64,000 nucleotides of DNA from an uncultured Lentisphaeria bacterium (lineage in GTDB: Bacteria > Fidelibacterota > UBA8477 > JABMPR01): positions 203,316-267,315 of the forward strand of contig CAYVVT010000003.1 of the NCBI GenBank assembly GCA_964454335.1, read 5' to 3'. How positions within the stretch are numbered: position 1 is the stretch's first letter; each line of letters opens with the position of its first letter. A program made the position numbers and the translations under genes. Below are positions 1-64,000 of this stretch, one piece after another. The notes under the pieces were generated by a model, which was given only the letters and a program-made list of their open reading frames with translations, searched no databases and was not told where the DNA came from.

Positions 1-1551
1 GGTTCTGAAGCCTATGCCGAAAACATTAGCCTTCCGCTCCGGATTCTCGACCCTGGGGAATACTCCCTGAGGAGGTGATCCAAGATTCTCGGCGAATTCA
101 TATTCATAATAGAAATAAACTCTGCCCAGAGGTAGATCTCGCCAATAATCCAGACGTAGTTCAAGCTTGTTCTCCGGAAAATGGAATGCACCCGTAATGT
201 CCACAAGCATTACGCTATAGATTTTCCCATGACGTTCATAATTGAATCCCAGGGTGAGATTCTGATCCTTGTCCATGTACCCAACATAGAACAACATATC
301 ATCCGAATCAGATCCACTGTGAGCTGCGAATCGCCGACCGTCATACAGGCTGTAATCAAAGACTCTCCGTCCATACCAATCAGGCGTTTGTCTTTGCGGG
401 TAGTACGGACTCTTCATCAGGTTGGCGTATTCGAAACCCATATATAACCGAGGATTGTAGAACAGTCCATACTTCCTGAATCCGATAATGCTGGCCCCGG
501 AATGATCCGGGTGAGCCCTGAGATCGTACCGGTCCCAGCGATGATCATTCCAACCGTACTCCATGAAAAGTTTCAGACCGGATTCTGGAAAAAGAAGCGA
601 CAGGAACAGTGACAAAGTCTGGTCCGTTTTATCTGACGGCAGTTCACCGGAATCCTCATCATACAGCTTTTCCTTCCAGAAAGGCTGCAGAGGGAGTCGT
701 GCAGCATCTTGCCAGCTGATCTCCTCCTGGACGGAATTGCCACCACTTAGAAAGCTTCTGGATCCCCCAAGGGTTACTACCGGTCTGGAATAATAGGTCA
801 TTGAAGCCATAATGGCTGTGTAATAGGGTTCAGTGTCGTTTTTATCCAGACGGCTGAATAAATACCTGGCCACCAGTCCAAAATCTCTGATCCTCTGTTC
901 ACGCAGTGTTCCAAGTTCGATACGCGGGAGACCGGAAGTATTGGTGGTCATATTCAGGCTGGTATGAATGCCCGGTCCCCACCACATCCCAGCATTGGAG
1001 ACACCGATACCTAATCCCTTCCAGTGCAGATGTAGCTGGCTCTCCCTCAAACGCAGTTCAGAGAAAGGATCCTCGCCTCTGCCGGGCCCATCATTAAGGA
1101 CATGGAACTTGCGGATATATTCTCTGTTTAGATCCGGATCCTGATTGAGATGATAGTACGTGTAATCCTTATTCTGAACAGCCTGGAAGTATGGTTCAAT
1201 TGAAAAATACAGAAATCGATTACTGAAACTGAAATGGGCCGAAGTGAAAAAAGTCAACCCTCTCCCGACCCACAGCTCTGATGTATTCTCAAGGTTTGGA
1301 GCATTGTCATTGTAGTAGAATCGAGCTGTTGCGTATGAACTGATCTCATAGCCGGATTCCGGTGAGAACCTGAGATATGGGCGAATGTCATAGGTATGCC
1401 ATTCATCTGACTTCTCAAGATCTCCACTCTCCAGTTGAATGAGTCCCAGGGGATCGGCCCGTACAAAATTCTCCTGTGAAAAAGAATCTTCAGGCATAAA
1501 AAGTGCGAGTATGAGGAGATGCAACCACCCACTTTTCCCACCCATATTCAT
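1..1551 (-). CDS. Capsule assembly Wzi-family outer-membrane protein (3' end runs off the window)
   Basis: Absent from the ORF track because there is no stop codon in the window. Manual translation is open from ATG 1551 (or 1545) to base 1: MNMGGKSGWLHLLILALFMPEDSFSQ...SNAGMWWGPGIHTSLNMTTNTSG...EYGWNDHRWDRYDLRAHPDHSGA...YDGRRFAAHSGSDSDD. The WWGPG-x3-SL motif and the G-SDSDD end motif are typical of Wzi-like barrels. Confidence 0.75.
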   Translation of the reverse strand, partial: MNMGGKSGWLHLLILALFMPEDSFSQENFVRADPLGLIQLESGDLEKSDEWHTYDIRPYLRFSPESGYEISSYATARFYYNDNAPNLENTSELWVGRGLTFFTSAHFSFSNRFLYFSIEPYFQAVQNKDYTYYHLNQDPDLNREYIRKFHVLNDGPGRGEDPFSELRLRESQLHLHWKGLGIGVSNAGMWWGPGIHTSLNMTTNTSGLPRIELGTLREQRIRDFGLVARYLFSRLDKNDTEPYYTAIMASMTYYSRPVVTLGGSRSFLSGGNSVQEEISWQDAARLPLQPFWKEKLYDEDSGELPSDKTDQTLSLFLSLLFPESGLKLFMEYGWNDHRWDRYDLRAHPDHSGASIIGFRKYGLFYNPRLYMGFEYANLMKSPYYPQRQTPDWYGRRVFDYSLYDGRRFAAHSGSDSDDMLFYVGYMDKDQNLTLGFNYERHGKIYSVMLVDITGAFHFPENKLELRLDYWRDLPLGRVYFYYEYEFAENLGSPPQGVFPRVENPERKANVFGIGFRT

Positions 1552-1669
1552 CGATCCTTCATATGTCTTTGACCTTCCCTCGAATACCGGACCACTCTTT
1601 AAGATAGTTTTAAGGGCTGTTTTTGCCATCTGTAATCCAGCTTCAACAGTTCTCCCTGCAGCCCCAGGT

Positions 1670-1762
1670 TTATGCTGCCGGTGGCCTGTGTCCCAGACTG
1701 CTGCACGGTCTGATATGGTTGTATTCCTGCCTCCATCTCTGATTTAAAACTTTCACTTCCAT
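1670..1762 (-). pseudogene. IS3-family transposase C-terminal remnant
   Basis: Translates as MEVKVLNQRWRQEYNHIRPCSSLGHRPPAA*, matching the IS3 integrase-core tail W-x3-YN-x2-RPHSSLG-x-RPP, with the H replaced by C. No DDE core and no terminal inverted repeats seen. Confidence 0.7.
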
Positions 1763-2024
1763 CTTACTTTCTTCATGATCCAACCAGCATCATGATCAAG
1801 ATCATAGTGTATTATGTGCTCATTATTTTAGCTTTTGCATATCTGGTTCTGTCGCGACAACCGTACGGCAAAAAATATTGAATGGGATGGTTGGATGCAC
1901 ATGAGCAGAACCTGCATGTCAGCTTCCGCTGTTGTTCAGGGAAGAATGCTGAAATGTACAGGATAACCCCTGAATAGGAGATCCCGGGGAAAAGCACCGA
2001 ATCACTGGATCAGAAAAGGGAATA

Positions 2025-2858
2025 ATGCTCAAAAGTCTGTCCATTATCGCCGTAGTCCTGCTTCTGGTCATTATCCTGGTTTCCCTTTTCAGGCGATCGG
2101 TAGTCAATTACTTCGCATTTTATCCTGAACCAGGCACCGCGGTTGACTTAAGCAGGCTCCCGGAACCAGTTGAGCATCTTTACCTGGATTGCTCTGACCA
2201 GGTCACGATCAGTGCTTTTTATCTGCCCCGGGAGGGCGCACGAAAAACCTTCCTTTTCTTTCATGGCAACGCGGGTAATGCCAGTCATCGCTTGCCCCAC
2301 GCCCTGGGATTGTGGAATCTGGATGCGAATGTTCTTCTCGTGGATTATCGCGGTTATGGTCTCAGCAAGGGATCACCCTCTGAGAATGGTATTTATCTTG
2401 ACGGCCTGGCAGCGCTATCATTCCTGGTTGCCGAGAAACGAATTCCCCAGGAGGATATCATTCTTTTTGGCAGATCACTCGGAGCTACGGTGGCAGTATA
2501 TCTCGCTGAAAGCCACCAGTTTGCTGGCATGATCCTGGTCTCCCCCTTCTCCTCAGGAAAGGATGTGGCCAAAGCAACCGGCCTGGGATTCCTGGCACCT
2601 TTTATTGGTGATCCCTTCAATTCATTGCAAAGAATTGGCCAGGTAGAATGCCCCACGCTTGTCATGCACGGAAAGAAGGACATGGTCATCCCGCACAGAC
2701 TGGGCCAGAGGCTGTCTGAATATTCACCATCACTTGTTCGTTTCATAAGCATTGAAGGAGCCGGCCATAACGATATCATTCAGAACGATCCTCAGCGATT
2801 CTACAGGCATATAAGTGACTTCTGCGAGGGATTGGGACTGGATAGATCCGAACCGTGA
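2025..2858 (+). CDS. Alpha/beta hydrolase (ABHD13/BEM46-like), N-terminal membrane anchor
   Basis: FHGNAGN, DYRGYG, nucleophile motif GRSLG, HGKKD, GAGHND; hydrophobic N-terminus. Confidence 0.9.
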   Translation: MLKSLSIIAVVLLLVIILVSLFRRSVVNYFAFYPEPGTAVDLSRLPEPVEHLYLDCSDQVTISAFYLPREGARKTFLFFHGNAGNASHRLPHALGLWNLDANVLLVDYRGYGLSKGSPSENGIYLDGLAALSFLVAEKRIPQEDIILFGRSLGATVAVYLAESHQFAGMILVSPFSSGKDVAKATGLGFLAPFIGDPFNSLQRIGQVECPTLVMHGKKDMVIPHRLGQRLSEYSPSLVRFISIEGAGHNDIIQNDPQRFYRHISDFCEGLGLDRSEP

Positions 2859-2901
2859 TCAATGTAGTGTACTAACGGGATACGGACTGACATAATATCC
2901 T

Positions 2902-2928
2902 GTAATATCATATCATTCAGTTAGTTAC
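2902..2928. repeat. 27-bp palindromic intergenic motif, copy 1 (degenerate left half)
   Basis: GTAATATCATATCATTCAGTTAGTTAC; shares the CAGTTAGTTAC right arm with the copy at 17886. Confidence 0.5.
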
Positions 2929-3145
2929 GGATCATAGCCCAATACCTGCAGATCTGAAACTGTTGAACGTCTGCTTGTATGCTAGGAACCGCCCAATTTT
3001 ATCTATCTGTAATTACTTCACTTAGGGTGGGATGTGAAAGTCGGTGGCCTGCCCAATTTGAAACACATCTTATTTCTAATGCACCACCCTGATGTTCCTT
3101 GAAGGGTCATGTGTACAGAAGATGAGCTGATCGCTGAACATTCGT

Positions 3146-3526
3146 TCAAGGCTTCAGATACTTATCAAGTACCAACTGGAGTTGTTCAGCTGTATAGGGC
3201 TTGGCAAGATATTCCGCAAAACCGACTCGGTCGAATTCCTCCATGTGATCTTTCGCAAAGGCCGTCACAGCAACTGCAGGAGTATCGGTAAATCGTGATT
3301 CCATTTTAAGCAGCTCACAGAGCTGGATCCCACTGATCCCCGCTCCCAGGGCAATGTCCAGCAGCATAATGTCCACGGTTTTATCTTTCATTAAATCGAG
3401 CGCATCCTCACCGTTTTCGGCCGCAATAGCATGAATGCTCAATTTCTTGAGTAGAAATGATAGATATTGCCGCGAGGCAAAGTCATCTTCCACCAGTAGA
3501 GCTGATTGTCTGTTATTCGTATTCAT
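3146..3526 (-). CDS. Single-domain response regulator (REC)
   Basis: LLVEDD, phospho-acceptor LLDI, AVTA, KP motifs; 126 aa. Confidence 0.92.
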   Translation of the reverse strand: MNTNNRQSALLVEDDFASRQYLSFLLKKLSIHAIAAENGEDALDLMKDKTVDIMLLDIALGAGISGIQLCELLKMESRFTDTPAVAVTAFAKDHMEEFDRVGFAEYLAKPYTAEQLQLVLDKYLKP

Positions 3527-3568
3527 GATCCACTCAGATCCTTACTCGGATTGCTTAAATAAAAGCTA

Positions 3569-3949
3569 TTAACCCTGGGGCTTGTTTTGTTCGATCCAGG
3601 CCAGGATCTCCCCATGATTCGCCGGTTTCACCATGAATTTATCACAACCAGCGTCCAGTGCATTCTGACGGTCATTGCTAAATGCATGAGCTGTGATGGC
3701 GGCAACCGGGATCGCTTGCAGGACAGGATCCATCTTCATGTAACGGATGAGGTGCAATCCGTCACTCTCACCATCCAGGGAGAGGTCGATTAGGGCCAGG
3801 TCTACCTGGTTCTTCGAGAGGTGTTCGATAGAGTCTTCGACATTCGAAACGATGGTCAGTTCTAAGTGCTTTCCGAAAAGAAATTTGTACATGGTTTGTG
3901 TGGATGGATCGTCCTCCACGATCAAGAGTGAGATTGGATTGCTGTTCAT
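3569..3949 (-). CDS. Single-domain response regulator (REC, DivK-like)
   Basis: IVEDD, LIDL, AITAHAF, AGCD, KP; 4-nt overlap with the upstream kinase stop. Confidence 0.92.
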   Translation of the reverse strand: MNSNPISLLIVEDDPSTQTMYKFLFGKHLELTIVSNVEDSIEHLSKNQVDLALIDLSLDGESDGLHLIRYMKMDPVLQAIPVAAITAHAFSNDRQNALDAGCDKFMVKPANHGEILAWIEQNKPQG

Positions 3950-6579
3950 GCTTCTACCCTCATTTTTGGTAAGGTCAGCATCGCCTGGGTCCCCTTCCCT
4001 TTTTCACTTTCAATTGACAGTTCCAGTCCGTTAAGCTCTGTATATCGTTTTACAAGTGCCAGGCCCAGACCAATACCCTGATAGGTCTTGGTAAAACCCT
4101 CACTCTCCTGAGTGAAAGGTCTGAACATCCTTTCCTGGTAATCATTGGACATACCTACACCGGTATCCACTATACTCAACGATAAGTGATCGTTGGATTG
4201 ACTGAGATCTATCTTCACGGAACCAGTCTCAGTGTACTTGATGGCATTATCCAGCAAGTTAGCTATAGTCTGGGTCAGCAGATACTCATCCAGATAAACC
4301 TCATCATCCTGTACTTTGGAATTTACGCTAAATTCCAGTTTCTTCTCTTTGGCCAGGAATTGGTACTCCTCCTCAAGCTTGAGCAGCAGTGTTTTCAGTT
4401 GAAAACGGATTGGATTCAGACGTACTGTGTTCGATTCGATCTGGGAGATGTTCAGGATCTCATCAACAGTGTGCTGCAGACGAGTTCCATTGGCGTGGAT
4501 GAACTGGATGAAGAGCTTCTCGTCATCCACCAGCCTGTCCTCAAGATGGGATTCCAGCAGTTCAGTGAAGCCGAGAATACTGTTCAGCGGTGTACGTATC
4601 TCATGCGACACATTCGCCATGAAGGTGGATTTGATCCGTTCACCCTCCTGGGCCTTTTCAAGGGCATAATGCAACTCTTCATCAGCTTTTTTTTGCTCGG
4701 TGATATCACGAATGATGGCAAAGGTTGCCGGTTTCCCCAAGTAATCGATGATTTCATATTTCACATGGACATCAATAAGCGATCCATCCTTCTTTCTGAA
4801 GGTGCTTTCATAGGACCCAGATCCGCTTGACCTCCTTCCAGCAGTGGTTTTCTTGAACATTGCTGCAGAATCAGGTGTGTAGATCTTAGTAAAGCTTAAT
4901 CCCTGGATCTCTTCAACAGTGTAACCCAGCATTTCCGCGAAACGGGGATTCGAGAAGAAGATCTTGTCATCCTGGCTGATCTCGATCCCATCATTGGCAT
5001 TCTCAACGATGAGGCGGTATTTTTCTTCACTTTCCTGCAGTGTCTTTTCTGCAAACTTGCGCTCGGTAACATCTCGGATGATCGCGGTGAAATAGTGCTC
5101 ATCCTGGACATTCCATGTGGACAATGCCAGCTCCATGGGGAAGATCGTTCCATCCTTGCGTTGACCCTCCAACTCAGTGACCCGGCCGATCATGCTGCGC
5201 TTACCTGTTTTGATAAAACGCCGCATGCCTTCACTATGAGCAGCTCTCATCGTCTCAGGTATGATCCTGTCGAAGGATTGACCAACGATCTCGCTCTTGG
5301 TGAACCGGAAGATTGTCTCAGCCCCCTTATTCCAGGAGATGATATGGCCTTTGCTGCCCACTGAGATGATAGCATCCACAGCCGATTGGGTTACCGCTCG
5401 GTAGCGCTGCTCTGATTCCCTGAGCTCATTTTCATGTTTCACACGTTCCGTAACATCTCTGGCAATTCCCAGAACCACCTTTTGCTCATCGATCTCAACC
5501 GGGAAAGTGCTGATCTCGACTTTCAATTCAGAGCCATCACTCCTCCTCAGGGTAAATTCATCCGGCCCGGTGGATTTGCCCATTGTGTTCGCTGCCAACC
5601 GCGAAAGCACTTTGGGTATCTGGGATTTGGGAAGGAGATCTAGCTTGTCAAAACGTTTTCCAACAGCTTCTTCACGCTTGATCCCAAGCATTCTCTCTGC
5701 TGCAAAATTGGCATCAAGAAATCTCCCCTGGAGATCATTGATATAATAAGCATCCGGAGCATTCTCAAAGATGGTCCTGAAGCGCTCTTCAGATTTGCGA
5801 AGCTTGTCGGCGTTTCTTTGTATTTCCGAGATATCTTTACAAACACCCATGTATCCGAGGACTCCACCAAGACTATCCCTTATATGGGAGACAGACATGA
5901 GCACCGGAAAGATCGATCTGTCTTTTCGTTTGAATCGGATCTCAGATGTGAAATTCCCCTCTGAATCGACCCTCTTCTGGATCTCTTTGCCCAGTGCTTT
6001 ATCCGCATGGATCACATCGACAGTTCTACCGATCAGCTCTTCTTTTTTGTAGCCAAAGATTCCCTGAGCCGCCGGATTGAACTCAGTGATCTTGAGATCG
6101 TTATCTGTCGCAATGATCATATCCAGTGAGCTGCCCACCAGATTCTGGGCAAATTCCCGGTAGGTTTGCGCTGCTTTTTCGGCCAACCTTTTTTCGTCTA
6201 TGGTTTTCTTCCGGTCCAGAGCGCCAGCGACCGCTGAGGATAAGCGCTGCAGGTTTTCCTTCAGCACATAATCCCAGGCACCAGCCTTGATGCAATCCGC
6301 CGCGGTCTCTTCATTGATGGCCCCGGTAACGATGATGAAGGGTGTTTCCGGGCATATTTCCAGGGCAATATTCAAGGCATCCAACCCTGTGAACTGGGGC
6401 ATGTTGTAATCTGAAAGGATCAGATCAGGAGTGAAGTCCTCCAGGGCATCTCGGAAGGCGGCTTCATCATCGACATACTCCGCTACGAATTTGAGATCTG
6501 CTTTTTGAAGACCACGCTTCACCAACTCGGCATCGGTCATGAGATCATCAAGTAACAGTATTTTCATTGTTTCAGTCAT
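3946..6579 (-). CDS. Cytoplasmic hybrid sensor histidine kinase: REC-PAS x4-HisKA-HATPase
   Basis: N-terminal REC (LLLDD, ILSDY, FIIVTG), four PAS/PAC repeats ending D(I/V)(S/T)E, H-box SHEIRTPLN, N-box NLLDNAIKYT, DTGVG, GIGLGL. Likely start is ATG 6579 (track gives 6615). No TM helix. Confidence 0.93.
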   Translation of the reverse strand: MTETMKILLLDDLMTDAELVKRGLQKADLKFVAEYVDDEAAFRDALEDFTPDLILSDYNMPQFTGLDALNIALEICPETPFIIVTGAINEETAADCIKAGAWDYVLKENLQRLSSAVAGALDRKKTIDEKRLAEKAAQTYREFAQNLVGSSLDMIIATDNDLKITEFNPAAQGIFGYKKEELIGRTVDVIHADKALGKEIQKRVDSEGNFTSEIRFKRKDRSIFPVLMSVSHIRDSLGGVLGYMGVCKDISEIQRNADKLRKSEERFRTIFENAPDAYYINDLQGRFLDANFAAERMLGIKREEAVGKRFDKLDLLPKSQIPKVLSRLAANTMGKSTGPDEFTLRRSDGSELKVEISTFPVEIDEQKVVLGIARDVTERVKHENELRESEQRYRAVTQSAVDAIISVGSKGHIISWNKGAETIFRFTKSEIVGQSFDRIIPETMRAAHSEGMRRFIKTGKRSMIGRVTELEGQRKDGTIFPMELALSTWNVQDEHYFTAIIRDVTERKFAEKTLQESEEKYRLIVENANDGIEISQDDKIFFSNPRFAEMLGYTVEEIQGLSFTKIYTPDSAAMFKKTTAGRRSSGSGSYESTFRKKDGSLIDVHVKYEIIDYLGKPATFAIIRDITEQKKADEELHYALEKAQEGERIKSTFMANVSHEIRTPLNSILGFTELLESHLEDRLVDDEKLFIQFIHANGTRLQHTVDEILNISQIESNTVRLNPIRFQLKTLLLKLEEEYQFLAKEKKLEFSVNSKVQDDEVYLDEYLLTQTIANLLDNAIKYTETGSVKIDLSQSNDHLSLSIVDTGVGMSNDYQERMFRPFTQESEGFTKTYQGIGLGLALVKRYTELNGLELSIESEKGKGTQAMLTLPKMRVEA

Positions 6580-6633
6580 GATTGATACCTGTTCAGAACA
6601 GTTCCCCTCTTTCAATACACACCAGTATTGGTC

Positions 6634-7074
6634 TCAGCTTAGTGGCTTGTTCAACAGGAGCCAGTAGAATCCCAGTTCAGCGACAGAATCAACAAACTTG
6701 TCAAAATCAACCGGTTTGGTGATATAGCTGTTAACACCCAGCCTGTAGCTTTCGATGATATCGCGTTCCTCCGCGGAGGAGGTCAATACGACCACGGGGA
6801 TCGTACTGGTCTTTTCATTCGACTTAACCTGGCGCAGAACCTCCAATCCCTCCACCTTGGGGAGTTTCAGATCCAGCAAAATCAGTTTGGGATGCTGGTT
6901 TCCATTGCGTTCACTGTATTCACCCCTGGCAAACAGGAAGTCCAGGGCTTCGGCACCATCCTTCACCCAGTGCAAACTGTTGGATAACCGATGTTTCTTG
7001 AAGGCGCGTGTGGCCAGTTCCGCATCATTGGGATTATCTTCCACCATTAGAATTTGTACGTCTTGTAGATTCAT
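6634..7074 (-). CDS. Rcp1/CphA-associated-type single-domain response regulator
   Basis: [41 protein letters not shown]...GFYWL is the Rcp1-like signature. Confidence 0.92.
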
Positions 7075-8777
7075 TGCTGCTCTCCTGTCTCTGGTAAGCT
7101 AAAATTGATGGTGGTCCCGTTCTCAATGACTGATTCTGCCCAGACACGACCACCGTGACGTTGGACGATGCGCCTGACGATGGCCAGTCCGATCCCGGTC
7201 CCCTTGAAATCCTCATCTCGATGCAGGCGCTGGAAGATCTCAAAGATCTTGTCCACGTACTGCATGTCGAATCCTACACCGTTATCCTTTACGTGAATGA
7301 TCACTTCGCCATTTTCCTGCCGGCTGCCAATCTCGATCATGGCAGTTTCACGGGTTGCTGTGAACTTGACTGCGTTCCTTTGCAGGTTGGTCAATACCTG
7401 ACGGATCAGGGCAGGATCAGCAAGAACATTCGGTAAATTTTTGATCTGCCAATCGATCACTCTGCCATTGGTTTCTGTCATGATCTCTTCCCGGATCTCT
7501 TCGACCAAAGATGCCAGATCAACAGGCTGTGGATTCATGGCCTTGCGTCCCATCCGGGAGAAGGCCAGAATGTCATCTATGAGTGTTCCCATTTTCTCAG
7601 CATTTGCAGTAACGATGCCCAGCACCCTCCGACCCTCTTCGTCCAGATCTTTCGAATGGTCTTCTGCAAGGATCTTGGAAAAACCACCGATGGCTCTCAG
7701 GGGAGCACGCAGATCATGGGAGACCGAATAGCTGAAGGATTCCAGTTCCTGGTTGGTCTCGGTAAGCCGCTCCGTGGTACGCTCCAGATTTTTATTCACA
7801 CCCTGCATATCCTCAGCCAGATTGGTCATGCCGCGATTGAGTAGTTCCACTTCATTCACGCGCTCCTGCAGCTCTCGGGTACGCTCTTCAACCAGTTCCT
7901 CCAGGTCATCCCTGTGTATGGTGAGTTCATCCTCGATTTTTTTACGCTGGGTGATATCGATTCCCATGCCGATCAGGTAAATATCATTATTGATCTGCAC
8001 CCTGGCGCCAGTACAGAAATAGGGTAGGGCTTCTCCCTGCTTTGTCACCAAGGAGGTTTCGATGCTGGATTCACCCGCTGTGAATACTTCTTGGATCGCA
8101 TTGGAGGTTGCTTCCTTGAATTCTTCAGCGATGAGATCAATAGCAAGCATCTTACCCATTTCTTCAGAGGAATAACCACTGAGGATCTCGAAGTTCCGGT
8201 TCCACCGTAACATCCGCCCGTCTGTACCGAACATATAGAATACACCTGGCAGACTGTTGATCAGCTTATCCGCAAATTCCTTTTCCAGCCGGGCTTGTCT
8301 CTCGGCCGTATGTTGCTCGGTGATATCCAAGACGGTGCCTTCGACTCGCACAGGCTGACCATTTTCATCCTTGATCAAGCGCGCGTTTATTTGCACGGTT
8401 ATTTTTTCCCCGCCCACCTTTTTCGCTTTGGCGAGATAATTTCTGATCTTTCCCGTGGCCTGAAAAGCCTCTAGATATTCTTGCCGATCTTGAGGGTCCT
8501 GCCAGAAATCTGGCAACCTCAGTCCGACGTAGTCCTTGTCCGTATCAAGCCCGAGGATTCGGCAGAGTTCCTGATTGTATTCCAGGAGATCTCCATCTAT
8601 GGTGACACTGTAAAAACCTTCCATCAGATGCATGATCATATCATGGAATTTTGCTTCACTTTGTTCAAAGGTCCCATCGATCTGCCTCAGTTCGCTGATA
8701 TCCTGCTCCGCAAGTCTCTGGCGGAGAGTTTTCAACTCAGATATGAGTGCCTGCTTGGTCTTGTCATCATCCGTCAT
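7071..8777 (-). CDS. PAS x2 sensor histidine kinase with a phytochrome-like (COG4251-type) kinase core
   Basis: [19 protein letters not shown]-box, [27 protein letters not shown]; two PAS domains. Likely start at 8777 ([15 protein letters not shown]). Confidence 0.92.
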
Positions 8778-8844
8778 TAGTGGAAATTCCCTGGTAGTCT
8801 GACAGAACATGGTTCACGAAGGTTGACGATTTGTTGTTCGCGCT

Positions 8845-10353
8845 TCACAGTTCAGCTTTCAGAGGATCATCAACCTTAGGGCTCAAACCAGCTTCTTCCA
8901 GCTGCATGCGCAGGTCTTGAATAACTCTCTTCAGGTCTGACATACGCACTTCGCGACCTGCCATCAGGTTGATCGTTTGTCTCAATTCGGAGGTCCGTTC
9001 CTCCACCAGGTCCTCAAGGTGTTCACGATAGTTCTTTAACTCCGATTCTGTCTGTTCCTGTTCAGTGATATCATGGATATGTCCAACCAGTCGGACGACC
9101 TCTTCTGCATCGTTCATGGTCATCTCATTTGAACCTTCCATGCTCCTAACGGAACCATCTGGTCTGATGATTCTATATTTGAATTCTCTGGGTTTCTTTT
9201 CGGCAAGCATCTCTACAATGTTTCTCTTCACATCCTCTACATCATCAGGATGAAAAAAACGGAACACAGAATCGAAGTCTCCATCATACTCTTCAGCTGA
9301 AAGTCCGTACAACCGGAGTGCATTGTCAGAATACGTGACCTGGTTGGATACCAGATCCCACTCCCAACTGCCCATAGCTGCGACCTTCTCGGCCGTTGCC
9401 AACACTCGGAGGGAATTCTGCAGAGATTCCTCGGCTTTTTTCTGCTCGGTGATGTTCACTGCCAGCCCTAACAGACCGATTACTTCACCTTCTTGGTTCA
9501 AATGAGGTGTATACCAACTTCTGAAATGGTTATCGGCAACATTGACATCAACCGTTAATGACTCACCTTCAAAGGTCCTCCTCATGTGATCCAGCATTTC
9601 AGGGTAATCCTTGTACAGATCAAAAACAGACTGGCCCACAACCTGTCCCGGTTCCAAACCCAATTTGGCCAGACCCTTTCCTTCGGACAGGAGGAAGGTG
9701 CCATCCCGGGCAATCAGGTATATGATTTCTTCATTATTCGTAACCAGGGTCCTGAATTTCTCTTCGCTCTCCCCCAAGGCCTTAGAAATGGCTTTTCTGT
9801 CAGTGATATCCTCAACAACGCCGATTGCATACTTCGGACTTCCGTCAGGGTGCTGGATCATGGATACGGTGAGAGCTCCCCAGAACACTTGTCCGTCTTT
9901 CCGGATATATCGCTTCTCCATTGAATAAGATTTGCGGGTACCGGCTGCGAGTTCATTGAAAAGGGTTACATCAGCATCAAGGTCATCGGGATGGGTAAAA
10001 TCCATGAATGACAGATCCAGCAATTCTTTTTCAGAAAATCCCAGGATCTCGGAAAGTCGGCTATTGACCAGTAGTAGTCGACCCTCTGGAGACACGTGTG
10101 CAACACCCACAGCGGCCTGTTCGAAGGTACCCCTGAAGCGTTCCTCACTTTCTTCCAGATTCCTAATAAGTTCCCGGATGTCGTCGATGAAGAGTTTCAG
10201 GGCCACGAACAGCTCTGTGAATTCATTTTCCTCCTCCGGGATCTCGAAATCCCTGGAAAAATCTCCCAGGGCATATTCCTGCAGAAAGGGAGTCAGCTCA
10301 GCGAGTTGCTCAGCGACGAAACCCTTGTATTCATCAACCTTGTCTGAGGTCAT
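8845..10353 (-). CDS. HAMP-like/PAS x3 protein with C-terminal coiled coil and no kinase or other output domain
   Basis: N-terminal ALGDFSRDFEIPEEENEFTEL (HAMP-like), three PAS domains, ends LEDLVEERTSELRQTINLMAGREVRMSDLKRVIQDLRMQLE. Start 10353 follows RBS GGAGG and overlaps the upstream stop (ATGA). Confidence 0.85.
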   Translation of the reverse strand: MTSDKVDEYKGFVAEQLAELTPFLQEYALGDFSRDFEIPEEENEFTELFVALKLFIDDIRELIRNLEESEERFRGTFEQAAVGVAHVSPEGRLLLVNSRLSEILGFSEKELLDLSFMDFTHPDDLDADVTLFNELAAGTRKSYSMEKRYIRKDGQVFWGALTVSMIQHPDGSPKYAIGVVEDITDRKAISKALGESEEKFRTLVTNNEEIIYLIARDGTFLLSEGKGLAKLGLEPGQVVGQSVFDLYKDYPEMLDHMRRTFEGESLTVDVNVADNHFRSWYTPHLNQEGEVIGLLGLAVNITEQKKAEESLQNSLRVLATAEKVAAMGSWEWDLVSNQVTYSDNALRLYGLSAEEYDGDFDSVFRFFHPDDVEDVKRNIVEMLAEKKPREFKYRIIRPDGSVRSMEGSNEMTMNDAEEVVRLVGHIHDITEQEQTESELKNYREHLEDLVEERTSELRQTINLMAGREVRMSDLKRVIQDLRMQLEEAGLSPKVDDPLKAEL

Positions 10354-10730
10354 TTGTTGTCCTCCTGCAACCATTGCATTGCTTCTGTCTCTTTGGCAAA
10401 ATGCCGTGCGTTCTTCTGATCCGCTGCCCGGGTGATAAAATTAGCAACGGTACGGACTATGACAGATGCACCCACAAAAGCCATTTTGTTAATGTTGTTT
10501 TCCCTGATAGCATTCGCGATAATCTTACGAGCCTGTGCACTGGGGGGACGGATCTCTTCGCTCAGATCGCAGAGAAAATTTACCGTCCCATGTGCAAGAC
10601 ATATTTCCTTTATCTGCTTGGCAAAGAACTCGGCGATCTCAACGTTGATATGTCCACTCACCCAGTTACGACCGACCTGCTTGGATTCATCCCACCACAT
10701 TCTGTAGTTGTCCCCTTGGCCCTCAGGCAT
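10350..10730 (-). CDS. STAS/SEC14 (SpoIIAA-like) domain protein, paralogue 4
   Basis: YRMWWDE...LCDLSEEIRPPSAQARK...MAFVGAS...RTVANFI...RHFAKETEAMQWL. Confidence 0.85.
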   Translation of the reverse strand: MPEGQGDNYRMWWDESKQVGRNWVSGHINVEIAEFFAKQIKEICLAHGTVNFLCDLSEEIRPPSAQARKIIANAIRENNINKMAFVGASVIVRTVANFITRAADQKNARHFAKETEAMQWLQEDNK

Positions 10731-11121
10731 GAGTCACCTCAGTATTTTGCCTGTCTTCCAGCCAGGTAAAGGCTTCTTCATTGGTGGCAAAGTGACGGAT
10801 ATTGGTTTTACCCGAGGCATGGGCTAAAAAATTGGCCAGGGTACGCAGCAGGATCGATGCCCCAGTAAAGATGAAGGTCCCGGAGTCCACGCTAGCCATA
10901 GCTTCGGCCAGGATCTTGCGAGCCTTCGAGGATGGCGCTTTGCCTGCATCTTTTAGATCAATAAGCCAATCAACTTCCCCGTGCTGCAGGTGCATTTCTT
11001 GAATGACGCGGGAAAATACTTCGGCATCCGGTTCAGCGAGCTGCCCGGAGACCGAGCCGCGGGCGATCTGGTGGTTCTCATCCCACCACAACCTGTAGTT
11101 TTCTCCCCTGTACTCAATCAT
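10723..11121 (-). CDS. STAS/SEC14 (SpoIIAA-like) domain protein, paralogue 3
   Basis: YRLWWDE...WLIDLKDAGKAPSSKARK...FTGAS...RTLANFL...RHFATNEEAFTWL. Likely start ATG 11121 overlaps the upstream stop. Confidence 0.85.
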   Translation of the reverse strand: MIEYRGENYRLWWDENHQIARGSVSGQLAEPDAEVFSRVIQEMHLQHGEVDWLIDLKDAGKAPSSKARKILAEAMASVDSGTFIFTGASILLRTLANFLAHASGKTNIRHFATNEEAFTWLEDRQNTEVTHA

Positions 11122-11515
11122 TTTGGTCAATCTTTGCATTTGATGTGATGAGCCAGGACAGGGCTGCTGCTTCGGAATTGAAATGACGGTAGTTTGTCTT
11201 TCCCGCAAAGCTGCTTACAAAGTTTGCTGCAACCCGTATTTGAAGTGGCGCTCCCACGTAAGCGAGCTTTCCTATGTCCATCATCCGCATGGTTTCTGCA
11301 ATCATCCTACGAACTTTTGAGCTAGGCATTTTGTACTCACTCAAGTCACTTAGCCAATCCACTTTCCCATGCTTCCGATATAATTCTATAAGGGCTTGCG
11401 TATAAGATTCTGTAGTCTTCTCATCGAGCCGTCCCCGCGCCCAGACCCTACCAAGCTGGCGGGTATCATCCCACCATATCCTGTAGTTTTCCCCTTTATA
11501 GTCAGTCGAAGCCAT
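11114..11515 (-). CDS. STAS/SEC14 (SpoIIAA-like) domain protein, paralogue 2
   Basis: YRIWWDD...WLSDLSEYKMPSSKVRR...AYVGAP...RVAANFV...RHFNSEAAALSWL. Confidence 0.85.
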   Translation of the reverse strand: MASTDYKGENYRIWWDDTRQLGRVWARGRLDEKTTESYTQALIELYRKHGKVDWLSDLSEYKMPSSKVRRMIAETMRMMDIGKLAYVGAPLQIRVAANFVSSFAGKTNYRHFNSEAAALSWLITSNAKIDQND

Positions 11516-11518
11516 GGT

Positions 11519-11887
11519 TTACCCCTCTCTCTTGAAGATCCATTCGAGTGCTGACGCTTCGGTGGTGAAATGACGTGTATGTGTTTTTCCAGTTGCCTTG
11601 CTCATAAAGTTGACCACGACCCTCACGAATGTGGAGGCTCCGAAGAAGGCGAATTTGCGGATGCTGGGATGGCCGATAGCTTCTGTCAATTTCTTCCGGG
11701 CGGGGGATGTGATACTGGTCAGCTGGGTAAGATCCACCAGCCAATCAATACCGGTCCCGCGTTCATTGGCGATCCTCTCGGTTTCTTCAACAATACCAAT
11801 GGCGTCTTCTATATCGAACAGGCTGAATGCCTGGCCCCTGGCCAGACCCAGCTCTTCATCCCACCAGATGTGGTAATTGTCTGACAT
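11519..11887 (-). CDS. STAS/SEC14 (SpoIIAA-like) domain protein, paralogue 1
   Basis: YHIWWDE...WLVDLTQLTSITSPARK...AFFGAS...RVVVNFM...RHFTTEASALEWI; TGATG overlap with the upstream REC gene. Confidence 0.85.
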   Translation of the reverse strand: MSDNYHIWWDEELGLARGQAFSLFDIEDAIGIVEETERIANERGTGIDWLVDLTQLTSITSPARKKLTEAIGHPSIRKFAFFGASTFVRVVVNFMSKATGKTHTRHFTTEASALEWIFKREG

Positions 11888-12264
11888 CAGTTCACCCGGC
11901 TTTCCTTAGCCTGGATCCCCTCCAGGTAAGTGTTCAGTTTGTGGAACTCGGTGGCCTTGTCGATGAAGAATTCAACACCGGCTGCCGTACAGCGGTCCCG
12001 ATACTGCACATAGGGATAATTAGTGAGTACGATTACAGAGGGCTTCTCCTGAACAGATTGCAGGCTATCCAGGATCTCCAGCCCATTCCCATCCCTGAGT
12101 CTCAGATCCAGGATCAATACATTCGGTCTGGTTCGATGGATCTCATCAATGGTGCCTGCAACGACTTCTGCCTGACCTACGATCTGAACATCCTTAAGAT
12201 CGCTGATCATGGAGATGACTCGCTCTCTCAGCATCTCAGAGTCGTCCACGATAAAAACCTTCAT
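11887..12264 (-). CDS. Single-domain response regulator (NarL-like REC without HTH)
   Basis: FIVDDS, LILDLRL, VIVLTN, FIDKA; 125 aa, no output domain. Confidence 0.9.
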   Translation of the reverse strand: MKVFIVDDSEMLRERVISMISDLKDVQIVGQAEVVAGTIDEIHRTRPNVLILDLRLRDGNGLEILDSLQSVQEKPSVIVLTNYPYVQYRDRCTAAGVEFFIDKATEFHKLNTYLEGIQAKESRVN

Positions 12265-12329
12265 ATGCGAGTCCCTTCAATTCTGTTCTCAATTCGGGAA
12301 AAGCATAAGCACGGAGTTGTCGAAAGTGT

Positions 12330-12418
12330 GTAGTAGCTGTATGTGTCAGCCTGTCCTAATTTTCTGAAAATGCTGTCGTAGGATTACTACAGGAGTGACC
12401 CTGCTATAGTACAGCTAC
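12330..12418. promoter_or_regulatory. Cluster of GTAG-N5-CTAC-type palindromes upstream of the REC-STAS operon (candidate response-regulator operators)
   Basis: GTAGGATTACTAC (12378-12390), ATAGTACAGCTAC (12406-12418), GTAGTAGCTGTAT (12330-12342). Confidence 0.35.
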
Positions 12419-12566
12419 AGTAGGGAGGTTATGGTGTCACCGCGAGGAGAGAAGGGCTGCTGATGAAGTCTTCAGCAGATCAGCGCGCACGAGTGCAGTC
12501 CTGAGAGACGCTGTGATCTGCGTAGCAAACCTGGCTGCAATGAGATAACTCAGTAAATGACTGACT

Positions 12567-12621
12567 AGATTGCTTCGTTATTAGGACATGCAATCGGCAT
12601 GTCCTAAATCCTCGCAATGAC
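12567..12621. repeat. Palindromic REP/RPE-like element with an internal hairpin
   Basis: AGATTGCTTCG...CCTCGCAATGAC ends enclose a perfect 11-bp stem, TTAGGACATGC-AATCG-GCATGTCCTAA (12581-12607). Confidence 0.6.
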
Positions 12622-12689
12622 AGTGCCAGGGCCAAGGCCAGATTAAGTTGGATATCGAATATCTGCTAATTGAGGAAGGTAAAAGCTGC

Positions 12690-13322
12690 CTACTCGATCA
12701 ACTTGTGCGTCACTGCGTAGCGGACCAGCTCGGCATTGTTCTCCAGGTCCAACTTTTCCAGAATCCTGCTACGATAGGTGCTCACCGTCTGAACACTGAT
12801 ATGGTGTTCAGCAGCGATCTCTTTCAAGCTCCGGCCATGAGCAAGTCCCAGTAAGACCTGGTACTCGCGCTGAGAGAGATCCTTCATCCGACTATCGTTA
12901 TTCTGATGTTCCAACGTATCAAGCATGGATTCCGCGAATCTGGATGATACATACTTATGGCCGTCCATGACCCGCACAACGGCCCGGGTGAGTTCATCTG
13001 ACAGATTATCCTTGGTGATATAGCCCCAAGCTCCATTCCGAAAAGCCTGCCGGGCATATTGCTCTTCCGGGTGCATGCTAAGCATTATAACACGGGTAGT
13101 GATATGATTTTCCCTGATATCCCTGAGGAGATCAATGCCATTCTTATCCGGCAGGGTTATGTCCAGCGAGACCATGCTCGGATGGTGGCTCTCCATGAGA
13201 TCCAGGGCCTCGGCAGCAGTGTTCGCTTCGCCAATGACCTTGACTCCCGGTATGTCTTCCAGAATGCCCCGGATACCCCGGCGAACCACCGGATGATCAT
13301 CCACGATGAGGATCGTTTCCAT
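12690..13322 (-). CDS. NarL/FixJ-family response regulator (REC + LuxR HTH)
   Basis: IVDDHPVVRRG, SLDITLP, MLSMHPE, LSQREYQVL...SVQTVSTYRSRILEKL. Confidence 0.95.
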   Translation of the reverse strand: METILIVDDHPVVRRGIRGILEDIPGVKVIGEANTAAEALDLMESHHPSMVSLDITLPDKNGIDLLRDIRENHITTRVIMLSMHPEEQYARQAFRNGAWGYITKDNLSDELTRAVVRVMDGHKYVSSRFAESMLDTLEHQNNDSRMKDLSQREYQVLLGLAHGRSLKEIAAEHHISVQTVSTYRSRILEKLDLENNAELVRYAVTHKLIE

Positions 13323-16300
13323 GGTCCTCTAATATATTCTCCACTGGTACTCTTACCATCACTCTCGTGCCCCGCCCCTCTCCCCCGGAGATCTCCAGTC
13401 TACCGTCCCAGGGTATCAGACGTTCCCTGATTCCCAGCAGGCCGATGGACAGCGGATTGCTGATCTGTTCCTCAGACATACCGACCCCATCATCACTAAC
13501 ACTCATGATCACATCTTCTCCGTCCTCTTTCAACTCCACTGTCACCGAGCTGGCCTCGGCGTGTCTGAAGACGTTGGTCATGGTCTCCTGCAGGATGCGG
13601 TAGATAGCTGTGGTGATCTCAGGATTGAACAGATCCGGATCTGCAGGAAGATCGAAGCTCACCTCAAGGTCCCTTCGATCGGCTATTCCCGATAAATACC
13701 ATTCCATAGCTGGAATAAGACCGAGATCATCCAGGATACCTGGCCGGAGATAGGCTGATAATTGCTGCACACGTGTGCTGGTTGTTTTAACCAGGTCTAC
13801 CAGTTCATCGAATTCCTTGATCTGTGCTTCAGAGTCCTGGGGCAGGTGCTTTCTCAATCTGTTCAGGTCCATCCCGATGGCTGTGAGGGATTGCCCCAGG
13901 TCATCATGGATATCCCGGGATAATCTTGCACGTTCCTCTTCCTGGATGGACTCAAGTCTACGTGATAAGAGCCGTAGTTGGTCGTGGGATTGTTCCAGTT
14001 GCTGCTGAGCTTGCTTTCGCTCACTGATATCATGCATGGCATTCAGGAGCTGTCGTGAACCACCCTCGCCGCTTAGGGTAATGGAATCCATGGATATCCA
14101 TATAGGGGTGCCATCTTTGCGGGAAAGCTGGACTTCGTAATCCCTCACTGGTCCCTCACTGGCAGTCTGCCAATATCGTTCTCTGTCTCCAGGATTGACC
14201 CAATGCTCAGTAGCAGTTGCTGCCAATAATTCCTCTTTTGTGTCATAGCCCAGAATGTTCAACAGAGCTGGATTCGACTCTAATATTTCTCCAGTATAGC
14301 TTGTCACAGATACCCCGGTGGGGAGGCCTTGGATCAGGTTCCTGAATCTTGCTTCTGACTCTTCCAGTGCTGTTGTCGTTTGCCTGAGATCCGTGATATC
14401 CTTTGAGTTCACCCAGATGTGTGTGAGCAAGCCATCTTCTATTACACCAAACCAGTTTTCTAAAGAAACCAGCCAACTGCCATCACGCAGATACACTTCT
14501 ATTTCATGGTTGTGAAAGCGATAGTCATTTTCAATGAATTCTCTTAATACCTTGACATACTGGTCCGTCACCGTCAGTTCGCCTAGTGACTTACCAACAA
14601 AGGAATCCCTGCTTTTAGCTCCCACTCTTCTCCAACTTGCCTTGTTAGCATCTAGACAAATGGATTGCAAGAGCAGGTCCACCTGTTGCTCAACAGGTAG
14701 ATCGGATCTCAAGCCATCAGGCATCTTCCAGTACGACACCTCATCTGTAGAGGCGTTGATGAACTCGGTATACTGCATCTGTGTTTGGCGAAGTTCTTTC
14801 TCTATCAGTTTACGCTCGGTGATATCTGTAAAGACTCCATAGGCGTATGATACGTCGTCCACTTCCTGAATGAAATTTGCTCTATCGTTGAGCCAGATCC
14901 ATTTTCCATCCTTTCTCTGGATCCGGTATTCGACATGCATGGGACGCCCCTCAGCGAACAACTTTTGATAATCTTCCTGAAGCAGGTCAAGGTCGTCAGG
15001 ATGGATCCTGCCAAGCCATAGTTCACTGCCAGCTGACAAGATCTCCTCTTCTGTATAACCGTAGATATCCTTCACATTTGAAGAGATAAAAGTCGTTCTT
15101 CCCTGTGCGTCGGACCTCCAGACCACGGATGGCAGGTGGTCCAGCATGGTCCTTGTCTGGGTCTCGCTATCACTGAGCTGTTTCTCGGCGATTTTTAGCT
15201 CCGTAATATCTTTGCCAGTGGCCCATATGTGGGTTAGCCTTCCATCTTCAACGGCGCCATACCATGTATCCAGGCTATGGTATTCCCGATCAGCTTCCAA
15301 TAGTTCCCAATGGATATAATCAACCAGTGCATAATCATTCTTGATGAACTCAGTGAATAGTTCATCTGAGTTCTTGCTCCGTAAAAGTTCCTGGTACTGC
15401 TTTCCAATAACCTCTTCCTTGTCATTAAATCCTAACTTTTCCCAGCCGGCCTTATTCGAATCGATCAAGACGATATCATATAGCAGCTTGACCTGTTCAT
15501 TCACCGGCAGGTCCGTTTTAAGACCATCCGGTACTTTCCAGTAGGTTACTTCGTCAAAAGAGGAGTTAATGAAGTCCGTATAGTGAAGCTGTGTGGTACG
15601 CAGTTCCGCTTCCATCTGCCTGCGCTCGGTAATATCCCGACTGACACCTACAATGCCTAAGACCTGTCCCTGTTTATCGCAAAAGGGGAATTTCGAATTT
15701 TCCAGGGATCGCTCGTTTCCATCTTTATCCAGCCAGTAACCTGAAATTTCTATCTCAGGTTCTTGAGTCTCAAGGATCTTATCTTCATCCTGATGATATT
15801 GCTCGGCTTCATCTTTTGGATAGTTATCAAGATCAGTTCCACCTATCAATTGCCCCGGATCATCCAATCCGTACCTGTGGGCAAATTCCTGGTTACCGAT
15901 GATGTACCTGTGGTCAGTGTCCTTGGCGTAAAGTACAACAGGTAAAGCATCAATAAGTGCCCGCATCAGATTGTGCTGATATTCCAGTTCGTTCTCAGTT
16001 TGTTTACGCTGAGTGATATCAATTCCTACACCAAAGAATTCCCGGTTCTCAGCATCCGGATCTTCGATGGGGCAACCGTGCCACTCCACAAGCAATTGCT
16101 GACGGTCACGGGTGAGAATATGATTCTCATTGACGGTCATTTCCGGATAATCAGTGAGTTTCTTAAAAGTATCACGAAGATCATCGTGTTCATCTGCAGG
16201 AACGAAGAGCTGGAGATAATCCTTACCGATCACCTCCTCTTCAGAGTATCCCAGGGAATCCAGCATCAATTGGTTCATCATGATCACTTTGCCCGATGCA

Positions 16301-17589
16301 TCGACGATTACGAAAAACGCTGGGGCGGTTTCGATGAGCCGTTGGCTGAAATCCCGTTCCTGTTGAAGCGCCTGTCGAGCTTCCTTGCTGGTGGTGATAT
16401 CCTGTATCTGAACAACATTGTAGAGTATACTCTCATCCTCCGCCAGGACCGGACTGACGGTGGTTAGGCTCCAGATGATCTCCTTTTTTCTGGTGACATA
16501 CCTTTTTTCCAGCGAAAATGGTTTCTTCTCCCTCTGATATGTGGCATACATCTCAGCACTGATCTCATGGTCATCCGGATGCGTAAGATCCAGAAAGCTT
16601 AGATTTTTAATTTGCTCATATGAATATCCAAGCATCTCGCTACCAGCTTCATTTATGGATATAAATTTTCCGGAACTGTCTGTCAGCATTATGCCGATGG
16701 CCGAGGATTCAAAGATGGAACGGAATTTTGCTTCACTATCCCTGAGTCTTTCTTCGGTTTGGACGCGCGCGGTGATATCCTCACCTGAACTCAATGTTCC
16801 TGTGATATTCCCTTTCGCGTCCTTTAAGATCGAATTATGCCAGGCAATGATCTTTTCTTCACCATCCTTCGTTACGACGGCATTCTCAAAGTATTGAGTT
16901 GCTTCTAGTTCTGCTGCCATCACTTGATTAAATACACTTCTAACCTCCCTTTTCATGCGTGCCGGGATAAAATGATCGATCCAATCCTTACCGTTGATCT
17001 CTTCCTGGTCATAGCCAAGGATCTCACTGCCCTTCTGGTTCAACAGAGTCACCTTGCCTTCAGTATCAAGCGCTATTAAAATTACACCTGCAATATCCAG
17101 GTATTGTTGTGCCTTGTCCCTTTCCTCTGTAAGCGCCCCTGCTACCTGTCTGCGCGTAGTGATATCTCGTCCAATTGAAACAAAGTATTTCGGTATTCCC
17201 TCTTTATCCTTAATAGTGGATACGTCATACTCAGTGGGAACCTTGCTGCCATCCTTGCAGATCAGGTCCAGTTCGATCCTGCCAGTTCCTTTTGATAATA
17301 CCGCTTCCATGAAGGGTATCGCCCGCTCCAGATCTTCCGGGCTGTAATAAGAAGCTGGGGCTGGTAGCCTGGCGATCTCTTCGTCACTGTAACCTGTTAT
17401 GTCTTTAAAGGCTTGATTCCAGCGTAGAGCTTTAGCACTCGCTGGGTCAAAAAGGAAAAAGGTGTCACGCTGGGCATCCAGAGCCAATTTGAGGAATGCC
17501 ATCTCATTGAGATTTTGCTCTTCTGCTTGTTTGCGCTCGGTGGATTCCTGATGACGTACATCTTTATTATGAGGCTTTGGCGTGCTCAT
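13297..17589 (-). CDS. Cytoplasmic sensor histidine kinase, PAS x9 + HisKA_3 + HATPase (NarX/UhpB-like core)
   Basis: QEEERARLSRDIHDDLGQSLT, LRPGILDDLGL, YRILQETMTNVFRHA, SDDGVG, GLLGIRER; nine PAS/PAC units counted. Likely start at 17589 after AAGGAG. Confidence 0.93.
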   Translation of the reverse strand: MSTPKPHNKDVRHQESTERKQAEEQNLNEMAFLKLALDAQRDTFFLFDPASAKALRWNQAFKDITGYSDEEIARLPAPASYYSPEDLERAIPFMEAVLSKGTGRIELDLICKDGSKVPTEYDVSTIKDKEGIPKYFVSIGRDITTRRQVAGALTEERDKAQQYLDIAGVILIALDTEGKVTLLNQKGSEILGYDQEEINGKDWIDHFIPARMKREVRSVFNQVMAAELEATQYFENAVVTKDGEEKIIAWHNSILKDAKGNITGTLSSGEDITARVQTEERLRDSEAKFRSIFESSAIGIMLTDSSGKFISINEAGSEMLGYSYEQIKNLSFLDLTHPDDHEISAEMYATYQREKKPFSLEKRYVTRKKEIIWSLTTVSPVLAEDESILYNVVQIQDITTSKEARQALQQERDFSQRLIETAPAFFVIVDASGKVIMMNQLMLDSLGYSEEEVIGKDYLQLFVPADEHDDLRDTFKKLTDYPEMTVNENHILTRDRQQLLVEWHGCPIEDPDAENREFFGVGIDITQRKQTENELEYQHNLMRALIDALPVVLYAKDTDHRYIIGNQEFAHRYGLDDPGQLIGGTDLDNYPKDEAEQYHQDEDKILETQEPEIEISGYWLDKDGNERSLENSKFPFCDKQGQVLGIVGVSRDITERRQMEAELRTTQLHYTDFINSSFDEVTYWKVPDGLKTDLPVNEQVKLLYDIVLIDSNKAGWEKLGFNDKEEVIGKQYQELLRSKNSDELFTEFIKNDYALVDYIHWELLEADREYHSLDTWYGAVEDGRLTHIWATGKDITELKIAEKQLSDSETQTRTMLDHLPSVVWRSDAQGRTTFISSNVKDIYGYTEEEILSAGSELWLGRIHPDDLDLLQEDYQKLFAEGRPMHVEYRIQRKDGKWIWLNDRANFIQEVDDVSYAYGVFTDITERKLIEKELRQTQMQYTEFINASTDEVSYWKMPDGLRSDLPVEQQVDLLLQSICLDANKASWRRVGAKSRDSFVGKSLGELTVTDQYVKVLREFIENDYRFHNHEIEVYLRDGSWLVSLENWFGVIEDGLLTHIWVNSKDITDLRQTTTALEESEARFRNLIQGLPTGVSVTSYTGEILESNPALLNILGYDTKEELLAATATEHWVNPGDRERYWQTASEGPVRDYEVQLSRKDGTPIWISMDSITLSGEGGSRQLLNAMHDISERKQAQQQLEQSHDQLRLLSRRLESIQEEERARLSRDIHDDLGQSLTAIGMDLNRLRKHLPQDSEAQIKEFDELVDLVKTTSTRVQQLSAYLRPGILDDLGLIPAMEWYLSGIADRRDLEVSFDLPADPDLFNPEITTAIYRILQETMTNVFRHAEASSVTVELKEDGEDVIMSVSDDGVGMSEEQISNPLSIGLLGIRERLIPWDGRLEISGGEGRGTRVMVRVPVENILEDHGNDPHRG

Positions 17590-17885
17590 ACTCCATCTCC
17601 TTAATTGACAAGAGTGTGGATGAATACAGGACATTCATCAGAATCAATAGCTTATAACTTGAAAATATAAATGCGGTGGTACAGGATTACCTAAGAAGAA
17701 GAGGAAAATACTGAATGCAGGAACCACTTTGACAGGTCTCTGCTCTACTTGAGGTATTGGATCATCGCTGACATGGAAGCTCCAGTACTGAAAAATAGAA
17801 TGATCTGGAGTCGCGCCTGATGTGGAGAATTCTGATACTTCAAATCCTCTAGGACACCTTCAGCAAAAATCGATGAGACACCACG

Positions 17886-17912
17886 GTAACACACTGATAA
17901 ACAGTTAGTTAC
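17886..17912. repeat. 27-bp palindromic intergenic motif, copy 2
   Basis: GTAACACACTGATAAACAGTTAGTTAC = GTAAC-N3-CTG-N5-CAG-N3-GTTAC, followed by AAAATA. Confidence 0.6.
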
Positions 17913-18189
17913 AAAATATGCCGTAATACCACGGATCAGAAGGTGTCGCAAAGAACCACATAAAAACGTGGCTTTTTGCTTACAGAAGAATCCTCACCAG
18001 AAAACCGGATTCATCAGTGCCATTCCATTGAATGTCGCAGTGGCCCGGTGGTTGCTTGTTAGAATGACTTGACAATGTCTGGAATCTCTTCGGTCTGGCA
18101 GCAATGTATATTGACCCATTCAGGATCAGAGTACCTGCTTAGGAATCCTTATCATTCTGACTTACCTTTCGATCAGAGAAAGCAATATC

Positions 18190-19794
18190 ATGCTTACAGC
18201 GATAGTGAAACACCTGAAAACCTTCAGGTATGCGTGGATTCTGGGGCTAATCTGGACTGCCATCGCATCTGCCTCACTCATACACAATATCAACAGGATC
18301 AACACCAATATCGTGAAGGGAGCAACTCTTCAGGCCTTGATCGCTTATGAGGAAGATATTTCCTACAGGCGCTGGAATGCGAACCATGGTGGTGTTTATG
18401 TGCCCGTGAGCGACATCGCCGTTCCGAACAAATATCTGGAAGGGATACCAGGACGTATAATTATCTCCACCGAGGGAGATACCCTTACCTTGATGAATCC
18501 CGCTTATATGACCCGTCAGGTCAATGAGATAGAATTACTGAGCATGGGGGTTATTTCTAATCTCACCAGCCTCAATCCAGTACGTCCGGGGAACAAAGCA
18601 GATGATTGGGAAACCAGAGCACTCCAGTCCATGGATGCGGGTGAAATTGAAATCACTGAAACGGTTCCCTGGAACGGGCAGGAGTTCTTCCGTTTCATGC
18701 GACCTTTGTATACCGAGAGGTCCTGTTTGAAATGTCATGCCCAACATGGGTTCAGTGAAGGTGACTTGCGTGGCGGGATCAGCATCAGTATTCCTATGCA
18801 GCATCTGCACGAGCTGGGTGTTCAGGATCGCAGAAGAACTGCACAGTGGCATGTGACCTTCTGGCTTCTTGGATCTATGGGAATTTTCGCTGGAACAGTC
18901 AGTCTCAGGAATAAGGAACTGCAAAGGATCAAGGCTTACAAAGAAGTAAGCCGGTCTGAAAAGAAGTACCGCAGTGTCGCAACCGAGCTGGACATTAAGA
19001 ATACTGAGTTAGAGAAGGCCTATCAGATCATTCAGAAACAGAAGGAGCGCATGGAGGATGAACTAACCGTCGGGCATGAGATCCAGATGAGTATGCTTCC
19101 GCTGATCTTTCCTGCATTTCCTGACCATGACGAATTTGAGGTCTTTGCTCAACTGGAACCAGCACGGGAAGTAGGCGGTGATTTTTATGATTTTTATCTC
19201 CTGGACGAAGAACATTTCTGCTTCTGTATCGGTGACGTGTCAGGGAAGGGTGTTCCTGCGGCCTTGTTCATGGCTGTTAGCAAAACCCTGATCAAATCCC
19301 AAGCAGCCGAGAGTCTATCGACTGCAAAGATCCTCACGCAGGTGAATCGGGAACTCAGTAAGGATAACACGACGGATATGTTCGTCACTCTCTTCATCTG
19401 CATTCTGAACATTAGAACAGGACAATTGCTCTATACGAACGCAGGACATAACCCACCTTACCTGAAACATGCCATGAGTGAGCGTCTCACCCGTTTAGAC
19501 AAAAGACACGGTACGATCCTGGGTGTCATTGAAGATCAGACCTATGAAGAAGCCCGTATTCAACTGGAGGTCGGAGATTCAATCCTTCTCTATACCGATG
19601 GTGTCACTGAGGCTGTCAATCCTAAGGATATCCAATACTCCGAAGAGAGCCTGGTGCGGTTACTGGAATCCAGGGATTTTAACTCAGTGAAAGATCTTGT
19701 GGCCTCTGTAATGAAATCAGTAACAGATTTTGAAGCAGGTGCCGAGAGAGCTGATGATATTACTATACTTGCAGTTGAATTTCAGGATCATTAA
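18190..19794 (+). CDS. Membrane-bound PP2C/SpoIIE (RsbU-type) phosphatase with a periplasmic haem-c (Tll0287/DUF3365-like) sensor
   Basis: Two TM helices flank YRRWNANHGGVY...MNPAYMTRQ...CLKCH...GGISISIP; PP2C motifs EVGGDFYD, IGDVSGKGVPAALFMA, NAGHNPP, LYTDGVTEA, DDITIL. Confidence 0.92.
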   Translation: MLTAIVKHLKTFRYAWILGLIWTAIASASLIHNINRINTNIVKGATLQALIAYEEDISYRRWNANHGGVYVPVSDIAVPNKYLEGIPGRIIISTEGDTLTLMNPAYMTRQVNEIELLSMGVISNLTSLNPVRPGNKADDWETRALQSMDAGEIEITETVPWNGQEFFRFMRPLYTERSCLKCHAQHGFSEGDLRGGISISIPMQHLHELGVQDRRRTAQWHVTFWLLGSMGIFAGTVSLRNKELQRIKAYKEVSRSEKKYRSVATELDIKNTELEKAYQIIQKQKERMEDELTVGHEIQMSMLPLIFPAFPDHDEFEVFAQLEPAREVGGDFYDFYLLDEEHFCFCIGDVSGKGVPAALFMAVSKTLIKSQAAESLSTAKILTQVNRELSKDNTTDMFVTLFICILNIRTGQLLYTNAGHNPPYLKHAMSERLTRLDKRHGTILGVIEDQTYEEARIQLEVGDSILLYTDGVTEAVNPKDIQYSEESLVRLLESRDFNSVKDLVASVMKSVTDFEAGAERADDITILAVEFQDH

Positions 19795-19843
19795 ATACCC
19801 AAATCCAACTTCTTCATAAGGTTAATATTTCATCGATACTGCT

Positions 19844-19870
19844 GTAAAGCTCTGATATACAGCATGTTAC
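19844..19870. repeat. 27-bp palindromic intergenic motif, copy 3
   Basis: GTAAAGCTCTGATATACAGCATGTTAC, followed by AAAATA as in copy 2. Confidence 0.6.
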
Positions 19871-20062
19871 AAAATAGAGCTAATGCTACCAGCTCATTCG
19901 CTTGAGTTGCAGACGCTCAGATACAATTGCTTCGATGCTGCGTTCACTTAAACTGGATCAGAAGGTCAGGAGCAAAAGGCGATCAGCGCAGTGTAGCCAG
20001 GGTTGGTACCTGCTCAAAGATTACACGGACTGGCAGGGTACAAGGGACCGTTCACCCGAGGC

Positions 20063-20254
20063 CTATCCCCTCGTCAGATAAACCACTCTCCGGACCAGGC
20101 CAATGATCGAACCCACGATCAGCATGGCGCCAGCCACCTTGAGTGCTTCTATGTAGAATGCGATGCCTGCCACGATGTAAAAGGTGAACCTGGTGGCGCC
20201 GAACCAGGTGAATTCGTTGGTCATTGCCTCTCGTTTCCGTACTTCATCAGTCAT
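20063..20254 (-). CDS. Small hypothetical membrane protein (two hydrophobic segments)
   Basis: 63 aa from ATG 20254 with GAGGG upstream; directly downstream of the ceramidase-like gene. Confidence 0.55.
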   Translation of the reverse strand: MTDEVRKREAMTNEFTWFGATRFTFYIVAGIAFYIEALKVAGAMLIVGSIIGLVRRVVYLTRG

Positions 20255-20272
20255 TTTCAATCCCTCACATTT

Positions 20273-21778
20273 CTATTTTTTCTTCACTCGTGGCGCCAAT
20301 CGGTACCATGGTTTCTCCGGAGGTGCCACCATTTCTGCGTGTGTCTCTGCGACACGCGTGCCGGCATTCTTCCCAAAGAGAGAGCCGCAGATCTCGTACC
20401 CTCCCCGTTTGTACTGCTCAGGGGTTGTAAAATACCCCAGATGTCCATTCGTCAGACCCAGGATCCACGTGTGCGGATAGCCCTCCGCCAGGATCTGCTG
20501 TTTCAAGCGCATGCCCAGAATTGATGTTGGTTCGCCAGGCCAGGTGCACATGAGGATGTCCCCGATCTTCACCTGGGTTAGCTCGGCTGAGGCTGGAAAG
20601 ACGCTTTTCAGGGGCACTTTGAGATCCGGGAACAGTCGCTGCAGACACCTCGTCGTATCCTTGGTACAGTTCCAGACATGTATCATGGGTGGAGAGAAGC
20701 GGATGTTTGTGCTGGTGACCTCCCAATCCTGTTCACATTCCTCGAAATTCGCCAGATTGATCTGGAACTGATCTGCAAACAGGCCTCCCAGAGAATCAAT
20801 GGCTCTGTGGCCATGGTCTGCAGGTTGGATATCACCCTCAGCGCCGTTCAGGAAGAGGAGTTCCACCTTCCGGTGAGATTCGCCCTTTGCAGGGAGAATG
20901 GCTTCCGATGCCCGCTCGATGCCACCGGGTAAGTCTGCGCTGAACTTCAGGTTCCCAGCCCCCAGGCAGGTCCCGTGCACGGCGATGTTCACCAGGCCCC
21001 CCTGCCAGCCACCCTTTTCTGAGTAGGCCAGAAGGACGTTGGCAACAGAATCGACCGGGCTGCCATCCTTGCGTCGGTTCTTCTGCACGTGCTGGGTTGG
21101 AAAATCTCCATGATACAGCGTCACTGGCTTCAGATCCTGCTGGGCCCGTTTAACCACTTCAGCGCAAGTTTCAGTGAGGAGGTTCAGGATGTCGGGTTGA
21201 TACTTGTCGGCAGCGATGGCGCCCCACAGTTTGCTCTTGCTCAGTGTCCCGGGCCCACTATGGGTATGTGTGGCGGAGATCAGGATATCATCGATCTCTA
21301 TCGCATGGGCCAGCAGCTGTTTCTCGATCTTCCCGGCCATCCAGGCTGTCACCGCCACCACGTCCAGGCTCATGAACAGGAGTTCCCGCTCACCCTTCTG
21401 CAGCAGCATGGCCTTGACATGGATGGAATCCAGGACTCCTTCGGCCGGTTTGAAATGGGTGGCGTAGCCGTGGTGATGGTGAATGCCCCATTTCTTGATG
21501 GGTTTCCGTCGCTTTGGACTGCCATATCCGGCTAGGGGAACGCCCTCCGGGAGCTCCAGGGCCATGGCTGCAACGCCGGCGTACAATTGTGTGGCGGCGG
21601 TATCACTCTTCATTTGTAGCTCTGGTTGCTTTGCCCTTTTGAAAAGCGAGAAGCGTTTCTGTTGTCTCAGCGAATCTGTCGATCCGCTTGATCGATTCGC
21701 GGGATTGGGCTCAGAAAACTGCTTCGCATTTACCGCGAAAACCAGCGTCAGACTGAATAATACTACGCGTAACATCAT
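20273..21778 (-). CDS. Secreted neutral/alkaline ceramidase N-terminal-domain protein
   Basis: Signal peptide (..VFAVNA), PLAGYG, ATHTHSGPG, AVHGT, SADLPG, NGAEGD, PGEPT, GLTNGHLGY, GGYE. Confidence 0.85.
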   Translation of the reverse strand: MMLRVVLFSLTLVFAVNAKQFSEPNPANRSSGSTDSLRQQKRFSLFKRAKQPELQMKSDTAATQLYAGVAAMALELPEGVPLAGYGSPKRRKPIKKWGIHHHHGYATHFKPAEGVLDSIHVKAMLLQKGERELLFMSLDVVAVTAWMAGKIEKQLLAHAIEIDDILISATHTHSGPGTLSKSKLWGAIAADKYQPDILNLLTETCAEVVKRAQQDLKPVTLYHGDFPTQHVQKNRRKDGSPVDSVANVLLAYSEKGGWQGGLVNIAVHGTCLGAGNLKFSADLPGGIERASEAILPAKGESHRKVELLFLNGAEGDIQPADHGHRAIDSLGGLFADQFQINLANFEECEQDWEVTSTNIRFSPPMIHVWNCTKDTTRCLQRLFPDLKVPLKSVFPASAELTQVKIGDILMCTWPGEPTSILGMRLKQQILAEGYPHTWILGLTNGHLGYFTTPEQYKRGGYEICGSLFGKNAGTRVAETHAEMVAPPEKPWYRLAPRVKKK

Positions 21779-21892
21779 AAGTGTCGTCCCCAATGGTATC
21801 CGTTAATGAATAAGTGCAAGATATGAGAGATGATCTGAATATCCACTGCTAAGCATGGATCGAGCCATACGATTCCGCTATCTCACATGCTA

Positions 21893-21931
21893 GAAGCAGA
21901 AGCCCCCGTCATCGACGGGGGCTTCTGCTTC
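21893..21931. terminator. 18-bp-stem hairpin after the MMPL gene (probable terminator)
   Basis: GAAGCAGAAGCCCCCGTC-ATC-GACGGGGGCTTCTGCTTC, 10 nt past the MMPL stop; no clear U-tract. Confidence 0.65.
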
Positions 21932-21941
21932 ACCTGATGTT

Positions 21942-24746
21942 CTATTCTTCCGGAGATTCAGCAGGAATATCCACAGGTTCTTCCGCCTCAACCTGAGCAG
22001 GCCCTTTTCTGTCTAGGATGTAACCACCCATACCTGCCAACACCGGGATCACCAGCGTGGTGGCAAGAAAACAGGCCCCGACACCGATGAGCAGTGTGAT
22101 GCCCAGATCGCCTATCCCGGCCATGCGGGCAAACCACAGAGACCCGAACGCCAGCATCGTGGTCAGTGATGTTAGCAGGATGGCTCGACCGGTGGAGGCG
22201 AAGACGATCTTATGTGCTTTCCGTCCCTCCACATTATAACGGTGGATGATATGGACACCGTCATCGATACCGATACCGATGATGATGGGTACCGCGTAGA
22301 TCCCCACCAGGGTGAGCATCATTCCAGCGAGATCCATGATCCCCAGCATGATCAGCACACCAAAGATTAGAGGTACAATGGCCAGCAGCGCTTTCCAGAT
22401 GCTGCGGAAGTCGGCCAGCAACAGCAGGAAGATGAGTACCAGAGCGATCTGCATGGCAAATTTACCATCAGTCATCATTCCGGTAAGCAGTGCGTGATAG
22501 ACAACTGCCATACCCGTGGCCCGAGGACTGACCTTCTTCATATCCTCTACCAGCAGCTCCATGTACTGCCGGTCCCATATGTTCTCCCGAGAAAAAACGT
22601 AGATAAGGAAATGCTTTCCTGATTTACCGACATACTGGTCGCTGATCTCCCGGGGCAGGGATTCGATGGTGAGGGTTTCCGTATTGGCCATACGCAGCAC
22701 CGCCGGTTTGAAATGCTCGGCAAATTGTTGGTGGAACAGCTGTACATCAGCAGGTGTCACCGAGTCCTGTGAGGTCAACTTCTCGCGGAGCTGTGAAAGA
22801 TTTCCGACTGAGATATCAGCCATACTGGGTCTCAATTCCTTGTGCAATGCAACGATGGAGGAATCCTCTGCGTCATGGATGACACCAACCAGCAGTCCGG
22901 CCTTGAGATAGACCTTGTCCTGGCCACCGATGAGGGCCATGGTCTGGATTTCCATGACATTGGCCTCCAAGCGCTCCACCTCGGCCACCAACCGGTCAAG
23001 CTCTTCCTGTGTCACAGTCAGTTTGATCCTGGCATCCGCCATGGCCTGGTGCACCTCGGCGACGAGAGCTTTGCGCTTCTCCTGCTCCCCTTCCGGTGGT
23101 AGCAGGTCTACAATTGATCTTACCACACCTACGGTTTCGGCGTCCCTGGCCTTCTCGGTAAGTTCATATGCTTCTTCAAGTGTGGTTGCCGTGACCATGG
23201 CATTGTCTGGATCCATATTGAAGGTTTCGATCATCCGATCCTGCAGCTCCATGGATTTGAGCCCCTTGGGCAGCAGGTTCCGGCTGTCATAATCCACCTC
23301 CAGCTGAAATCCCCGGTATGCAAAGAAAACAACGATGATCGCCACAGCAAAGATGGTGAATACCCAATTCCGTGAGAGCCACTGTGCAAAAGAACCCAGG
23401 AAGCCATATGAGATATCACGAGGTGTCTTCTGTGGAGCGTTCCTGCGTATCCGGCTCCAGAAACGTTCCCGGAGGACCAGCAGCATCGGCAGGGCTGTGA
23501 TGGCGGCTAGCATTGTCATAAGCAGACCGCCCCCGAGAACCAGCCCGAATTGTCGCATACCGTCGGTACGGGCAAAGATGAGGGTCATGAATGCGATTGC
23601 AGTTGTAAAACCACCTGTGATAATGCCTTTACCTGAACGGGTCAGGGCTGCGTTCATTGAAACGAGGACATCCTCCCCTTTTGCCCTCCACTCGGTATAT
23701 ACAGCTATGATATGAATGGAGAAATCGATACCCAGACCAACCAGCATGGCTCCCATCATGGCGGTGAGCATATTGAGTTGTCCAGCCAGTGGATAGGCCA
23801 GACCCATGGCCCAGATAACACCAAAAATGACAGTAAACACGGCCAGGAAGGGGGCGATGATCATTCTGAACGCTACCATAAACAGGATGAGTACACCTGC
23901 CAAAGCGGCCAGGGTGATGACGATCATATCGGTACTGATCGCCGCCATCTTGTCCCGCCCGATGACAATGGAACCGGTTAGTCCAGCATCCACACCGAAT
24001 TTCTCTGCAATTGGCCACATCACGGCTTCGATGGAATCCGGGCATTCAACCATTGGATCGAGATCGTAAATGGTGAAGGTGGTCATCACCTGGAAGATCA
24101 TCATCCTGCGGTCCCAGCTCTGTGAATACCCACTGCCGAACAGGATAGCATTACTGGCCGCTGCGCCAGCGCCATCCGTCTGATTTTCCAGGGCATCATC
24201 GAATGCGTCCACCCAGGTCTGGATACCGTCTAGGAACCTCACTGCTCCGTGCTCCTGTTCCAGGTTGGAGATCTGCTCTTCGCTCTGGATGTATTCCTTC
24301 TCAAAACTGTCATTGAGATTGGTCAGAAATCCAGACAGGTTGGGATCTTCGAACAGTGATCGACTGTTCTCAAGATCTTTGGTCTTCATGAGCATCAGGG
24401 CATGGTCGGCGACAAAGTCCTGGGGGGCCTTGTAGATCACATCATTGATGTATTGTTCCAGACCCTCCACTGCGGGTACCACCTCTTCGGCAAAGGCCTG
24501 CAATGCATCAGCGTCCCCCTCCGCTACGATGTAGAGAGTGGAAGTAGCGTTATATTCCTCCGAGATGGTATTCAGCTCCATGATAGAGGGATCATCCTGG
24601 GGCATCATGTCCTGGTACTCCGTTGAAATGGACAACTCTCCCATGAGGCCCATGCAGATGACAGTGACGATGCCGATCCATAGGAACATCCACCATGGAC
24701 TGTTCACGACATAACTGGCGATTGCAGATAAGAAGCGATCACGCAT
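21942..24746 (-). CDS. MMPL/RND-family transporter (HpnN-like)
   Basis: Two 6-TM halves with GLGIDFSIHI and GIGIDDGVHIIHRY, TSLTTMLAFGSL; large periplasmic loops. Confidence 0.88.
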   Translation of the reverse strand: MRDRFLSAIASYVVNSPWWMFLWIGIVTVICMGLMGELSISTEYQDMMPQDDPSIMELNTISEEYNATSTLYIVAEGDADALQAFAEEVVPAVEGLEQYINDVIYKAPQDFVADHALMLMKTKDLENSRSLFEDPNLSGFLTNLNDSFEKEYIQSEEQISNLEQEHGAVRFLDGIQTWVDAFDDALENQTDGAGAAASNAILFGSGYSQSWDRRMMIFQVMTTFTIYDLDPMVECPDSIEAVMWPIAEKFGVDAGLTGSIVIGRDKMAAISTDMIVITLAALAGVLILFMVAFRMIIAPFLAVFTVIFGVIWAMGLAYPLAGQLNMLTAMMGAMLVGLGIDFSIHIIAVYTEWRAKGEDVLVSMNAALTRSGKGIITGGFTTAIAFMTLIFARTDGMRQFGLVLGGGLLMTMLAAITALPMLLVLRERFWSRIRRNAPQKTPRDISYGFLGSFAQWLSRNWVFTIFAVAIIVVFFAYRGFQLEVDYDSRNLLPKGLKSMELQDRMIETFNMDPDNAMVTATTLEEAYELTEKARDAETVGVVRSIVDLLPPEGEQEKRKALVAEVHQAMADARIKLTVTQEELDRLVAEVERLEANVMEIQTMALIGGQDKVYLKAGLLVGVIHDAEDSSIVALHKELRPSMADISVGNLSQLREKLTSQDSVTPADVQLFHQQFAEHFKPAVLRMANTETLTIESLPREISDQYVGKSGKHFLIYVFSRENIWDRQYMELLVEDMKKVSPRATGMAVVYHALLTGMMTDGKFAMQIALVLIFLLLLADFRSIWKALLAIVPLIFGVLIMLGIMDLAGMMLTLVGIYAVPIIIGIGIDDGVHIIHRYNVEGRKAHKIVFASTGRAILLTSLTTMLAFGSLWFARMAGIGDLGITLLIGVGACFLATTLVIPVLAGMGGYILDRKGPAQVEAEEPVDIPAESPEE

Positions 24747-24955
24747 GAGGTTTCCCCTTTCCTCTTCTTCTGTAGATCCGATGTGCGTAGAAGTTAATTC
24801 CGGCCGGTCCTTAATTCAGCAAAAAGCCAGGTTGAATGGCCACCAGCCATGACAAAAAAAATAGACATCGGCAGTTCTACCTATCCAGGGACGATGGCTG
24901 TTTGTTCCAGCCTGATATCACCATAACTTTGCATCATCGATACAAGGGGGTGATC

Positions 24956-25558
24956 ATGCGGTCCAGTATCCTTCCAATCAGGCCTAATCTCGCGCAATTG
25001 ACGATTCTGCTAATGATCTCAAACGTCATTCTCGGACAGAATTTTGATCCACTGACCGGAGAACGTATTCAGCTAGAATCTGATACGCTCTTCACTGAGG
25101 AGATTCTAGAGCAACCGATCCCAGCGGAAGCCGACACGCTCATGTTCGATCCATTTACAGGAATGCCGGTAACAGAACCACCTCAAATGCAGACTGAACA
25201 AGCAATCCTCTCCACAGAACCTCCAACAGCATTGCAGTTCGATCCGGTTACTGGTGCGCCCCTGGGAGCTTCTCCCGTATTGGACGCCTGTGAGCAGGCC
25301 AGGATAGACGCTAAAGTTGGCACTTCCCCGCTATGGTACGGTGGCGGGATCATTTACTTTGTTGGCGTACCCGCATATTTGTTATTCCCGCCAGAACCAG
25401 ATCCGGCTGATCTGATAGGCTACGAGGGCCTTGAGGTTTTCCAGTATGAGAACTGTTACACAAAAGCTGCGAACAAATTAAGGCTGCAGCGCATGGGCAT
25501 CGGTTGCGGTGCATATGTGGTATTTCTCATGATCATGTTCTCAAGCGTGGGATATTGA
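24956..25558 (+). CDS. Hypothetical exported protein with three FDPxTG repeats and a C-terminal membrane domain
   Basis: RBS AGGGGG before ATG 24956, signal-like N-terminus, FDPLTG/FDPFTG/FDPVTG. Confidence 0.75.
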   Translation: MRSSILPIRPNLAQLTILLMISNVILGQNFDPLTGERIQLESDTLFTEEILEQPIPAEADTLMFDPFTGMPVTEPPQMQTEQAILSTEPPTALQFDPVTGAPLGASPVLDACEQARIDAKVGTSPLWYGGGIIYFVGVPAYLLFPPEPDPADLIGYEGLEVFQYENCYTKAANKLRLQRMGIGCGAYVVFLMIMFSSVGY

Positions 25559-25827
25559 ATACCTAATTTTAAAAATATTATATGGTTGTAATCCGGAAAT
25601 CGAGGCTTATAATCCCGCCGAAAGAAAACTATGCTATCGATTATCCCCTTCCAGCCCAATTCCTAAGACCATCTATGCTCAGATCACAGATGTGTCCCTC
25701 AACGCCTTATGCGTTTGTGAAGATGTGGCTCTCGGTGGAAGAGAGAGTAGCACATCGAATGTCGTTTGTCATCGCCAGAGACGATTTTGATGTTACCTGA
25801 TCCTGGCGAAAAGAAGAGAGAACAGAC

Positions 25828-26082
25828 ATGAACATCTACTGTGGAAACCTGAGCTTCAACCTCAGCGAAGACGAACTGCGGAACGCTTTTGAAGAGTTCG
25901 GCGCCGTCGATTCAGCCCGCATCATCACCGATCGTGACTCCGGTCGCGCCAAGGGTTTCGGCTTTGTCGAAATGCCCAATGATGGTGAAGCAAAGGCAGC
26001 TATCGATGCTCTGAACGGCACTGAGCTGGGCGGTCGCAACATGAATGTTAACGAGGCTCGTCCCCGTCCCGATCGCCGCTAA
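25828..26082 (+). CDS. RNA-binding protein (single RRM)
   Basis: RNP2 IYCGNL, RNP1 KGFGFVEM, VNEARPR. Confidence 0.96.
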   Translation: MNIYCGNLSFNLSEDELRNAFEEFGAVDSARIITDRDSGRAKGFGFVEMPNDGEAKAAIDALNGTELGGRNMNVNEARPRPDRR

Positions 26083-26109
26083 GCAGCGTTCAGACATTCA
26101 ACCAGAATT

Positions 26110-26143
26110 AGCCGGAGTGGTGTGACTGCTCCGGCTTTTTTTT
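26110..26143 (+). terminator. Rho-independent terminator of the RRM gene
   Basis: AGCCGGAGTGGTGTGACTGCTCCGGCT followed by a T run. Confidence 0.85.
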
Positions 26144-26187
26144 CGGCAGTAGCTTTTCTCGGTGGATCCAACACACCGTAACTGACC

Positions 26188-27651
26188 CTAATCCCGTTCC
26201 CGGAAGAAGTAGGTAACGCTTACCTCGTGGTATCCCCCACCACGCTCTTCATCATCCGGAACAACACCTGGATCCTTGAATTTCAGTGGACTGTCATCCA
26301 CACGTTTCAGCCATGGAATGACCTGATGGAATGAGTAAGCAAGGATGGATCGATCCATGACATATTCCAGTGGAGCCCGCAATTCCAGCACATGTAAATG
26401 GAACTGAAGCGGATAATCAATGGGTACGGACCGGATGTTGAATTCCAGCGCGGCCACCCCTGCCAGGCGCAGATCAAAATACCCATGTGCATAGGACAGT
26501 CGGGGCTTGCATCTGATCCTGCCCGATCCAACCAGGTAGCCCACATCCATACTCAGAGACCTACTCCAACCTGCCAGTTCTGCTTCCAGAGCATGTGCGA
26601 CGGGTAACAGGATATAACGCCCTAGTACCGGCGTTGTCAGTTCAGTTGCAGCCGCCCATCGGCTCATTCCCGCCCCGGCACCCAGTTCCAGTGATCCCAG
26701 GGAGCGGGATAGACTGAACCGTCCACCCAGACGGGATAGTCCAAACCACCCAAGATCAGCAAAATCGTCCCTGATCATCTCTGGTAATCTATTGTCAAGA
26801 TCCATTCTGAAACGCGTGCTGAAGAAGTTAAGACCCGGATGATACTCCCAGTGATCTGCCCCCACCTCGATCTCCAGAACATGATCTACAGTCTCACCGT
26901 CAAAGATGATCCTGCGTGAGCCCTGCAGCTCGTTGATATTGGAATTGTTCACATAGCTCAGCGCCGGATCGAATGTTTTACGTGAGTATCTGTAGCTCAC
27001 AGCAGTTTCAGACCCGCTGGATCCAGGATATGTCCCATAGACCACGGTCTGCAGTCGACGGAGGTCCCCGTCCAATGACAGCTCCGAACCAAAACTGGGT
27101 TCAAGCCAGTCCAGCAGGTACAGGTTCATGGCTTCATCCTCGGAGGTGGGAAATGAATTGATAGCCACTGGTGCAACCAGGTCCTGGCTCGATGTGCGGA
27201 TGCCTGCACCCCACAAGCTGCCACCGTTGGTGATCGCCAATTGGACCCAGATCTCAGACCCGGCCTGTTCATATTCCGAATTGAGGGCAACATGGGCACC
27301 TTCATTGGAATAGAATGTCCCCGGCCCATATATCCCTGCAAAGAGGCCATAGCCATAACCCGATCCTGGGTCAACCCTATTCATCTCCAGGCTTGAACGA
27401 TAGCCATAGAACGTATCGGTCTGTTTGCCTACAACTGATCGGCGATAGTAATCAGCATAATCATAACCGAGCTCGATGGAAGTGTATGGCTGCTCCAGAT
27501 CAGACCGATGGATACGCTTGATCTCGTGGTCATCGAGACTGTACGGCAGGATGCTGAATAATCCCTGCGACAGGACGCCGGAGGGCAGCATAAAGATGGA
27601 AAGGAGGAAGAGAGCGGGCGCTCTCCTCCTCCAGCTGGTTAAGGGAGTCAA
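26188..27651 (-). CDS. Hypothetical outer-membrane beta-barrel-like protein
   Basis: Signal peptide, alternating amphipathic strands, ends YHEVSVTYFFRERD; 12 nt downstream of the T9SS cargo gene. Confidence 0.65.
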   Translation of the reverse strand: MTPLTSWRRRAPALFLLSIFMLPSGVLSQGLFSILPYSLDDHEIKRIHRSDLEQPYTSIELGYDYADYYRRSVVGKQTDTFYGYRSSLEMNRVDPGSGYGYGLFAGIYGPGTFYSNEGAHVALNSEYEQAGSEIWVQLAITNGGSLWGAGIRTSSQDLVAPVAINSFPTSEDEAMNLYLLDWLEPSFGSELSLDGDLRRLQTVVYGTYPGSSGSETAVSYRYSRKTFDPALSYVNNSNINELQGSRRIIFDGETVDHVLEIEVGADHWEYHPGLNFFSTRFRMDLDNRLPEMIRDDFADLGWFGLSRLGGRFSLSRSLGSLELGAGAGMSRWAAATELTTPVLGRYILLPVAHALEAELAGWSRSLSMDVGYLVGSGRIRCKPRLSYAHGYFDLRLAGVAALEFNIRSVPIDYPLQFHLHVLELRAPLEYVMDRSILAYSFHQVIPWLKRVDDSPLKFKDPGVVPDDEERGGGYHEVSVTYFFRERD

Positions 27652-27663
27652 CTTGATTCTGAC

Positions 27664-30027
27664 TTATTTAAGCAGCAGGACCTTGCCGGTCTCAGACTGG
27701 CCATCAAAACTGACACGGTAGAGATAAAGGTCGGAAGGCAGTCCCGCTGCATTCCACACAAGCGCTTTGCGACCAGCCTGGGTCACGCCCTGGTGCAAGA
27801 TCCTGACCTGTTCACCACGGACATTGTAGATGCTCACTTCGACATATCCGTTCCAGGGGATGTCAAAAGGGATCACTGTCACCGGATTGAAAGGATTCGG
27901 ATATGCGCTGTGCAATCTGAATTTCCTGGGCCTGATCCCGGATCCCGGAATATCGATGCCCACGTAACGGTCCGGGAACAGACCGCCCCAGGTACTGTCG
28001 ATCCCGAAAACGTAATCCTTCCACATTTGGAGGAAACTGGCAGGCGGATTGTCAAACCAGGCAGAGAGGTTCATATCTTCATCCCCGATATTGATCATGG
28101 AATCCGGATAGGCGAAATCCTGCCAGAGCTCGAAGGTCACCGCCTCCATCATCTCCATATCGTCGATGAACATGTCACCGTCCATGTCGAAATCGTCCTG
28201 GTAGGGCTGCATGGCATAGGCCAGGTCCATCATCAGGGCAAAGAATTCGTTCAGGTCAGCGAAGCCTGCTTCAAGGGCATCCCCTGCAGCTATGAACTGA
28301 TCTACACCATAAGGCGTGAGTGACAGGAAATCAGGATTCGACAGTTCCAGCATCAGCACCAGGTCAGAATCGCTTTCCACCGTGCTGAAATCCAGAACTG
28401 TAGGATCCAGGTTCAGGACAAAGATGTCATCGAGCTCATCGTAGATTGCCGTAATCCCGTCCACTATGAGACCGAGTCCACCGCGAACCAGACCCAGCTG
28501 TATTTGTACGCCCACAACCATTGGCATGGAGATATTGGCGATCTCGAATTCAGTACCGGGACCGATCTCATAGGGTCCGTAGGCATCGCCAGTCGACTTG
28601 ATCAGTGCCACGAAGTGAGTGAATTCATCTGGGTCCGTGAAATAGGATAGATGCTCGTCGATCTCATCCAGATCGTCCAGGAAATTGACGCTCTCCCAGG
28701 CATACAGATAGGTCAGGCTGTCGATACGGCCCGCATCCAGCAGTCTGAAGATATCGCTGAAGATCTCCATATTATCCTGAGCCAGATGATAGGCCTGTAT
28801 CATGGCCAGACCGAGATGGGCATCTGGATCGTCAGGTGACAGGACGAGCTCTGCCTCCCATAGCCCCTCCAGCACTGCCAACCGCAGTTCAAGCGTCTCC
28901 TGGTCATCCCAACTGTTCAATACAAGATCCGGCGCCAGGAGGTCCAGCCTGTGTGCATCCAGACCATTGGGGAAAATACCTCCGAATGTGAAGTTCTCCG
29001 GATCCGGCACCCGGTAGAATTCCCAGTACAGGTCAAAGATGGCGGCATCGGGCATATTCTGCAGAATAGCCAGGGGCTTGATGGTTTTGCCCTCGTCGTC
29101 GGGACCGAAGGCATATTCCTTCCCACCCAGGAGTGTATCTACTTCTGCAATACCGTCCTGTATTGAATCAATGGGAGACGTATCCAGATCAAAGGGGCTG
29201 AAGGGCTGGCTGCTAAGGATGACGCATACTGTGTCAAGCATCTCGGTCATGTCGTCCAGTCCGGTACGCAGCGAGGCTACACCGGGCATGACGTCACCAC
29301 CTTCCTCAGACATCACGGAGTCCATCCAGGTACCGAAATCATCGAAATGGGAGGCCATGGATTCACCGATGTGGTCCAGGTCATCTACATGGTTGAACAG
29401 CGCTCGATCAAAGACCATCACGCTGTCCGGGATATCCGTAGCAACGATCTGTAGACTGAACTCGAAATCAGTGCTGCTGTTGAAGATGGAATCCACATGA
29501 GCAACGAAATTCTCTTCCGCAAAATGGACATCCATATCGTCGAAGAGGTCCTCGAAGGTCATCCCCACTTCATCGAATTCCAGCTCCAGGTCAGACATGG
29601 TCCCATCCATAAAATCCCGGAATGCTGCGTAATCACCTGAATCAAAGAATGCGGTGAGCGCCGTGAGTATGGCCTCAATCTCCATGGTGTCAAGCATGCT
29701 GATGATATCATCCTCGATACGGTCGAACATACCTGACATATCACCTTCGATGATGGCGCCAAGACTATCCAGTTCGTGGAATGCGGTATCCCCATCGATA
29801 TGGGTCCAGGCATAGGCCATAAATACCAGTCCCATATGTGCCTTCATTGTAGCCGCATCATCCAGACCGAGGGCAACCTGGTCGAGCCATTCTGTTTCAC
29901 GATCACTCAGATAGCTCACATAATCTGGTGTGATCTCCTCCTGGAGCACCAGATCGCTCGTCTGTGCATTTAGACCGGTGCAAAAAACGATTATCAATAA
30001 GGCGGTCAGGAAGTTCTTTACCTGCAT
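27664..30027 (-). CDS. Very acidic secreted protein with a T9SS type-A/FlgD-like C-terminal sorting domain
   Basis: Signal peptide (..GLNA), Asp/Glu-rich helical body, AYPNPFNPVT...IYNVRGEQV...WNA...YLYRV...KVLLLK. Likely start at 30027. Confidence 0.85.
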   Translation of the reverse strand: MQVKNFLTALLIIVFCTGLNAQTSDLVLQEEITPDYVSYLSDRETEWLDQVALGLDDAATMKAHMGLVFMAYAWTHIDGDTAFHELDSLGAIIEGDMSGMFDRIEDDIISMLDTMEIEAILTALTAFFDSGDYAAFRDFMDGTMSDLELEFDEVGMTFEDLFDDMDVHFAEENFVAHVDSIFNSSTDFEFSLQIVATDIPDSVMVFDRALFNHVDDLDHIGESMASHFDDFGTWMDSVMSEEGGDVMPGVASLRTGLDDMTEMLDTVCVILSSQPFSPFDLDTSPIDSIQDGIAEVDTLLGGKEYAFGPDDEGKTIKPLAILQNMPDAAIFDLYWEFYRVPDPENFTFGGIFPNGLDAHRLDLLAPDLVLNSWDDQETLELRLAVLEGLWEAELVLSPDDPDAHLGLAMIQAYHLAQDNMEIFSDIFRLLDAGRIDSLTYLYAWESVNFLDDLDEIDEHLSYFTDPDEFTHFVALIKSTGDAYGPYEIGPGTEFEIANISMPMVVGVQIQLGLVRGGLGLIVDGITAIYDELDDIFVLNLDPTVLDFSTVESDSDLVLMLELSNPDFLSLTPYGVDQFIAAGDALEAGFADLNEFFALMMDLAYAMQPYQDDFDMDGDMFIDDMEMMEAVTFELWQDFAYPDSMINIGDEDMNLSAWFDNPPASFLQMWKDYVFGIDSTWGGLFPDRYVGIDIPGSGIRPRKFRLHSAYPNPFNPVTVIPFDIPWNGYVEVSIYNVRGEQVRILHQGVTQAGRKALVWNAAGLPSDLYLYRVSFDGQSETGKVLLLK

Positions 30028-30404
30028 AACAGCCCCCTGTTTATTTGTGTTCAAGTTTCATATCCCTTTGAATTTACAGAAAGTCAACCCTGTTTCAAAT
30101 CGGGTCACGACTCCAATGATTTGAAGCACATTAGCCGCAGGCTCAGGCCTGTTCCCGATTTTTCCATCTGTTCACCCTTTTCTCATGTGAGTAAACGCAC
30201 CCTAAGTGAAACAATCCGCACATTGTGAATGGCGTGAGCTTATAAGTTGTGAACCCTGGTAGTTGATCGGTGTTCCCCTGGCGAGAACTGATTTCCGGGG
30301 ATCGAAGATGATGATTCCAATCCCCTGTCTGCCATGTTATCCTTGGAAAGACCCTGAGTCGGGGTCTGCGAGCAATCGATATGTAATACGAAAGGAGGCC
30401 AGAT

Positions 30405-30617
30405 ATGGCCGAAAGTGTCTATAAGGTCATCGAGCTTGTTGGATCCAGTACCGAATCCTGGGAAAAAGCTGCTGAAGCAGCGGTGAACCGGGCCGGAGAA
30501 TCCCTCAGGGATCTGAGGATCGCTGAGATCTGTGAACTTGATATGCAGCTCAAGGACGGTCGGATTGAAGCCTACCGGGCGAAGGTGAAAGTATCGTTCA
30601 AGTATGAAGGTGCTTAG
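30405..30617 (+). CDS. Dodecin-family (flavin-binding) protein
   Basis: VYKVIELVGSSTESWEKAA...YRAKVKVSFKYE; strong RBS AAAGGAGG. Confidence 0.93.
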   Translation: MAESVYKVIELVGSSTESWEKAAEAAVNRAGESLRDLRIAEICELDMQLKDGRIEAYRAKVKVSFKYEGA

Positions 30618-30672
30618 AATCTCTTAGATCAAGCGGGCTTCGTCCAACTGGATCAGCTCAGGGATCATTTCT

Positions 30673-31281
30673 GTGGAAACCACCAGAGGAAGGGTCAAAT
30701 TACCTGCACCTCGGACTGAGGGAGATATTTCCCTCGAACAGAGTCTGTTAAAACGTCGTTCCATTCGCAAATTCAGTGATGATCCCCTTTCGCTGTCGGA
30801 ATTGGGGCAACTGCTCTGGGCTGCCCAGGGCCGGAGTACCCCGGAAGGACGGCGTACCTCTCCTTCGGCCGGCGCGTTGTATCCACTCGAGGTATATGTT
30901 TTTATCAGCCGAGTCACCACGTTGGTACCCGGTATCTATCGCTACAACTCAGAGTCTCACGAGCTAAACCTGCTCCACGATCATGATCAGTCTTCTGAAT
31001 TGGCCAGAGCGGCGTTGGATCAGGATGCTGTGAGGGACGCTGCACTTAATATCGTATTCACCGCTGTCTGGGAACGGATCACATGGAAGTATGGGCAGCG
31101 TGGTATCCAGTATACACACCAGGAATCAGGGCATGCGGCACAAAACCTGTGCCTGCAGGCCACCGCCCTAGATCTTGGCACGGTCCTCATCGGAGCATTC
31201 ATAGATGAGGAAGTCAATTCTCTGCTGGACGTGCCTTCTGGTGAAGACGCGGTTTATATCATCTCCGTCGGCAATGTGTAG
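30673..31281 (+). CDS. SagB/ThcOx-family nitroreductase-like oxidoreductase
   Basis: KRRSIRKF, QLLWAAQG, RTSPSAGALYPLE, ESGHAAQN, IGAF. Confidence 0.9.
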   Translation: METTRGRVKLPAPRTEGDISLEQSLLKRRSIRKFSDDPLSLSELGQLLWAAQGRSTPEGRRTSPSAGALYPLEVYVFISRVTTLVPGIYRYNSESHELNLLHDHDQSSELARAALDQDAVRDAALNIVFTAVWERITWKYGQRGIQYTHQESGHAAQNLCLQATALDLGTVLIGAFIDEEVNSLLDVPSGEDAVYIISVGNV

Positions 31282-31334
31282 ACTGCCCGCGAATGAAAAT
31301 TGTAGCAAGAATTGGTTGAAGGAATTCGCCCGGA

Positions 31335-32027
31335 TCAGAAGTTATACACTGCACTCATGAAGAGCATGGCTGCACCATAGATCGCTGCCATCCCTGCACA
31401 ACCACCTGTTACACTGTTACGGATGAGAATACTTCGCGTCTCCGTCCTATAGGCGGTGGTGTACTGTTCGATAAATAGCTCTGACGAATTCTCTTCGCGC
31501 AGTTTTGTCAGTCTGTATTCTGGTATCTCGACATTGCGAACCGTGCCGTAAACCAGACTACCTGCTAGTCCAACCAGGGTACCCGGGGGTGGAAAAAGAG
31601 CACTGACTGCTCCTATTGCGATCCCGCCAATCCGGCCTTCCTTCTTGAGGTCGAATGCGGCCTCCAGTTCGGCCCGTGCCACCGGACCAAGCCCTGTACC
31701 ATATAAAGCCGATACAGGCGCGTTTAGCATCTCAAGAGAATGTTCCTTGAGGATGTCTTGGAACTCCTCCTCACTGATATAGATTGAATCATTCTCAACT
31801 GACCTGTTGGGCAACAACAGGACCTGGCGATCTGCAGTGATCAGTTTCACGACGAGAGATCTGGATACATGCTGTGGTGACTCGTTCTCAATTGGCGTGA
31901 ACACGACTGTAGAGTCTGTTATTTCATCCAGAGTTCCGATGTGGGCGGAGTGTTGCATCACAAGGATATCCTGTCCGGTTACCACCTGAGACAGGATAAA
32001 TGCAAGAATAAATGACGATCTTTGCAT
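31335..32027 (-). CDS. Hypothetical exported/membrane protein (C-terminal domain resembles 24956-25558)
   Basis: Signal peptide, GGIAIG...LFPP...QY-x3-Y...GGCAG, hydrophobic C-terminus. Confidence 0.75.
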   Translation of the reverse strand: MQRSSFILAFILSQVVTGQDILVMQHSAHIGTLDEITDSTVVFTPIENESPQHVSRSLVVKLITADRQVLLLPNRSVENDSIYISEEEFQDILKEHSLEMLNAPVSALYGTGLGPVARAELEAAFDLKKEGRIGGIAIGAVSALFPPPGTLVGLAGSLVYGTVRNVEIPEYRLTKLREENSSELFIEQYTTAYRTETRSILIRNSVTGGCAGMAAIYGAAMLFMSAVYNF

Positions 32028-32248
32028 GAGACCCCCGGTAATTGTGATAGCAGTGGGAAAACTTAGAGAACTGGCCTTCGCGACACAAGTGGAATACCCT
32101 GACTGGCGGCTATGGGAGGGATCTTCCTGGTTAAATAATGGGACTTTTCAAGACATAATGTTATATATGATCTGAATATCCTATACTATTGATATTCAGC
32201 ATTATAAAGGAACTCTGACTATAGGGACAGTTGATCGTGACGCAGGCT

Positions 32249-33145
32249 TCACGAACCAGGTGACTTTGATTCTCCACCGAGTTGGTTATACTCAAGTGTG
32301 GCTGCAAGATGGGCACCGTAAAGCAGTATCGAAAAGACCAGGAACAACCAGAACAGCAGGACCAGAACCGCTCCCAGGGTTCCGTAGAGAACGTTGTACT
32401 TGCTGATGCCCTGGGCGAGATAGGCAGTGAATGCCCAGGATGTAGCCTTTTGCATTAATGTGATCACCAGAGCGCTTATGGCAGAGTTCCGCCAACTGAT
32501 ATCATGACGCGGTCCCCAGCGGTAGATCATTGTCAGGATCGAGAACAACAACACGTAGGGCAGCAACAGGTATATGAGGGGATTGATATTCTGGACAAAT
32601 TCCAGCCTGAGGATCGGAAGATCAAGCTCCAGGATCAACTGTATCAAACCCTTGGCGATGAAAGACAAGGGCAGCAGAATGGCCAGTCCTGTCATGAGGG
32701 CCACTGCCTTGACGTGACTGCGGAAGAGGAATCTTTCCCGCGAATCCTGCCCTGCCTTGTCCAGATTGATGATCAGTGTACTGAAGGCTCCTACTGCGCC
32801 CCAGAGAAAGACCAGCAGGCTGATGACGCGAACCTGCCCCCGGAGACCCAGCAGGTTCTCGAGGTTTGTGGTGATGAGATCCTGGGACATCTTGGGGATC
32901 AATCCCAGTATATAGGCCACGATCTGTTCCTGGATCTCTACAGTTTCGGCAAACATGCTGCTGATGGTGAGGGCGATGAGCAGAAAGGGAATGATGGAGA
33001 ACAGAGAGTAGTATGAGATACTGGTTGCCGCCTGGAGGAAACCAGCTTCTGAAGCACGTTTCAGACTACGACCGATGACCAGGAGGACGGGTTTTGCACC
33101 TACCATTCCTATCCACTTCTGCAACTGATCCATCATACGATGCAT
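32249..33145 (-). CDS. YihY/virulence factor BrkB-family membrane protein
   Basis: ATSISYYSLFSIIP, IYRWGP, YNVLYGTLGAVLVLLFWLF, LLYGA. Confidence 0.92.
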   Translation of the reverse strand: MHRMMDQLQKWIGMVGAKPVLLVIGRSLKRASEAGFLQAATSISYYSLFSIIPFLLIALTISSMFAETVEIQEQIVAYILGLIPKMSQDLITTNLENLLGLRGQVRVISLLVFLWGAVGAFSTLIINLDKAGQDSRERFLFRSHVKAVALMTGLAILLPLSFIAKGLIQLILELDLPILRLEFVQNINPLIYLLLPYVLLFSILTMIYRWGPRHDISWRNSAISALVITLMQKATSWAFTAYLAQGISKYNVLYGTLGAVLVLLFWLFLVFSILLYGAHLAATLEYNQLGGESKSPGS

Positions 33146-33407
33146 GCCTTCAGCTCCTGGGCTCAGGTTTATTCTGTTGTTTTCTATCGACTTTCAGACT
33201 GGCCAGATCATTCTCCAGCCACGGTATTCAATGATATGGACAGATACGGACTATGGAACACATAATTTCCCTCTGCCGACGCAGCTAAATCGAGACGTCT
33301 GAATTTTCGCGAACGGATTACACATATTGTCATCCCTGTGACAGATGGGATGGGTGCTCAGAACCTATTGTGACAGCGTCCTGATGAAAATATCGAAAAG
33401 GGATACA

Positions 33408-33941
33408 ATGAGACAGAAAATAATAAAATTAGTGATTCTTTTATTGCCCGTGTTGAGTTGGGCAGAGATCCTGATCACCGAACAGAATGGCTCGCTTGCC
33501 GGGAAAGGCCACGCCCGTTCGCATGACTTTCCAGTGAGTGCGAAGGTCTTTACGATCAAAGTGAGTGATGCTGATACCAACGGGATGCGCTGGGTGGAAT
33601 TTGAAATGACCGTGAATGACCTGCATACAGGCAACGCCGCCCGCGACTCGCATATGCGCATGTCGGTCCTGGACAGAAAGCAATATCCCACCATCAACTT
33701 CAGTTCTTCAGTTAAGATGGGCGAGATGATGGCCGGGAAAGTGGCATTACCCGGGGAATTGACCATCAATGGTGTTACGAAACCCTATACATTCAATCTA
33801 AACCTGACAACCAATGGTGAAGGATGGGATGCCAAAGGTGGATTCGTCATAGTGCCCACCGACTTTGATCTGCCCCTGGTGGGTCTGGGGCCCATGAAGG
33901 TGCTGGACAAGGTGAATCTGCAATTGGACGTGACATTCTGA
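33408..33941 (+). CDS. YceI-family (polyisoprenoid-binding) exported protein
   Basis: Signal peptide, LHTGNAARDSHMR, YPTINF, GELTINGVTKP. Likely start at 33408. Confidence 0.9.
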   Translation: MRQKIIKLVILLLPVLSWAEILITEQNGSLAGKGHARSHDFPVSAKVFTIKVSDADTNGMRWVEFEMTVNDLHTGNAARDSHMRMSVLDRKQYPTINFSSSVKMGEMMAGKVALPGELTINGVTKPYTFNLNLTTNGEGWDAKGGFVIVPTDFDLPLVGLGPMKVLDKVNLQLDVTF

Positions 33942-34074
33942 CAAGAGTCGATCCCTGACGTCCCTCGGCGGTACACAAATGTATTTCTGCCCTTCATCTT
34001 GTCATGGCGATGGGATGAAGGGCTTCTCACTTTGCTTCACGATTCAGACCCGGATTTAAATGGACAGGAGCGAA

Positions 34075-34236
34075 ATGCCAGACTTTAAGAACACCAACTG
34101 TGTCGTCACCGGTGCCGGTGCCTTCGGTCTACCTCGTCGACCAGTCAGGTGTCATCTGATTTGTTCACTCAGATCCAAACCACCGAAACCCGCATCGATC
34201 CATATGAACTGCTCAGGATCGTCAGAGAATTGAATG
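34075..34236 (+). pseudogene. Chimeric remnant: SDR-like N-terminus joined to a decayed AhpC/TSA peroxiredoxin-like C-terminus
   Basis: RBS AGGAG + MPDFKNTNCVVTGAG; then, in another frame, VPVPSVYLVDQSGVI*FVHSDPNH, a frameshift, and TRIDPYELLRIVRELN. Confidence 0.55.
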
Positions 34237-34252
34237 ATCGATCCCTACCCTG

Positions 34253-35185
34253 CTATTCGGTATTGAAAATCCCTGACCAGTTCAGCGCCAGCGTCAGATA
34301 GGCGGCGGGCTGGGTCCCATCAGGGAATCCATTCGCCGAAGACCTGGTCCACATTGGCACTCCTGCGCGGAACTGGAACAGATCCCAGCCGGGTTTTGAG
34401 AATGCCAGATCAAATCCCGTGTACAGCACTGTCAGGGTTCGTTGATCCCTTTCAGTGGTCCAGATCGATGGTGGCGTCAAAAGCTGCTCGACCTGTAATT
34501 GAAGAAAAGGAACGAGGAACACGGGATACCACTGCTGGAGTGGTGCGGAGAGGTGCACCAGACTCAAATTATCCCGCAGGATATCGTCTCGACGCTCCAG
34601 GTTCTTCGAATAGAGCACGTTCATGGAAACAAGGCTGAATAGATCCGGGTGGTCATCAAACCAGGGCATGCGCTGATTATGCAGCAGCACAACCTCCCCG
34701 CTGGTGGCATTCTCACTACCAAAGGGAAAATCTTCCTCAGCATAGGTGGTGGCAGCGGGAACAGCCAACTGTATCTGGATCCAACTCTGTCCACGGTTAC
34801 CTATCGAGCGGCGTAAGCCCGTAGAAGCCTGACCGGTGTAGGCCCATGTCTCGGCTTGAATAAAAGTCACGTGTTCCTGTATGGTACCAATCGCAGCTGA
34901 TAATGACATGTACAGGACATTGCGAGTTTGAAATGACCGGGACACTTCAGCCTGCAGGTTCAATTGTGGGCCATATTGGATATTCCCGGCCGGTCCGCGG
35001 CCCGAGAGTTGTATATCTGTGAACCAGTGCAGGTCGTCATCACCGAAAAGGGCATTGGGCCAATGCGATCTCCAGTTGTTCATGAGGGCTCCACCACCTG
35101 CCTGGGCACTACCCACAGGTGAGCAGCAGACCTGTGCGTTCAGGACCATGTTTGCGGCCAGCAACAATGTCAGTAAGGTTTTCAT
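34253..35185 (-). CDS. Hypothetical outer-membrane protein with an N-terminal Cys-Cys motif
   Basis: Signal peptide, then QVCCSPVG; beta-strand-rich; ATGA overlap with the DUF3179 gene. Confidence 0.7.
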   Translation of the reverse strand: MKTLLTLLLAANMVLNAQVCCSPVGSAQAGGGALMNNWRSHWPNALFGDDDLHWFTDIQLSGRGPAGNIQYGPQLNLQAEVSRSFQTRNVLYMSLSAAIGTIQEHVTFIQAETWAYTGQASTGLRRSIGNRGQSWIQIQLAVPAATTYAEEDFPFGSENATSGEVVLLHNQRMPWFDDHPDLFSLVSMNVLYSKNLERRDDILRDNLSLVHLSAPLQQWYPVFLVPFLQLQVEQLLTPPSIWTTERDQRTLTVLYTGFDLAFSKPGWDLFQFRAGVPMWTRSSANGFPDGTQPAAYLTLALNWSGIFNTE

Positions 35186-36225
35186 CCCGTCACGATCTCC
35201 ACGTCGGGATAAAACGCTGCTACTGAAAACCAGAATGCGATGTAGCCATTGGCAGCCTTGAGCTGATCACCAGGTGCGTCACTGTCCAAGTGCCGCCCGG
35301 TTATGTCCCAGCGGCCCTCCCCTCCAGCCTGCTTGAGCACGATCTCCCCTGTATCCAGGTCCCAGATCTCGATCCGGATATCCCGAACGGTCTCGAACGC
35401 CACTGCAATATCATCAGATCCTGAGACGAACACCTTATGGCGCTTTCCGCTGATGTCAACAGCCAGGACCTGTGGATCACTGAATGCGTCGATGGGAATA
35501 GCCCGGGCCCAATCGCCATTGAGCAGGACAAAGACCCGGTCTTTCTCATCCAGGCGGTCGTCCGTGTTGGCCACGGGGAAATAGATATAGTCACCACAGT
35601 TTGGTGAGTTGCAGGTCCGATATGTCCCGTATGGATAACTGGAATAATTTCTGGAAAAACCCGTTCTGGAGTTGATCACTTTGGTATTCGGGAAGAGAGC
35701 CTTCCAGTTGCCCCAGCTGGTCTCCACGAGATTCTGCAACTGGATGGTCGAACCCGATCTCGTCCCGGCAGCTGAGCGCAGCAGCATTTGCGGCCAGTAA
35801 CTATCCGTGGTGCGATCGTACATGATGAGATTGCTGTTAAATAACAGGCCTGACACACCATATTGGGATTCAGTTTCAGAATGGATGGCACTGCCTGTAA
35901 GCGGGCAGTATGATATCGTGTACCCGTCCTCATTGACGATCTCGTGCCAGTCCAGGATCGAGTGTGGATAAGCAACGTATTCACTTCCGTTCCAGACTCC
36001 GACGACCCGATCCCCATCATCCAGAAAACCAAGATTTGCACCATCAGCGCTGGAGCGGTTGGGATGCTGCAGGCTGGGGATACAGTCCTTACCGGCATAA
36101 CAGCCCTGGCGCATATAATCCGTATCTATGGTCCAGGTCAGATCGGTATCTGTTCCCAGAACACTGTTATCCTCCTGGCAACCTACCAGGACGACAAATA
36201 ATGGCATTATTCTCAAGAAACGCAT
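35182..36225 (-). CDS. DUF3179-domain lipoprotein
   Basis: Lipobox VLVGC, KDCIPSL, AYPHSILDWHEIVN, SYCPLTGS, GVSGLLFNSNLIMYDRTTDSYWPQM, AFWFS..AFYP. Confidence 0.9.
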   Translation of the reverse strand: MRFLRIMPLFVVLVGCQEDNSVLGTDTDLTWTIDTDYMRQGCYAGKDCIPSLQHPNRSSADGANLGFLDDGDRVVGVWNGSEYVAYPHSILDWHEIVNEDGYTISYCPLTGSAIHSETESQYGVSGLLFNSNLIMYDRTTDSYWPQMLLRSAAGTRSGSTIQLQNLVETSWGNWKALFPNTKVINSRTGFSRNYSSYPYGTYRTCNSPNCGDYIYFPVANTDDRLDEKDRVFVLLNGDWARAIPIDAFSDPQVLAVDISGKRHKVFVSGSDDIAVAFETVRDIRIEIWDLDTGEIVLKQAGGEGRWDITGRHLDSDAPGDQLKAANGYIAFWFSVAAFYPDVEIVTG

Positions 36226-36422
36226 GACTACCTCCGTCATTAATGCTCACGAACCGATTCTAGTCATGCTCAACCCAGGTCACTGTCTCCCAATAGACAG
36301 TTCTGCGTCTTCCCTTTGAGGGACCAGGCGCTGCCATTCCTTTCAGATCAACACCGCCGTTCCTATCTTTCATACACGCATACCGTTCATACCAAACTTC
36401 CAGACCTTTCCGGGAGGGAATC

Positions 36423-39335
36423 ATGCATCGAATTCAAAGGATCTCAATCGCTGCGATACTGTTGTTGTCCTGCTTTCTGGGAACGCTCATGGCTCAGCCT
36501 GGAGAATGGACCATTCTGGAAACTTATCCCATCCCTGAGGGCGCTTCAGGTCTGGCTTTTGATGGGATCAATCTGTTCTGTGGCATCTACGGCTCCAACG
36601 GTGACGAGATCTATATCATCGATCCTTCCGATGGCAGTTTCGATCTATATCTCACTGGTCCCCAGGATGATGCATATGGTCTGACCTGGGACGGCAGCAA
36701 CCTCTGGACGACCTATCATCCGGGTGCCTATGACCCAGCCATAGCTGTGGAACTGGACAGCACTGGTACTGTAATCTCGCAATTCGAACTGCCGGCCACC
36801 TATATCTCGGGGATCGCCTATGATGGAGGGAACTTCTGGGTAAACCAATACTACCCGGATCCCTCTCAGATCTACCTGGTCAATGCGCTAGGTGCTGTTC
36901 TGACACAATTCCAGGCACCGGACAACCAGCCATGGGATATCTGTCTCCAGGATTCGAGCTTGTGGATCGCAGATTACTGGGGTGATGCCCTGTACAAGGT
37001 TGATCCTGTTGATGGCTCACTTATCGAATCGCATGACTCGGAAGGGGTTGATCCTGCAGGCATCGTGTGGGACGGACAATATCTCTGGTACTGCGACAAT
37101 GGACAGGGTTATGACCAGGACTATCTTTACAAGATCGATCTGGGCGGAACTGGTACGCCGGTCATCGAACTCCTTCATCAAGAACTGGATTTCGGAAATG
37201 TTATCGTAGGTGAAACGGATACCTTGTTCCAGGTGATGACCAACACGGGCAATGGTGACCTGATCATCACAGACCTGAGCTTCAGCGAAGCTGAGTTCTC
37301 GAGTTCATTTGCAGTTCCTGATACAATTACTACCGGTGATACAGTTCAGATTCCAGTCTATGTATCCCCAACAGAATGGTACACACTAAGCGCTGAGTTT
37401 CAGATCAATTCAAATGATCCGGTTACACCGGTCGCTCCCACGGTGGTTGAGGTATTCGGGATACATTATGAGTATAATCTTGTAATTGAATCGTGCTGGC
37501 AGGATTTCGGTACAGTTCGCCAGGGATCCCTGACCTCACGCACACTTCTGATCAGCAACATCGGAGCTCTGCCCCTGGAGTTGAATTCAGTTGAATTGGC
37601 CCAAGATGGAGGTCAGCCCGGTGAATTCTTCATTGACGACGATCTGCTCACACCTTTAGTGCTGAATACTCGTGATTCTCTGTCATTCCGATTATGGTTC
37701 CAGAGTGATGAAGCGGGTGCGAATGAAGGAGCATTAACATTTCACGGACAACAGAATACATGGACGGTATTCCTCGACGTGGAGGCTATCGCTTTTGAGG
37801 AGTACATCGGAACTGAATTCTGGTCCTATCTAACTAATCTAGACGGCGAGAAAGTGGTGGCCATCAGACCTTTTGTTGACATCAACGATGATGGTATAGA
37901 CGAAGTCCTTGTCGCCGACAATGATTATGGTCTCCACTGCATCAATGGTAACAGTTCCGGTCCGGCAGATGCGTTCTGGATCTTCAGTAGTGATATCCCC
38001 GAGATAGGCACCGGTTCAGTCTATCACGAGCGGGGTCTGGCTGTGGCAGACGATCTGAATGGGGACGGGATCCAGGACGTTATCCTGGGGACTGCCTGGG
38101 GCAGCCGGGCGGTGTTCGCCCTGGATGGCTCAAACGCCGAGATACTGTGGATTTACGACACACATGTCATCGGCGGTGGTGGCTGGATCTACGAGGTGGA
38201 TGCCAAAAGAGACTTCAACAGTGACGGCATCAGCGATGTGTTGGCCTGCTCCGGTGATGATGGTGGTGGTACGGGACCAAAGCGGGTATATCTCTTTGAC
38301 GGGACGAACGGGAACACGATCTGGGAGTATCCATTTGGACATGCTGTCACAGCCGTTAAAGGCATGGATGATGTTACAGGAGATGCCATACCGGATGTCA
38401 TCTGTGGAACCTCACCGGAGCTCTCGGATGCCCGGGTATACCTGCTGGACGGAGCCGACGGTTCCATTGAGTGGAGTTACGATACGGATGCCAGTGCAGT
38501 TTTTGCAGTTACAGCCATTCCAGATGCAGATTCCGATGGTCTTCCCGATATCGTCGCCGGTGACTTCAGCTCCGTGCTTCATGGTCTCAGCAGTACCGGC
38601 ACTGTATTTAACACGATCGATCTTGGTGGTGGCTTGATCACGAATTTAGAGCTCGGCTCATACCTGCTTAACTCCTGGCTGATCCCCACGGTGACAGGCA
38701 GCGGTTCATTTGATCTGGTGCGGTCGGGATTGGACATCGTCGAGTGGACCATCTCCCCGGGGGGCAATGTCCTTGATGCCAGTTATTCCCCTTCCATTGA
38801 TGGATACTGGTATGATCTGGACGTTCTTATCGGAACATTGGATGGCATCTTTGCGGTTTATGATGATGACAATGGTGAATTGGAATATTCTCAGACTTTC
38901 GCTGCCAGTGCGGTGGATCAGACAGCATCTATGAATGATATCGATGGCAACAATACACGCGAATTGCTGGTTGGATTGAGAAATGGATGGGTGCATTGCA
39001 TGTCCGGTGGCCCCATGGTTGTCTCGGACATGGAGGATCCCACAGCAAAACTACCGCGGGAGTACATACTGAAACAAAACCACCCTAATCCGTTCAATCC
39101 CAGCACGACTTTACGATTTGGATTGCCGGATGACTCCAGGGTAAAGCTGGACATCTACGATATCCGCGGTCATCATGTTACTACCATTCTCAATGGATGG
39201 ATGTCGGCGGGTTGGCATGAATTTGAATGGAATGCCGAGGATGACCTGGGCTTGTCCCTCAGTACAGGAGTCTACCTTTGTCATATGAGAGTGGCAGGAT
39301 TCTCCCGGTCGATCAAACTGGTGTACATGAAATAG
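36423..39335 (+). CDS. Secreted multidomain protein: N-terminal beta-propeller, two Ig-like (choice-of-anchor D/ASH) domains, FG-GAP/PQQ-like propeller, T9SS/FlgD sorting domain
   Basis: Repeats GL(A/T)(F/W)DG.NLW; LDFGNV...TNTGNGDLII...SNDP; DxNxDGxxD repeats with DGxxGxxxW; QNHPNPFNPST...STGVYL. Confidence 0.88.
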   Translation: MHRIQRISIAAILLLSCFLGTLMAQPGEWTILETYPIPEGASGLAFDGINLFCGIYGSNGDEIYIIDPSDGSFDLYLTGPQDDAYGLTWDGSNLWTTYHPGAYDPAIAVELDSTGTVISQFELPATYISGIAYDGGNFWVNQYYPDPSQIYLVNALGAVLTQFQAPDNQPWDICLQDSSLWIADYWGDALYKVDPVDGSLIESHDSEGVDPAGIVWDGQYLWYCDNGQGYDQDYLYKIDLGGTGTPVIELLHQELDFGNVIVGETDTLFQVMTNTGNGDLIITDLSFSEAEFSSSFAVPDTITTGDTVQIPVYVSPTEWYTLSAEFQINSNDPVTPVAPTVVEVFGIHYEYNLVIESCWQDFGTVRQGSLTSRTLLISNIGALPLELNSVELAQDGGQPGEFFIDDDLLTPLVLNTRDSLSFRLWFQSDEAGANEGALTFHGQQNTWTVFLDVEAIAFEEYIGTEFWSYLTNLDGEKVVAIRPFVDINDDGIDEVLVADNDYGLHCINGNSSGPADAFWIFSSDIPEIGTGSVYHERGLAVADDLNGDGIQDVILGTAWGSRAVFALDGSNAEILWIYDTHVIGGGGWIYEVDAKRDFNSDGISDVLACSGDDGGGTGPKRVYLFDGTNGNTIWEYPFGHAVTAVKGMDDVTGDAIPDVICGTSPELSDARVYLLDGADGSIEWSYDTDASAVFAVTAIPDADSDGLPDIVAGDFSSVLHGLSSTGTVFNTIDLGGGLITNLELGSYLLNSWLIPTVTGSGSFDLVRSGLDIVEWTISPGGNVLDASYSPSIDGYWYDLDVLIGTLDGIFAVYDDDNGELEYSQTFAASAVDQTASMNDIDGNNTRELLVGLRNGWVHCMSGGPMVVSDMEDPTAKLPREYILKQNHPNPFNPSTTLRFGLPDDSRVKLDIYDIRGHHVTTILNGWMSAGWHEFEWNAEDDLGLSLSTGVYLCHMRVAGFSRSIKLVYMK

Positions 39336-39426
39336 GTTAATAAAGCTGTCAATTTCCTGTAAAATGTCATAGAAATTCTCATAGATTTGGGCCCGTTCAT
39401 CGATAATCAGGATGTCGGAGAGAGTG

Positions 39427-39702
39427 ATGGAATGGCGCGCAAGTCATATACTGGTCAAAGATAAGCGCCTGGCCGAAGAACTGGCCAAGCAGCTGTCAAA
39501 AGGTGCACGCTTTGAAGCACTGGCCAAACAACATTCGACCTGTCCCAGCCGGTCCAAGGGCGGCGACCTGGGCTGGTTCGGCAGCGGGCAAATGGTGAAA
39601 CCTTTTGAGGACGCTGTTAAGAAAATTGGACGCGGTCGTGTGAGCAAACCTGTTCGTACCCAATTCGGCTACCACCTCATCAAGAAGACCGGAGAGCGAT
39701 GA
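39427..39702 (+). CDS. ppiC: Parvulin-type peptidyl-prolyl cis-trans isomerase
   Basis: ASHILV, FEALAKQHSTCPS, GGDLGWF, QMVKPFE, TQFGYHLI. Confidence 0.93.
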   Translation: MEWRASHILVKDKRLAEELAKQLSKGARFEALAKQHSTCPSRSKGGDLGWFGSGQMVKPFEDAVKKIGRGRVSKPVRTQFGYHLIKKTGER

Positions 39703-41126
39703 CTCCCCGCATCGAATCCAGGCGGCACGATATACGTGCCATCATCACGCTGCTCTCGGCGGTGGTGCATGCACGATTCCAGGATCGGCATCCCTTGGTT
39801 GTGGATCATGCTTTTGCAGATGGTTATTACTGTTATTTGGAAGGTCTCGATCGCCTCAGGTATCCTGCCCTGGCGAATGAGTTCAGATCAGCCATGCAAC
39901 AAATGCAGCGAGAGCAAACTCGGCTGAAGATCCGGAAGACCAAGCCAAAGGACTGGGAACACCTGCACGCGCCACGCTCGGGCGTAATCCGCCCGCCCAT
40001 CCTCATCCTGGGCGATTACAGCACACCATCCTACGAGTTCACCACATTGGATCTCGATGACCTCCCGGAATACGATCTGCAACCCTATGCAGACGGATTA
40101 CTGCTGCGAATCGCCCCGGATACAGATATCTCTATCCCCGCCTTCATCGACTCACCCAAATTATTCGAGACCATGGCGGAGAATGAGGAGTGGGGTCGTA
40201 TTCTCAGAGTAGAAACCATCTCCGACCTTAACGGTCAGATCATCAATATGGGCTTCAAGGAGATGATCTGGGTAGCTGAGGCCCTGCAGGACAAGAAGAT
40301 CGCCGCCATAGCCGACCAGATGGCAGAGCATAAGCGATTGAAGATCATCTTTATCGCCGGTCCATCATCATCCGGCAAGACAACTTTCACGAAGAAGCTG
40401 AGTACACATCTGCTGGTGAACGGTATACGTTCTCTGGTGATCTCCATGGACGATTACTTTCTGGATAGGCACCTGTTGGAGCCTCAGGCGGATGGTACTC
40501 TTGACTTTGAAAGCATCGATTGTCTTGATCTTGAATCCATTCAAAAAGATCTCAAACATCTGATCTATGGTGAGCCGATCCAGAAGCGCGAATACGATTT
40601 CAAGAACGGGCAGCAACACATACTGCCTGAAACGCTTAGTCTCGCAGCTGACCAGGTCCTCATCCTGGAAGGGATCCACGGATTGAATCCCATCATGGGT
40701 GAAGGTCTGCCTGCAGAAAGCTTTTTCCGGATCTATATCAGTGCGCTCACACAGTTGAACATTGATAATACACACCCTGTTTCCACCTCAGATGGACGCC
40801 TCATTCGTCGGATCGTACGTGACCATAATTTCAGAGGCTACACAGCTGATGATACCCTAACCCGCTGGAACTCGGTGCGTTATGGCGAACTTCGCAACAT
40901 CTTTCCATTCCAGGAACAGGCCGATGCCATGTTCAACTCAGCACTGGTCTATGAGCTGTCTATTCTGAAACGCTATGCAATACCCTTGCTGCGTCAGGCA
41001 GCCAAGAATACAGTCCGAAACCGCTTGATCAATCTACTTTCCCTTTTCCAGAGCATACCTGACCGTCATGTTCCGGGTACTTCCATCCTGCGGGAATTCA
41101 TCGGGAAGAGTTACTTCAGTTATTAG
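39699..41126 (+). CDS. Uridine-kinase-family nucleoside kinase with a ThrRS-like N-terminal region
   Basis: P-loop IAGPSSSGKTT, ISMDDYF, LEGIHGLNP, RLIRRIVRD, FNSALVYEL, SILREFIG. Confidence 0.88.
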   Translation: MTPRIESRRHDIRAIITLLSAVVHARFQDRHPLVVDHAFADGYYCYLEGLDRLRYPALANEFRSAMQQMQREQTRLKIRKTKPKDWEHLHAPRSGVIRPPILILGDYSTPSYEFTTLDLDDLPEYDLQPYADGLLLRIAPDTDISIPAFIDSPKLFETMAENEEWGRILRVETISDLNGQIINMGFKEMIWVAEALQDKKIAAIADQMAEHKRLKIIFIAGPSSSGKTTFTKKLSTHLLVNGIRSLVISMDDYFLDRHLLEPQADGTLDFESIDCLDLESIQKDLKHLIYGEPIQKREYDFKNGQQHILPETLSLAADQVLILEGIHGLNPIMGEGLPAESFFRIYISALTQLNIDNTHPVSTSDGRLIRRIVRDHNFRGYTADDTLTRWNSVRYGELRNIFPFQEQADAMFNSALVYELSILKRYAIPLLRQAAKNTVRNRLINLLSLFQSIPDRHVPGTSILREFIGKSYFSY

Positions 41127-41134
41127 ATTAGCGC

Positions 41135-41758
41135 ATGAACATTGTTGTGGTCCTCGCTGGTTTGCCCCCGGGAAATGCAGTCCTGAAACAGTTCTGCCCC
41201 CGTGCTGACAAGGTCATCGCCGTAGACGGAGGCTACCTGGCCTTTCAGGGATCCGGCCTGCTACCGGATGTGCTCATCGGTGATCTGGATTCGCTTGGAG
41301 CTGATCCGGCCATCGATGGATCCGTCCAGGTGGAATCCAGACCCAGTCAGGACGAAACGGATCTTCAGAAGGCACTTACCTACTGCCGGTCCCTCGGTGA
41401 TATCGAATCTATAATCGTTCTGGGCGGAACCGGTTTGAGAACCGATCATCTGCTCAACAATCTGCTGATCCTGGCAGGTATGCCCGCCTCTCTGGAAATC
41501 TGTATGATCTCAGCTTCCGAGGCCATTTACCGCGTCACCCCTGAATTTTCATTTGCCAAGAGAATAAGTATGGGTAAGGCGCTGAGTATCATACCTATAA
41601 CTGATTGTACATCAGTAAACACATCAGGTCTTGAATGGGATCTGGACCATGCAAAAATGGGTGTTTCACACAGATTGAGCCAGAGCAATCGGGTTCAGGT
41701 GGATGAAGTAACTATCCAATGTGGTTCCGGGATACTGTATGTCATTGTGAATCAGTGA
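41135..41758 (+). CDS. thiN: Thiamine diphosphokinase
   Basis: IAVDGG, IGDLDS, QDETDLQKAL, GGTGLRTDH, TSGLEWDL, SQSN. Confidence 0.9.
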   Translation: MNIVVVLAGLPPGNAVLKQFCPRADKVIAVDGGYLAFQGSGLLPDVLIGDLDSLGADPAIDGSVQVESRPSQDETDLQKALTYCRSLGDIESIIVLGGTGLRTDHLLNNLLILAGMPASLEICMISASEAIYRVTPEFSFAKRISMGKALSIIPITDCTSVNTSGLEWDLDHAKMGVSHRLSQSNRVQVDEVTIQCGSGILYVIVNQ

Positions 41759-41775
41759 TCTAGATAGTCTATCCT

Positions 41776-43161
41776 ATGTCATTACATTATCTCGATTATT
41801 CAATAATCATCCTCTATTTTCTGGCTACGATCCTCATCGGATTCTGGCGTCGTGAGAGATCCAGCAGAGAAGACTTCCTTCTCATGGGTCGCGGTCTTTC
41901 ACTACCCGCTTTTGTCGCCACCCTGGTCTCCACATGGTACGGTGGCATCATGGGTGTCAGCGAATACACCTACACCTACGGAATATCCAACTGGATCGTG
42001 TTTGGTTTCCCCTACTATGTCTTCGCCACTCTGTTCGCCCTTTTCGTGGCGCGGTCTGCCAGACGATCCAGCGTGGTAACCATACCCGAACTGCTGACTA
42101 AACACTATGGTGAGCGCGCAGGATTGCTGGGTGCCCTCTGGGTCCTGGTCCTCGGCTCCCCTGCTCCTTACGTACTCACAGTTGGTTTCCTCATCAGCTA
42201 TTTCTTTGAGGTTTCGTTGCCTCTGGCACTTCTGGTGGGAACTCTGTTCTCCACCATCTACATCTTGCGAGGTGGGTTTCGTTCTGTCGTTCGTACGGAT
42301 CTTCTGCAGTTCATGCTTATGTTTACAGGCTTCATCGTCCTTTTCATCGTCCTGATGCTGAAACAGGGATCACCAGTTGCACTGTGGTCAGAGCTACCGG
42401 ATGGGCATCGACAGTACGATGGCGGGCAGGGTTTCGGTTACATCCTCGTGTGGTTCTTCATCGCCAGTATGACGCTGATCGATCCTGGCTTTCATCAACG
42501 CACCTATGCCACCAGGGATCCCGCCACGGCACGCAAGGGTATATTGGCCGCCATTGCATTCTGGTTCTTTTTCGATCTGCTTACGACTTTCACGGGCTTG
42601 TATGCTGTTGCACTGCTGCCTGCGGATACACAACCCTCACTGGCTTTCATCGATCTGGCTGTGAGGATGCTCCCGGCGGGCGTTCTGGGACTGTTCCTCA
42701 TCGGCCTGCTTGCTACAGTCATGTCCACGCTGGATAGCAATGCCCTTGTCTCAGGGATGACACTGGGCCATGATCTCATGCGACGGATCCCCCGCCTCGC
42801 AAGATACTCAAGTAAAAGCCTGACACGTTTTGGTGTGGTCATCACAATGCTGCTCGCTGCCGGTATCGCCTGGCGGATACCCTCCGTAGTGGACCTGTGG
42901 TACAGCTTCGGGACCATCGCCATCCCAGCCATGCTCATTCCGGTCCTGTGGGCTTACCATCCGCGCACCCCTTCGGTTCCAGGTGTCATCACAGTTAATC
43001 TTGTTCTGGCGCCAGCCTGTTCCATCCTCTGGTGGATTTTTGCCCGGAATGCTGATGGGAGCTTTTACCTTGGTCTGCAGCCATTCTATCCTGGTATGAT
43101 CATGAGTATTCTACTATTCACATATGCATATCTGAATAACGCTCGGAAGGGAGTAAAATGA
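41776..43161 (+). CDS. Sodium:solute symporter (SSS) family transporter
   Basis: About 13 TM helices, ATLVSTWYGG, GGFRSVVRTDLLQF, DPGFHQR, ATVMSTLDS. Confidence 0.92.
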   Translation: MSLHYLDYSIIILYFLATILIGFWRRERSSREDFLLMGRGLSLPAFVATLVSTWYGGIMGVSEYTYTYGISNWIVFGFPYYVFATLFALFVARSARRSSVVTIPELLTKHYGERAGLLGALWVLVLGSPAPYVLTVGFLISYFFEVSLPLALLVGTLFSTIYILRGGFRSVVRTDLLQFMLMFTGFIVLFIVLMLKQGSPVALWSELPDGHRQYDGGQGFGYILVWFFIASMTLIDPGFHQRTYATRDPATARKGILAAIAFWFFFDLLTTFTGLYAVALLPADTQPSLAFIDLAVRMLPAGVLGLFLIGLLATVMSTLDSNALVSGMTLGHDLMRRIPRLARYSSKSLTRFGVVITMLLAAGIAWRIPSVVDLWYSFGTIAIPAMLIPVLWAYHPRTPSVPGVITVNLVLAPACSILWWIFARNADGSFYLGLQPFYPGMIMSILLFTYAYLNNARKGVK

Positions 43162-43925
43162 GTTTGAAGGGAAAAGTCGTACTCATCACAGGCGCCAGTG
43201 CCGGTATAGGTGCCGCATGTGCTGATCAATTTGCCGCTGAAGGTGCAAATCTGGTACTCGCTGCAAGACGACAGGAAAGACTGATCGCACTGAGGGATGA
43301 ACTGCAAACCAGGTATGAGGTGTCCGTGGCCGTGATCGCCGCAGATGTCCGTGACAAACAGGCTCTGGAGGCGGCACTACAGAAACTTGATCCCCCATTT
43401 GACGAGATCAAGATCCTGGTGAACAATGCGGGTCTGGTCATCGGTGTTGATAAGGCATACGCAACGCCTGCGGAGGATGTCGATACGATGGTGGACACGA
43501 ATGTCAAGGGTGTCATGAACGTCATCCGCTCTGTCGTTCCAGGCATGCTCGACAGGCAGCAGGGGCATATCATCAATATCTCCTCCATCGCCGGACACGA
43601 GGCTTATCCCGGTGGGAGTGTCTACTGTGCCAGTAAGCATGCGGTGAACGCCCTCACCCAGAGTCTGCGTATGGACCTGGTGGACACACCGCTCCGGGTA
43701 ACGGCAATCTCCCCCGGTCACGTCGATACGGAGTTCAGCCTCGTCCGCTTCAAAGGGGATGCAGAGAAGGCTGCGGAGGTCTATGCAGGTATGGTGCCCC
43801 TCAGCGCTGAAGATATTGCCGAAGCCATTGTTTTTTGCGCGAGTAGACCGGCGCATGTGCAGGTAGCCGACATGATCATCTTCCCCAGCAGCCAGGCTGC
43901 AGCCAGAATTATACATCGGGAATGA
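43158..43925 (+). CDS. SDR-family NADP-dependent oxidoreductase (YdfG-like)
   Basis: TGASAGIG, ARR, NNAG, catalytic YCASK, PGHVDTEFS. Confidence 0.92.
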   Translation: MSLKGKVVLITGASAGIGAACADQFAAEGANLVLAARRQERLIALRDELQTRYEVSVAVIAADVRDKQALEAALQKLDPPFDEIKILVNNAGLVIGVDKAYATPAEDVDTMVDTNVKGVMNVIRSVVPGMLDRQQGHIINISSIAGHEAYPGGSVYCASKHAVNALTQSLRMDLVDTPLRVTAISPGHVDTEFSLVRFKGDAEKAAEVYAGMVPLSAEDIAEAIVFCASRPAHVQVADMIIFPSSQAAARIIHRE

Positions 43926-44032
43926 ACTCATATCACACGTCAGCACGTATTGTGATTTAAAGCAGTGTTTCCAAGGAGTTATCACCCTTAAATTAGTACG
44001 ACGACCATTAAGACGATGTAAAGGGGTTTGCC

Positions 44033-45727
44033 ATGCCTACGCGACATATCACGATCACCACCATTATCCTGCTTATTGGGATGGGTTTATTCCTGCTCTC
44101 TGGCTGCGAGGAAACTTCTACCAACGAGCGGGAGGCCGATTCACTGGTCCAGTTGGCAGTAGCTGAGCTGGAAGCAGCGTTCATGTACTTCAGTGAGAAT
44201 ATCACCGGCGATGATTCTCTGGAGCAGGTCCTGGACGCCATGGATGTGGCCGCGGCCTATAACCATTTCGATGAAGCGCATTCACTTGATCCTGAGAACA
44301 GCCAGGCGAGTTTCGGGCTTGGATTCACAACCATCCTGATGATCACACAGGATCAGTCCATGCGCGATCTCATGCTGGAATGGGATGCCTATTTCAGCGC
44401 TGGTCCATTTCGGATCGCCGGTCCCTTCCTGCCAGCTTCGATCCTGGGTCCTCACATCGGATATGCAGCTATACCCGATATTGCCCGTTTGATGGAGCTG
44501 ACCCTCAGCCCGATGTCAGAACTGGCCAGACCCTCTGACGGCATCCCGCAATTCTCAGATCTTCAGGATCTCATCTCCAATGTCGTTCTACCCATGGTTG
44601 AGTCCGGGATCACCAGTTTCGCCAATGTTCAATCAGATAGCGCTTTCACATTCACACTGGGTATTGATCTGGATCCCGAGGATGCTGTTGATCATGTGCA
44701 ATTTGATCAGGCAGACGTCTACGCGCTTAACGGCGGCCTCAGTGCGATCAAGGGTTTCCTGCGCACGATGCTGGCCTACAATTTCGACTTTGCCAGCCAT
44801 GATTCAGCCGGGATACTCACAGAACTGGACCAGGATTCGGATTTTGCCACCCTGCTGCCCGATGGCGGTATGTCCCTCAGCAGTGCTCGATCAGCCTTCC
44901 TGATCACAGTAGCCTTTATGCAAAGCACATTGGACCTGGTCGCTGCTGAGACAGACGATCAGTCGAACGATTTCATCACATTCAGCGGACCGGATGAAAT
45001 GGACTCCATCTCGGTTGCCCTGGCAGAAGCTGAGGCAGCACTGAATGGTCCGGCCATGATGGCCTTGGATGAGGATGATCCCACGGATAGTACGCTGGTG
45101 GATATCAGTGCTTTTTTCACTGAGCCCATCAATGATTTCAAGGCCTTACTGCCACCCTACGAGATCGGGACGCAGTTGGATACGATGTACGAGTGGGATA
45201 ATCTCGTTGCCATCATCTATCATGTAGAGGATAGCGTGGTAGCCGATCTGCCGGGTTACACCCTGAACAATTCGAATGTCACACTGACCTTCCTTTATGA
45301 CAAATCACCAGAAGCAACGATCCTGCAGGGCAGCCTGGTAGTGGATCTCTTTACCTTCCCGATTTCACCGGAGACGCTGTATATGTTTCCGGCGACCATT
45401 CAGGAAGCTTACGCGGAATTCATTACCTATACTGAGATATATGACCTGGACACCTACGTACCCCACGCCCACATCTGGCTCCACTGGAGTGGAACCATCA
45501 CTGAGGGTGAATCGCTTGAAATATCAGCAGATCTGGTGGTTGAGGCGGAATACATGGAGGGCATTTATGTCGCCCCGGAGATAACCTGGGACGCGGATGA
45601 TTACAGCAGCTGGCTGGCATCCTGGCCGGATCCGACCTTCAACCAGATCTTCCCGGAGATGAACCATGCGGATCTGGAAGATTTCCTGGATCTCGATCCG
45701 TCTGATTGGTCTAAGACCGGACCTTGA
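44033..45727 (+). CDS. Acidic hypothetical lipoprotein
   Basis: Lipobox LLSGC, TPR-like DPENSQASFGLG, ends DPTFNQIFPEM. Confidence 0.82.
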   Translation: MPTRHITITTIILLIGMGLFLLSGCEETSTNEREADSLVQLAVAELEAAFMYFSENITGDDSLEQVLDAMDVAAAYNHFDEAHSLDPENSQASFGLGFTTILMITQDQSMRDLMLEWDAYFSAGPFRIAGPFLPASILGPHIGYAAIPDIARLMELTLSPMSELARPSDGIPQFSDLQDLISNVVLPMVESGITSFANVQSDSAFTFTLGIDLDPEDAVDHVQFDQADVYALNGGLSAIKGFLRTMLAYNFDFASHDSAGILTELDQDSDFATLLPDGGMSLSSARSAFLITVAFMQSTLDLVAAETDDQSNDFITFSGPDEMDSISVALAEAEAALNGPAMMALDEDDPTDSTLVDISAFFTEPINDFKALLPPYEIGTQLDTMYEWDNLVAIIYHVEDSVVADLPGYTLNNSNVTLTFLYDKSPEATILQGSLVVDLFTFPISPETLYMFPATIQEAYAEFITYTEIYDLDTYVPHAHIWLHWSGTITEGESLEISADLVVEAEYMEGIYVAPEITWDADDYSSWLASWPDPTFNQIFPEMNHADLEDFLDLDPSDWSKTGP

Positions 45728-45741
45728 GAAATCGACTGATG

Positions 45742-45774
45742 AAAAAGAAAGGCCACCAAATGGTGGCCTTTTTT
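45742..45774. terminator. Bidirectional Rho-independent terminator between convergent genes
   Basis: AAAAAGAAAGGCCACCA-AA-TGGTGGCCTTTTTT. Confidence 0.85.
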
Positions 45775-45808
45775 ATACGTGCATAATGATGACAATTGGG
45801 GGGTGTAT

Positions 45809-46708
45809 CTAGGATGCAGAATCCTCCACCTGCAGATCCTCCAGAGTCTTCTCATATCGGTTCAGGGATGATTTTGAGAACTCGAACACCATGGGATTTC
45901 CAGCGAGGGTGGTGATCATGACACTGCCTTCTTCACCTTCCTCGTGGAATTTCAACTCCAGGTTCTGCCCACTGTAGAGATCGATGGAAATAGTAAGTGC
46001 CGGGTCTGCAGCTGCCACCCACTCCTGTCTGAAGTTGGAAGCCCGCATGTTGCCCAGCGGTCGCAGCAGATCCTCAACTTTCTTGGGATCCACCCCTACA
46101 CCATTGTAATCCCAGACGCCTTCGTTGAGTTTCAGCGAATAATCGTACATCCCGGAAAAACGAACACCCACAATCTCTTCCAGACCGAAGCTGGTGATAC
46201 TGCGGTTCCAGTAGCCACTCTTGGTGGCATTGCGGTAACGCCCCAGCGATGCTTTCACGGCGTATACGGCATCCTCTGCCTCTCGTCTGACCATGGTTTC
46301 CATGTAGTTGCTTCCGGATTTCCCCAGGATCAACTCCTCGATCCGGGCATCTCCGGCATCGACGAAGCGAATCCGCTTGCCATCTGGTCCTACTTCGTAT
46401 TTCGTATGATTCTCGACCTTTGTTGAGACGATCCTGTCAGCAGTCAAAGTGCTGAACTCCTCAAGCAGGGCGTTTACGCGATTGGTATCGGCGGGATAGC
46501 CGTCCAGCAACCATTCACGATCCATTCTTGTGAAGCGCAAGGTATCATCTTCACTCAACACCACGATGGTCCCCACACCTTCAGTATCGAACTGAAAGCG
46601 GTCACCGTCCACCTGCTTTGTGTCCTGGGGACCGGTTTTGAAAGCGAAGTATACGATCACCAGGATCACCAGTAAGGCACCGGCGATGAGATTGTTCCTG
46701 TTTTTCAT
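45809..46708 (-). CDS. DUF4340-domain protein
   Basis: N-terminal TM, two repeated domains (YPADTNRVNALL / VDPKKVEDLL), last gene of the Gld-type ABC cluster. Start 46708 has a TGATG overlap with the upstream stop. Confidence 0.82.
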   Translation of the reverse strand: MKNRNNLIAGALLVILVIVYFAFKTGPQDTKQVDGDRFQFDTEGVGTIVVLSEDDTLRFTRMDREWLLDGYPADTNRVNALLEEFSTLTADRIVSTKVENHTKYEVGPDGKRIRFVDAGDARIEELILGKSGSNYMETMVRREAEDAVYAVKASLGRYRNATKSGYWNRSITSFGLEEIVGVRFSGMYDYSLKLNEGVWDYNGVGVDPKKVEDLLRPLGNMRASNFRQEWVAAADPALTISIDLYSGQNLELKFHEEGEEGSVMITTLAGNPMVFEFSKSSLNRYEKTLEDLQVEDSAS

Positions 46709-48291
46709 CAGCGACCTCCTGCCAGACTTTTTGCTCTGCGTCTGATGGACCAGCGGACGACGCCTGCAAGCACGATCACAAACGGCGCCAGCAGGATGTT
46801 GATCCATTTAAGAAGCTGGCGTGTGCCCGCCTGTAACTCATCCAGTTGACTGGGTGCGATCTCTTTGGAACGGATTGAGATCAGTCCGTTCTCATCATAC
46901 AGCCAGTCGATGGTATTCAGGAAGAAGGTCAGGGTGGCCGGGATCATGAACTGGCCGCTGGTAAACGTACTGTTCCCCGCCGCCACAAAGGTAGCTGGCA
47001 GCAGCGAACGGTTCAGATGATCCCCCTCATAGAAGATGCTGTCGGGCCGGATTGCTCCGAAATAGCTCTGGTACTCGCCTTCAATGATGGCGGCAACGGT
47101 CTTGCTGCCTTCACGGAAGAGATACTCCGGAAACTGCTGGGATGCTGAGATATTAAGCATACGGGTACGAGGATCGGGTGTGGCATAGCCGGTTTTCTGG
47201 GACGTTCTCAGCAACGACTGGAAACTCACAGTTGTATCTGTACCGGGCTTGATCTCGTTTGCAAAGAAGAAACCGACCTCCGACAAGCGGTTCACGACGG
47301 GATTCTCCATATCCAGATCCGTGATCCTGGGTGCGAAAGGATAAGGAACGGCCACGGGGATCTGGATGATGCCCAGGTTCTGCATGGCCTGTACCTGGAA
47401 ATTCAGATCATCCAGCAGGAGCTGATTGCCGAATTCGAATCCATAGTGTCCCAGGAAATCGAACACATTCGAGCGATTATCCTGTACCGGCATGAACTGA
47501 TTGGTCATGTCGATGGTCTTGGTGTTCAGGAAAGCGCCAATGTGCCCACCACGCATGATGAACTGATCCAGCTTGTATAGCTCAGCGTCGTCGAGGGGAT
47601 CGATGGATCCTACCATCAGCAGAACGGTAAGATCATCAGGTACCCGGTCCTCGGTTGTGAGATCAACCTCAACCAGTTCGTAATTCTTGCGTATCTCTGA
47701 AAGTGCCAGATCCACATCCTGGTCTCCGAACAGGGCCGGTTCGCCGTGACCGGTGAGCCAACCCACCTTGGGCGGGGATCCAGCGATAAGCTTACGGATG
47801 GCCCCGGTCATGTCGTATTCGAGCTGATCGATTCGCTGTGCGAACGGGATCGTCTCCCGCTGATCACCGTACAGGAATACGATCCCCAGGTAGATCCGTT
47901 GGACCTTGATCTCGTCACTCTCCGTGATGTTGGCCTGGACGGGCTGCACACCGTATGATATGGCCTCCTGCTCAAGATCGTCCTCCTCACCGCTCAGCGG
48001 TATGAATTCGTATTCCAGGGACGAACCGGCATAGGCGCGGTATTCATTCAACATGTCCAGAACATACTGTTTCACCGAAATGAGCTGCCGTGGGAAATTC
48101 TCGGAATAATAGATCTTCACCGTGACGGGATCCTCGATCTCGGACAGGATCTCCTTGGTCACGTCACTGATGGAGTAACGCTGGTTCTCCGTAAGATCAA
48201 AGCGAATGAAGAGATCCCGGGCGAAGAGGTTGATGATGAAGATCAGACCGATCAGGATCAGCGTGAAGGACCAGTTGCTTTTTGCCTGCAT
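46708..48291 (-). CDS. GldG-family ABC transporter auxiliary protein
   Basis: RFDLTENQRYSIS, LEYDMTGAI, GWLTGHGE, LDQFIMRGG, FFLNTIDWL, LISIRSK. Confidence 0.88.
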   Translation of the reverse strand: MQAKSNWSFTLILIGLIFIINLFARDLFIRFDLTENQRYSISDVTKEILSEIEDPVTVKIYYSENFPRQLISVKQYVLDMLNEYRAYAGSSLEYEFIPLSGEEDDLEQEAISYGVQPVQANITESDEIKVQRIYLGIVFLYGDQRETIPFAQRIDQLEYDMTGAIRKLIAGSPPKVGWLTGHGEPALFGDQDVDLALSEIRKNYELVEVDLTTEDRVPDDLTVLLMVGSIDPLDDAELYKLDQFIMRGGHIGAFLNTKTIDMTNQFMPVQDNRSNVFDFLGHYGFEFGNQLLLDDLNFQVQAMQNLGIIQIPVAVPYPFAPRITDLDMENPVVNRLSEVGFFFANEIKPGTDTTVSFQSLLRTSQKTGYATPDPRTRMLNISASQQFPEYLFREGSKTVAAIIEGEYQSYFGAIRPDSIFYEGDHLNRSLLPATFVAAGNSTFTSGQFMIPATLTFFLNTIDWLYDENGLISIRSKEIAPSQLDELQAGTRQLLKWINILLAPFVIVLAGVVRWSIRRRAKSLAGGR

Positions 48292-48300
48292 GATCCCCTC

Positions 48301-49020
48301 CTAGCGATACTTGCGACTGCCCAGTGCAGCGGCACTGACAGTGAGCGATACGGTTATGAGTGAAAGGAAATACAGGACATCACGCGAATCCAGGACTCCT
48401 CTGAAGAAATTCTGGTAATGGAAACGGATGCTCAGATTCTCCATGAGAGTAGCCAGCGGTCCGGAACCACTCACCATGCCGTTCATCAGGAAGAAGATGG
48501 AGATGATGATCAGGCCGATGATATAGGCCACGATCTGATTCTTGGTGAAAGCACTGGCGGCCATCCCCATGGCTAGATAGGTGGCGCCCAGCAGGAAGAA
48601 TCCGATATAGCTGGTGAATACGATCCCGCCATCGAGGTCACCCACCATGGAGATCGTCACGGGTGTTACCAGGGTTCCGGCGAGGATGATGGCGAATACG
48701 ACCAGGGTTGACAGGTATTTCCCGATGATGACCTGGAGATCGGTAACCGGCATGGTCACCAGCAACTCAAGGGTATCGTGATGTTTCTCCTCTGCAATAA
48801 GGCGCATGGATACAGCCGGAGCGATGAACAGCATGACGATGCTGCCATAATCGAACAGGCCCCGGATGTCAGCCAGATTGATTGCGAAGAAGGGGTAATC
48901 CCCGAAATCAAAGAATAACCAGCTTGTAATGACCAGAAAGGAGCCGATCACGATGAACGCAATGGGTGAGTTGAAATAGGTCTTCATCTCCTTTCGGTAT
49001 AGTGCGATGACGGCGTACAT
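48301..49020 (-). CDS. GldF-like ABC-2 permease
   Basis: KEMKTYFNSPIAF, PAVSMRLIAEEK, TLELLVTMPV, GKYL, TKNQIVA, RGVLDSRD. Confidence 0.88.
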   Translation of the reverse strand: MYAVIALYRKEMKTYFNSPIAFIVIGSFLVITSWLFFDFGDYPFFAINLADIRGLFDYGSIVMLFIAPAVSMRLIAEEKHHDTLELLVTMPVTDLQVIIGKYLSTLVVFAIILAGTLVTPVTISMVGDLDGGIVFTSYIGFFLLGATYLAMGMAASAFTKNQIVAYIIGLIIISIFFLMNGMVSGSGPLATLMENLSIRFHYQNFFRGVLDSRDVLYFLSLITVSLTVSAAALGSRKYR

Positions 49021-49959
49021 TCAAACCTCCTCGTATGTCAACTGCCGGAAGACGTCTTCCAGGCTGAGTTTGCTTGGGGTCAGCTGCAGAAGTTTCCATT
49101 CGTTGCGCAGGACCAGGTCGAACAGGTCTTCGCGGAGATCCCTGCCGCCGCTTACCGTCAGCTCAGCTTCGACATTCCCATTCCGGGTTTTCTGGATCTG
49201 CTTGATGAGGACACTCTCATAGCCCTCCAGACTCTGCTGCAATTCCTGGCTGCTGCAGTTCTTGACGACCAGGGAGATGGTCTGCTGGCCTTCCACACTG
49301 GCCTGCAGCTCATCAGGTGTCCCCTGGGCTGCGATCACACCATTGTTGATGATGAGCACACGGTCACTGGTTGCCTGGACCTCCTGCATGATATGTGTGG
49401 AGAAGATCACCGTCTTCTTCTCACCAAGCTTGCGGATGAGATTTCGGATCTCTGCGATCTGATTGGGATCAAGACCCGTCGTGGGCTCATCAAGGATCAG
49501 GATATCCGGATCATGCAGGATGGCCTGGGCCAATCCCACACGCTGCCGGAAGCCTTTGGATAATTCATGGTTATCCCGGTGCACAACCGACTCCAGTCCG
49601 CATTCATGGATGACGCGTTCCATGGCACCACCGCGTTTGTCTGCAGTGATCTTGCGGATATCAGCCACAAAATTCAGATAATCCATTACTCCCATATCGT
49701 CATAAAGCGGGGTTTGCTCGGGCAGATAGCCGATCTTACGCCTGACTTCCATGGAATCTTCGATGACGTTCACACCGTCGACGAAGATCTCGCCATGGGT
49801 AGGTGGCATATAACAGGTGATCATTTTCATGGTAGTGGTCTTCCCGGCTCCATTGGGACCCAGAAAACCAAGGATCTCGCCTTCATCTACATTGAAGGAA
49901 ACATCCTTCACCGCATTTAGCGTACCATAGGCTTTGGTTACGTTTCGCAGCTCGATCAA
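49021..49959 (-). CDS. GldA-like ABC transporter ATP-binding protein
   Basis: GPNGAGKTT, LSKGFRQRVGLAQA, ILDEPTTGLDPNQ, STH. Confidence 0.93.
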   Translation of the reverse strand: MIELRNVTKAYGTLNAVKDVSFNVDEGEILGFLGPNGAGKTTTMKMITCYMPPTHGEIFVDGVNVIEDSMEVRRKIGYLPEQTPLYDDMGVMDYLNFVADIRKITADKRGGAMERVIHECGLESVVHRDNHELSKGFRQRVGLAQAILHDPDILILDEPTTGLDPNQIAEIRNLIRKLGEKKTVIFSTHIMQEVQATSDRVLIINNGVIAAQGTPDELQASVEGQQTISLVVKNCSSQELQQSLEGYESVLIKQIQKTRNGNVEAELTVSGGRDLREDLFDLVLRNEWKLLQLTPSKLSLEDVFRQLTYEEV

Positions 49960-50891
49960 TGTTCGACCTCCGTGTTCTTTTCAACTTCTTCACGTTCTAT
50001 TTTTGTATGCTCAACGATCCTGAATGCAAGATTCAGCGCTTGCTCAGCATCATGTTCATCAGGTGTGTAACGGGCAAATTTGACCAGATCGGCCTGCTCC
50101 AGAATGGCCTTGTTGGAACGTTGCAGGTCAGGGTCCAGATCAGGTCCTCCCCCAAAACGATTGACGATCTCCCTGGTGGTCATCTCCAGTGCCAGGAACA
50201 GGAACCGGTTCTCGTAATAGGCACGTACAATCCAGGATAAGCGGCTATAGAATGCCTTGAAGGCCGCTTGCTGGATCAGGTTCTCCGACTCCAGCTTGCC
50301 CAATTCGCGCAGCGCCATGACATGGGCCTCTTCCGGCGGGACATAGTGCTCGGGCATCTTCCGATCGACCCCCTTACCATATTTCCGGATCAGGAGGAAT
50401 GCGGCTACCAGCACACCAATGACCAGCAGGATCAGGACGGCCAGTAGTGGATCCAGTGGCCGGCGGATGTTGTGCAGGTCCTTGATGGCGCGGAAACTCG
50501 TATCTGCGGGTGTGAGTATCGATTCAATTTCCAGCATGGCTCCGGGCAGTCGCATTGAGTCAACACTCTCATCTCCGTCCTGGTAGTAGATCCACATATC
50601 CGGCAAATGGTAGAGACCGGTACTGTCATACACAGCCAGGATCACTTCGACACGACTTTCCACTCGACCCGGTTCAAGACTTTCAGCGATGATCTCAACG
50701 GCTCCCAGATCAGCATCAAAGCGTAGTGCGGTGATGACCTCATCAGCATCATGTGCGATGGAATGTGAGAGACTGACCTGATCTCCCAGCGTAGCCCTCA
50801 GATGGTTGTCGGGAGTGGTAACAAGCCTGGGTTCTGCCTGCAGCGCAGGCGCCAGGATCGTCAGAATGAGTATTGATCGACGCAGCTTCAT
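49956..50891 (-). CDS. BatD/DUF4381-like membrane protein of MoxR operons
   Basis: Signal peptide, Ig-like domain, TM helix, PPEEAHVMAL...FYSRLSWIVRAY...ALEMTT...ADLVKFA. Confidence 0.8.
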   Translation of the reverse strand: MKLRRSILILTILAPALQAEPRLVTTPDNHLRATLGDQVSLSHSIAHDADEVITALRFDADLGAVEIIAESLEPGRVESRVEVILAVYDSTGLYHLPDMWIYYQDGDESVDSMRLPGAMLEIESILTPADTSFRAIKDLHNIRRPLDPLLAVLILLVIGVLVAAFLLIRKYGKGVDRKMPEHYVPPEEAHVMALRELGKLESENLIQQAAFKAFYSRLSWIVRAYYENRFLFLALEMTTREIVNRFGGGPDLDPDLQRSNKAILEQADLVKFARYTPDEHDAEQALNLAFRIVEHTKIEREEVEKNTEVEH

Positions 50892-51766
50892 CGAATTCGC
50901 AGGGCACGCTGCCGAAAGAATTTGATCAGCGGCTCGATGTATGATGTATCTGTCGAGATGGGCAGGTAATCAAGTCCGCTCGTCTTGAAGAATCGTTTCA
51001 ATTCTGCATGTCGTGATCTGTTCTGACTCTGGAAACGTTTACGGATCCTGCTGCTGCCTGAATTGATTACGGCGATCTTTCCGGTCTCGGCATCGTGCAA
51101 CTGAAGCAGTCCGGCATTGGGGAGCTTCATTTCCCACGGATCAGAGAGGTGAATGGAGATCAGATCATGGCGGCGTGAGACCTGCCGGATCCCATTCTGG
51201 AATTCAGGATCAAGGAAATCTGACAACAGGAATACGACCGAGCGTTTTTTCTGTACTCGCCCAAAGAACTCCAGGGCATTCTCGGTATCCGTACCCGGAT
51301 GGCGAGGCTCATGATGCAGCACCTCACGGATCACCCTGAGAACATGAGAACGACCCTTCCTGGGTGGTACGTACTTCTCAACCTTCTCGGTGAAGATGAT
51401 CAAACCGACCTTATCATTGTTCTTGATGGCGGAGAATGCCAGGACTGCACCGATCTCGGCGGCCAATCTGCGTTTCATGCTCTCGCTGGTCCCGAATGCA
51501 CCAGAGGCTGAAGCGTCCACCATTAGCATGACGGTAAGTTCACGCTCCTCTTCGAAGAGCTTCACGTGTGGTACACCACTCCGTGCGGTGACATTCCAGT
51601 CGATTGTCCGGATATCATCTCCAGGCAGGTACTCCCGCACTTCCGCGAATTCCATCCCCCTGCCCTTGAATACCGAATGGTACTCACCGCCGAACACCTC
51701 GTTCACGAGGTGCTTGGTGCTTAACTCGATCTTTCGGACCTTTCGAAGTAATTCGCGATCAATCAA
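50888..51766 (-). CDS. DUF58-domain (vWA-like) protein
   Basis: GMEFAEVREYLPGDDIRTIDWNVTAR, EEERELT, DASAS, LSDF; TTG start. Confidence 0.93.
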   Translation of the reverse strand: MIDRELLRKVRKIELSTKHLVNEVFGGEYHSVFKGRGMEFAEVREYLPGDDIRTIDWNVTARSGVPHVKLFEEERELTVMLMVDASASGAFGTSESMKRRLAAEIGAVLAFSAIKNNDKVGLIIFTEKVEKYVPPRKGRSHVLRVIREVLHHEPRHPGTDTENALEFFGRVQKKRSVVFLLSDFLDPEFQNGIRQVSRRHDLISIHLSDPWEMKLPNAGLLQLHDAETGKIAVINSGSSRIRKRFQSQNRSRHAELKRFFKTSGLDYLPISTDTSYIEPLIKFFRQRALRIR

Positions 51767-51792
51767 TTTGACAACAATCGTTTAATAATTTT

Positions 51793-51819
51793 GTAACCTA
51801 CTGATATATAGGCACATGG
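51793..51819. repeat. 27-bp motif, copy 4 (one arm degenerate, opposite orientation)
   Basis: GTAACCTACTGATATATAGGCACATGG preceded by ATTTT (reverse complement of the AAAAT flank); lies in the moxR-DUF58 gap. Confidence 0.45.
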
Positions 51820-51841
51820 GGACATTTACCTGCAGAATGAG

Positions 51842-52834
51842 TTAAGGAACTTCGATTGTCTCGAAGACCTTCTGTACGATGTCCTCGCTGGACACCTCTT
51901 CTGCTTCGGCTTCGTATGAGACAAGGATTCTGTGCCGCAGTACATCCATGCCGATGGCCCGGATATCGTCCGGTGTCACATAGCCTCGCTGGCTGATGAA
52001 GGCATGCGCTTTTGCTGCCAGGCTGAGATTGATGGAGGCCCGCGGTGAGGCACCATACTCTATCAGATCTGTATACTCGGCGAGCCCATACTTGCCAGGA
52101 TCGCGTGTGGCAAAAACGAGACTGACGATATAGCGATGGATCTTCTCATCGATATAGATGCCGTCCAGGGTCTTACGGGCATCCAGTATGTCCTTGGGAT
52201 CAATCACCGGTTTGGGGGCATCCAGGGGCTCAGGATGGGCCATTCGACGAATGATCTCCAGTTCTTCCTCTTCATTGGGGTAATCGACCTTCAATTTCAG
52301 CATGAAGCGGTCCACCTGAGCCTCCGGCAGAGGATAAGTACCCTCCTGCTCGATGGGATTCTGAGTGGCCAGCACCAGGAAGGGTTCCTCCAGCTTGAAT
52401 GTCTCATCACCGATGGTGATCTGCTTCTCCTGCATGGCTTCCAACAGGGCAGCTTGTACCTTGGCAGGCGAGCGGTTGATCTCATCCGCCAGGATGATAT
52501 TGGAGAAGAGGGGGCCCTTTTTCACCGTGAATTCACCCGTCTTCTGGTTGAAGATGAGCGTGCCCAGCAGATCTGCCGGCAGGAGGTCAGGTGTAAACTG
52601 GATCCTGCTGAAACTGGTATTGATCAGTTGGGCGATGGTTTTGATAGCCAGGGTCTTGGCGAGTCCCGGTACACCTTCCAGCAGAATGTGCCCGTTTGCC
52701 AGCAGACCGATGAGGATCCTGCGGACCATCTTCTGCTGGCCCACCAGGATCTTGCCAAGTTCACTCTCCAGCGTGGCGATGAACGTCGAACGCTGCTGAA
52801 TGCGTTCATTCAGTTTTTCAAGATCGAATGTCAT
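51842..52834 (-). CDS. moxR: MoxR-family AAA+ ATPase
   Basis: LEGVPGLAKT, RIQFTPDLLPAD, LADEINR, ATQNPIEQEGTYPLPEAQVDRF, GASPRA. Confidence 0.95.
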   Translation of the reverse strand: MTFDLEKLNERIQQRSTFIATLESELGKILVGQQKMVRRILIGLLANGHILLEGVPGLAKTLAIKTIAQLINTSFSRIQFTPDLLPADLLGTLIFNQKTGEFTVKKGPLFSNIILADEINRSPAKVQAALLEAMQEKQITIGDETFKLEEPFLVLATQNPIEQEGTYPLPEAQVDRFMLKLKVDYPNEEEELEIIRRMAHPEPLDAPKPVIDPKDILDARKTLDGIYIDEKIHRYIVSLVFATRDPGKYGLAEYTDLIEYGASPRASINLSLAAKAHAFISQRGYVTPDDIRAIGMDVLRHRILVSYEAEAEEVSSEDIVQKVFETIEVP

Positions 52835-52847
52835 AGTTCCGTTTTAC

Positions 52848-53558
52848 TTACGAAGGATCAGATAACAGATGCTTCAGTTCAGGGATATCCTCCAGGGCCT
52901 TCCCCAGGTACTTCAACTCGAATACCACCGAGGGGACCATCTCGTGGTCTGGATAGCTTTCGAGAAACTTCTGATAGTAGGTCCTGGCGTTGTCCTGCTC
53001 AGCCAGTTCATTTGCATAGATATAGCCGATGGAGAACAGGGCTTTGGGCGCCTGCTCGGTGTCAGGGTGATTATCGACAACATATTCATAGGTCGTGATG
53101 GCTCGTTTCAGGTCACGGATATTCTTGTGGTAGACTTCCGCCAGCTCATAACGCACCTCATGGGCAGCTTCATCTTCAGCGAAGCGTTCCAGCCACTGCT
53201 CATACCCGCTGACGGCAGCATCGCTGGCATAGACTTCCATTGCTTTCTTGATGAGATCCCTGAGTGCCTGTGACTCAGCAGCTCCCGCGTTGGCAATGGC
53301 AAGCCCATAGTAATGACGTGCACTATCGGCATCCTTGATATAATAGTTGAGCAGGTCACCCGCTTTCTCATTGGCAGCAAGGGAGCCAGCTTCATCCATG
53401 GCTTTTCCTGCCGCATTGGCAAAAGCGTCCAGGGCCTTATCGTACTCCCCCTGATCCTGTAGATCTACGCCCATTGTCATGTATTCCTCATAGCTTTTGC
53501 TGCAGCTGACAGCCAACAAACCCATGACAACCAGTATTACAACCCACAAACGTCTCAT
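52848..53558 (-). CDS. Tetratricopeptide-repeat lipoprotein
   Basis: Lipobox LAVSC; TPR repeats (APKALFSIGYIY...YQKFLESYP). Confidence 0.88.
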   Translation of the reverse strand: MRRLWVVILVVMGLLAVSCSKSYEEYMTMGVDLQDQGEYDKALDAFANAAGKAMDEAGSLAANEKAGDLLNYYIKDADSARHYYGLAIANAGAAESQALRDLIKKAMEVYASDAAVSGYEQWLERFAEDEAAHEVRYELAEVYHKNIRDLKRAITTYEYVVDNHPDTEQAPKALFSIGYIYANELAEQDNARTYYQKFLESYPDHEMVPSVVFELKYLGKALEDIPELKHLLSDPS

Positions 53559-53711
53559 TCTTTTAATTCCCTCTCATTGATTCCACTTCAAAGCGCGCAA
53601 AATATCTCTCTTATGCCCAGTCAATTCAACTAGAAAAAATCATTATATACCAACGCCTTCGGCACTGCATACACATATGGGCTGAAAATGTTCCTGAAAA
53701 ATTCATCCATA

Positions 53712-55532
53712 TTAAAACGCATGTGAAATCGCGATGTGCATCTGCCCTTTACCGGTTCCCCCCTCCTTCAGGAATGGGATACCATAATCAACCCTGGCTG
53801 GACCTATGGGCGTATCAATGGTAAGACCGAAACCGAAGGCAGATTCCAGATCTTCCAGATTAAAATCCTCGATCTCGGACCACAGGAATCCTGTATCATA
53901 GAAGAGTTCACCGCCGATGATCTTGTAGATGGGAAACCTCAACTCAAGATTGGCGAACAGTCGCAGATGCCCACCCTGGGGAGTCAGCCCCGACCCCGCC
54001 GGATCGAGCCCCTGGTGGTCGAATCCCCTCACACTGCTATTGCCGCCCAGGTAATAGCGCTGCAGGGGCGGGATCGCAGTCGTGCTATCCTGCACCCCGG
54101 AAACGGCGATATTCAAATTCTGAGCGAATACCGCCAGATCGAACAGGTTCCAATAAGTACTGACGGCACTCTCCATCTGCCAGTAATGCTGTTGTCCACC
54201 GAAGAAGTATCCCACCAGTTTTGGCTCAAGCGTGACTTTGTAGCCCCTCGATGGTTTAAAATAATCGTTACGTCCATCAAATAGCATGTTGATGTCGAAG
54301 CTGCGCTGCTCCTCGTAGACGATCTCATCCTCTGTCTGTTCACCTTGAGAACTTACCGTGCTCCATTCCAGGAACGACACGATCTTAACCCGGCGAAACC
54401 AGCGATAGCTGGTTCCTATGCGCAGACCTCCGGCCAGGCTCTGACGTGCCACAGGTCTTTCCCTGTCATTGAAATAGCGATAAAACGGATTCACTGTGAA
54501 CGGGATCCGGACACCCAGGATCCAGGGTTCGACATAGAACAGATCAAGATGGAAGATCGTCGGGATAAAGATATTCGGATAAATGGAATTGACCTGCGTC
54601 TGGACCTTCAGGCGGCGACTTGAATCAAATAGATTGTTGTGGTACCAGCTTCCGGTAAGCCCCATACTCACCACCGGATCAGCATTGATGTACTCCGCCT
54701 TCTGTTCGGCACCGAAATCGATGTCGAATGCCCTGAACTTGGCCGGCAGGGCTTCCACCAACAGGTCCAGTGTCCTGGCGCTGCTGTCGAGGCTTGTTGT
54801 GGAAATGTTCACATTGCTGAACAGACTGGTCTCGAAAAGGCGTCTTTTGGACTCCTCGATGCGGCTGATGTTGAAAAGGTCGCCGGATTTGACGATCAGC
54901 TCGCGTTCTATGATCCTGGCGGGGATATCTTCGAGTTCCGGAATAACGATATTCCCGATACTCAGTTTGAGACCCTCACTTACCTGGATAAACAGCTCCA
55001 CGGAATCAGAAACGGCGACACTGTCCCGGATCATCACCAGTGGGTATCCATTCTCCTCATACTCACGCAGTACAAGCTGAAGCTGTGAACGGATCTCGAA
55101 AACGTTGAATGGAGCACCACGTTGAAAATTGATGTTTGCGAGGTATTTCTCATCACTGTATACCTCGTTCCCCTGGATCGTGATATCTCTCAGATAATAC
55201 CTGGGCCCTTCAAATACGATGAAGACCACCTCGATCGCATCCGGGCTGAGTTCTACCAGTGAATCACGGACGGTAGCATCCAGGAATCCATACTGCTGGT
55301 AGAAATTTTTCAGCTTCTGGCCTTCCCGGTTCACGTGGTGGAGATTGTACAAAGAACCATTCGAGAACAGCGTTTTGGGCTGCAGGCTTATCTCACCCTG
55401 CAACTCTGCAGAACTGATGAAAGTGTTGCCCTGAAATACAATCTCGACGATCTCAGGAGGTTCAAGACCTTCCTGACCAGAGAGTCCTGATGCCAGGGTG
55501 CATAAAAGCAATATGCAAGAAAGATGTTTCAT
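53712..55532 (-). CDS. Omp85 BamA/TamA-family outer-membrane protein (three POTRA domains, TamA-like)
   Basis: POTRA repeats, YLGGNSSVRGF, ELRFP, TPIGPARVDYG, C-terminal F. Confidence 0.9.
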   Translation of the reverse strand: MKHLSCILLLCTLASGLSGQEGLEPPEIVEIVFQGNTFISSAELQGEISLQPKTLFSNGSLYNLHHVNREGQKLKNFYQQYGFLDATVRDSLVELSPDAIEVVFIVFEGPRYYLRDITIQGNEVYSDEKYLANINFQRGAPFNVFEIRSQLQLVLREYEENGYPLVMIRDSVAVSDSVELFIQVSEGLKLSIGNIVIPELEDIPARIIERELIVKSGDLFNISRIEESKRRLFETSLFSNVNISTTSLDSSARTLDLLVEALPAKFRAFDIDFGAEQKAEYINADPVVSMGLTGSWYHNNLFDSSRRLKVQTQVNSIYPNIFIPTIFHLDLFYVEPWILGVRIPFTVNPFYRYFNDRERPVARQSLAGGLRIGTSYRWFRRVKIVSFLEWSTVSSQGEQTEDEIVYEEQRSFDINMLFDGRNDYFKPSRGYKVTLEPKLVGYFFGGQQHYWQMESAVSTYWNLFDLAVFAQNLNIAVSGVQDSTTAIPPLQRYYLGGNSSVRGFDHQGLDPAGSGLTPQGGHLRLFANLELRFPIYKIIGGELFYDTGFLWSEIEDFNLEDLESAFGFGLTIDTPIGPARVDYGIPFLKEGGTGKGQMHIAISHAF

Positions 55533-58500
55533 CAGTAGCTATACTTCAATCTGCCGCGAAGCTGGAATAGCCCGTCCTGGTTGATCTTACTTGTAATTGA
55601 GAAGTTGCGGTTAACCTTGTACTCAAGGCCGAAATCGTAATCTGTACCTGATTCCAGTGATCGCAGATCCCCTTCATAGGTCACTTTCAGATTCTTGCTG
55701 ATGCGCTGACCCAGCAGCAAACTCGTCTCAGTGCTGTCACCGAAAGTCTCGAAGAGATTGCTGGAACCTTCCATCTTCAGGTCTATGATGTCCAGTCCGA
55801 TGAGTTGCTTGCCATAGCGTTCAAGCTGCTTCTCTACCAGGATACCCACATATGATTGCACCGGATTGATGATGCGTGTTGCATCAAAACCTTCCTCCAC
55901 CAGCTTCTGGTTGATGGTGAGATATGCCAGGATATCACTCTGATTCAGCGTAGTGTTCTGAGGCAGCAGCAGTTGCGGCTCGATGAGGTCACCCGTCAAG
56001 GTGAGTTCGATTTCCTCACCGCTGATGTCGATCCCTGCCACCATGTGGATCGTGGGATTGAACTCAACGGGATTGAATACCAGTTCACCTTCAAGGATCC
56101 GCAGTTCGTTCCCCAGGTAGAAGAATTTTCCACCAGGTAATGCCTGCAACGTGCCGGAGAAGCGGAGTGTCCCGTCTCCATAATCAAGCAGCCACATTTC
56201 GCCTTCAAATTCTGCCTGGAGTTGATCGTTGTCGATGAGCAGGTTCCCCGGGATCTCGGTATTCAGGCTGTAGCGGAAGAGACTGGTGCCTTCTTCGTCA
56301 ACGATGGATTCCTCATACAGCGGGTCAGATGTGAAATTTGCGAAATAGCCGGCCTGGATCACGGGCAGGATCCCGTTCACATCCATGGTGTCCTGCCCAA
56401 CGTAACTCAACTGGGCATCGGTGATGGCCTCCACCTCTCCATCCGTGCTGCGGTAATACACTTCAGTTCCGGTGACAGTGACATCGAAGCGGGGGCGAAA
56501 GAAGCTGGTGAAATCCGCACTGCCTCTGGCTAACACCTCACCCTTGTATTCGGCAGTGGTGTTTACCCCCAGCAAGCTGCCAATTATGCCTGTAGCCCGG
56601 TCAACCACACCTGCGGATCCGATCTCTGAACGTTCCAGGAAAGGCATTCGGCCTGAAAAATGGTCAATGGTAAGCTGGTTGTCCACCATGGTCATCTCGG
56701 TGTGCACGTCGACGACAGGATTCCCGATTATTGCCAGTCTGATGGTACTGTTGTGTCCACGCAGCTTGCCATTTCTCATGGGAGATCCCAAGGGGCCCGA
56801 GATCCTCAGGTCAACGGTGTAATCACCTACAATTTCATCAATGGGGCTAAGGTTTGAAGAGAGGAATTTCAGATCGCTGAATTCCCCACTGAAGTCAAAT
56901 CCCACCGGACTGTCCTTGAGAAACGGTCTTTCAACGGGAGCAATATCGAGAGTTGTGGGCAGGTAGCCGGATCCACCGCCATAGCCCCAGGGCGCCTGGA
57001 CATAGATGCTATCGAAGGTGATCAGGTCATCTGCATATTCGAACACGGCGTGGCCATGGCTGAACCTGAGTGTATCAAATTGTCCGGAGCTGATCTCCAA
57101 CTGGCCATCCAGCTTTGTCTGCAGAGGTTTTCCCCGGAAGGTGATCTTGCCCGTCGTTCGTCCGCCTATAGCCTGCCCGACGATATTGCGAAAGCGTAGG
57201 TCATGCAGGTCGAAATCTTCCAGCAGAACTGAGAAATTCTGGGGTTGATCCTGCCATTCCATACCCTTTAAGGCGTACCCGCTGGGTAATAATCCCTGTA
57301 CCGTGGCATGTCCACCATCTTTGTAAGCGTCAATCCTCAACGCCCGGATCTCCCTGGCACCCACGATAAGGGTGCCACGGGCTGAGTCGGCGTCATAGCC
57401 GACGATGTGGGCATCCGTCAGGCTGAGTGTATTCGTAAAAACAGGTTGTTTAAGGGACCCGGTCATCTCTGTGGTCCCGGTGGCCATACCGTAATGCGGT
57501 AATTTCATACGGGTGAAACGGATCAATTTCCCCAGATCCAGCATTTCATAATCCAGCTTCAGGTTCAATCCCATTTCTGCGGTCCAGACACCATCCAGCG
57601 CTATGCCGGCCCGGTCGAACATAAGAATAGTTGGTTCGAAGAGGTATTTTCCGCGTTCGCGAAGATCAATATTGAGGGTATCAGAGAGTGAGAGCCGATC
57701 TTCACCCACAATGAGCACCAATTTCGGGATCGAGAATAGAGTGTCACCAGATACGAATTCGGTGGAGAACAGGTTCTGTGTTCCCTGGACATGGAATTCC
57801 TCGAGACGGAATTCTTCCCCACGACGATAGGCTGAGATGCTGAATGCCTGCACCGAGTCCCTGAACACCACACCTGAATTCCCCTGCCAGACAAAATCCA
57901 TTCCAGCATCACTGAATCCTCCAGCCAGGGAGTATTTGCCACTGCCACTCAGATTCAGATGTTGGCCCCAACCGAATGACCGGGTGATCAGTTCGCCATC
58001 AACCTGGGGCTCAGTATGGTCACCGGTGATGCTGAAATCAGTGGTCAGTAACCCACTCACGGCCGTTCGGTCGATCCACAATGGCAATCCGTCTGCATCC
58101 TCAATTCTCAGACTCCCCTTCAGATCCAATGCCGGGAAGACCTGACCGTGAACACCCAGTTCATTGTTGTGTTGTGTGAGCTGCATTTCCTTGACAGTAA
58201 GGGAACCATCGTTGAAGGATGTGGATATTCTGGATGCTGTAAGTGGAATGGAATTCACAGTAGCGCTGTCCGCGATCAGTGTGGATGTAAATTTCTCAGG
58301 ATCGCCCAGGAAATCCACCCTGGCATACAATCCCTCTATCTTTAGCGGCGCCTCAGGGATGACCTTAATGAAGTTTCCATTTCGAATGTTCAGTGACAGC
58401 CTTGATCTGAGCGATTCAAGCTCTGACTGCAGATCAATCACCCAGGACTGTTGTCCATCCCCAATTCTGGCTATCAGACTCAGGTTGGTGCTATCAAGAA

Positions 58501-59380
58501 TGGCCTGGTCCAGATGTAGACCCATCCCTTGCCCGTTGATGGTCAGCAACCCGTTGCCGGTCGCTGTGACATGCCCGGGTATCTGCATCTGGAAATCATA
58601 TTGGCCATCCAACATGGCTTCCGTGAGTAAATTCTGCTCCTCAAGCCTCAGAAACTCATGGATCCGTATCGAATCGGCCTGCAAACGACCCTGAAGCGTA
58701 TCCGCCCGTGTTTGGATGGACACTGTCAATTTCCCGAACGAGCTTGACAGGATCAGTTCATCCAGTTCCGTTTCACCGGTCTCAGTAAAGTTGAACCCAC
58801 CGGACACCTCAAGATCTGTGGGCAGGAATCCAGGGATTCTGCAATTGGATGATTGGATATTGAGATTTCCATAACCATCGATAAACCAGCCAGAACCGTT
58901 CAGACGACTGATCATGAGTGTATCCGCTCCCCCGGAATCGACCGGTAGTAAGATCGAACCCATCTCCGCAGTGATCCTATCCACGACGATGTTGTTCCTG
59001 CTTTCGCTGTCTGATGCCTGCAGCAGGGATTCCAGTTCCCGGGTGTTTACTGAATAGCCACTCAGATGAACTGCGTCGAGCTGCTTGTTTGTCCCCAGCA
59101 TGGATTCGAGTGTACCGCGGAAGACGAGACTGTCTGCCCGGATGACTTTTGTTGAATCTGAGCGTTGGAGCGTCATTGCAGTCAGGTTCAGATTGCCACT
59201 GGCCAGGCTCCCGGAGACCGTTGCGGACAGGATCAGATCTGACTGGAGGGCCAGGCGACTGTTGATACTTGATTGGATCGGTCGCCAGAAGAGCGGTGTG
59301 CGATAAAAAAGCAGGTAGAGGGTCACTGCGATGAGCAGTAACACCATCCAACCTGCACCCCTTAACCACCTGAACTTCAA
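55532..59380 (-). CDS. TamB-family translocation/assembly module protein
   Basis: 1282 aa, N-terminal TM, beta-taco repeats, C-terminal DUF490-like region (LTLTGDLIEPQL...DILAYL...GQRISKNL); adjacent to the Omp85 gene. Confidence 0.85.
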   Translation of the reverse strand: MKFRWLRGAGWMVLLLIAVTLYLLFYRTPLFWRPIQSSINSRLALQSDLILSATVSGSLASGNLNLTAMTLQRSDSTKVIRADSLVFRGTLESMLGTNKQLDAVHLSGYSVNTRELESLLQASDSESRNNIVVDRITAEMGSILLPVDSGGADTLMISRLNGSGWFIDGYGNLNIQSSNCRIPGFLPTDLEVSGGFNFTETGETELDELILSSSFGKLTVSIQTRADTLQGRLQADSIRIHEFLRLEEQNLLTEAMLDGQYDFQMQIPGHVTATGNGLLTINGQGMGLHLDQAILDSTNLSLIARIGDGQQSWVIDLQSELESLRSRLSLNIRNGNFIKVIPEAPLKIEGLYARVDFLGDPEKFTSTLIADSATVNSIPLTASRISTSFNDGSLTVKEMQLTQHNNELGVHGQVFPALDLKGSLRIEDADGLPLWIDRTAVSGLLTTDFSITGDHTEPQVDGELITRSFGWGQHLNLSGSGKYSLAGGFSDAGMDFVWQGNSGVVFRDSVQAFSISAYRRGEEFRLEEFHVQGTQNLFSTEFVSGDTLFSIPKLVLIVGEDRLSLSDTLNIDLRERGKYLFEPTILMFDRAGIALDGVWTAEMGLNLKLDYEMLDLGKLIRFTRMKLPHYGMATGTTEMTGSLKQPVFTNTLSLTDAHIVGYDADSARGTLIVGAREIRALRIDAYKDGGHATVQGLLPSGYALKGMEWQDQPQNFSVLLEDFDLHDLRFRNIVGQAIGGRTTGKITFRGKPLQTKLDGQLEISSGQFDTLRFSHGHAVFEYADDLITFDSIYVQAPWGYGGGSGYLPTTLDIAPVERPFLKDSPVGFDFSGEFSDLKFLSSNLSPIDEIVGDYTVDLRISGPLGSPMRNGKLRGHNSTIRLAIIGNPVVDVHTEMTMVDNQLTIDHFSGRMPFLERSEIGSAGVVDRATGIIGSLLGVNTTAEYKGEVLARGSADFTSFFRPRFDVTVTGTEVYYRSTDGEVEAITDAQLSYVGQDTMDVNGILPVIQAGYFANFTSDPLYEESIVDEEGTSLFRYSLNTEIPGNLLIDNDQLQAEFEGEMWLLDYGDGTLRFSGTLQALPGGKFFYLGNELRILEGELVFNPVEFNPTIHMVAGIDISGEEIELTLTGDLIEPQLLLPQNTTLNQSDILAYLTINQKLVEEGFDATRIINPVQSYVGILVEKQLERYGKQLIGLDIIDLKMEGSSNLFETFGDSTETSLLLGQRISKNLKVTYEGDLRSLESGTDYDFGLEYKVNRNFSITSKINQDGLFQLRGRLKYSY

Positions 59381-59467
59381 AACTTCCCGGTCCCCTCCTT
59401 CATCAATAGCATAAAATGTAGGCCTAAGCTATCTGGTTTTCTACTGCTTAGACCCCCGAGAGTTCAT

Positions 59468-59494
59468 AAAAAAAGGGGCAGTTTCCTGCCCCTT
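59468..59494 (-). terminator. Rho-independent terminator of dnaK
   Basis: Minus strand AAGGGGCAG-GAAA-CTGCCCCTT followed by a T run. Confidence 0.88.
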
Positions 59495-59514
59495 ATATGT
59501 TCACATCGGAAGGC

Positions 59515-61437
59515 CTATTTCTTGTCTTCCTCATCATCGACGACCTCAAAATCGGCTTCTTCGACCTCCTGGTCATCGGTCTTACCAGCAGTACCAGCGT
59601 CTGCCTCGCCTGTGGGATCCTGTGCTTCCTGGGCTTCCTTGGCGGCTTCGTACATGACGCTGGAGGCTTTGTTCCAGCTCTCATTGAGGGCATTGACAGC
59701 ATCGTCGATGGCTACTTTATCCGTACCGGCACTGGCCGTCTTCAGCTCTTCGACCTTGCTTTCGATCTCCTTTTTCAGGTCATCACTCAGCTTATCACCA
59801 TATTCACCCAGGTTCTTCTCGGTCTGATAGACCAGAGCATCGGCCTGATTCTTAGCATCGATCACCTCGCGTGCCTTTTTATCTTCCTCTTCATGGAGCT
59901 CGGCATCCTTGATCATCTTGTCCTTTTCCTCATCCGAAAGTCCAGAGGAGGCTTCAATGCGAATGGACTGTTCCTTGCTGGTGGCCTTGTCCTTAGCAGA
60001 CACGCTCATAATACCGTTGGCATCGATGTCAAAGGTGACCTCGATCTGCGGCATACCACGTGGTGCTGGAGGGATCCCGTCCAGGAAGAATCGCCCGAGG
60101 GATTTATTGTCGATAGCCATCTGGCGTTCACCCTGCAGGATATGTATCTCCACCTGAGTCTGATTGTCTGCTGCAGTGGAGAAAACCTCGCTCTTCTTGG
60201 TGGGAATGGTGGTATTGCGCTCTATGAGATGCGTACAGACACCACCCAGTGTTTCAATTCCCAGCGACAGAGGTGTGACGTCCAGCAACAGGACGTCTGA
60301 CACGCTTCCGGAAAGGACGCCGCCCTGAATAGCAGCACCCATACTGACGACCTCATCGGGATTTACGCTCTTGTTCGGCTCTTTGCCGAAAATATCCTTC
60401 ACGATGGCCTGTACCTTCGGGATCCGGGTGGATCCACCTACCAGGATGATCTCATCGATATCAGCCTGTTTCACACCAGCATCCTTGATAGCGGCGATAC
60501 AGGGTTTTTTCAGCCGTTCGAAAAGACTGTTTGTGAGGGATTCAAATTTTGCCCGGGACAAGTCCAGGACCAAATGCTTGGGACCTGTGTTATCCGCAGT
60601 GATATAGGGCAGATTGATCTCTGTAGAACTGGTGCTTGACAGTTCAACCTTGGCCTTTTCAGCTGCTTCTTTCAAGCGTTGCATGGCCATGGCATCGTTG
60701 GTGAGATCAATATTCTCGGCCTTCTTGAACTCTGCTACCAGCCAGTCGATCACTGCCTGATCCCAGTCGTCACCGCCCAGATGGGTATCCCCGTTGGTCG
60801 ATTTGACCTCGAAGACACCATCGCCCAGTTCCAGGATTGAAATATCAAAGGTTCCCCCACCGAGATCGAACACAGCAATAGTCTCATCAGCTTGTTTATC
60901 CAGACCGTAGGCCAAGGCTGCAGCGGTGGGTTCGTTGATGATACGCAGAACGTTCAGACCGGAGATCTTGCCGGCATCCTTTGTGGCCTGGCGCTGTGAG
61001 TCATTGAAATATGCAGGCACGGTCACGACAGCGTCCGTAACCTTCTCACCGAGATACTCCTCAGCCGTCTGCTTCATCTTCTGCAGCGTCATTGCCGAGA
61101 TCTCCGGCGGAGAATAGGAATCATCCCCGATCTTGACCTGGCTGCGCTTGTTTGGACCACTTACGACTTCGTATGGTACTTCTTCGATCTCCCGGGATAC
61201 CTCGGAGAATTTCCGTCCCATGAAGCGTTTGATCGAATAGACCGTATTCCGTGGATTCGTGATGGCCTGCCTCTTTGCCGGCTGGCCGATAAGACGTCCA
61301 CCATCCTTGGTAAATGCAACAACGGACGGGGTTGTACGTCCGCCTTCAGCATTGGTGATCACAACAGGGTCGCCGCCTTCCACCACAGCCACGCAGGAGT
61401 TGGTTGTCCCCAGATCAATCCCGATTACTTTTCCCAT
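59515..61437 (-). CDS. dnaK: Molecular chaperone DnaK
   Basis: [49 protein letters not shown]. Confidence 0.99.
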
Positions 61438-61495
61438 TATTTCACCTCAAATCTTCCGGTGTTTATTACAATAGTCAAATTCATGCCTCTCATTG

Positions 61496-61511
61496 TTCAA
61501 GAGCCATGCCA
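61496..61511 (-). promoter_or_regulatory. Sigma54 (-24/-12)-like promoter upstream of dnaK
   Basis: Minus strand TGGCATGGCTCTTGAA against consensus TGGCACG-N4-TTGCW; spacing exact, C to A at -12; about 58 nt upstream of the ATG. Confidence 0.55.
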
Positions 61512-61580
61512 TGACCCATCTTACGCCAATTAGGCGCAAATCACCTGAATACTACGCAGATATGTCAGCTTGAATGAGTG

Positions 61581-63215
61581 CTAATGGTCGTAATGATTCA
61601 CGATCGGCATACGGCGTCCGATACCGAATGCCTTGGATGTCACCCTGATCCCCGGGGGCATCTGCTGACGCTTGTATTCCGCCAGCCTGATCTTCCGGAT
61701 GAGATCATCCACCAGATCAGCATCGTAACCTTCTTCTATGAGGACCTGTCTGTGAGGGTGCTCTTCGATGATCCGGTTCACCAGCGGGGCCACGATCTTG
61801 TAGTCGAATGGATCTACCTGATCTGCAGCCAATTCTGCTGAGGGCGGCTTGTCAATGGTATTGCGAGGAATGATCTCCTCATCTCTGAAGCGGTTATAAT
61901 AATCGGCCAGGTGATAGATGGCGCGTTTGCCAATATCACTGATCACTGCCAGACCCCCGGACATATCCCCGTAAAGCGTACAATATCCAAGGGCTATCTC
62001 AGTCTTATTACCCGTCGTCAGGAGCAGACTGCCATCGCGATTGGACAGGGTCATGAGGATATTGCCGCGTATCCGGGCCTGCAGATTCTCTTCTGGCAAG
62101 CCGTCCACCTCAGCACCCAGGTGTGCCAGATAGCTTTCCTGGAATGTCTGGTGGATGGATTCGATGGGGATCTCGATGTAGTCCAGTTCCAGTTTCTTTG
62201 CCAGGAGAACCGCATCTTCCAGGCTGTGGGCCGAGGAATAACGGCTGGGCATCGCCACCCCCAGCACATTCTGCGCTCCCAGTGCCTCTGCTGCAATACA
62301 GGCAGTAAGTGCTGAATCGATACCTCCGGATAATCCGAGAACAGCCTTGCTGTGTCCAGTTTTGCGGAAATAGTCCTTAACACCCAGTACCAGACCATTG
62401 AATAGCTCTTCTTCGATCGGCGGATGCTGATATTCAAAAGGAGCTTCCACAGCACGGTTCAGAGGAATGTCCAGATCGACGATGTCTTCCTCGAATTGAG
62501 GCGATACATGGATCCAATTCCCATGGGCATCAGCAACCAGGGATTGGCCGTCGAAGACCAGCTGGTCCTGCCCACCCACTTGATTTACATAAATGTACGG
62601 TTTATTGAATCGCTTTACTTTGTTGATTACCAGCCGACTACGCTCGTCATACTTTTTCGTCTGGAAGGGTGATGCAGAGATATTGATGAACAGATCAACG
62701 CCCTGTTTAGCCAGGATGTCGCAGATCTTGTAATCTATCTTCTCATCCCAGAGATCCTCGCAAACATGGATCCCTAGGGCCAGCTTTCTGCCTGTCCTGG
62801 TCCTGATTCGCAATGGCTGATTGTCCCTGCCGGGTTTGAAGTAACGCCACTCATCAAAGACGTCGTAGGTCGGCAGCAGTGATTTATGGATCCATTTGAT
62901 GATCTTGCCATGCTGGAGTACAGCCACACCATTGTAGGTGTCCCTGCCATCATCGTGGATGGCGCCGATGAGGGTGATGGTCTCCCCTGACTGTTGCGCC
63001 AGTTGCATGACCGCCTTCATATTGGCGTGCACAAAATGATCCTCCAGGATCAGGTCCAATGCGGGATAGCCTGTGATGAACATCTCCGGAAAGACTAGGA
63101 TCTCGATCTCTTCCGATTCGGCAGCCTTCATTATTTCGGTCGCACGGGAAGTGTTGGACTTGATTGCGCCTACAATGGGATTCATCTGGGCGATCTTGAC
63201 ACGCAGATCAGACAT
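61581..63215 (-). CDS. nadE: Glutamine-dependent NAD+ synthetase
   Basis: Nitrilase domain (FPEM, HKSLLP, VCEDLW) plus synthetase domain (GLSGGIDS, ENLQARIRG, TGNKTE, GYCTLYGD, PSAEL). Confidence 0.96.
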   Translation of the reverse strand: MSDLRVKIAQMNPIVGAIKSNTSRATEIMKAAESEEIEILVFPEMFITGYPALDLILEDHFVHANMKAVMQLAQQSGETITLIGAIHDDGRDTYNGVAVLQHGKIIKWIHKSLLPTYDVFDEWRYFKPGRDNQPLRIRTRTGRKLALGIHVCEDLWDEKIDYKICDILAKQGVDLFINISASPFQTKKYDERSRLVINKVKRFNKPYIYVNQVGGQDQLVFDGQSLVADAHGNWIHVSPQFEEDIVDLDIPLNRAVEAPFEYQHPPIEEELFNGLVLGVKDYFRKTGHSKAVLGLSGGIDSALTACIAAEALGAQNVLGVAMPSRYSSAHSLEDAVLLAKKLELDYIEIPIESIHQTFQESYLAHLGAEVDGLPEENLQARIRGNILMTLSNRDGSLLLTTGNKTEIALGYCTLYGDMSGGLAVISDIGKRAIYHLADYYNRFRDEEIIPRNTIDKPPSAELAADQVDPFDYKIVAPLVNRIIEEHPHRQVLIEEGYDADLVDDLIRKIRLAEYKRQQMPPGIRVTSKAFGIGRRMPIVNHYDH

Positions 63216-63217
63216 GA

Positions 63218-63682
63218 TTAGAGTTCGAACTCCTCTTTGAGTCTATCGATCACTTCAGCTGGATTGGACACCGCTATAACCCCGGGGATGTCCCACGACT
63301 GGTATGCATAGACAGGTTTTGCAGCGGAACATGTATAGGCGATCTCACTCAAGGTACCGTAGGAGCCTTCCACCGCAATTGCAGCCTGCACCGATCGAAT
63401 GATCACTGGATTCCGCATATCGCCCATGCCTGTGAACACCGGGATCTGGACATATGGATTAGCCTCCTGGGGATCTGTTCCTTTGAGAATGCCCACACTG
63501 GTTCCCCCACCATCCCGGACACCCTTGCATGCCGCTGCCATGATACCTGGACCACCACCGGAATATACTATGGCCCCCAGGCCTGCCAGCTGTTTCCCAA
63601 GCTCGTATGCGAAGTCCTCGCCTTCCGGACTGGCGGATCGGCCACCGATGACGGCAATACGCAGTGGTGCGGATCGATCCAT
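63218..63682 (-). CDS. LOG/SLOG-family protein (TIGR00725-like)
   Basis: IAVIGG, SGGGPGIM, TGMGDMRN, GSYGTLSEIA. Confidence 0.88.
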   Translation of the reverse strand: MDRSAPLRIAVIGGRSASPEGEDFAYELGKQLAGLGAIVYSGGGPGIMAAACKGVRDGGGTSVGILKGTDPQEANPYVQIPVFTGMGDMRNPVIIRSVQAAIAVEGSYGTLSEIAYTCSAAKPVYAYQSWDIPGVIAVSNPAEVIDRLKEEFEL

Positions 63683-64000
63683 CAGGGTCCCAATCTCGTC
63701 ATGGTGCGAGGGAAAGGGATTGCTTCGCGAATATGCTGCAGACCACAGATCCAGGTTATGACCCGTTCTAATCCCAGTCCAAATCCTGAATGTGGGAAGC
63801 TGCCATAGCGTCTCAGATCAAGATACCAGTTATAGTCTTCCTCGGTAGCGCCATCCTCCTTGATGCGGCCAATGAGGAGATCCATGTCGTCCTCACGCTG
63901 GGATCCACCGATGATCTCACCGTAACCTTCCGGCGCAAGCATATCCACAGCCAGCGAAAGTTCGGCATTTTCAGGATCCCGTTTCATGTAAAATGCCTTG
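63682..64000 (-). CDS. asnS: Asparagine--tRNA ligase, C-terminal part (5' end outside the window)
   Basis: KAFYMK...[43 protein letters not shown]. Confidence 0.92.

Follow-up and report, generated by a model that had tools for sequence, protein, structure and literature searches.

STAS-like genes coupled to a gene for a membrane-less HAMP-like adaptor in a mosaic cluster of two-component genes from a marine bacterium

In the LuxP-LuxQ and TorT-TorS systems periplasmic binding proteins act on the periplasmic domain of a sensor kinase, and Aer2-type proteins are soluble or poly-HAMP transducers. Small single-domain STAS-fold regulators are found in partner switching (SpoIIAA/SpoIIAB/SpoIIE, RsbV/RsbW/RsbU and SypE/SypA), and partner switches on non-sigma targets exist, as the excerpted text of PMC12826045 describes for SypE/SypA. 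A word search of a 2021 review on STAS-only proteins (PMC8256260) finds no use of histidine kinase, HAMP or two-component. The DUF3478 proteins of Shewanella are predicted carriers of hydrophobic compounds, and the excerpted text of the corresponding paper states no HAMP or kinase link for them (PMC2954197).

The locus described here resembles the partner switches in having small single-domain STAS-fold proteins and a SpoIIE-family PP2C nearby, and SypE/SypA also in that receivers lie in the same operon (PMC12826045, excerpted text). It differs from them in that the STAS-fold proteins belong to PF11964/PF25056 instead of PF01740, occur as four tandem paralogues and have a HAMP-like protein as their conserved neighbour, while Pfam scans of the cluster detect neither an RsbW/SpoIIAB-type serine kinase (a stand-alone HATPase_c_2) nor a sigma factor. 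Unlike the stressosome (RsbR/RsbS/RsbT), the cluster has no sensor-STAS fusion, its STAS-like proteins being all single-domain (122-133 aa), and no RsbT-like kinase. The Shewanella DUF3478/SpoIIAA-like proteins (2ook, 2q3l) share PF11964, and among structures 2q3l matches best (E 3.2e-5, TM 0.65-0.68), although sequence identity to the window protein is only 18-20%. The arrangement proposed below would be akin to LuxP-LuxQ and TorT-TorS, with a detachable ligand-sensing subunit docking on the input end of a sensorless transducer, but with both parts in the cytoplasm, a STAS-fold protein as partner and a HAMP-like bundle to receive the signal. Finally, one receiver recalls the Cph1-Rcp1 pair: it matches Rcp1, RcpA and RcpB at E about 1e-24 (3.5e-24 over residues 8-139 for Rcp1 1i3c/1jlk, about 1e-23 for RcpA and RcpB; the best PDB match is 5ic5, E 2.1e-42) and its gene is in ATGA overlap with the preceding kinase gene. 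In contrast to Cph1, however, that kinase bears PAS and no phytochrome domains, and a receiver-gated second kinase and two receivers come after the pair.

Content and packing of the cluster

The window is a 64,000-nt stretch of DNA from a marine bacterium, all coordinates are positions within it, and the part under study covers 3146..19794 (~16.6 kb, Table 1). Pfam scans together with the list of open reading frames and their translations give three kinases, six receivers, four STAS-fold proteins, one PP2C and one HTH protein. An earlier sequence-only reading of the same DNA had described this gene order, these coordinates and these counts, and had placed the sole HTH in the NarL regulator; all of this was borne out, GerE being detected only in the NarL-type protein. 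That reading had also counted 18 PAS domains. When the four PAS proteins were divided into 18 slices and a slice was accepted if it reached the gathering score for any Pfam PAS family, 16 were above threshold and two below, although all 18 regions are present. The two sub-threshold slices (PAS6 and PAS8; residues 678-818 and 948-1088) score 20.2 and 18.9 bits where 27 are required; they share 45% identity and form a divergent pair beside seven firm PAS regions in the 1445-aa kinase. HisKA or HisKA_3 and HATPase_c exceed the Pfam cut-offs in 3/3 kinases, and the H-box histidine is visible by eye in their translations. PF00072 is above cut-off in 6/6 receivers, in which the acidic pocket, phospho-acceptor Asp, Thr/Ser and Lys were all read by eye at their usual positions. 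As had been claimed, the minus-strand proteins appear to lack transmembrane helices, no 19-residue Kyte-Doolittle window reaching 1.6, but this test discriminates poorly because the two hydrophobic segments of the PP2C also go unflagged.

Table 1. Features of the stretch, listed by module, with positions in the window
Feature	Module	Position	Strand	Basis
PAS9-HisKA_3-HATPase_c kinase, 1445 aa, cytoplasmic	A	13297..17634	-	Pfam; H-box 'IHDDLGQ' read in translation
NarL/FixJ-type response regulator, REC + GerE HTH	A	12690..13322	-	Pfam
425-nt spacer with one REP-type palindromic repeat copy (12569-12621)		12265..12689	.	promoter/terminator and repeat scans
Stand-alone receiver REC_c, NarL/LytTR-like, no output domain	B	11887..12264	-	Pfam, NCBIfam
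STAS-like 1 (DUF7793/SpoIIAA-like)	B	11519..11887	-	Pfam, tree
STAS-like 2	B	11114..11515	-	Pfam; predicted model
STAS-like 3	B	10723..11121	-	Pfam, alignment, junction
STAS-like 4	B	10350..10730	-	Pfam, tree
Adaptor, 502 aa: HAMP-like (residues 1-66), three PAS, coiled-coil C-terminal tail	B	8845..10353	-	Pfam, profiles, junction
PAS2-HisKA-HATPase_c kinase	C	7071..8810	-	Pfam
Rcp1-type single-domain receiver, 146 aa	C	6634..7074	-	Pfam, PDB matches
REC-PAS4-HisKA-HATPase_c kinase, N-terminal receiver	C	3946..6615	-	Pfam
Stand-alone receiver REC_b	C	3569..3949	-	Pfam
Stand-alone receiver REC_a	C	3146..3526	-	Pfam
Tll0287-like + SpoIIE PP2C phosphatase	D	18190..19794	+	Pfam, sequence, PDB matches

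The module joints are no assembly chimera: contigs from four runs in two studies cover the region, all pieces at 99% identity or more, and among these read-run assemblies a single contig spans 11870-13244 and another 17258-18384. Modules B and C form an 11-gene run from 12264 to 3146 whose operon-like packing, in line with the sequence-only reading, is evident at seven of its ten junctions, which overlap or are at most 3 nt wide, the remaining three measuring 34-54 nt. The stop of the REC_c gene overlaps the start of the STAS-like 1 gene (TGATG), and the REC_b gene is in ATGA overlap with the preceding REC-PAS4 kinase gene, whose likely start is ATG 6579. REC_c has its closest local match in the NarL REC (54 bits, 27%) and BtsR and NarL as best NCBIfam models; REC_a is a paralogue of REC_b (30%) and its best models are the receivers of the hybrid kinases BarA, TorS and HrmK.

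The cluster of cytoplasmic two-component genes is real and dense, but it is a lineage-specific mosaic of four modules (A-D) and not one conserved system; apart from its STAS-HAMP part it is ordinary PAS-rich two-component wiring, common in environmental bacteria. The notion of a single island gave way on comparison with relatives, as the STAS-like gene was found in 0/40, the PP2C architecture in 0/28 and island genes beside the flanking MMPL orthologue in 0/5 of those examined. A lack of synteny had been named beforehand as speaking against one circuit: no relative that was searched shows the complete order, although part of module C recurs. In one relative (G004), the Rcp1-type receiver, the REC-PAS4 kinase and a receiver follow one another in the same order, with a full-length kinase homologue at 38% and a REC_b homologue at the same position at 40% identity.

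In module A, the start of the NarL-type regulator gene overlaps the 1445-aa kinase gene by 26 nt, and the best NCBIfam models of the regulator are of the MctR, UvrY/GacA and NarL types, all with scores below cut-offs. The regulator is the sole DNA-binding protein of the stretch and its gene lies immediately upstream of the 425-nt spacer, from which the sequence-only reading had the NarL pair switch on a second tier. We found no evidence for such a switch: promoter and terminator scans of 12265-12689 were at or below chance (15 promoter-like sites against 22.3 expected), and the only striking element, a palindrome, belongs to a genome-wide REP-type repeat family with 16 pattern matches in the genome. 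As a copy of that repeat, the palindrome was rejected as a unique operator.

In module D, the PP2C carries two hydrophobic segments on either side of a Tll0287-like domain (PF11845, 74 bits against a cut-off of 24.1) and the SpoIIE domain after them. The Tll0287-like domain contains the CXXCH haem-c motif as CLKCH, Tll0287 being a haem c binder, and the PDB matches are the phosphatase domains of RssB, Rv1364c and SpoIIE. By its sequence the PP2C is a predicted membrane haem-sensor phosphatase. Its gene is divergent from the cluster, with about 6.3 kb between it and the closest STAS-like gene, and it is probably an independent neighbour. Elsewhere the genome encodes a classical STAS protein, a GAF-PP2C as second PP2C and its only RsbW-like kinase, the latter unlinked on contig 8 amid unrelated housekeeping genes, so that an orthodox substrate may be available for the PP2C. 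With the PP2C gene divergent, these proteins elsewhere and no RsbW-type kinase in the cluster, the place given to the PP2C in the earlier circuit could not be upheld.

STAS-like genes precede a HAMP-like gene

The four proteins first described as STAS do have the fold, but belong to the Pfam families PF11964 (SpoIIAA-like) and/or PF25056 (DUF7793), not to the classical PF01740. All four pass the PF11964 gathering cut-off of 25 (29.4-43.7 bits), and two of the four that of PF25056 (33.5 and 40.7 bits against 26). The predicted model of STAS-like 2 (pLDDT 93.4) has 2q3l (DUF3478), SpoIIAA and RsbS as best Foldseek matches at TM about 0.6-0.7, and the RsbV fold was matched as well. STAS-like 3 likely starts at ATG 11121, in 8-nt overlap with the end of STAS-like 2. 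In the tree STAS-like 1 is the copy closest to single-copy metagenome homologues, while copies 2, 3 and 4 group as a clade with support 99/99, which points to their origin by local duplication.

The gene that follows STAS-like 4 encodes the adaptor. Its open reading frame (8845-10374, 509 aa) likely begins at ATG 10353, in ATGA overlap with the STAS-like 4 stop, and the protein has no enzymatic output domain. Pfam HAMP (PF00672, cut-off 25 bits) gives no match in the window adaptor at E<=0.01, and 22.0 and 19.2 bits in its homologues from contexts L006 and L007. The label HAMP given to it earlier is nevertheless right in kind, since the profile of its N-terminal 66 residues pulls out poly-HAMP proteins such as P0049 (17 Pfam HAMP stretches) and P0084 (7 HAMP and 8 HAMP_2); what it names is a membrane-less subtype under the Pfam threshold. 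Like the poly-HAMP transducers, the adaptor has no preceding transmembrane segment: its HAMP-like domain begins at residue 1, and no hydrophobic window reaches 1.6 in the poorly discriminating test used above. Unlike them, it has a single HAMP-like unit. The HAMP-like family comprises 603 representatives (50% identity) at E<=1e-3, mostly at residue 1 of PAS/HisKA proteins, and most of the best 150 of these matches begin at or near that residue. An output-less C-terminal tail like that of the adaptor, with the pattern '...FNRLAVGRExRMIELK...PYDxSF', occurs in 46 of the same best 150. In some proteins, e.g. P0114 and P0160, an in-cis PAS directly precedes the HAMP-like domain, which fits an input module missing from the N-terminal forms.

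In 4/4 contexts with readable downstream DNA (the window, L006, L007 and G212 as L018), all retrieved via the STAS-like query and with L006 and G212 possibly from related sources, a STAS-like gene is followed by a gene that starts with the HAMP-like domain of ~66 residues, with start and stop either in overlap or separated by no more than 2 nt in each. The output behind the HAMP-like domain varies, being PAS3-tail in the window, PAS-tail in L007 and HisKA-HATPase in G212, and in L006 the order is HisKA_3 kinase, REC, STAS-like, HAMP-PAS. The receivers adjoining the pair in L006 and in G212 share 63% identity, but only 24-25% with REC_c, hence the receiver is not orthologous across contexts. 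In an even phylum sample of 401 genomes, the STAS-like and HAMP-like profiles match the identical two genomes (G000 and G212); the HAMP-like domain is found in 1/151 genomes of the order of G212 and 1/8 of its genus, in both cases G212 itself, and the genome studied here has one HAMP-like copy. The converse, N-terminal HAMP-like genes preceded by STAS-like genes, was assessed within one phylum sample. Altogether, a STAS-like gene followed by an N-terminal HAMP-like gene is a conserved, recurrent, co-inherited and translationally coupled unit. No fusion of the two was present among 42 scanned proteins or in a search for longer proteins. The STAS-like subfamily amounts to 26 clusters at 90% identity, from a less sensitive word-based search, against the 603 HAMP-like representatives at 50%, and many HAMP-like proteins may consequently function without such a partner.

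We also predicted a complex of two HAMP-like chains (1-90) with STAS-like 4, using small self-made alignments as input. The ipSAE values were 0.60/0.60/0.62, graded as weak support, and the best of three controls gave 0.00; the runs share at least 89% of contacts, with partner pLDDT of at least 87. In the calibration of the tool the mark was reached by 116/157 solved complexes and 2/215 mismatched pairs, and scores of 0.60 or below comprise 18 of the 157 solved complexes and both passing mismatches. The earlier proposal that the STAS proteins are inputs gains from the coupling, the co-occurrence in 2/401 genomes and the weak complex score, and we take the STAS-like proteins to be detachable inputs of the HAMP adaptor.

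A proposed docking route and its competitors

The best explanation overall, held tentatively and at a little short of an even chance, is a four-module mosaic with STAS-like proteins docking on the HAMP adaptor upstream of a kinase relay. The STAS-like proteins would bind in trans to the HAMP-like N-terminus of the adaptor and so replace the transmembrane helices or in-cis sensor that normally drive a HAMP, the four paralogues serving as alternative or combinable inputs, which the adaptor would combine with its three PAS domains. The state of the adaptor would pass to a kinase via the coiled-coil tail, most simply to the PAS2 kinase encoded next; this step we purely infer, since the tail has no detectable similarity to that kinase. 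The PAS2 kinase would phosphorylate the Rcp1-type receiver and probably also the N-terminal receiver of the PAS4 kinase, which in turn would phosphorylate the two terminal single-domain receivers, and these would act by protein-protein contact. For the NarL-type regulator as well as for the NarL-like REC_c, the best candidate donor appears to be the HisKA_3 kinase, which could thereby link modules A and B at the post-translational level.

Adjacency without a shared circuit is the competitor that survives best, and we regard it as improbable. On this account independent two-component pairs were gathered in a variable region, perhaps by transfer, and the STAS-like proteins play no part in signalling but carry small molecules or lipids, the function proposed for DUF3478. 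The whole order, as said, is not conserved in the relatives searched, and the composition of the stretch is unusual, with a GC of 0.481 where the genome has 0.524 (in the lowest 0.8% of segments of equal size) and a tetranucleotide distance in the top 1.3%. However, a low GC is shared by other kinase genes of the genome (0.456-0.523), which leaves composition a weak argument for transfer. Moreover, start/stop overlaps occur throughout the 11-gene run, and the STAS-like/HAMP-like coupling is seen again with other outputs, its two parts being found in the same genomes.

Quite improbable in our view is a dispersed partner switch, in which the RsbW-like kinase of contig 8 would phosphorylate a Thr/Ser-Ser site of the STAS-like proteins, one of the two PP2Cs of the genome would reverse this, and only the unphosphorylated form would bind its target, possibly the HAMP adaptor. 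The fold is the right one, and the STAS-like family has Thr/Ser in 21/23 and then Ser in 19/23 members at the N-terminus of helix 2 (predicted helix 66-78), a position that by its place in the chain may correspond to the phosphorylation site of SpoIIAA (Ser58). This conservation leaves room for a phosphorylation-based partner switch. The Ser of the second position, however, is replaced in 4/23 members, including window copy 4, which has Ala. In SpoIIAA a Gly-rich motif stands after the phospho-serine, whereas the STAS-like proteins have K-A-R-K there. The RsbW-like gene and both PP2C genes are present in the genome, but the former is unlinked, and neither a serine kinase nor a PP2C lies by the pair in the 11.6-kb context of G212 or in L006. 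Non-sigma partner switches are known, SypE/SypA being one in the excerpted text of PMC12826045.

Highly doubtful is the circuit of the sequence-only reading, with the PAS9 kinase and NarL activating the 11-gene operon from the spacer and the nearby PP2C setting the state of the STAS inputs, for although NarL adjoins the spacer, the PP2C gene is within ~6.3 kb and the Thr/Ser-Ser site is kept, it is opposed by the promoter counts, the genome-wide repeat, the PP2C's confinement to this genome among 28 relatives and the possible orthodox substrate for it elsewhere, the lack of an RsbW-type kinase in the cluster to phosphorylate STAS, and the lack of a PP2C within 11.6 kb around the G212 pair (L006 and L007 are too short to tell).

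Meaning of the pair

To return to docking on the adaptor, that STAS-like genes in all four contexts lie directly before the gene of a membrane-less HAMP protein may point to a so far undescribed route of signal input to such pathways. A broader generalization, rather unlikely as it stands, would make the DUF7793 STAS-fold proteins sensor subunits of the cytoplasm that can attach to, and detach from, a subtype of membrane-less N-terminal HAMP transducers. The pair would then be a mobile input cassette for varied outputs (PAS-tail adaptor, PAS kinase, bare HisKA kinase), the C-terminal tail a docking piece to a kinase in trans, and the expansion in this genome to four alternative inputs on one HAMP a means of combinatorial cytoplasmic sensing upstream of a multi-kinase relay.

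The pair bears on how an N-terminal HAMP without transmembrane helices or in-cis sensor is driven, and on the roles of STAS-only and DUF7793/DUF3478 proteins outside sigma-factor control. It is concrete and cheaply testable, consisting of two small soluble proteins. If true, the docking would represent a new input logic for two-component signalling, and would give a role to one Pfam DUF as well as to the N-terminal HAMP subtype with its 603 representative clusters and the C-terminal tail, neither of which has a name.

Gene content and packing of the cluster

The order of genes first read between 3146 and 19794 is right by the ORF list, the translations and a Pfam scan, so that the observation on cluster content and order is confirmed. 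The boundaries also stand, since the flanking genes (a Wzi-like gene, a hydrolase, a ceramidase-like gene and an MMPL gene) are not signalling genes. As claimed, the only HTH is the GerE domain of the NarL-type protein (Pfam scan), and the 146-aa receiver is Rcp1-like (Rcp1 match at E 3.5e-24). From the 18 PAS domains counted, 16 slices pass a Pfam PAS gathering score, while two fall short of the 27 bits required, at 20.2 and 18.9. Both belong to the 1445-aa kinase (14371-14793 and 15181-15603, minus strand); they stay under the cut-offs of all Pfam PAS families, have a common 'YWK(V/M)PDGL' stretch and are 45% identical to each other. Judged by their residues, an unusual PAS subtype seems to have been duplicated within the protein. 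Kyte-Doolittle hydropathy reached its threshold in no protein, not even at the likely PP2C membrane segments, and is thus no proof of absent TM helices. Outside the cluster, three long ORFs of 487, 796 and 564 aa (26188-30054, minus; 44033-45727, plus) had no Pfam match at E<=1e-5.

Features of the cluster and copies of the repeat found in its gap
Feature	Position	Strand	Basis
PAS-rich HisKA_3 kinase (PAS9 kinase), 1445 aa	13297-17634	minus	ORF list, translations, Pfam scan
REC+GerE regulator (NarL-type), 26-nt overlap with kinase gene	12690-13322	minus	ORF list, translations, Pfam
Gap, 425 nt	between NarL-type gene and REC_c		
Receiver REC_c, 125 aa	11887-12264	minus	ORF list, translations, Pfam
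Four SpoIIAA-like proteins (STAS-like 1-4), 122-133 aa	11519-11887, 11114-11515, 10723-11121, 10350-10730	minus	Pfam
PAS3 protein without output domain (adaptor)	8845-10353	minus	ORF list, translations, Pfam
PAS2-HisKA kinase	7071-8810	minus	ORF list, translations, Pfam
Rcp1-type receiver, 146 aa	6634-7074	minus	ORF list, translations, Pfam
REC-PAS4-HisKA kinase	3946-6615	minus	ORF list, translations, Pfam
Two receivers REC_b, REC_a, 126 aa each	3569-3949, 3146-3526	minus	ORF list, translations, Pfam
Tll0287-like + SpoIIE phosphatase (PP2C)	18190-19794	plus	ORF list, translations, Pfam
Further REP-type copies, own genome (G000)	C17:64702, C6:171364/171450, others		loose pattern

Within the 11-gene run from 12264 to 3146, seven of the ten junctions overlap or are at most 3 nt apart (a TGATG, one 3-nt spacer, two 8-nt overlaps and three ATGA overlaps), and the remaining three measure 34-54 nt. 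In four runs belonging to two studies, DNA contigs match the region at >=99% identity and bridge both the NarL/REC_c and the kinase/PP2C gap; therefore the arrangement is no artefact of the assembly (3.6 Mb, 47 contigs, 93.75% complete). A search for RNA runs containing the region listed none.

The idea of one conserved island was not borne out by synteny among the relatives searched. The STAS-like protein was found in none of 40 relatives and the Tll0287+PP2C architecture in none of 28, while the neighbourhoods of the MMPL orthologue (13-20 kb each) had nothing else in common with window 1-30000 in any of the five relatives examined. The relative G004 keeps part of the two-kinase module in order, namely the Rcp1-type receiver (52%), the REC-PAS4 kinase (37-38%, full length) and a REC_b-like receiver (40%). 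The GC content of the cluster is 0.481 versus 0.524 for the genome (lowest 0.8% of windows) and its tetranucleotide use is unusual (top 1.3%); because other kinase genes of this genome are low in GC too, composition hints only weakly at transfer. In itself the cluster is two-component wiring of an ordinary, lineage-specific kind, and the picture of one island with two tiers and a PP2C output is only partly supported.

Possible wiring, the 425-nt gap and the phosphatase

HisKA_3 kinases pair with NarL-type receivers. REC_c is closest to the NarL receiver, with BtsR/NarL as best models, and on the metagenome contig L006 the gene order is HisKA_3 kinase, REC, STAS-like, HAMP; because of the pairing rule, this likeness and this order, the PAS9 kinase may feed NarL and REC_c alike. 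Further down the run, the Rcp1-type receiver would be coupled to the PAS2 kinase, and REC_b to the PAS4 kinase, which has a receiver of its own at the N-terminus. Both REC_a and REC_b are similar to the receivers found in hybrid kinases. No Hpt domain is encoded in the cluster, all those of the genome being on contig 15.

A NarL-controlled promoter in the gap gains no support from the perfect 11-nt palindrome at 12581-12607, which was rejected as a NarL operator as it is a copy of a REP-type repeat (12569-12621). In this repeat the flanks ATTGCTTCG ... CGCAATGAC are conserved and the inner stems vary, pairing being kept by compensatory changes, as also seen in the second copy detected by BLASTN on contig 17. 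The conserved-flank pattern has 16 matches in the genome against about 1.6 expected by chance (simple arithmetic). The genome contains the 11-mer of the palindrome nowhere else; of the 18 occurrences of TTAGGACA, three are inside the gap. As RNA, the gap has a somewhat better fold than shuffled versions (z -2.62), an effect of the repeat; Rfam gave no family in the whole window, and a scan for promoter and terminator consensus was uninformative, with 15 and 12 sites at or below the 22.3 and 14.3 expected.

In the PP2C, a Tll0287-like domain bearing a CLKCH motif is flanked on each side by a hydrophobic segment (Pfam, translation), a layout that, on the translation, is that of a membrane sensor. 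Neither an RsbW-type kinase nor a sigma factor was found in the cluster by Pfam scan. The genome has a single classical STAS gene (C5:98214-98624), a single RsbW-like kinase gene (C8:84655-85131) and a GAF-PP2C (C17:35479-37422), unlinked on three contigs among unrelated neighbours; the phosphatase of the cluster thus has a conventional possible substrate elsewhere. This other, GAF-type PP2C is present in all 28 relatives that have no Tll0287+PP2C. It is possible that the STAS-like proteins of the cluster are themselves under a phosphorylation-based switch, although nothing ties such a switch to this locus. In G004 (L024, contig C1, 4210-7518), the gene of a 633-aa protein with a Tll0287-like domain (34% identical to the sensor part of the PP2C) precedes that of a receiver-containing protein of 466 aa, and by this gene order the same haem-sensor module appears wired to a different output there.

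The STAS-like proteins and their HAMP-like partner

The four proteins first called STAS do have the STAS fold, by an AlphaFold model and its PDB matches, while by Pfam they belong to PF11964/PF25056 and not to the classical family PF01740. The model, built from 23 sequences, has a pLDDT of 93.4, and its best PDB matches are 2q3l (a DUF3478 structure), SpoIIAA, RsbS and RsbV. At the start of helix 2, one position has Thr/Ser in 21 of 23 sequences and the next has Ser in 19 of 23, with an invariant Arg after them; the conserved helix start is (T/S)-S-K-A-R-K. No NCBIfam model naming the four proteins was found, matches in the ESM Atlas were confined to generic DUF7793 and PAS/HAMP clusters, and none of the papers found for DUF3478/DUF7793/PF11964/PF25056 deals with signalling. 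Among 5.8 billion clusters, a profile of the four paralogues matched only 22 others, all metagenomic, a lower bound since the search was word-based. STAS-like 2, 3 and 4 form one clade (99/99), which points to origin of the copies by local duplication; copy 1 groups loosely with single-copy metagenome forms. A fifth, weakly matching PF11964 protein of the genome is on contig 7 and has no signalling neighbours.

Downstream DNA could be read at three other places (metagenome contigs L006 and L007, and L018, a contig piece of the distant same-phylum genome G212), and the next gene always begins with the same domain of about 66 residues (...YALGDFSxxIxIPEEEDEFTEL...), its ATG overlapping the STAS-like stop or following within 2 nt. 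What comes behind this domain varies: in the window it is followed by three PAS domains and a tail, in L007 by a single PAS with that same tail, in L006 by PAS up to where the contig breaks off, and in G212 by HisKA-HATPase. Immediately before the pair, L006, G212 and the window each have a receiver gene; the receivers of L006 and G212 are 63% identical, but each is only 24-25% identical to REC_c. The G212 locus (C20, L018 6769-11565) reads REC, 7TM-PAS-GAF-PAS kinase, STAS-like, HAMP-like-HisKA-HATPase (331 aa), and adjoins TonB-receptor and HmuY-like genes.

Among 401 genomes sampled evenly from the phylum, the STAS-like and the HAMP-like profile match the same two, and G212 is the only one with the HAMP-like domain among 151 of its order (1 of 8 in its genus); by these matches the pair is sporadic, and its two parts go together. 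The window's own genome has a single HAMP-like copy. A search of metagenome contigs for further contexts of the pair gave L006 and L007 only, plasmids gave no match for either protein, and the HAMP-like region as query found only the window's own protein. The sole match among genome contigs, L005, was discarded as spurious (implausible high-GC frame); the HAMP-like profile matched 0 of 401 genomes in the phylum of that contig, an uninformative result as the search had no positive control.

We predicted a complex of two HAMP-like chains (residues 1-90, 4-row alignment) with STAS-like 4 (25-row alignment). The ipSAE was 0.60, 0.60 and 0.62, and 0.00 in all three controls; in the calibration, 116 of the 157 solved complexes and 2 of the 215 mismatches attain the mark, with values of 0.60 or less in only 18 of the 157 and in both passing mismatches. 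Contact agreement between runs was at least 89% and the pLDDT of the partner at least 87. On the scale of the prediction tool this counts as weak support for binding between the two. The two domains were not found fused in any protein, and a search for longer proteins gave, as weak evidence, no fused STAS form among 8000 candidates.

The HAMP-like domain and the adaptor tail

For the adaptor domain first called HAMP, Pfam shows no match in the window's copy, while a relationship to HAMP was recovered with a profile of its first 66 residues. This profile retrieves 603 representative proteins, true poly-HAMP arrays among them, which is why the N-terminal domain is assigned, on profile evidence, to a HAMP subtype, usually located at residue 1 of soluble PAS or HisKA proteins. 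Among the proteins matched are very long poly-HAMP proteins, such as P0049 (2344 aa) and P0084 (1194 aa), with 7 to 17 Pfam HAMP stretches.

In 46 of the best 150 of the 603 representatives (e.g. P0042, P0044 and P0050), we found a conserved C-terminal tail with no enzymatic domain. Its motif, '...FNRLAVGRExRMIELK..N.L..LG...PYDxSF', closes many output-less HAMP-like/PAS proteins, and the window adaptor has a divergent form of it (8845-9000). Pfam has no model for this tail, which has no similarity to the PAS2 kinase encoded next.

No paper containing the motif strings was found, the matches listed for Marinimicrobia two-component systems held nothing relevant, and no STAS-HAMP pair appears in the titles and opening lines of abstracts listed for STAS domain, HAMP, histidine kinase and partner-switching. 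Altogether, neither the STAS-like/HAMP-like cassette nor the tail-bearing adaptor family was found described in the literature searched, and these two are the part of the cluster worth following.
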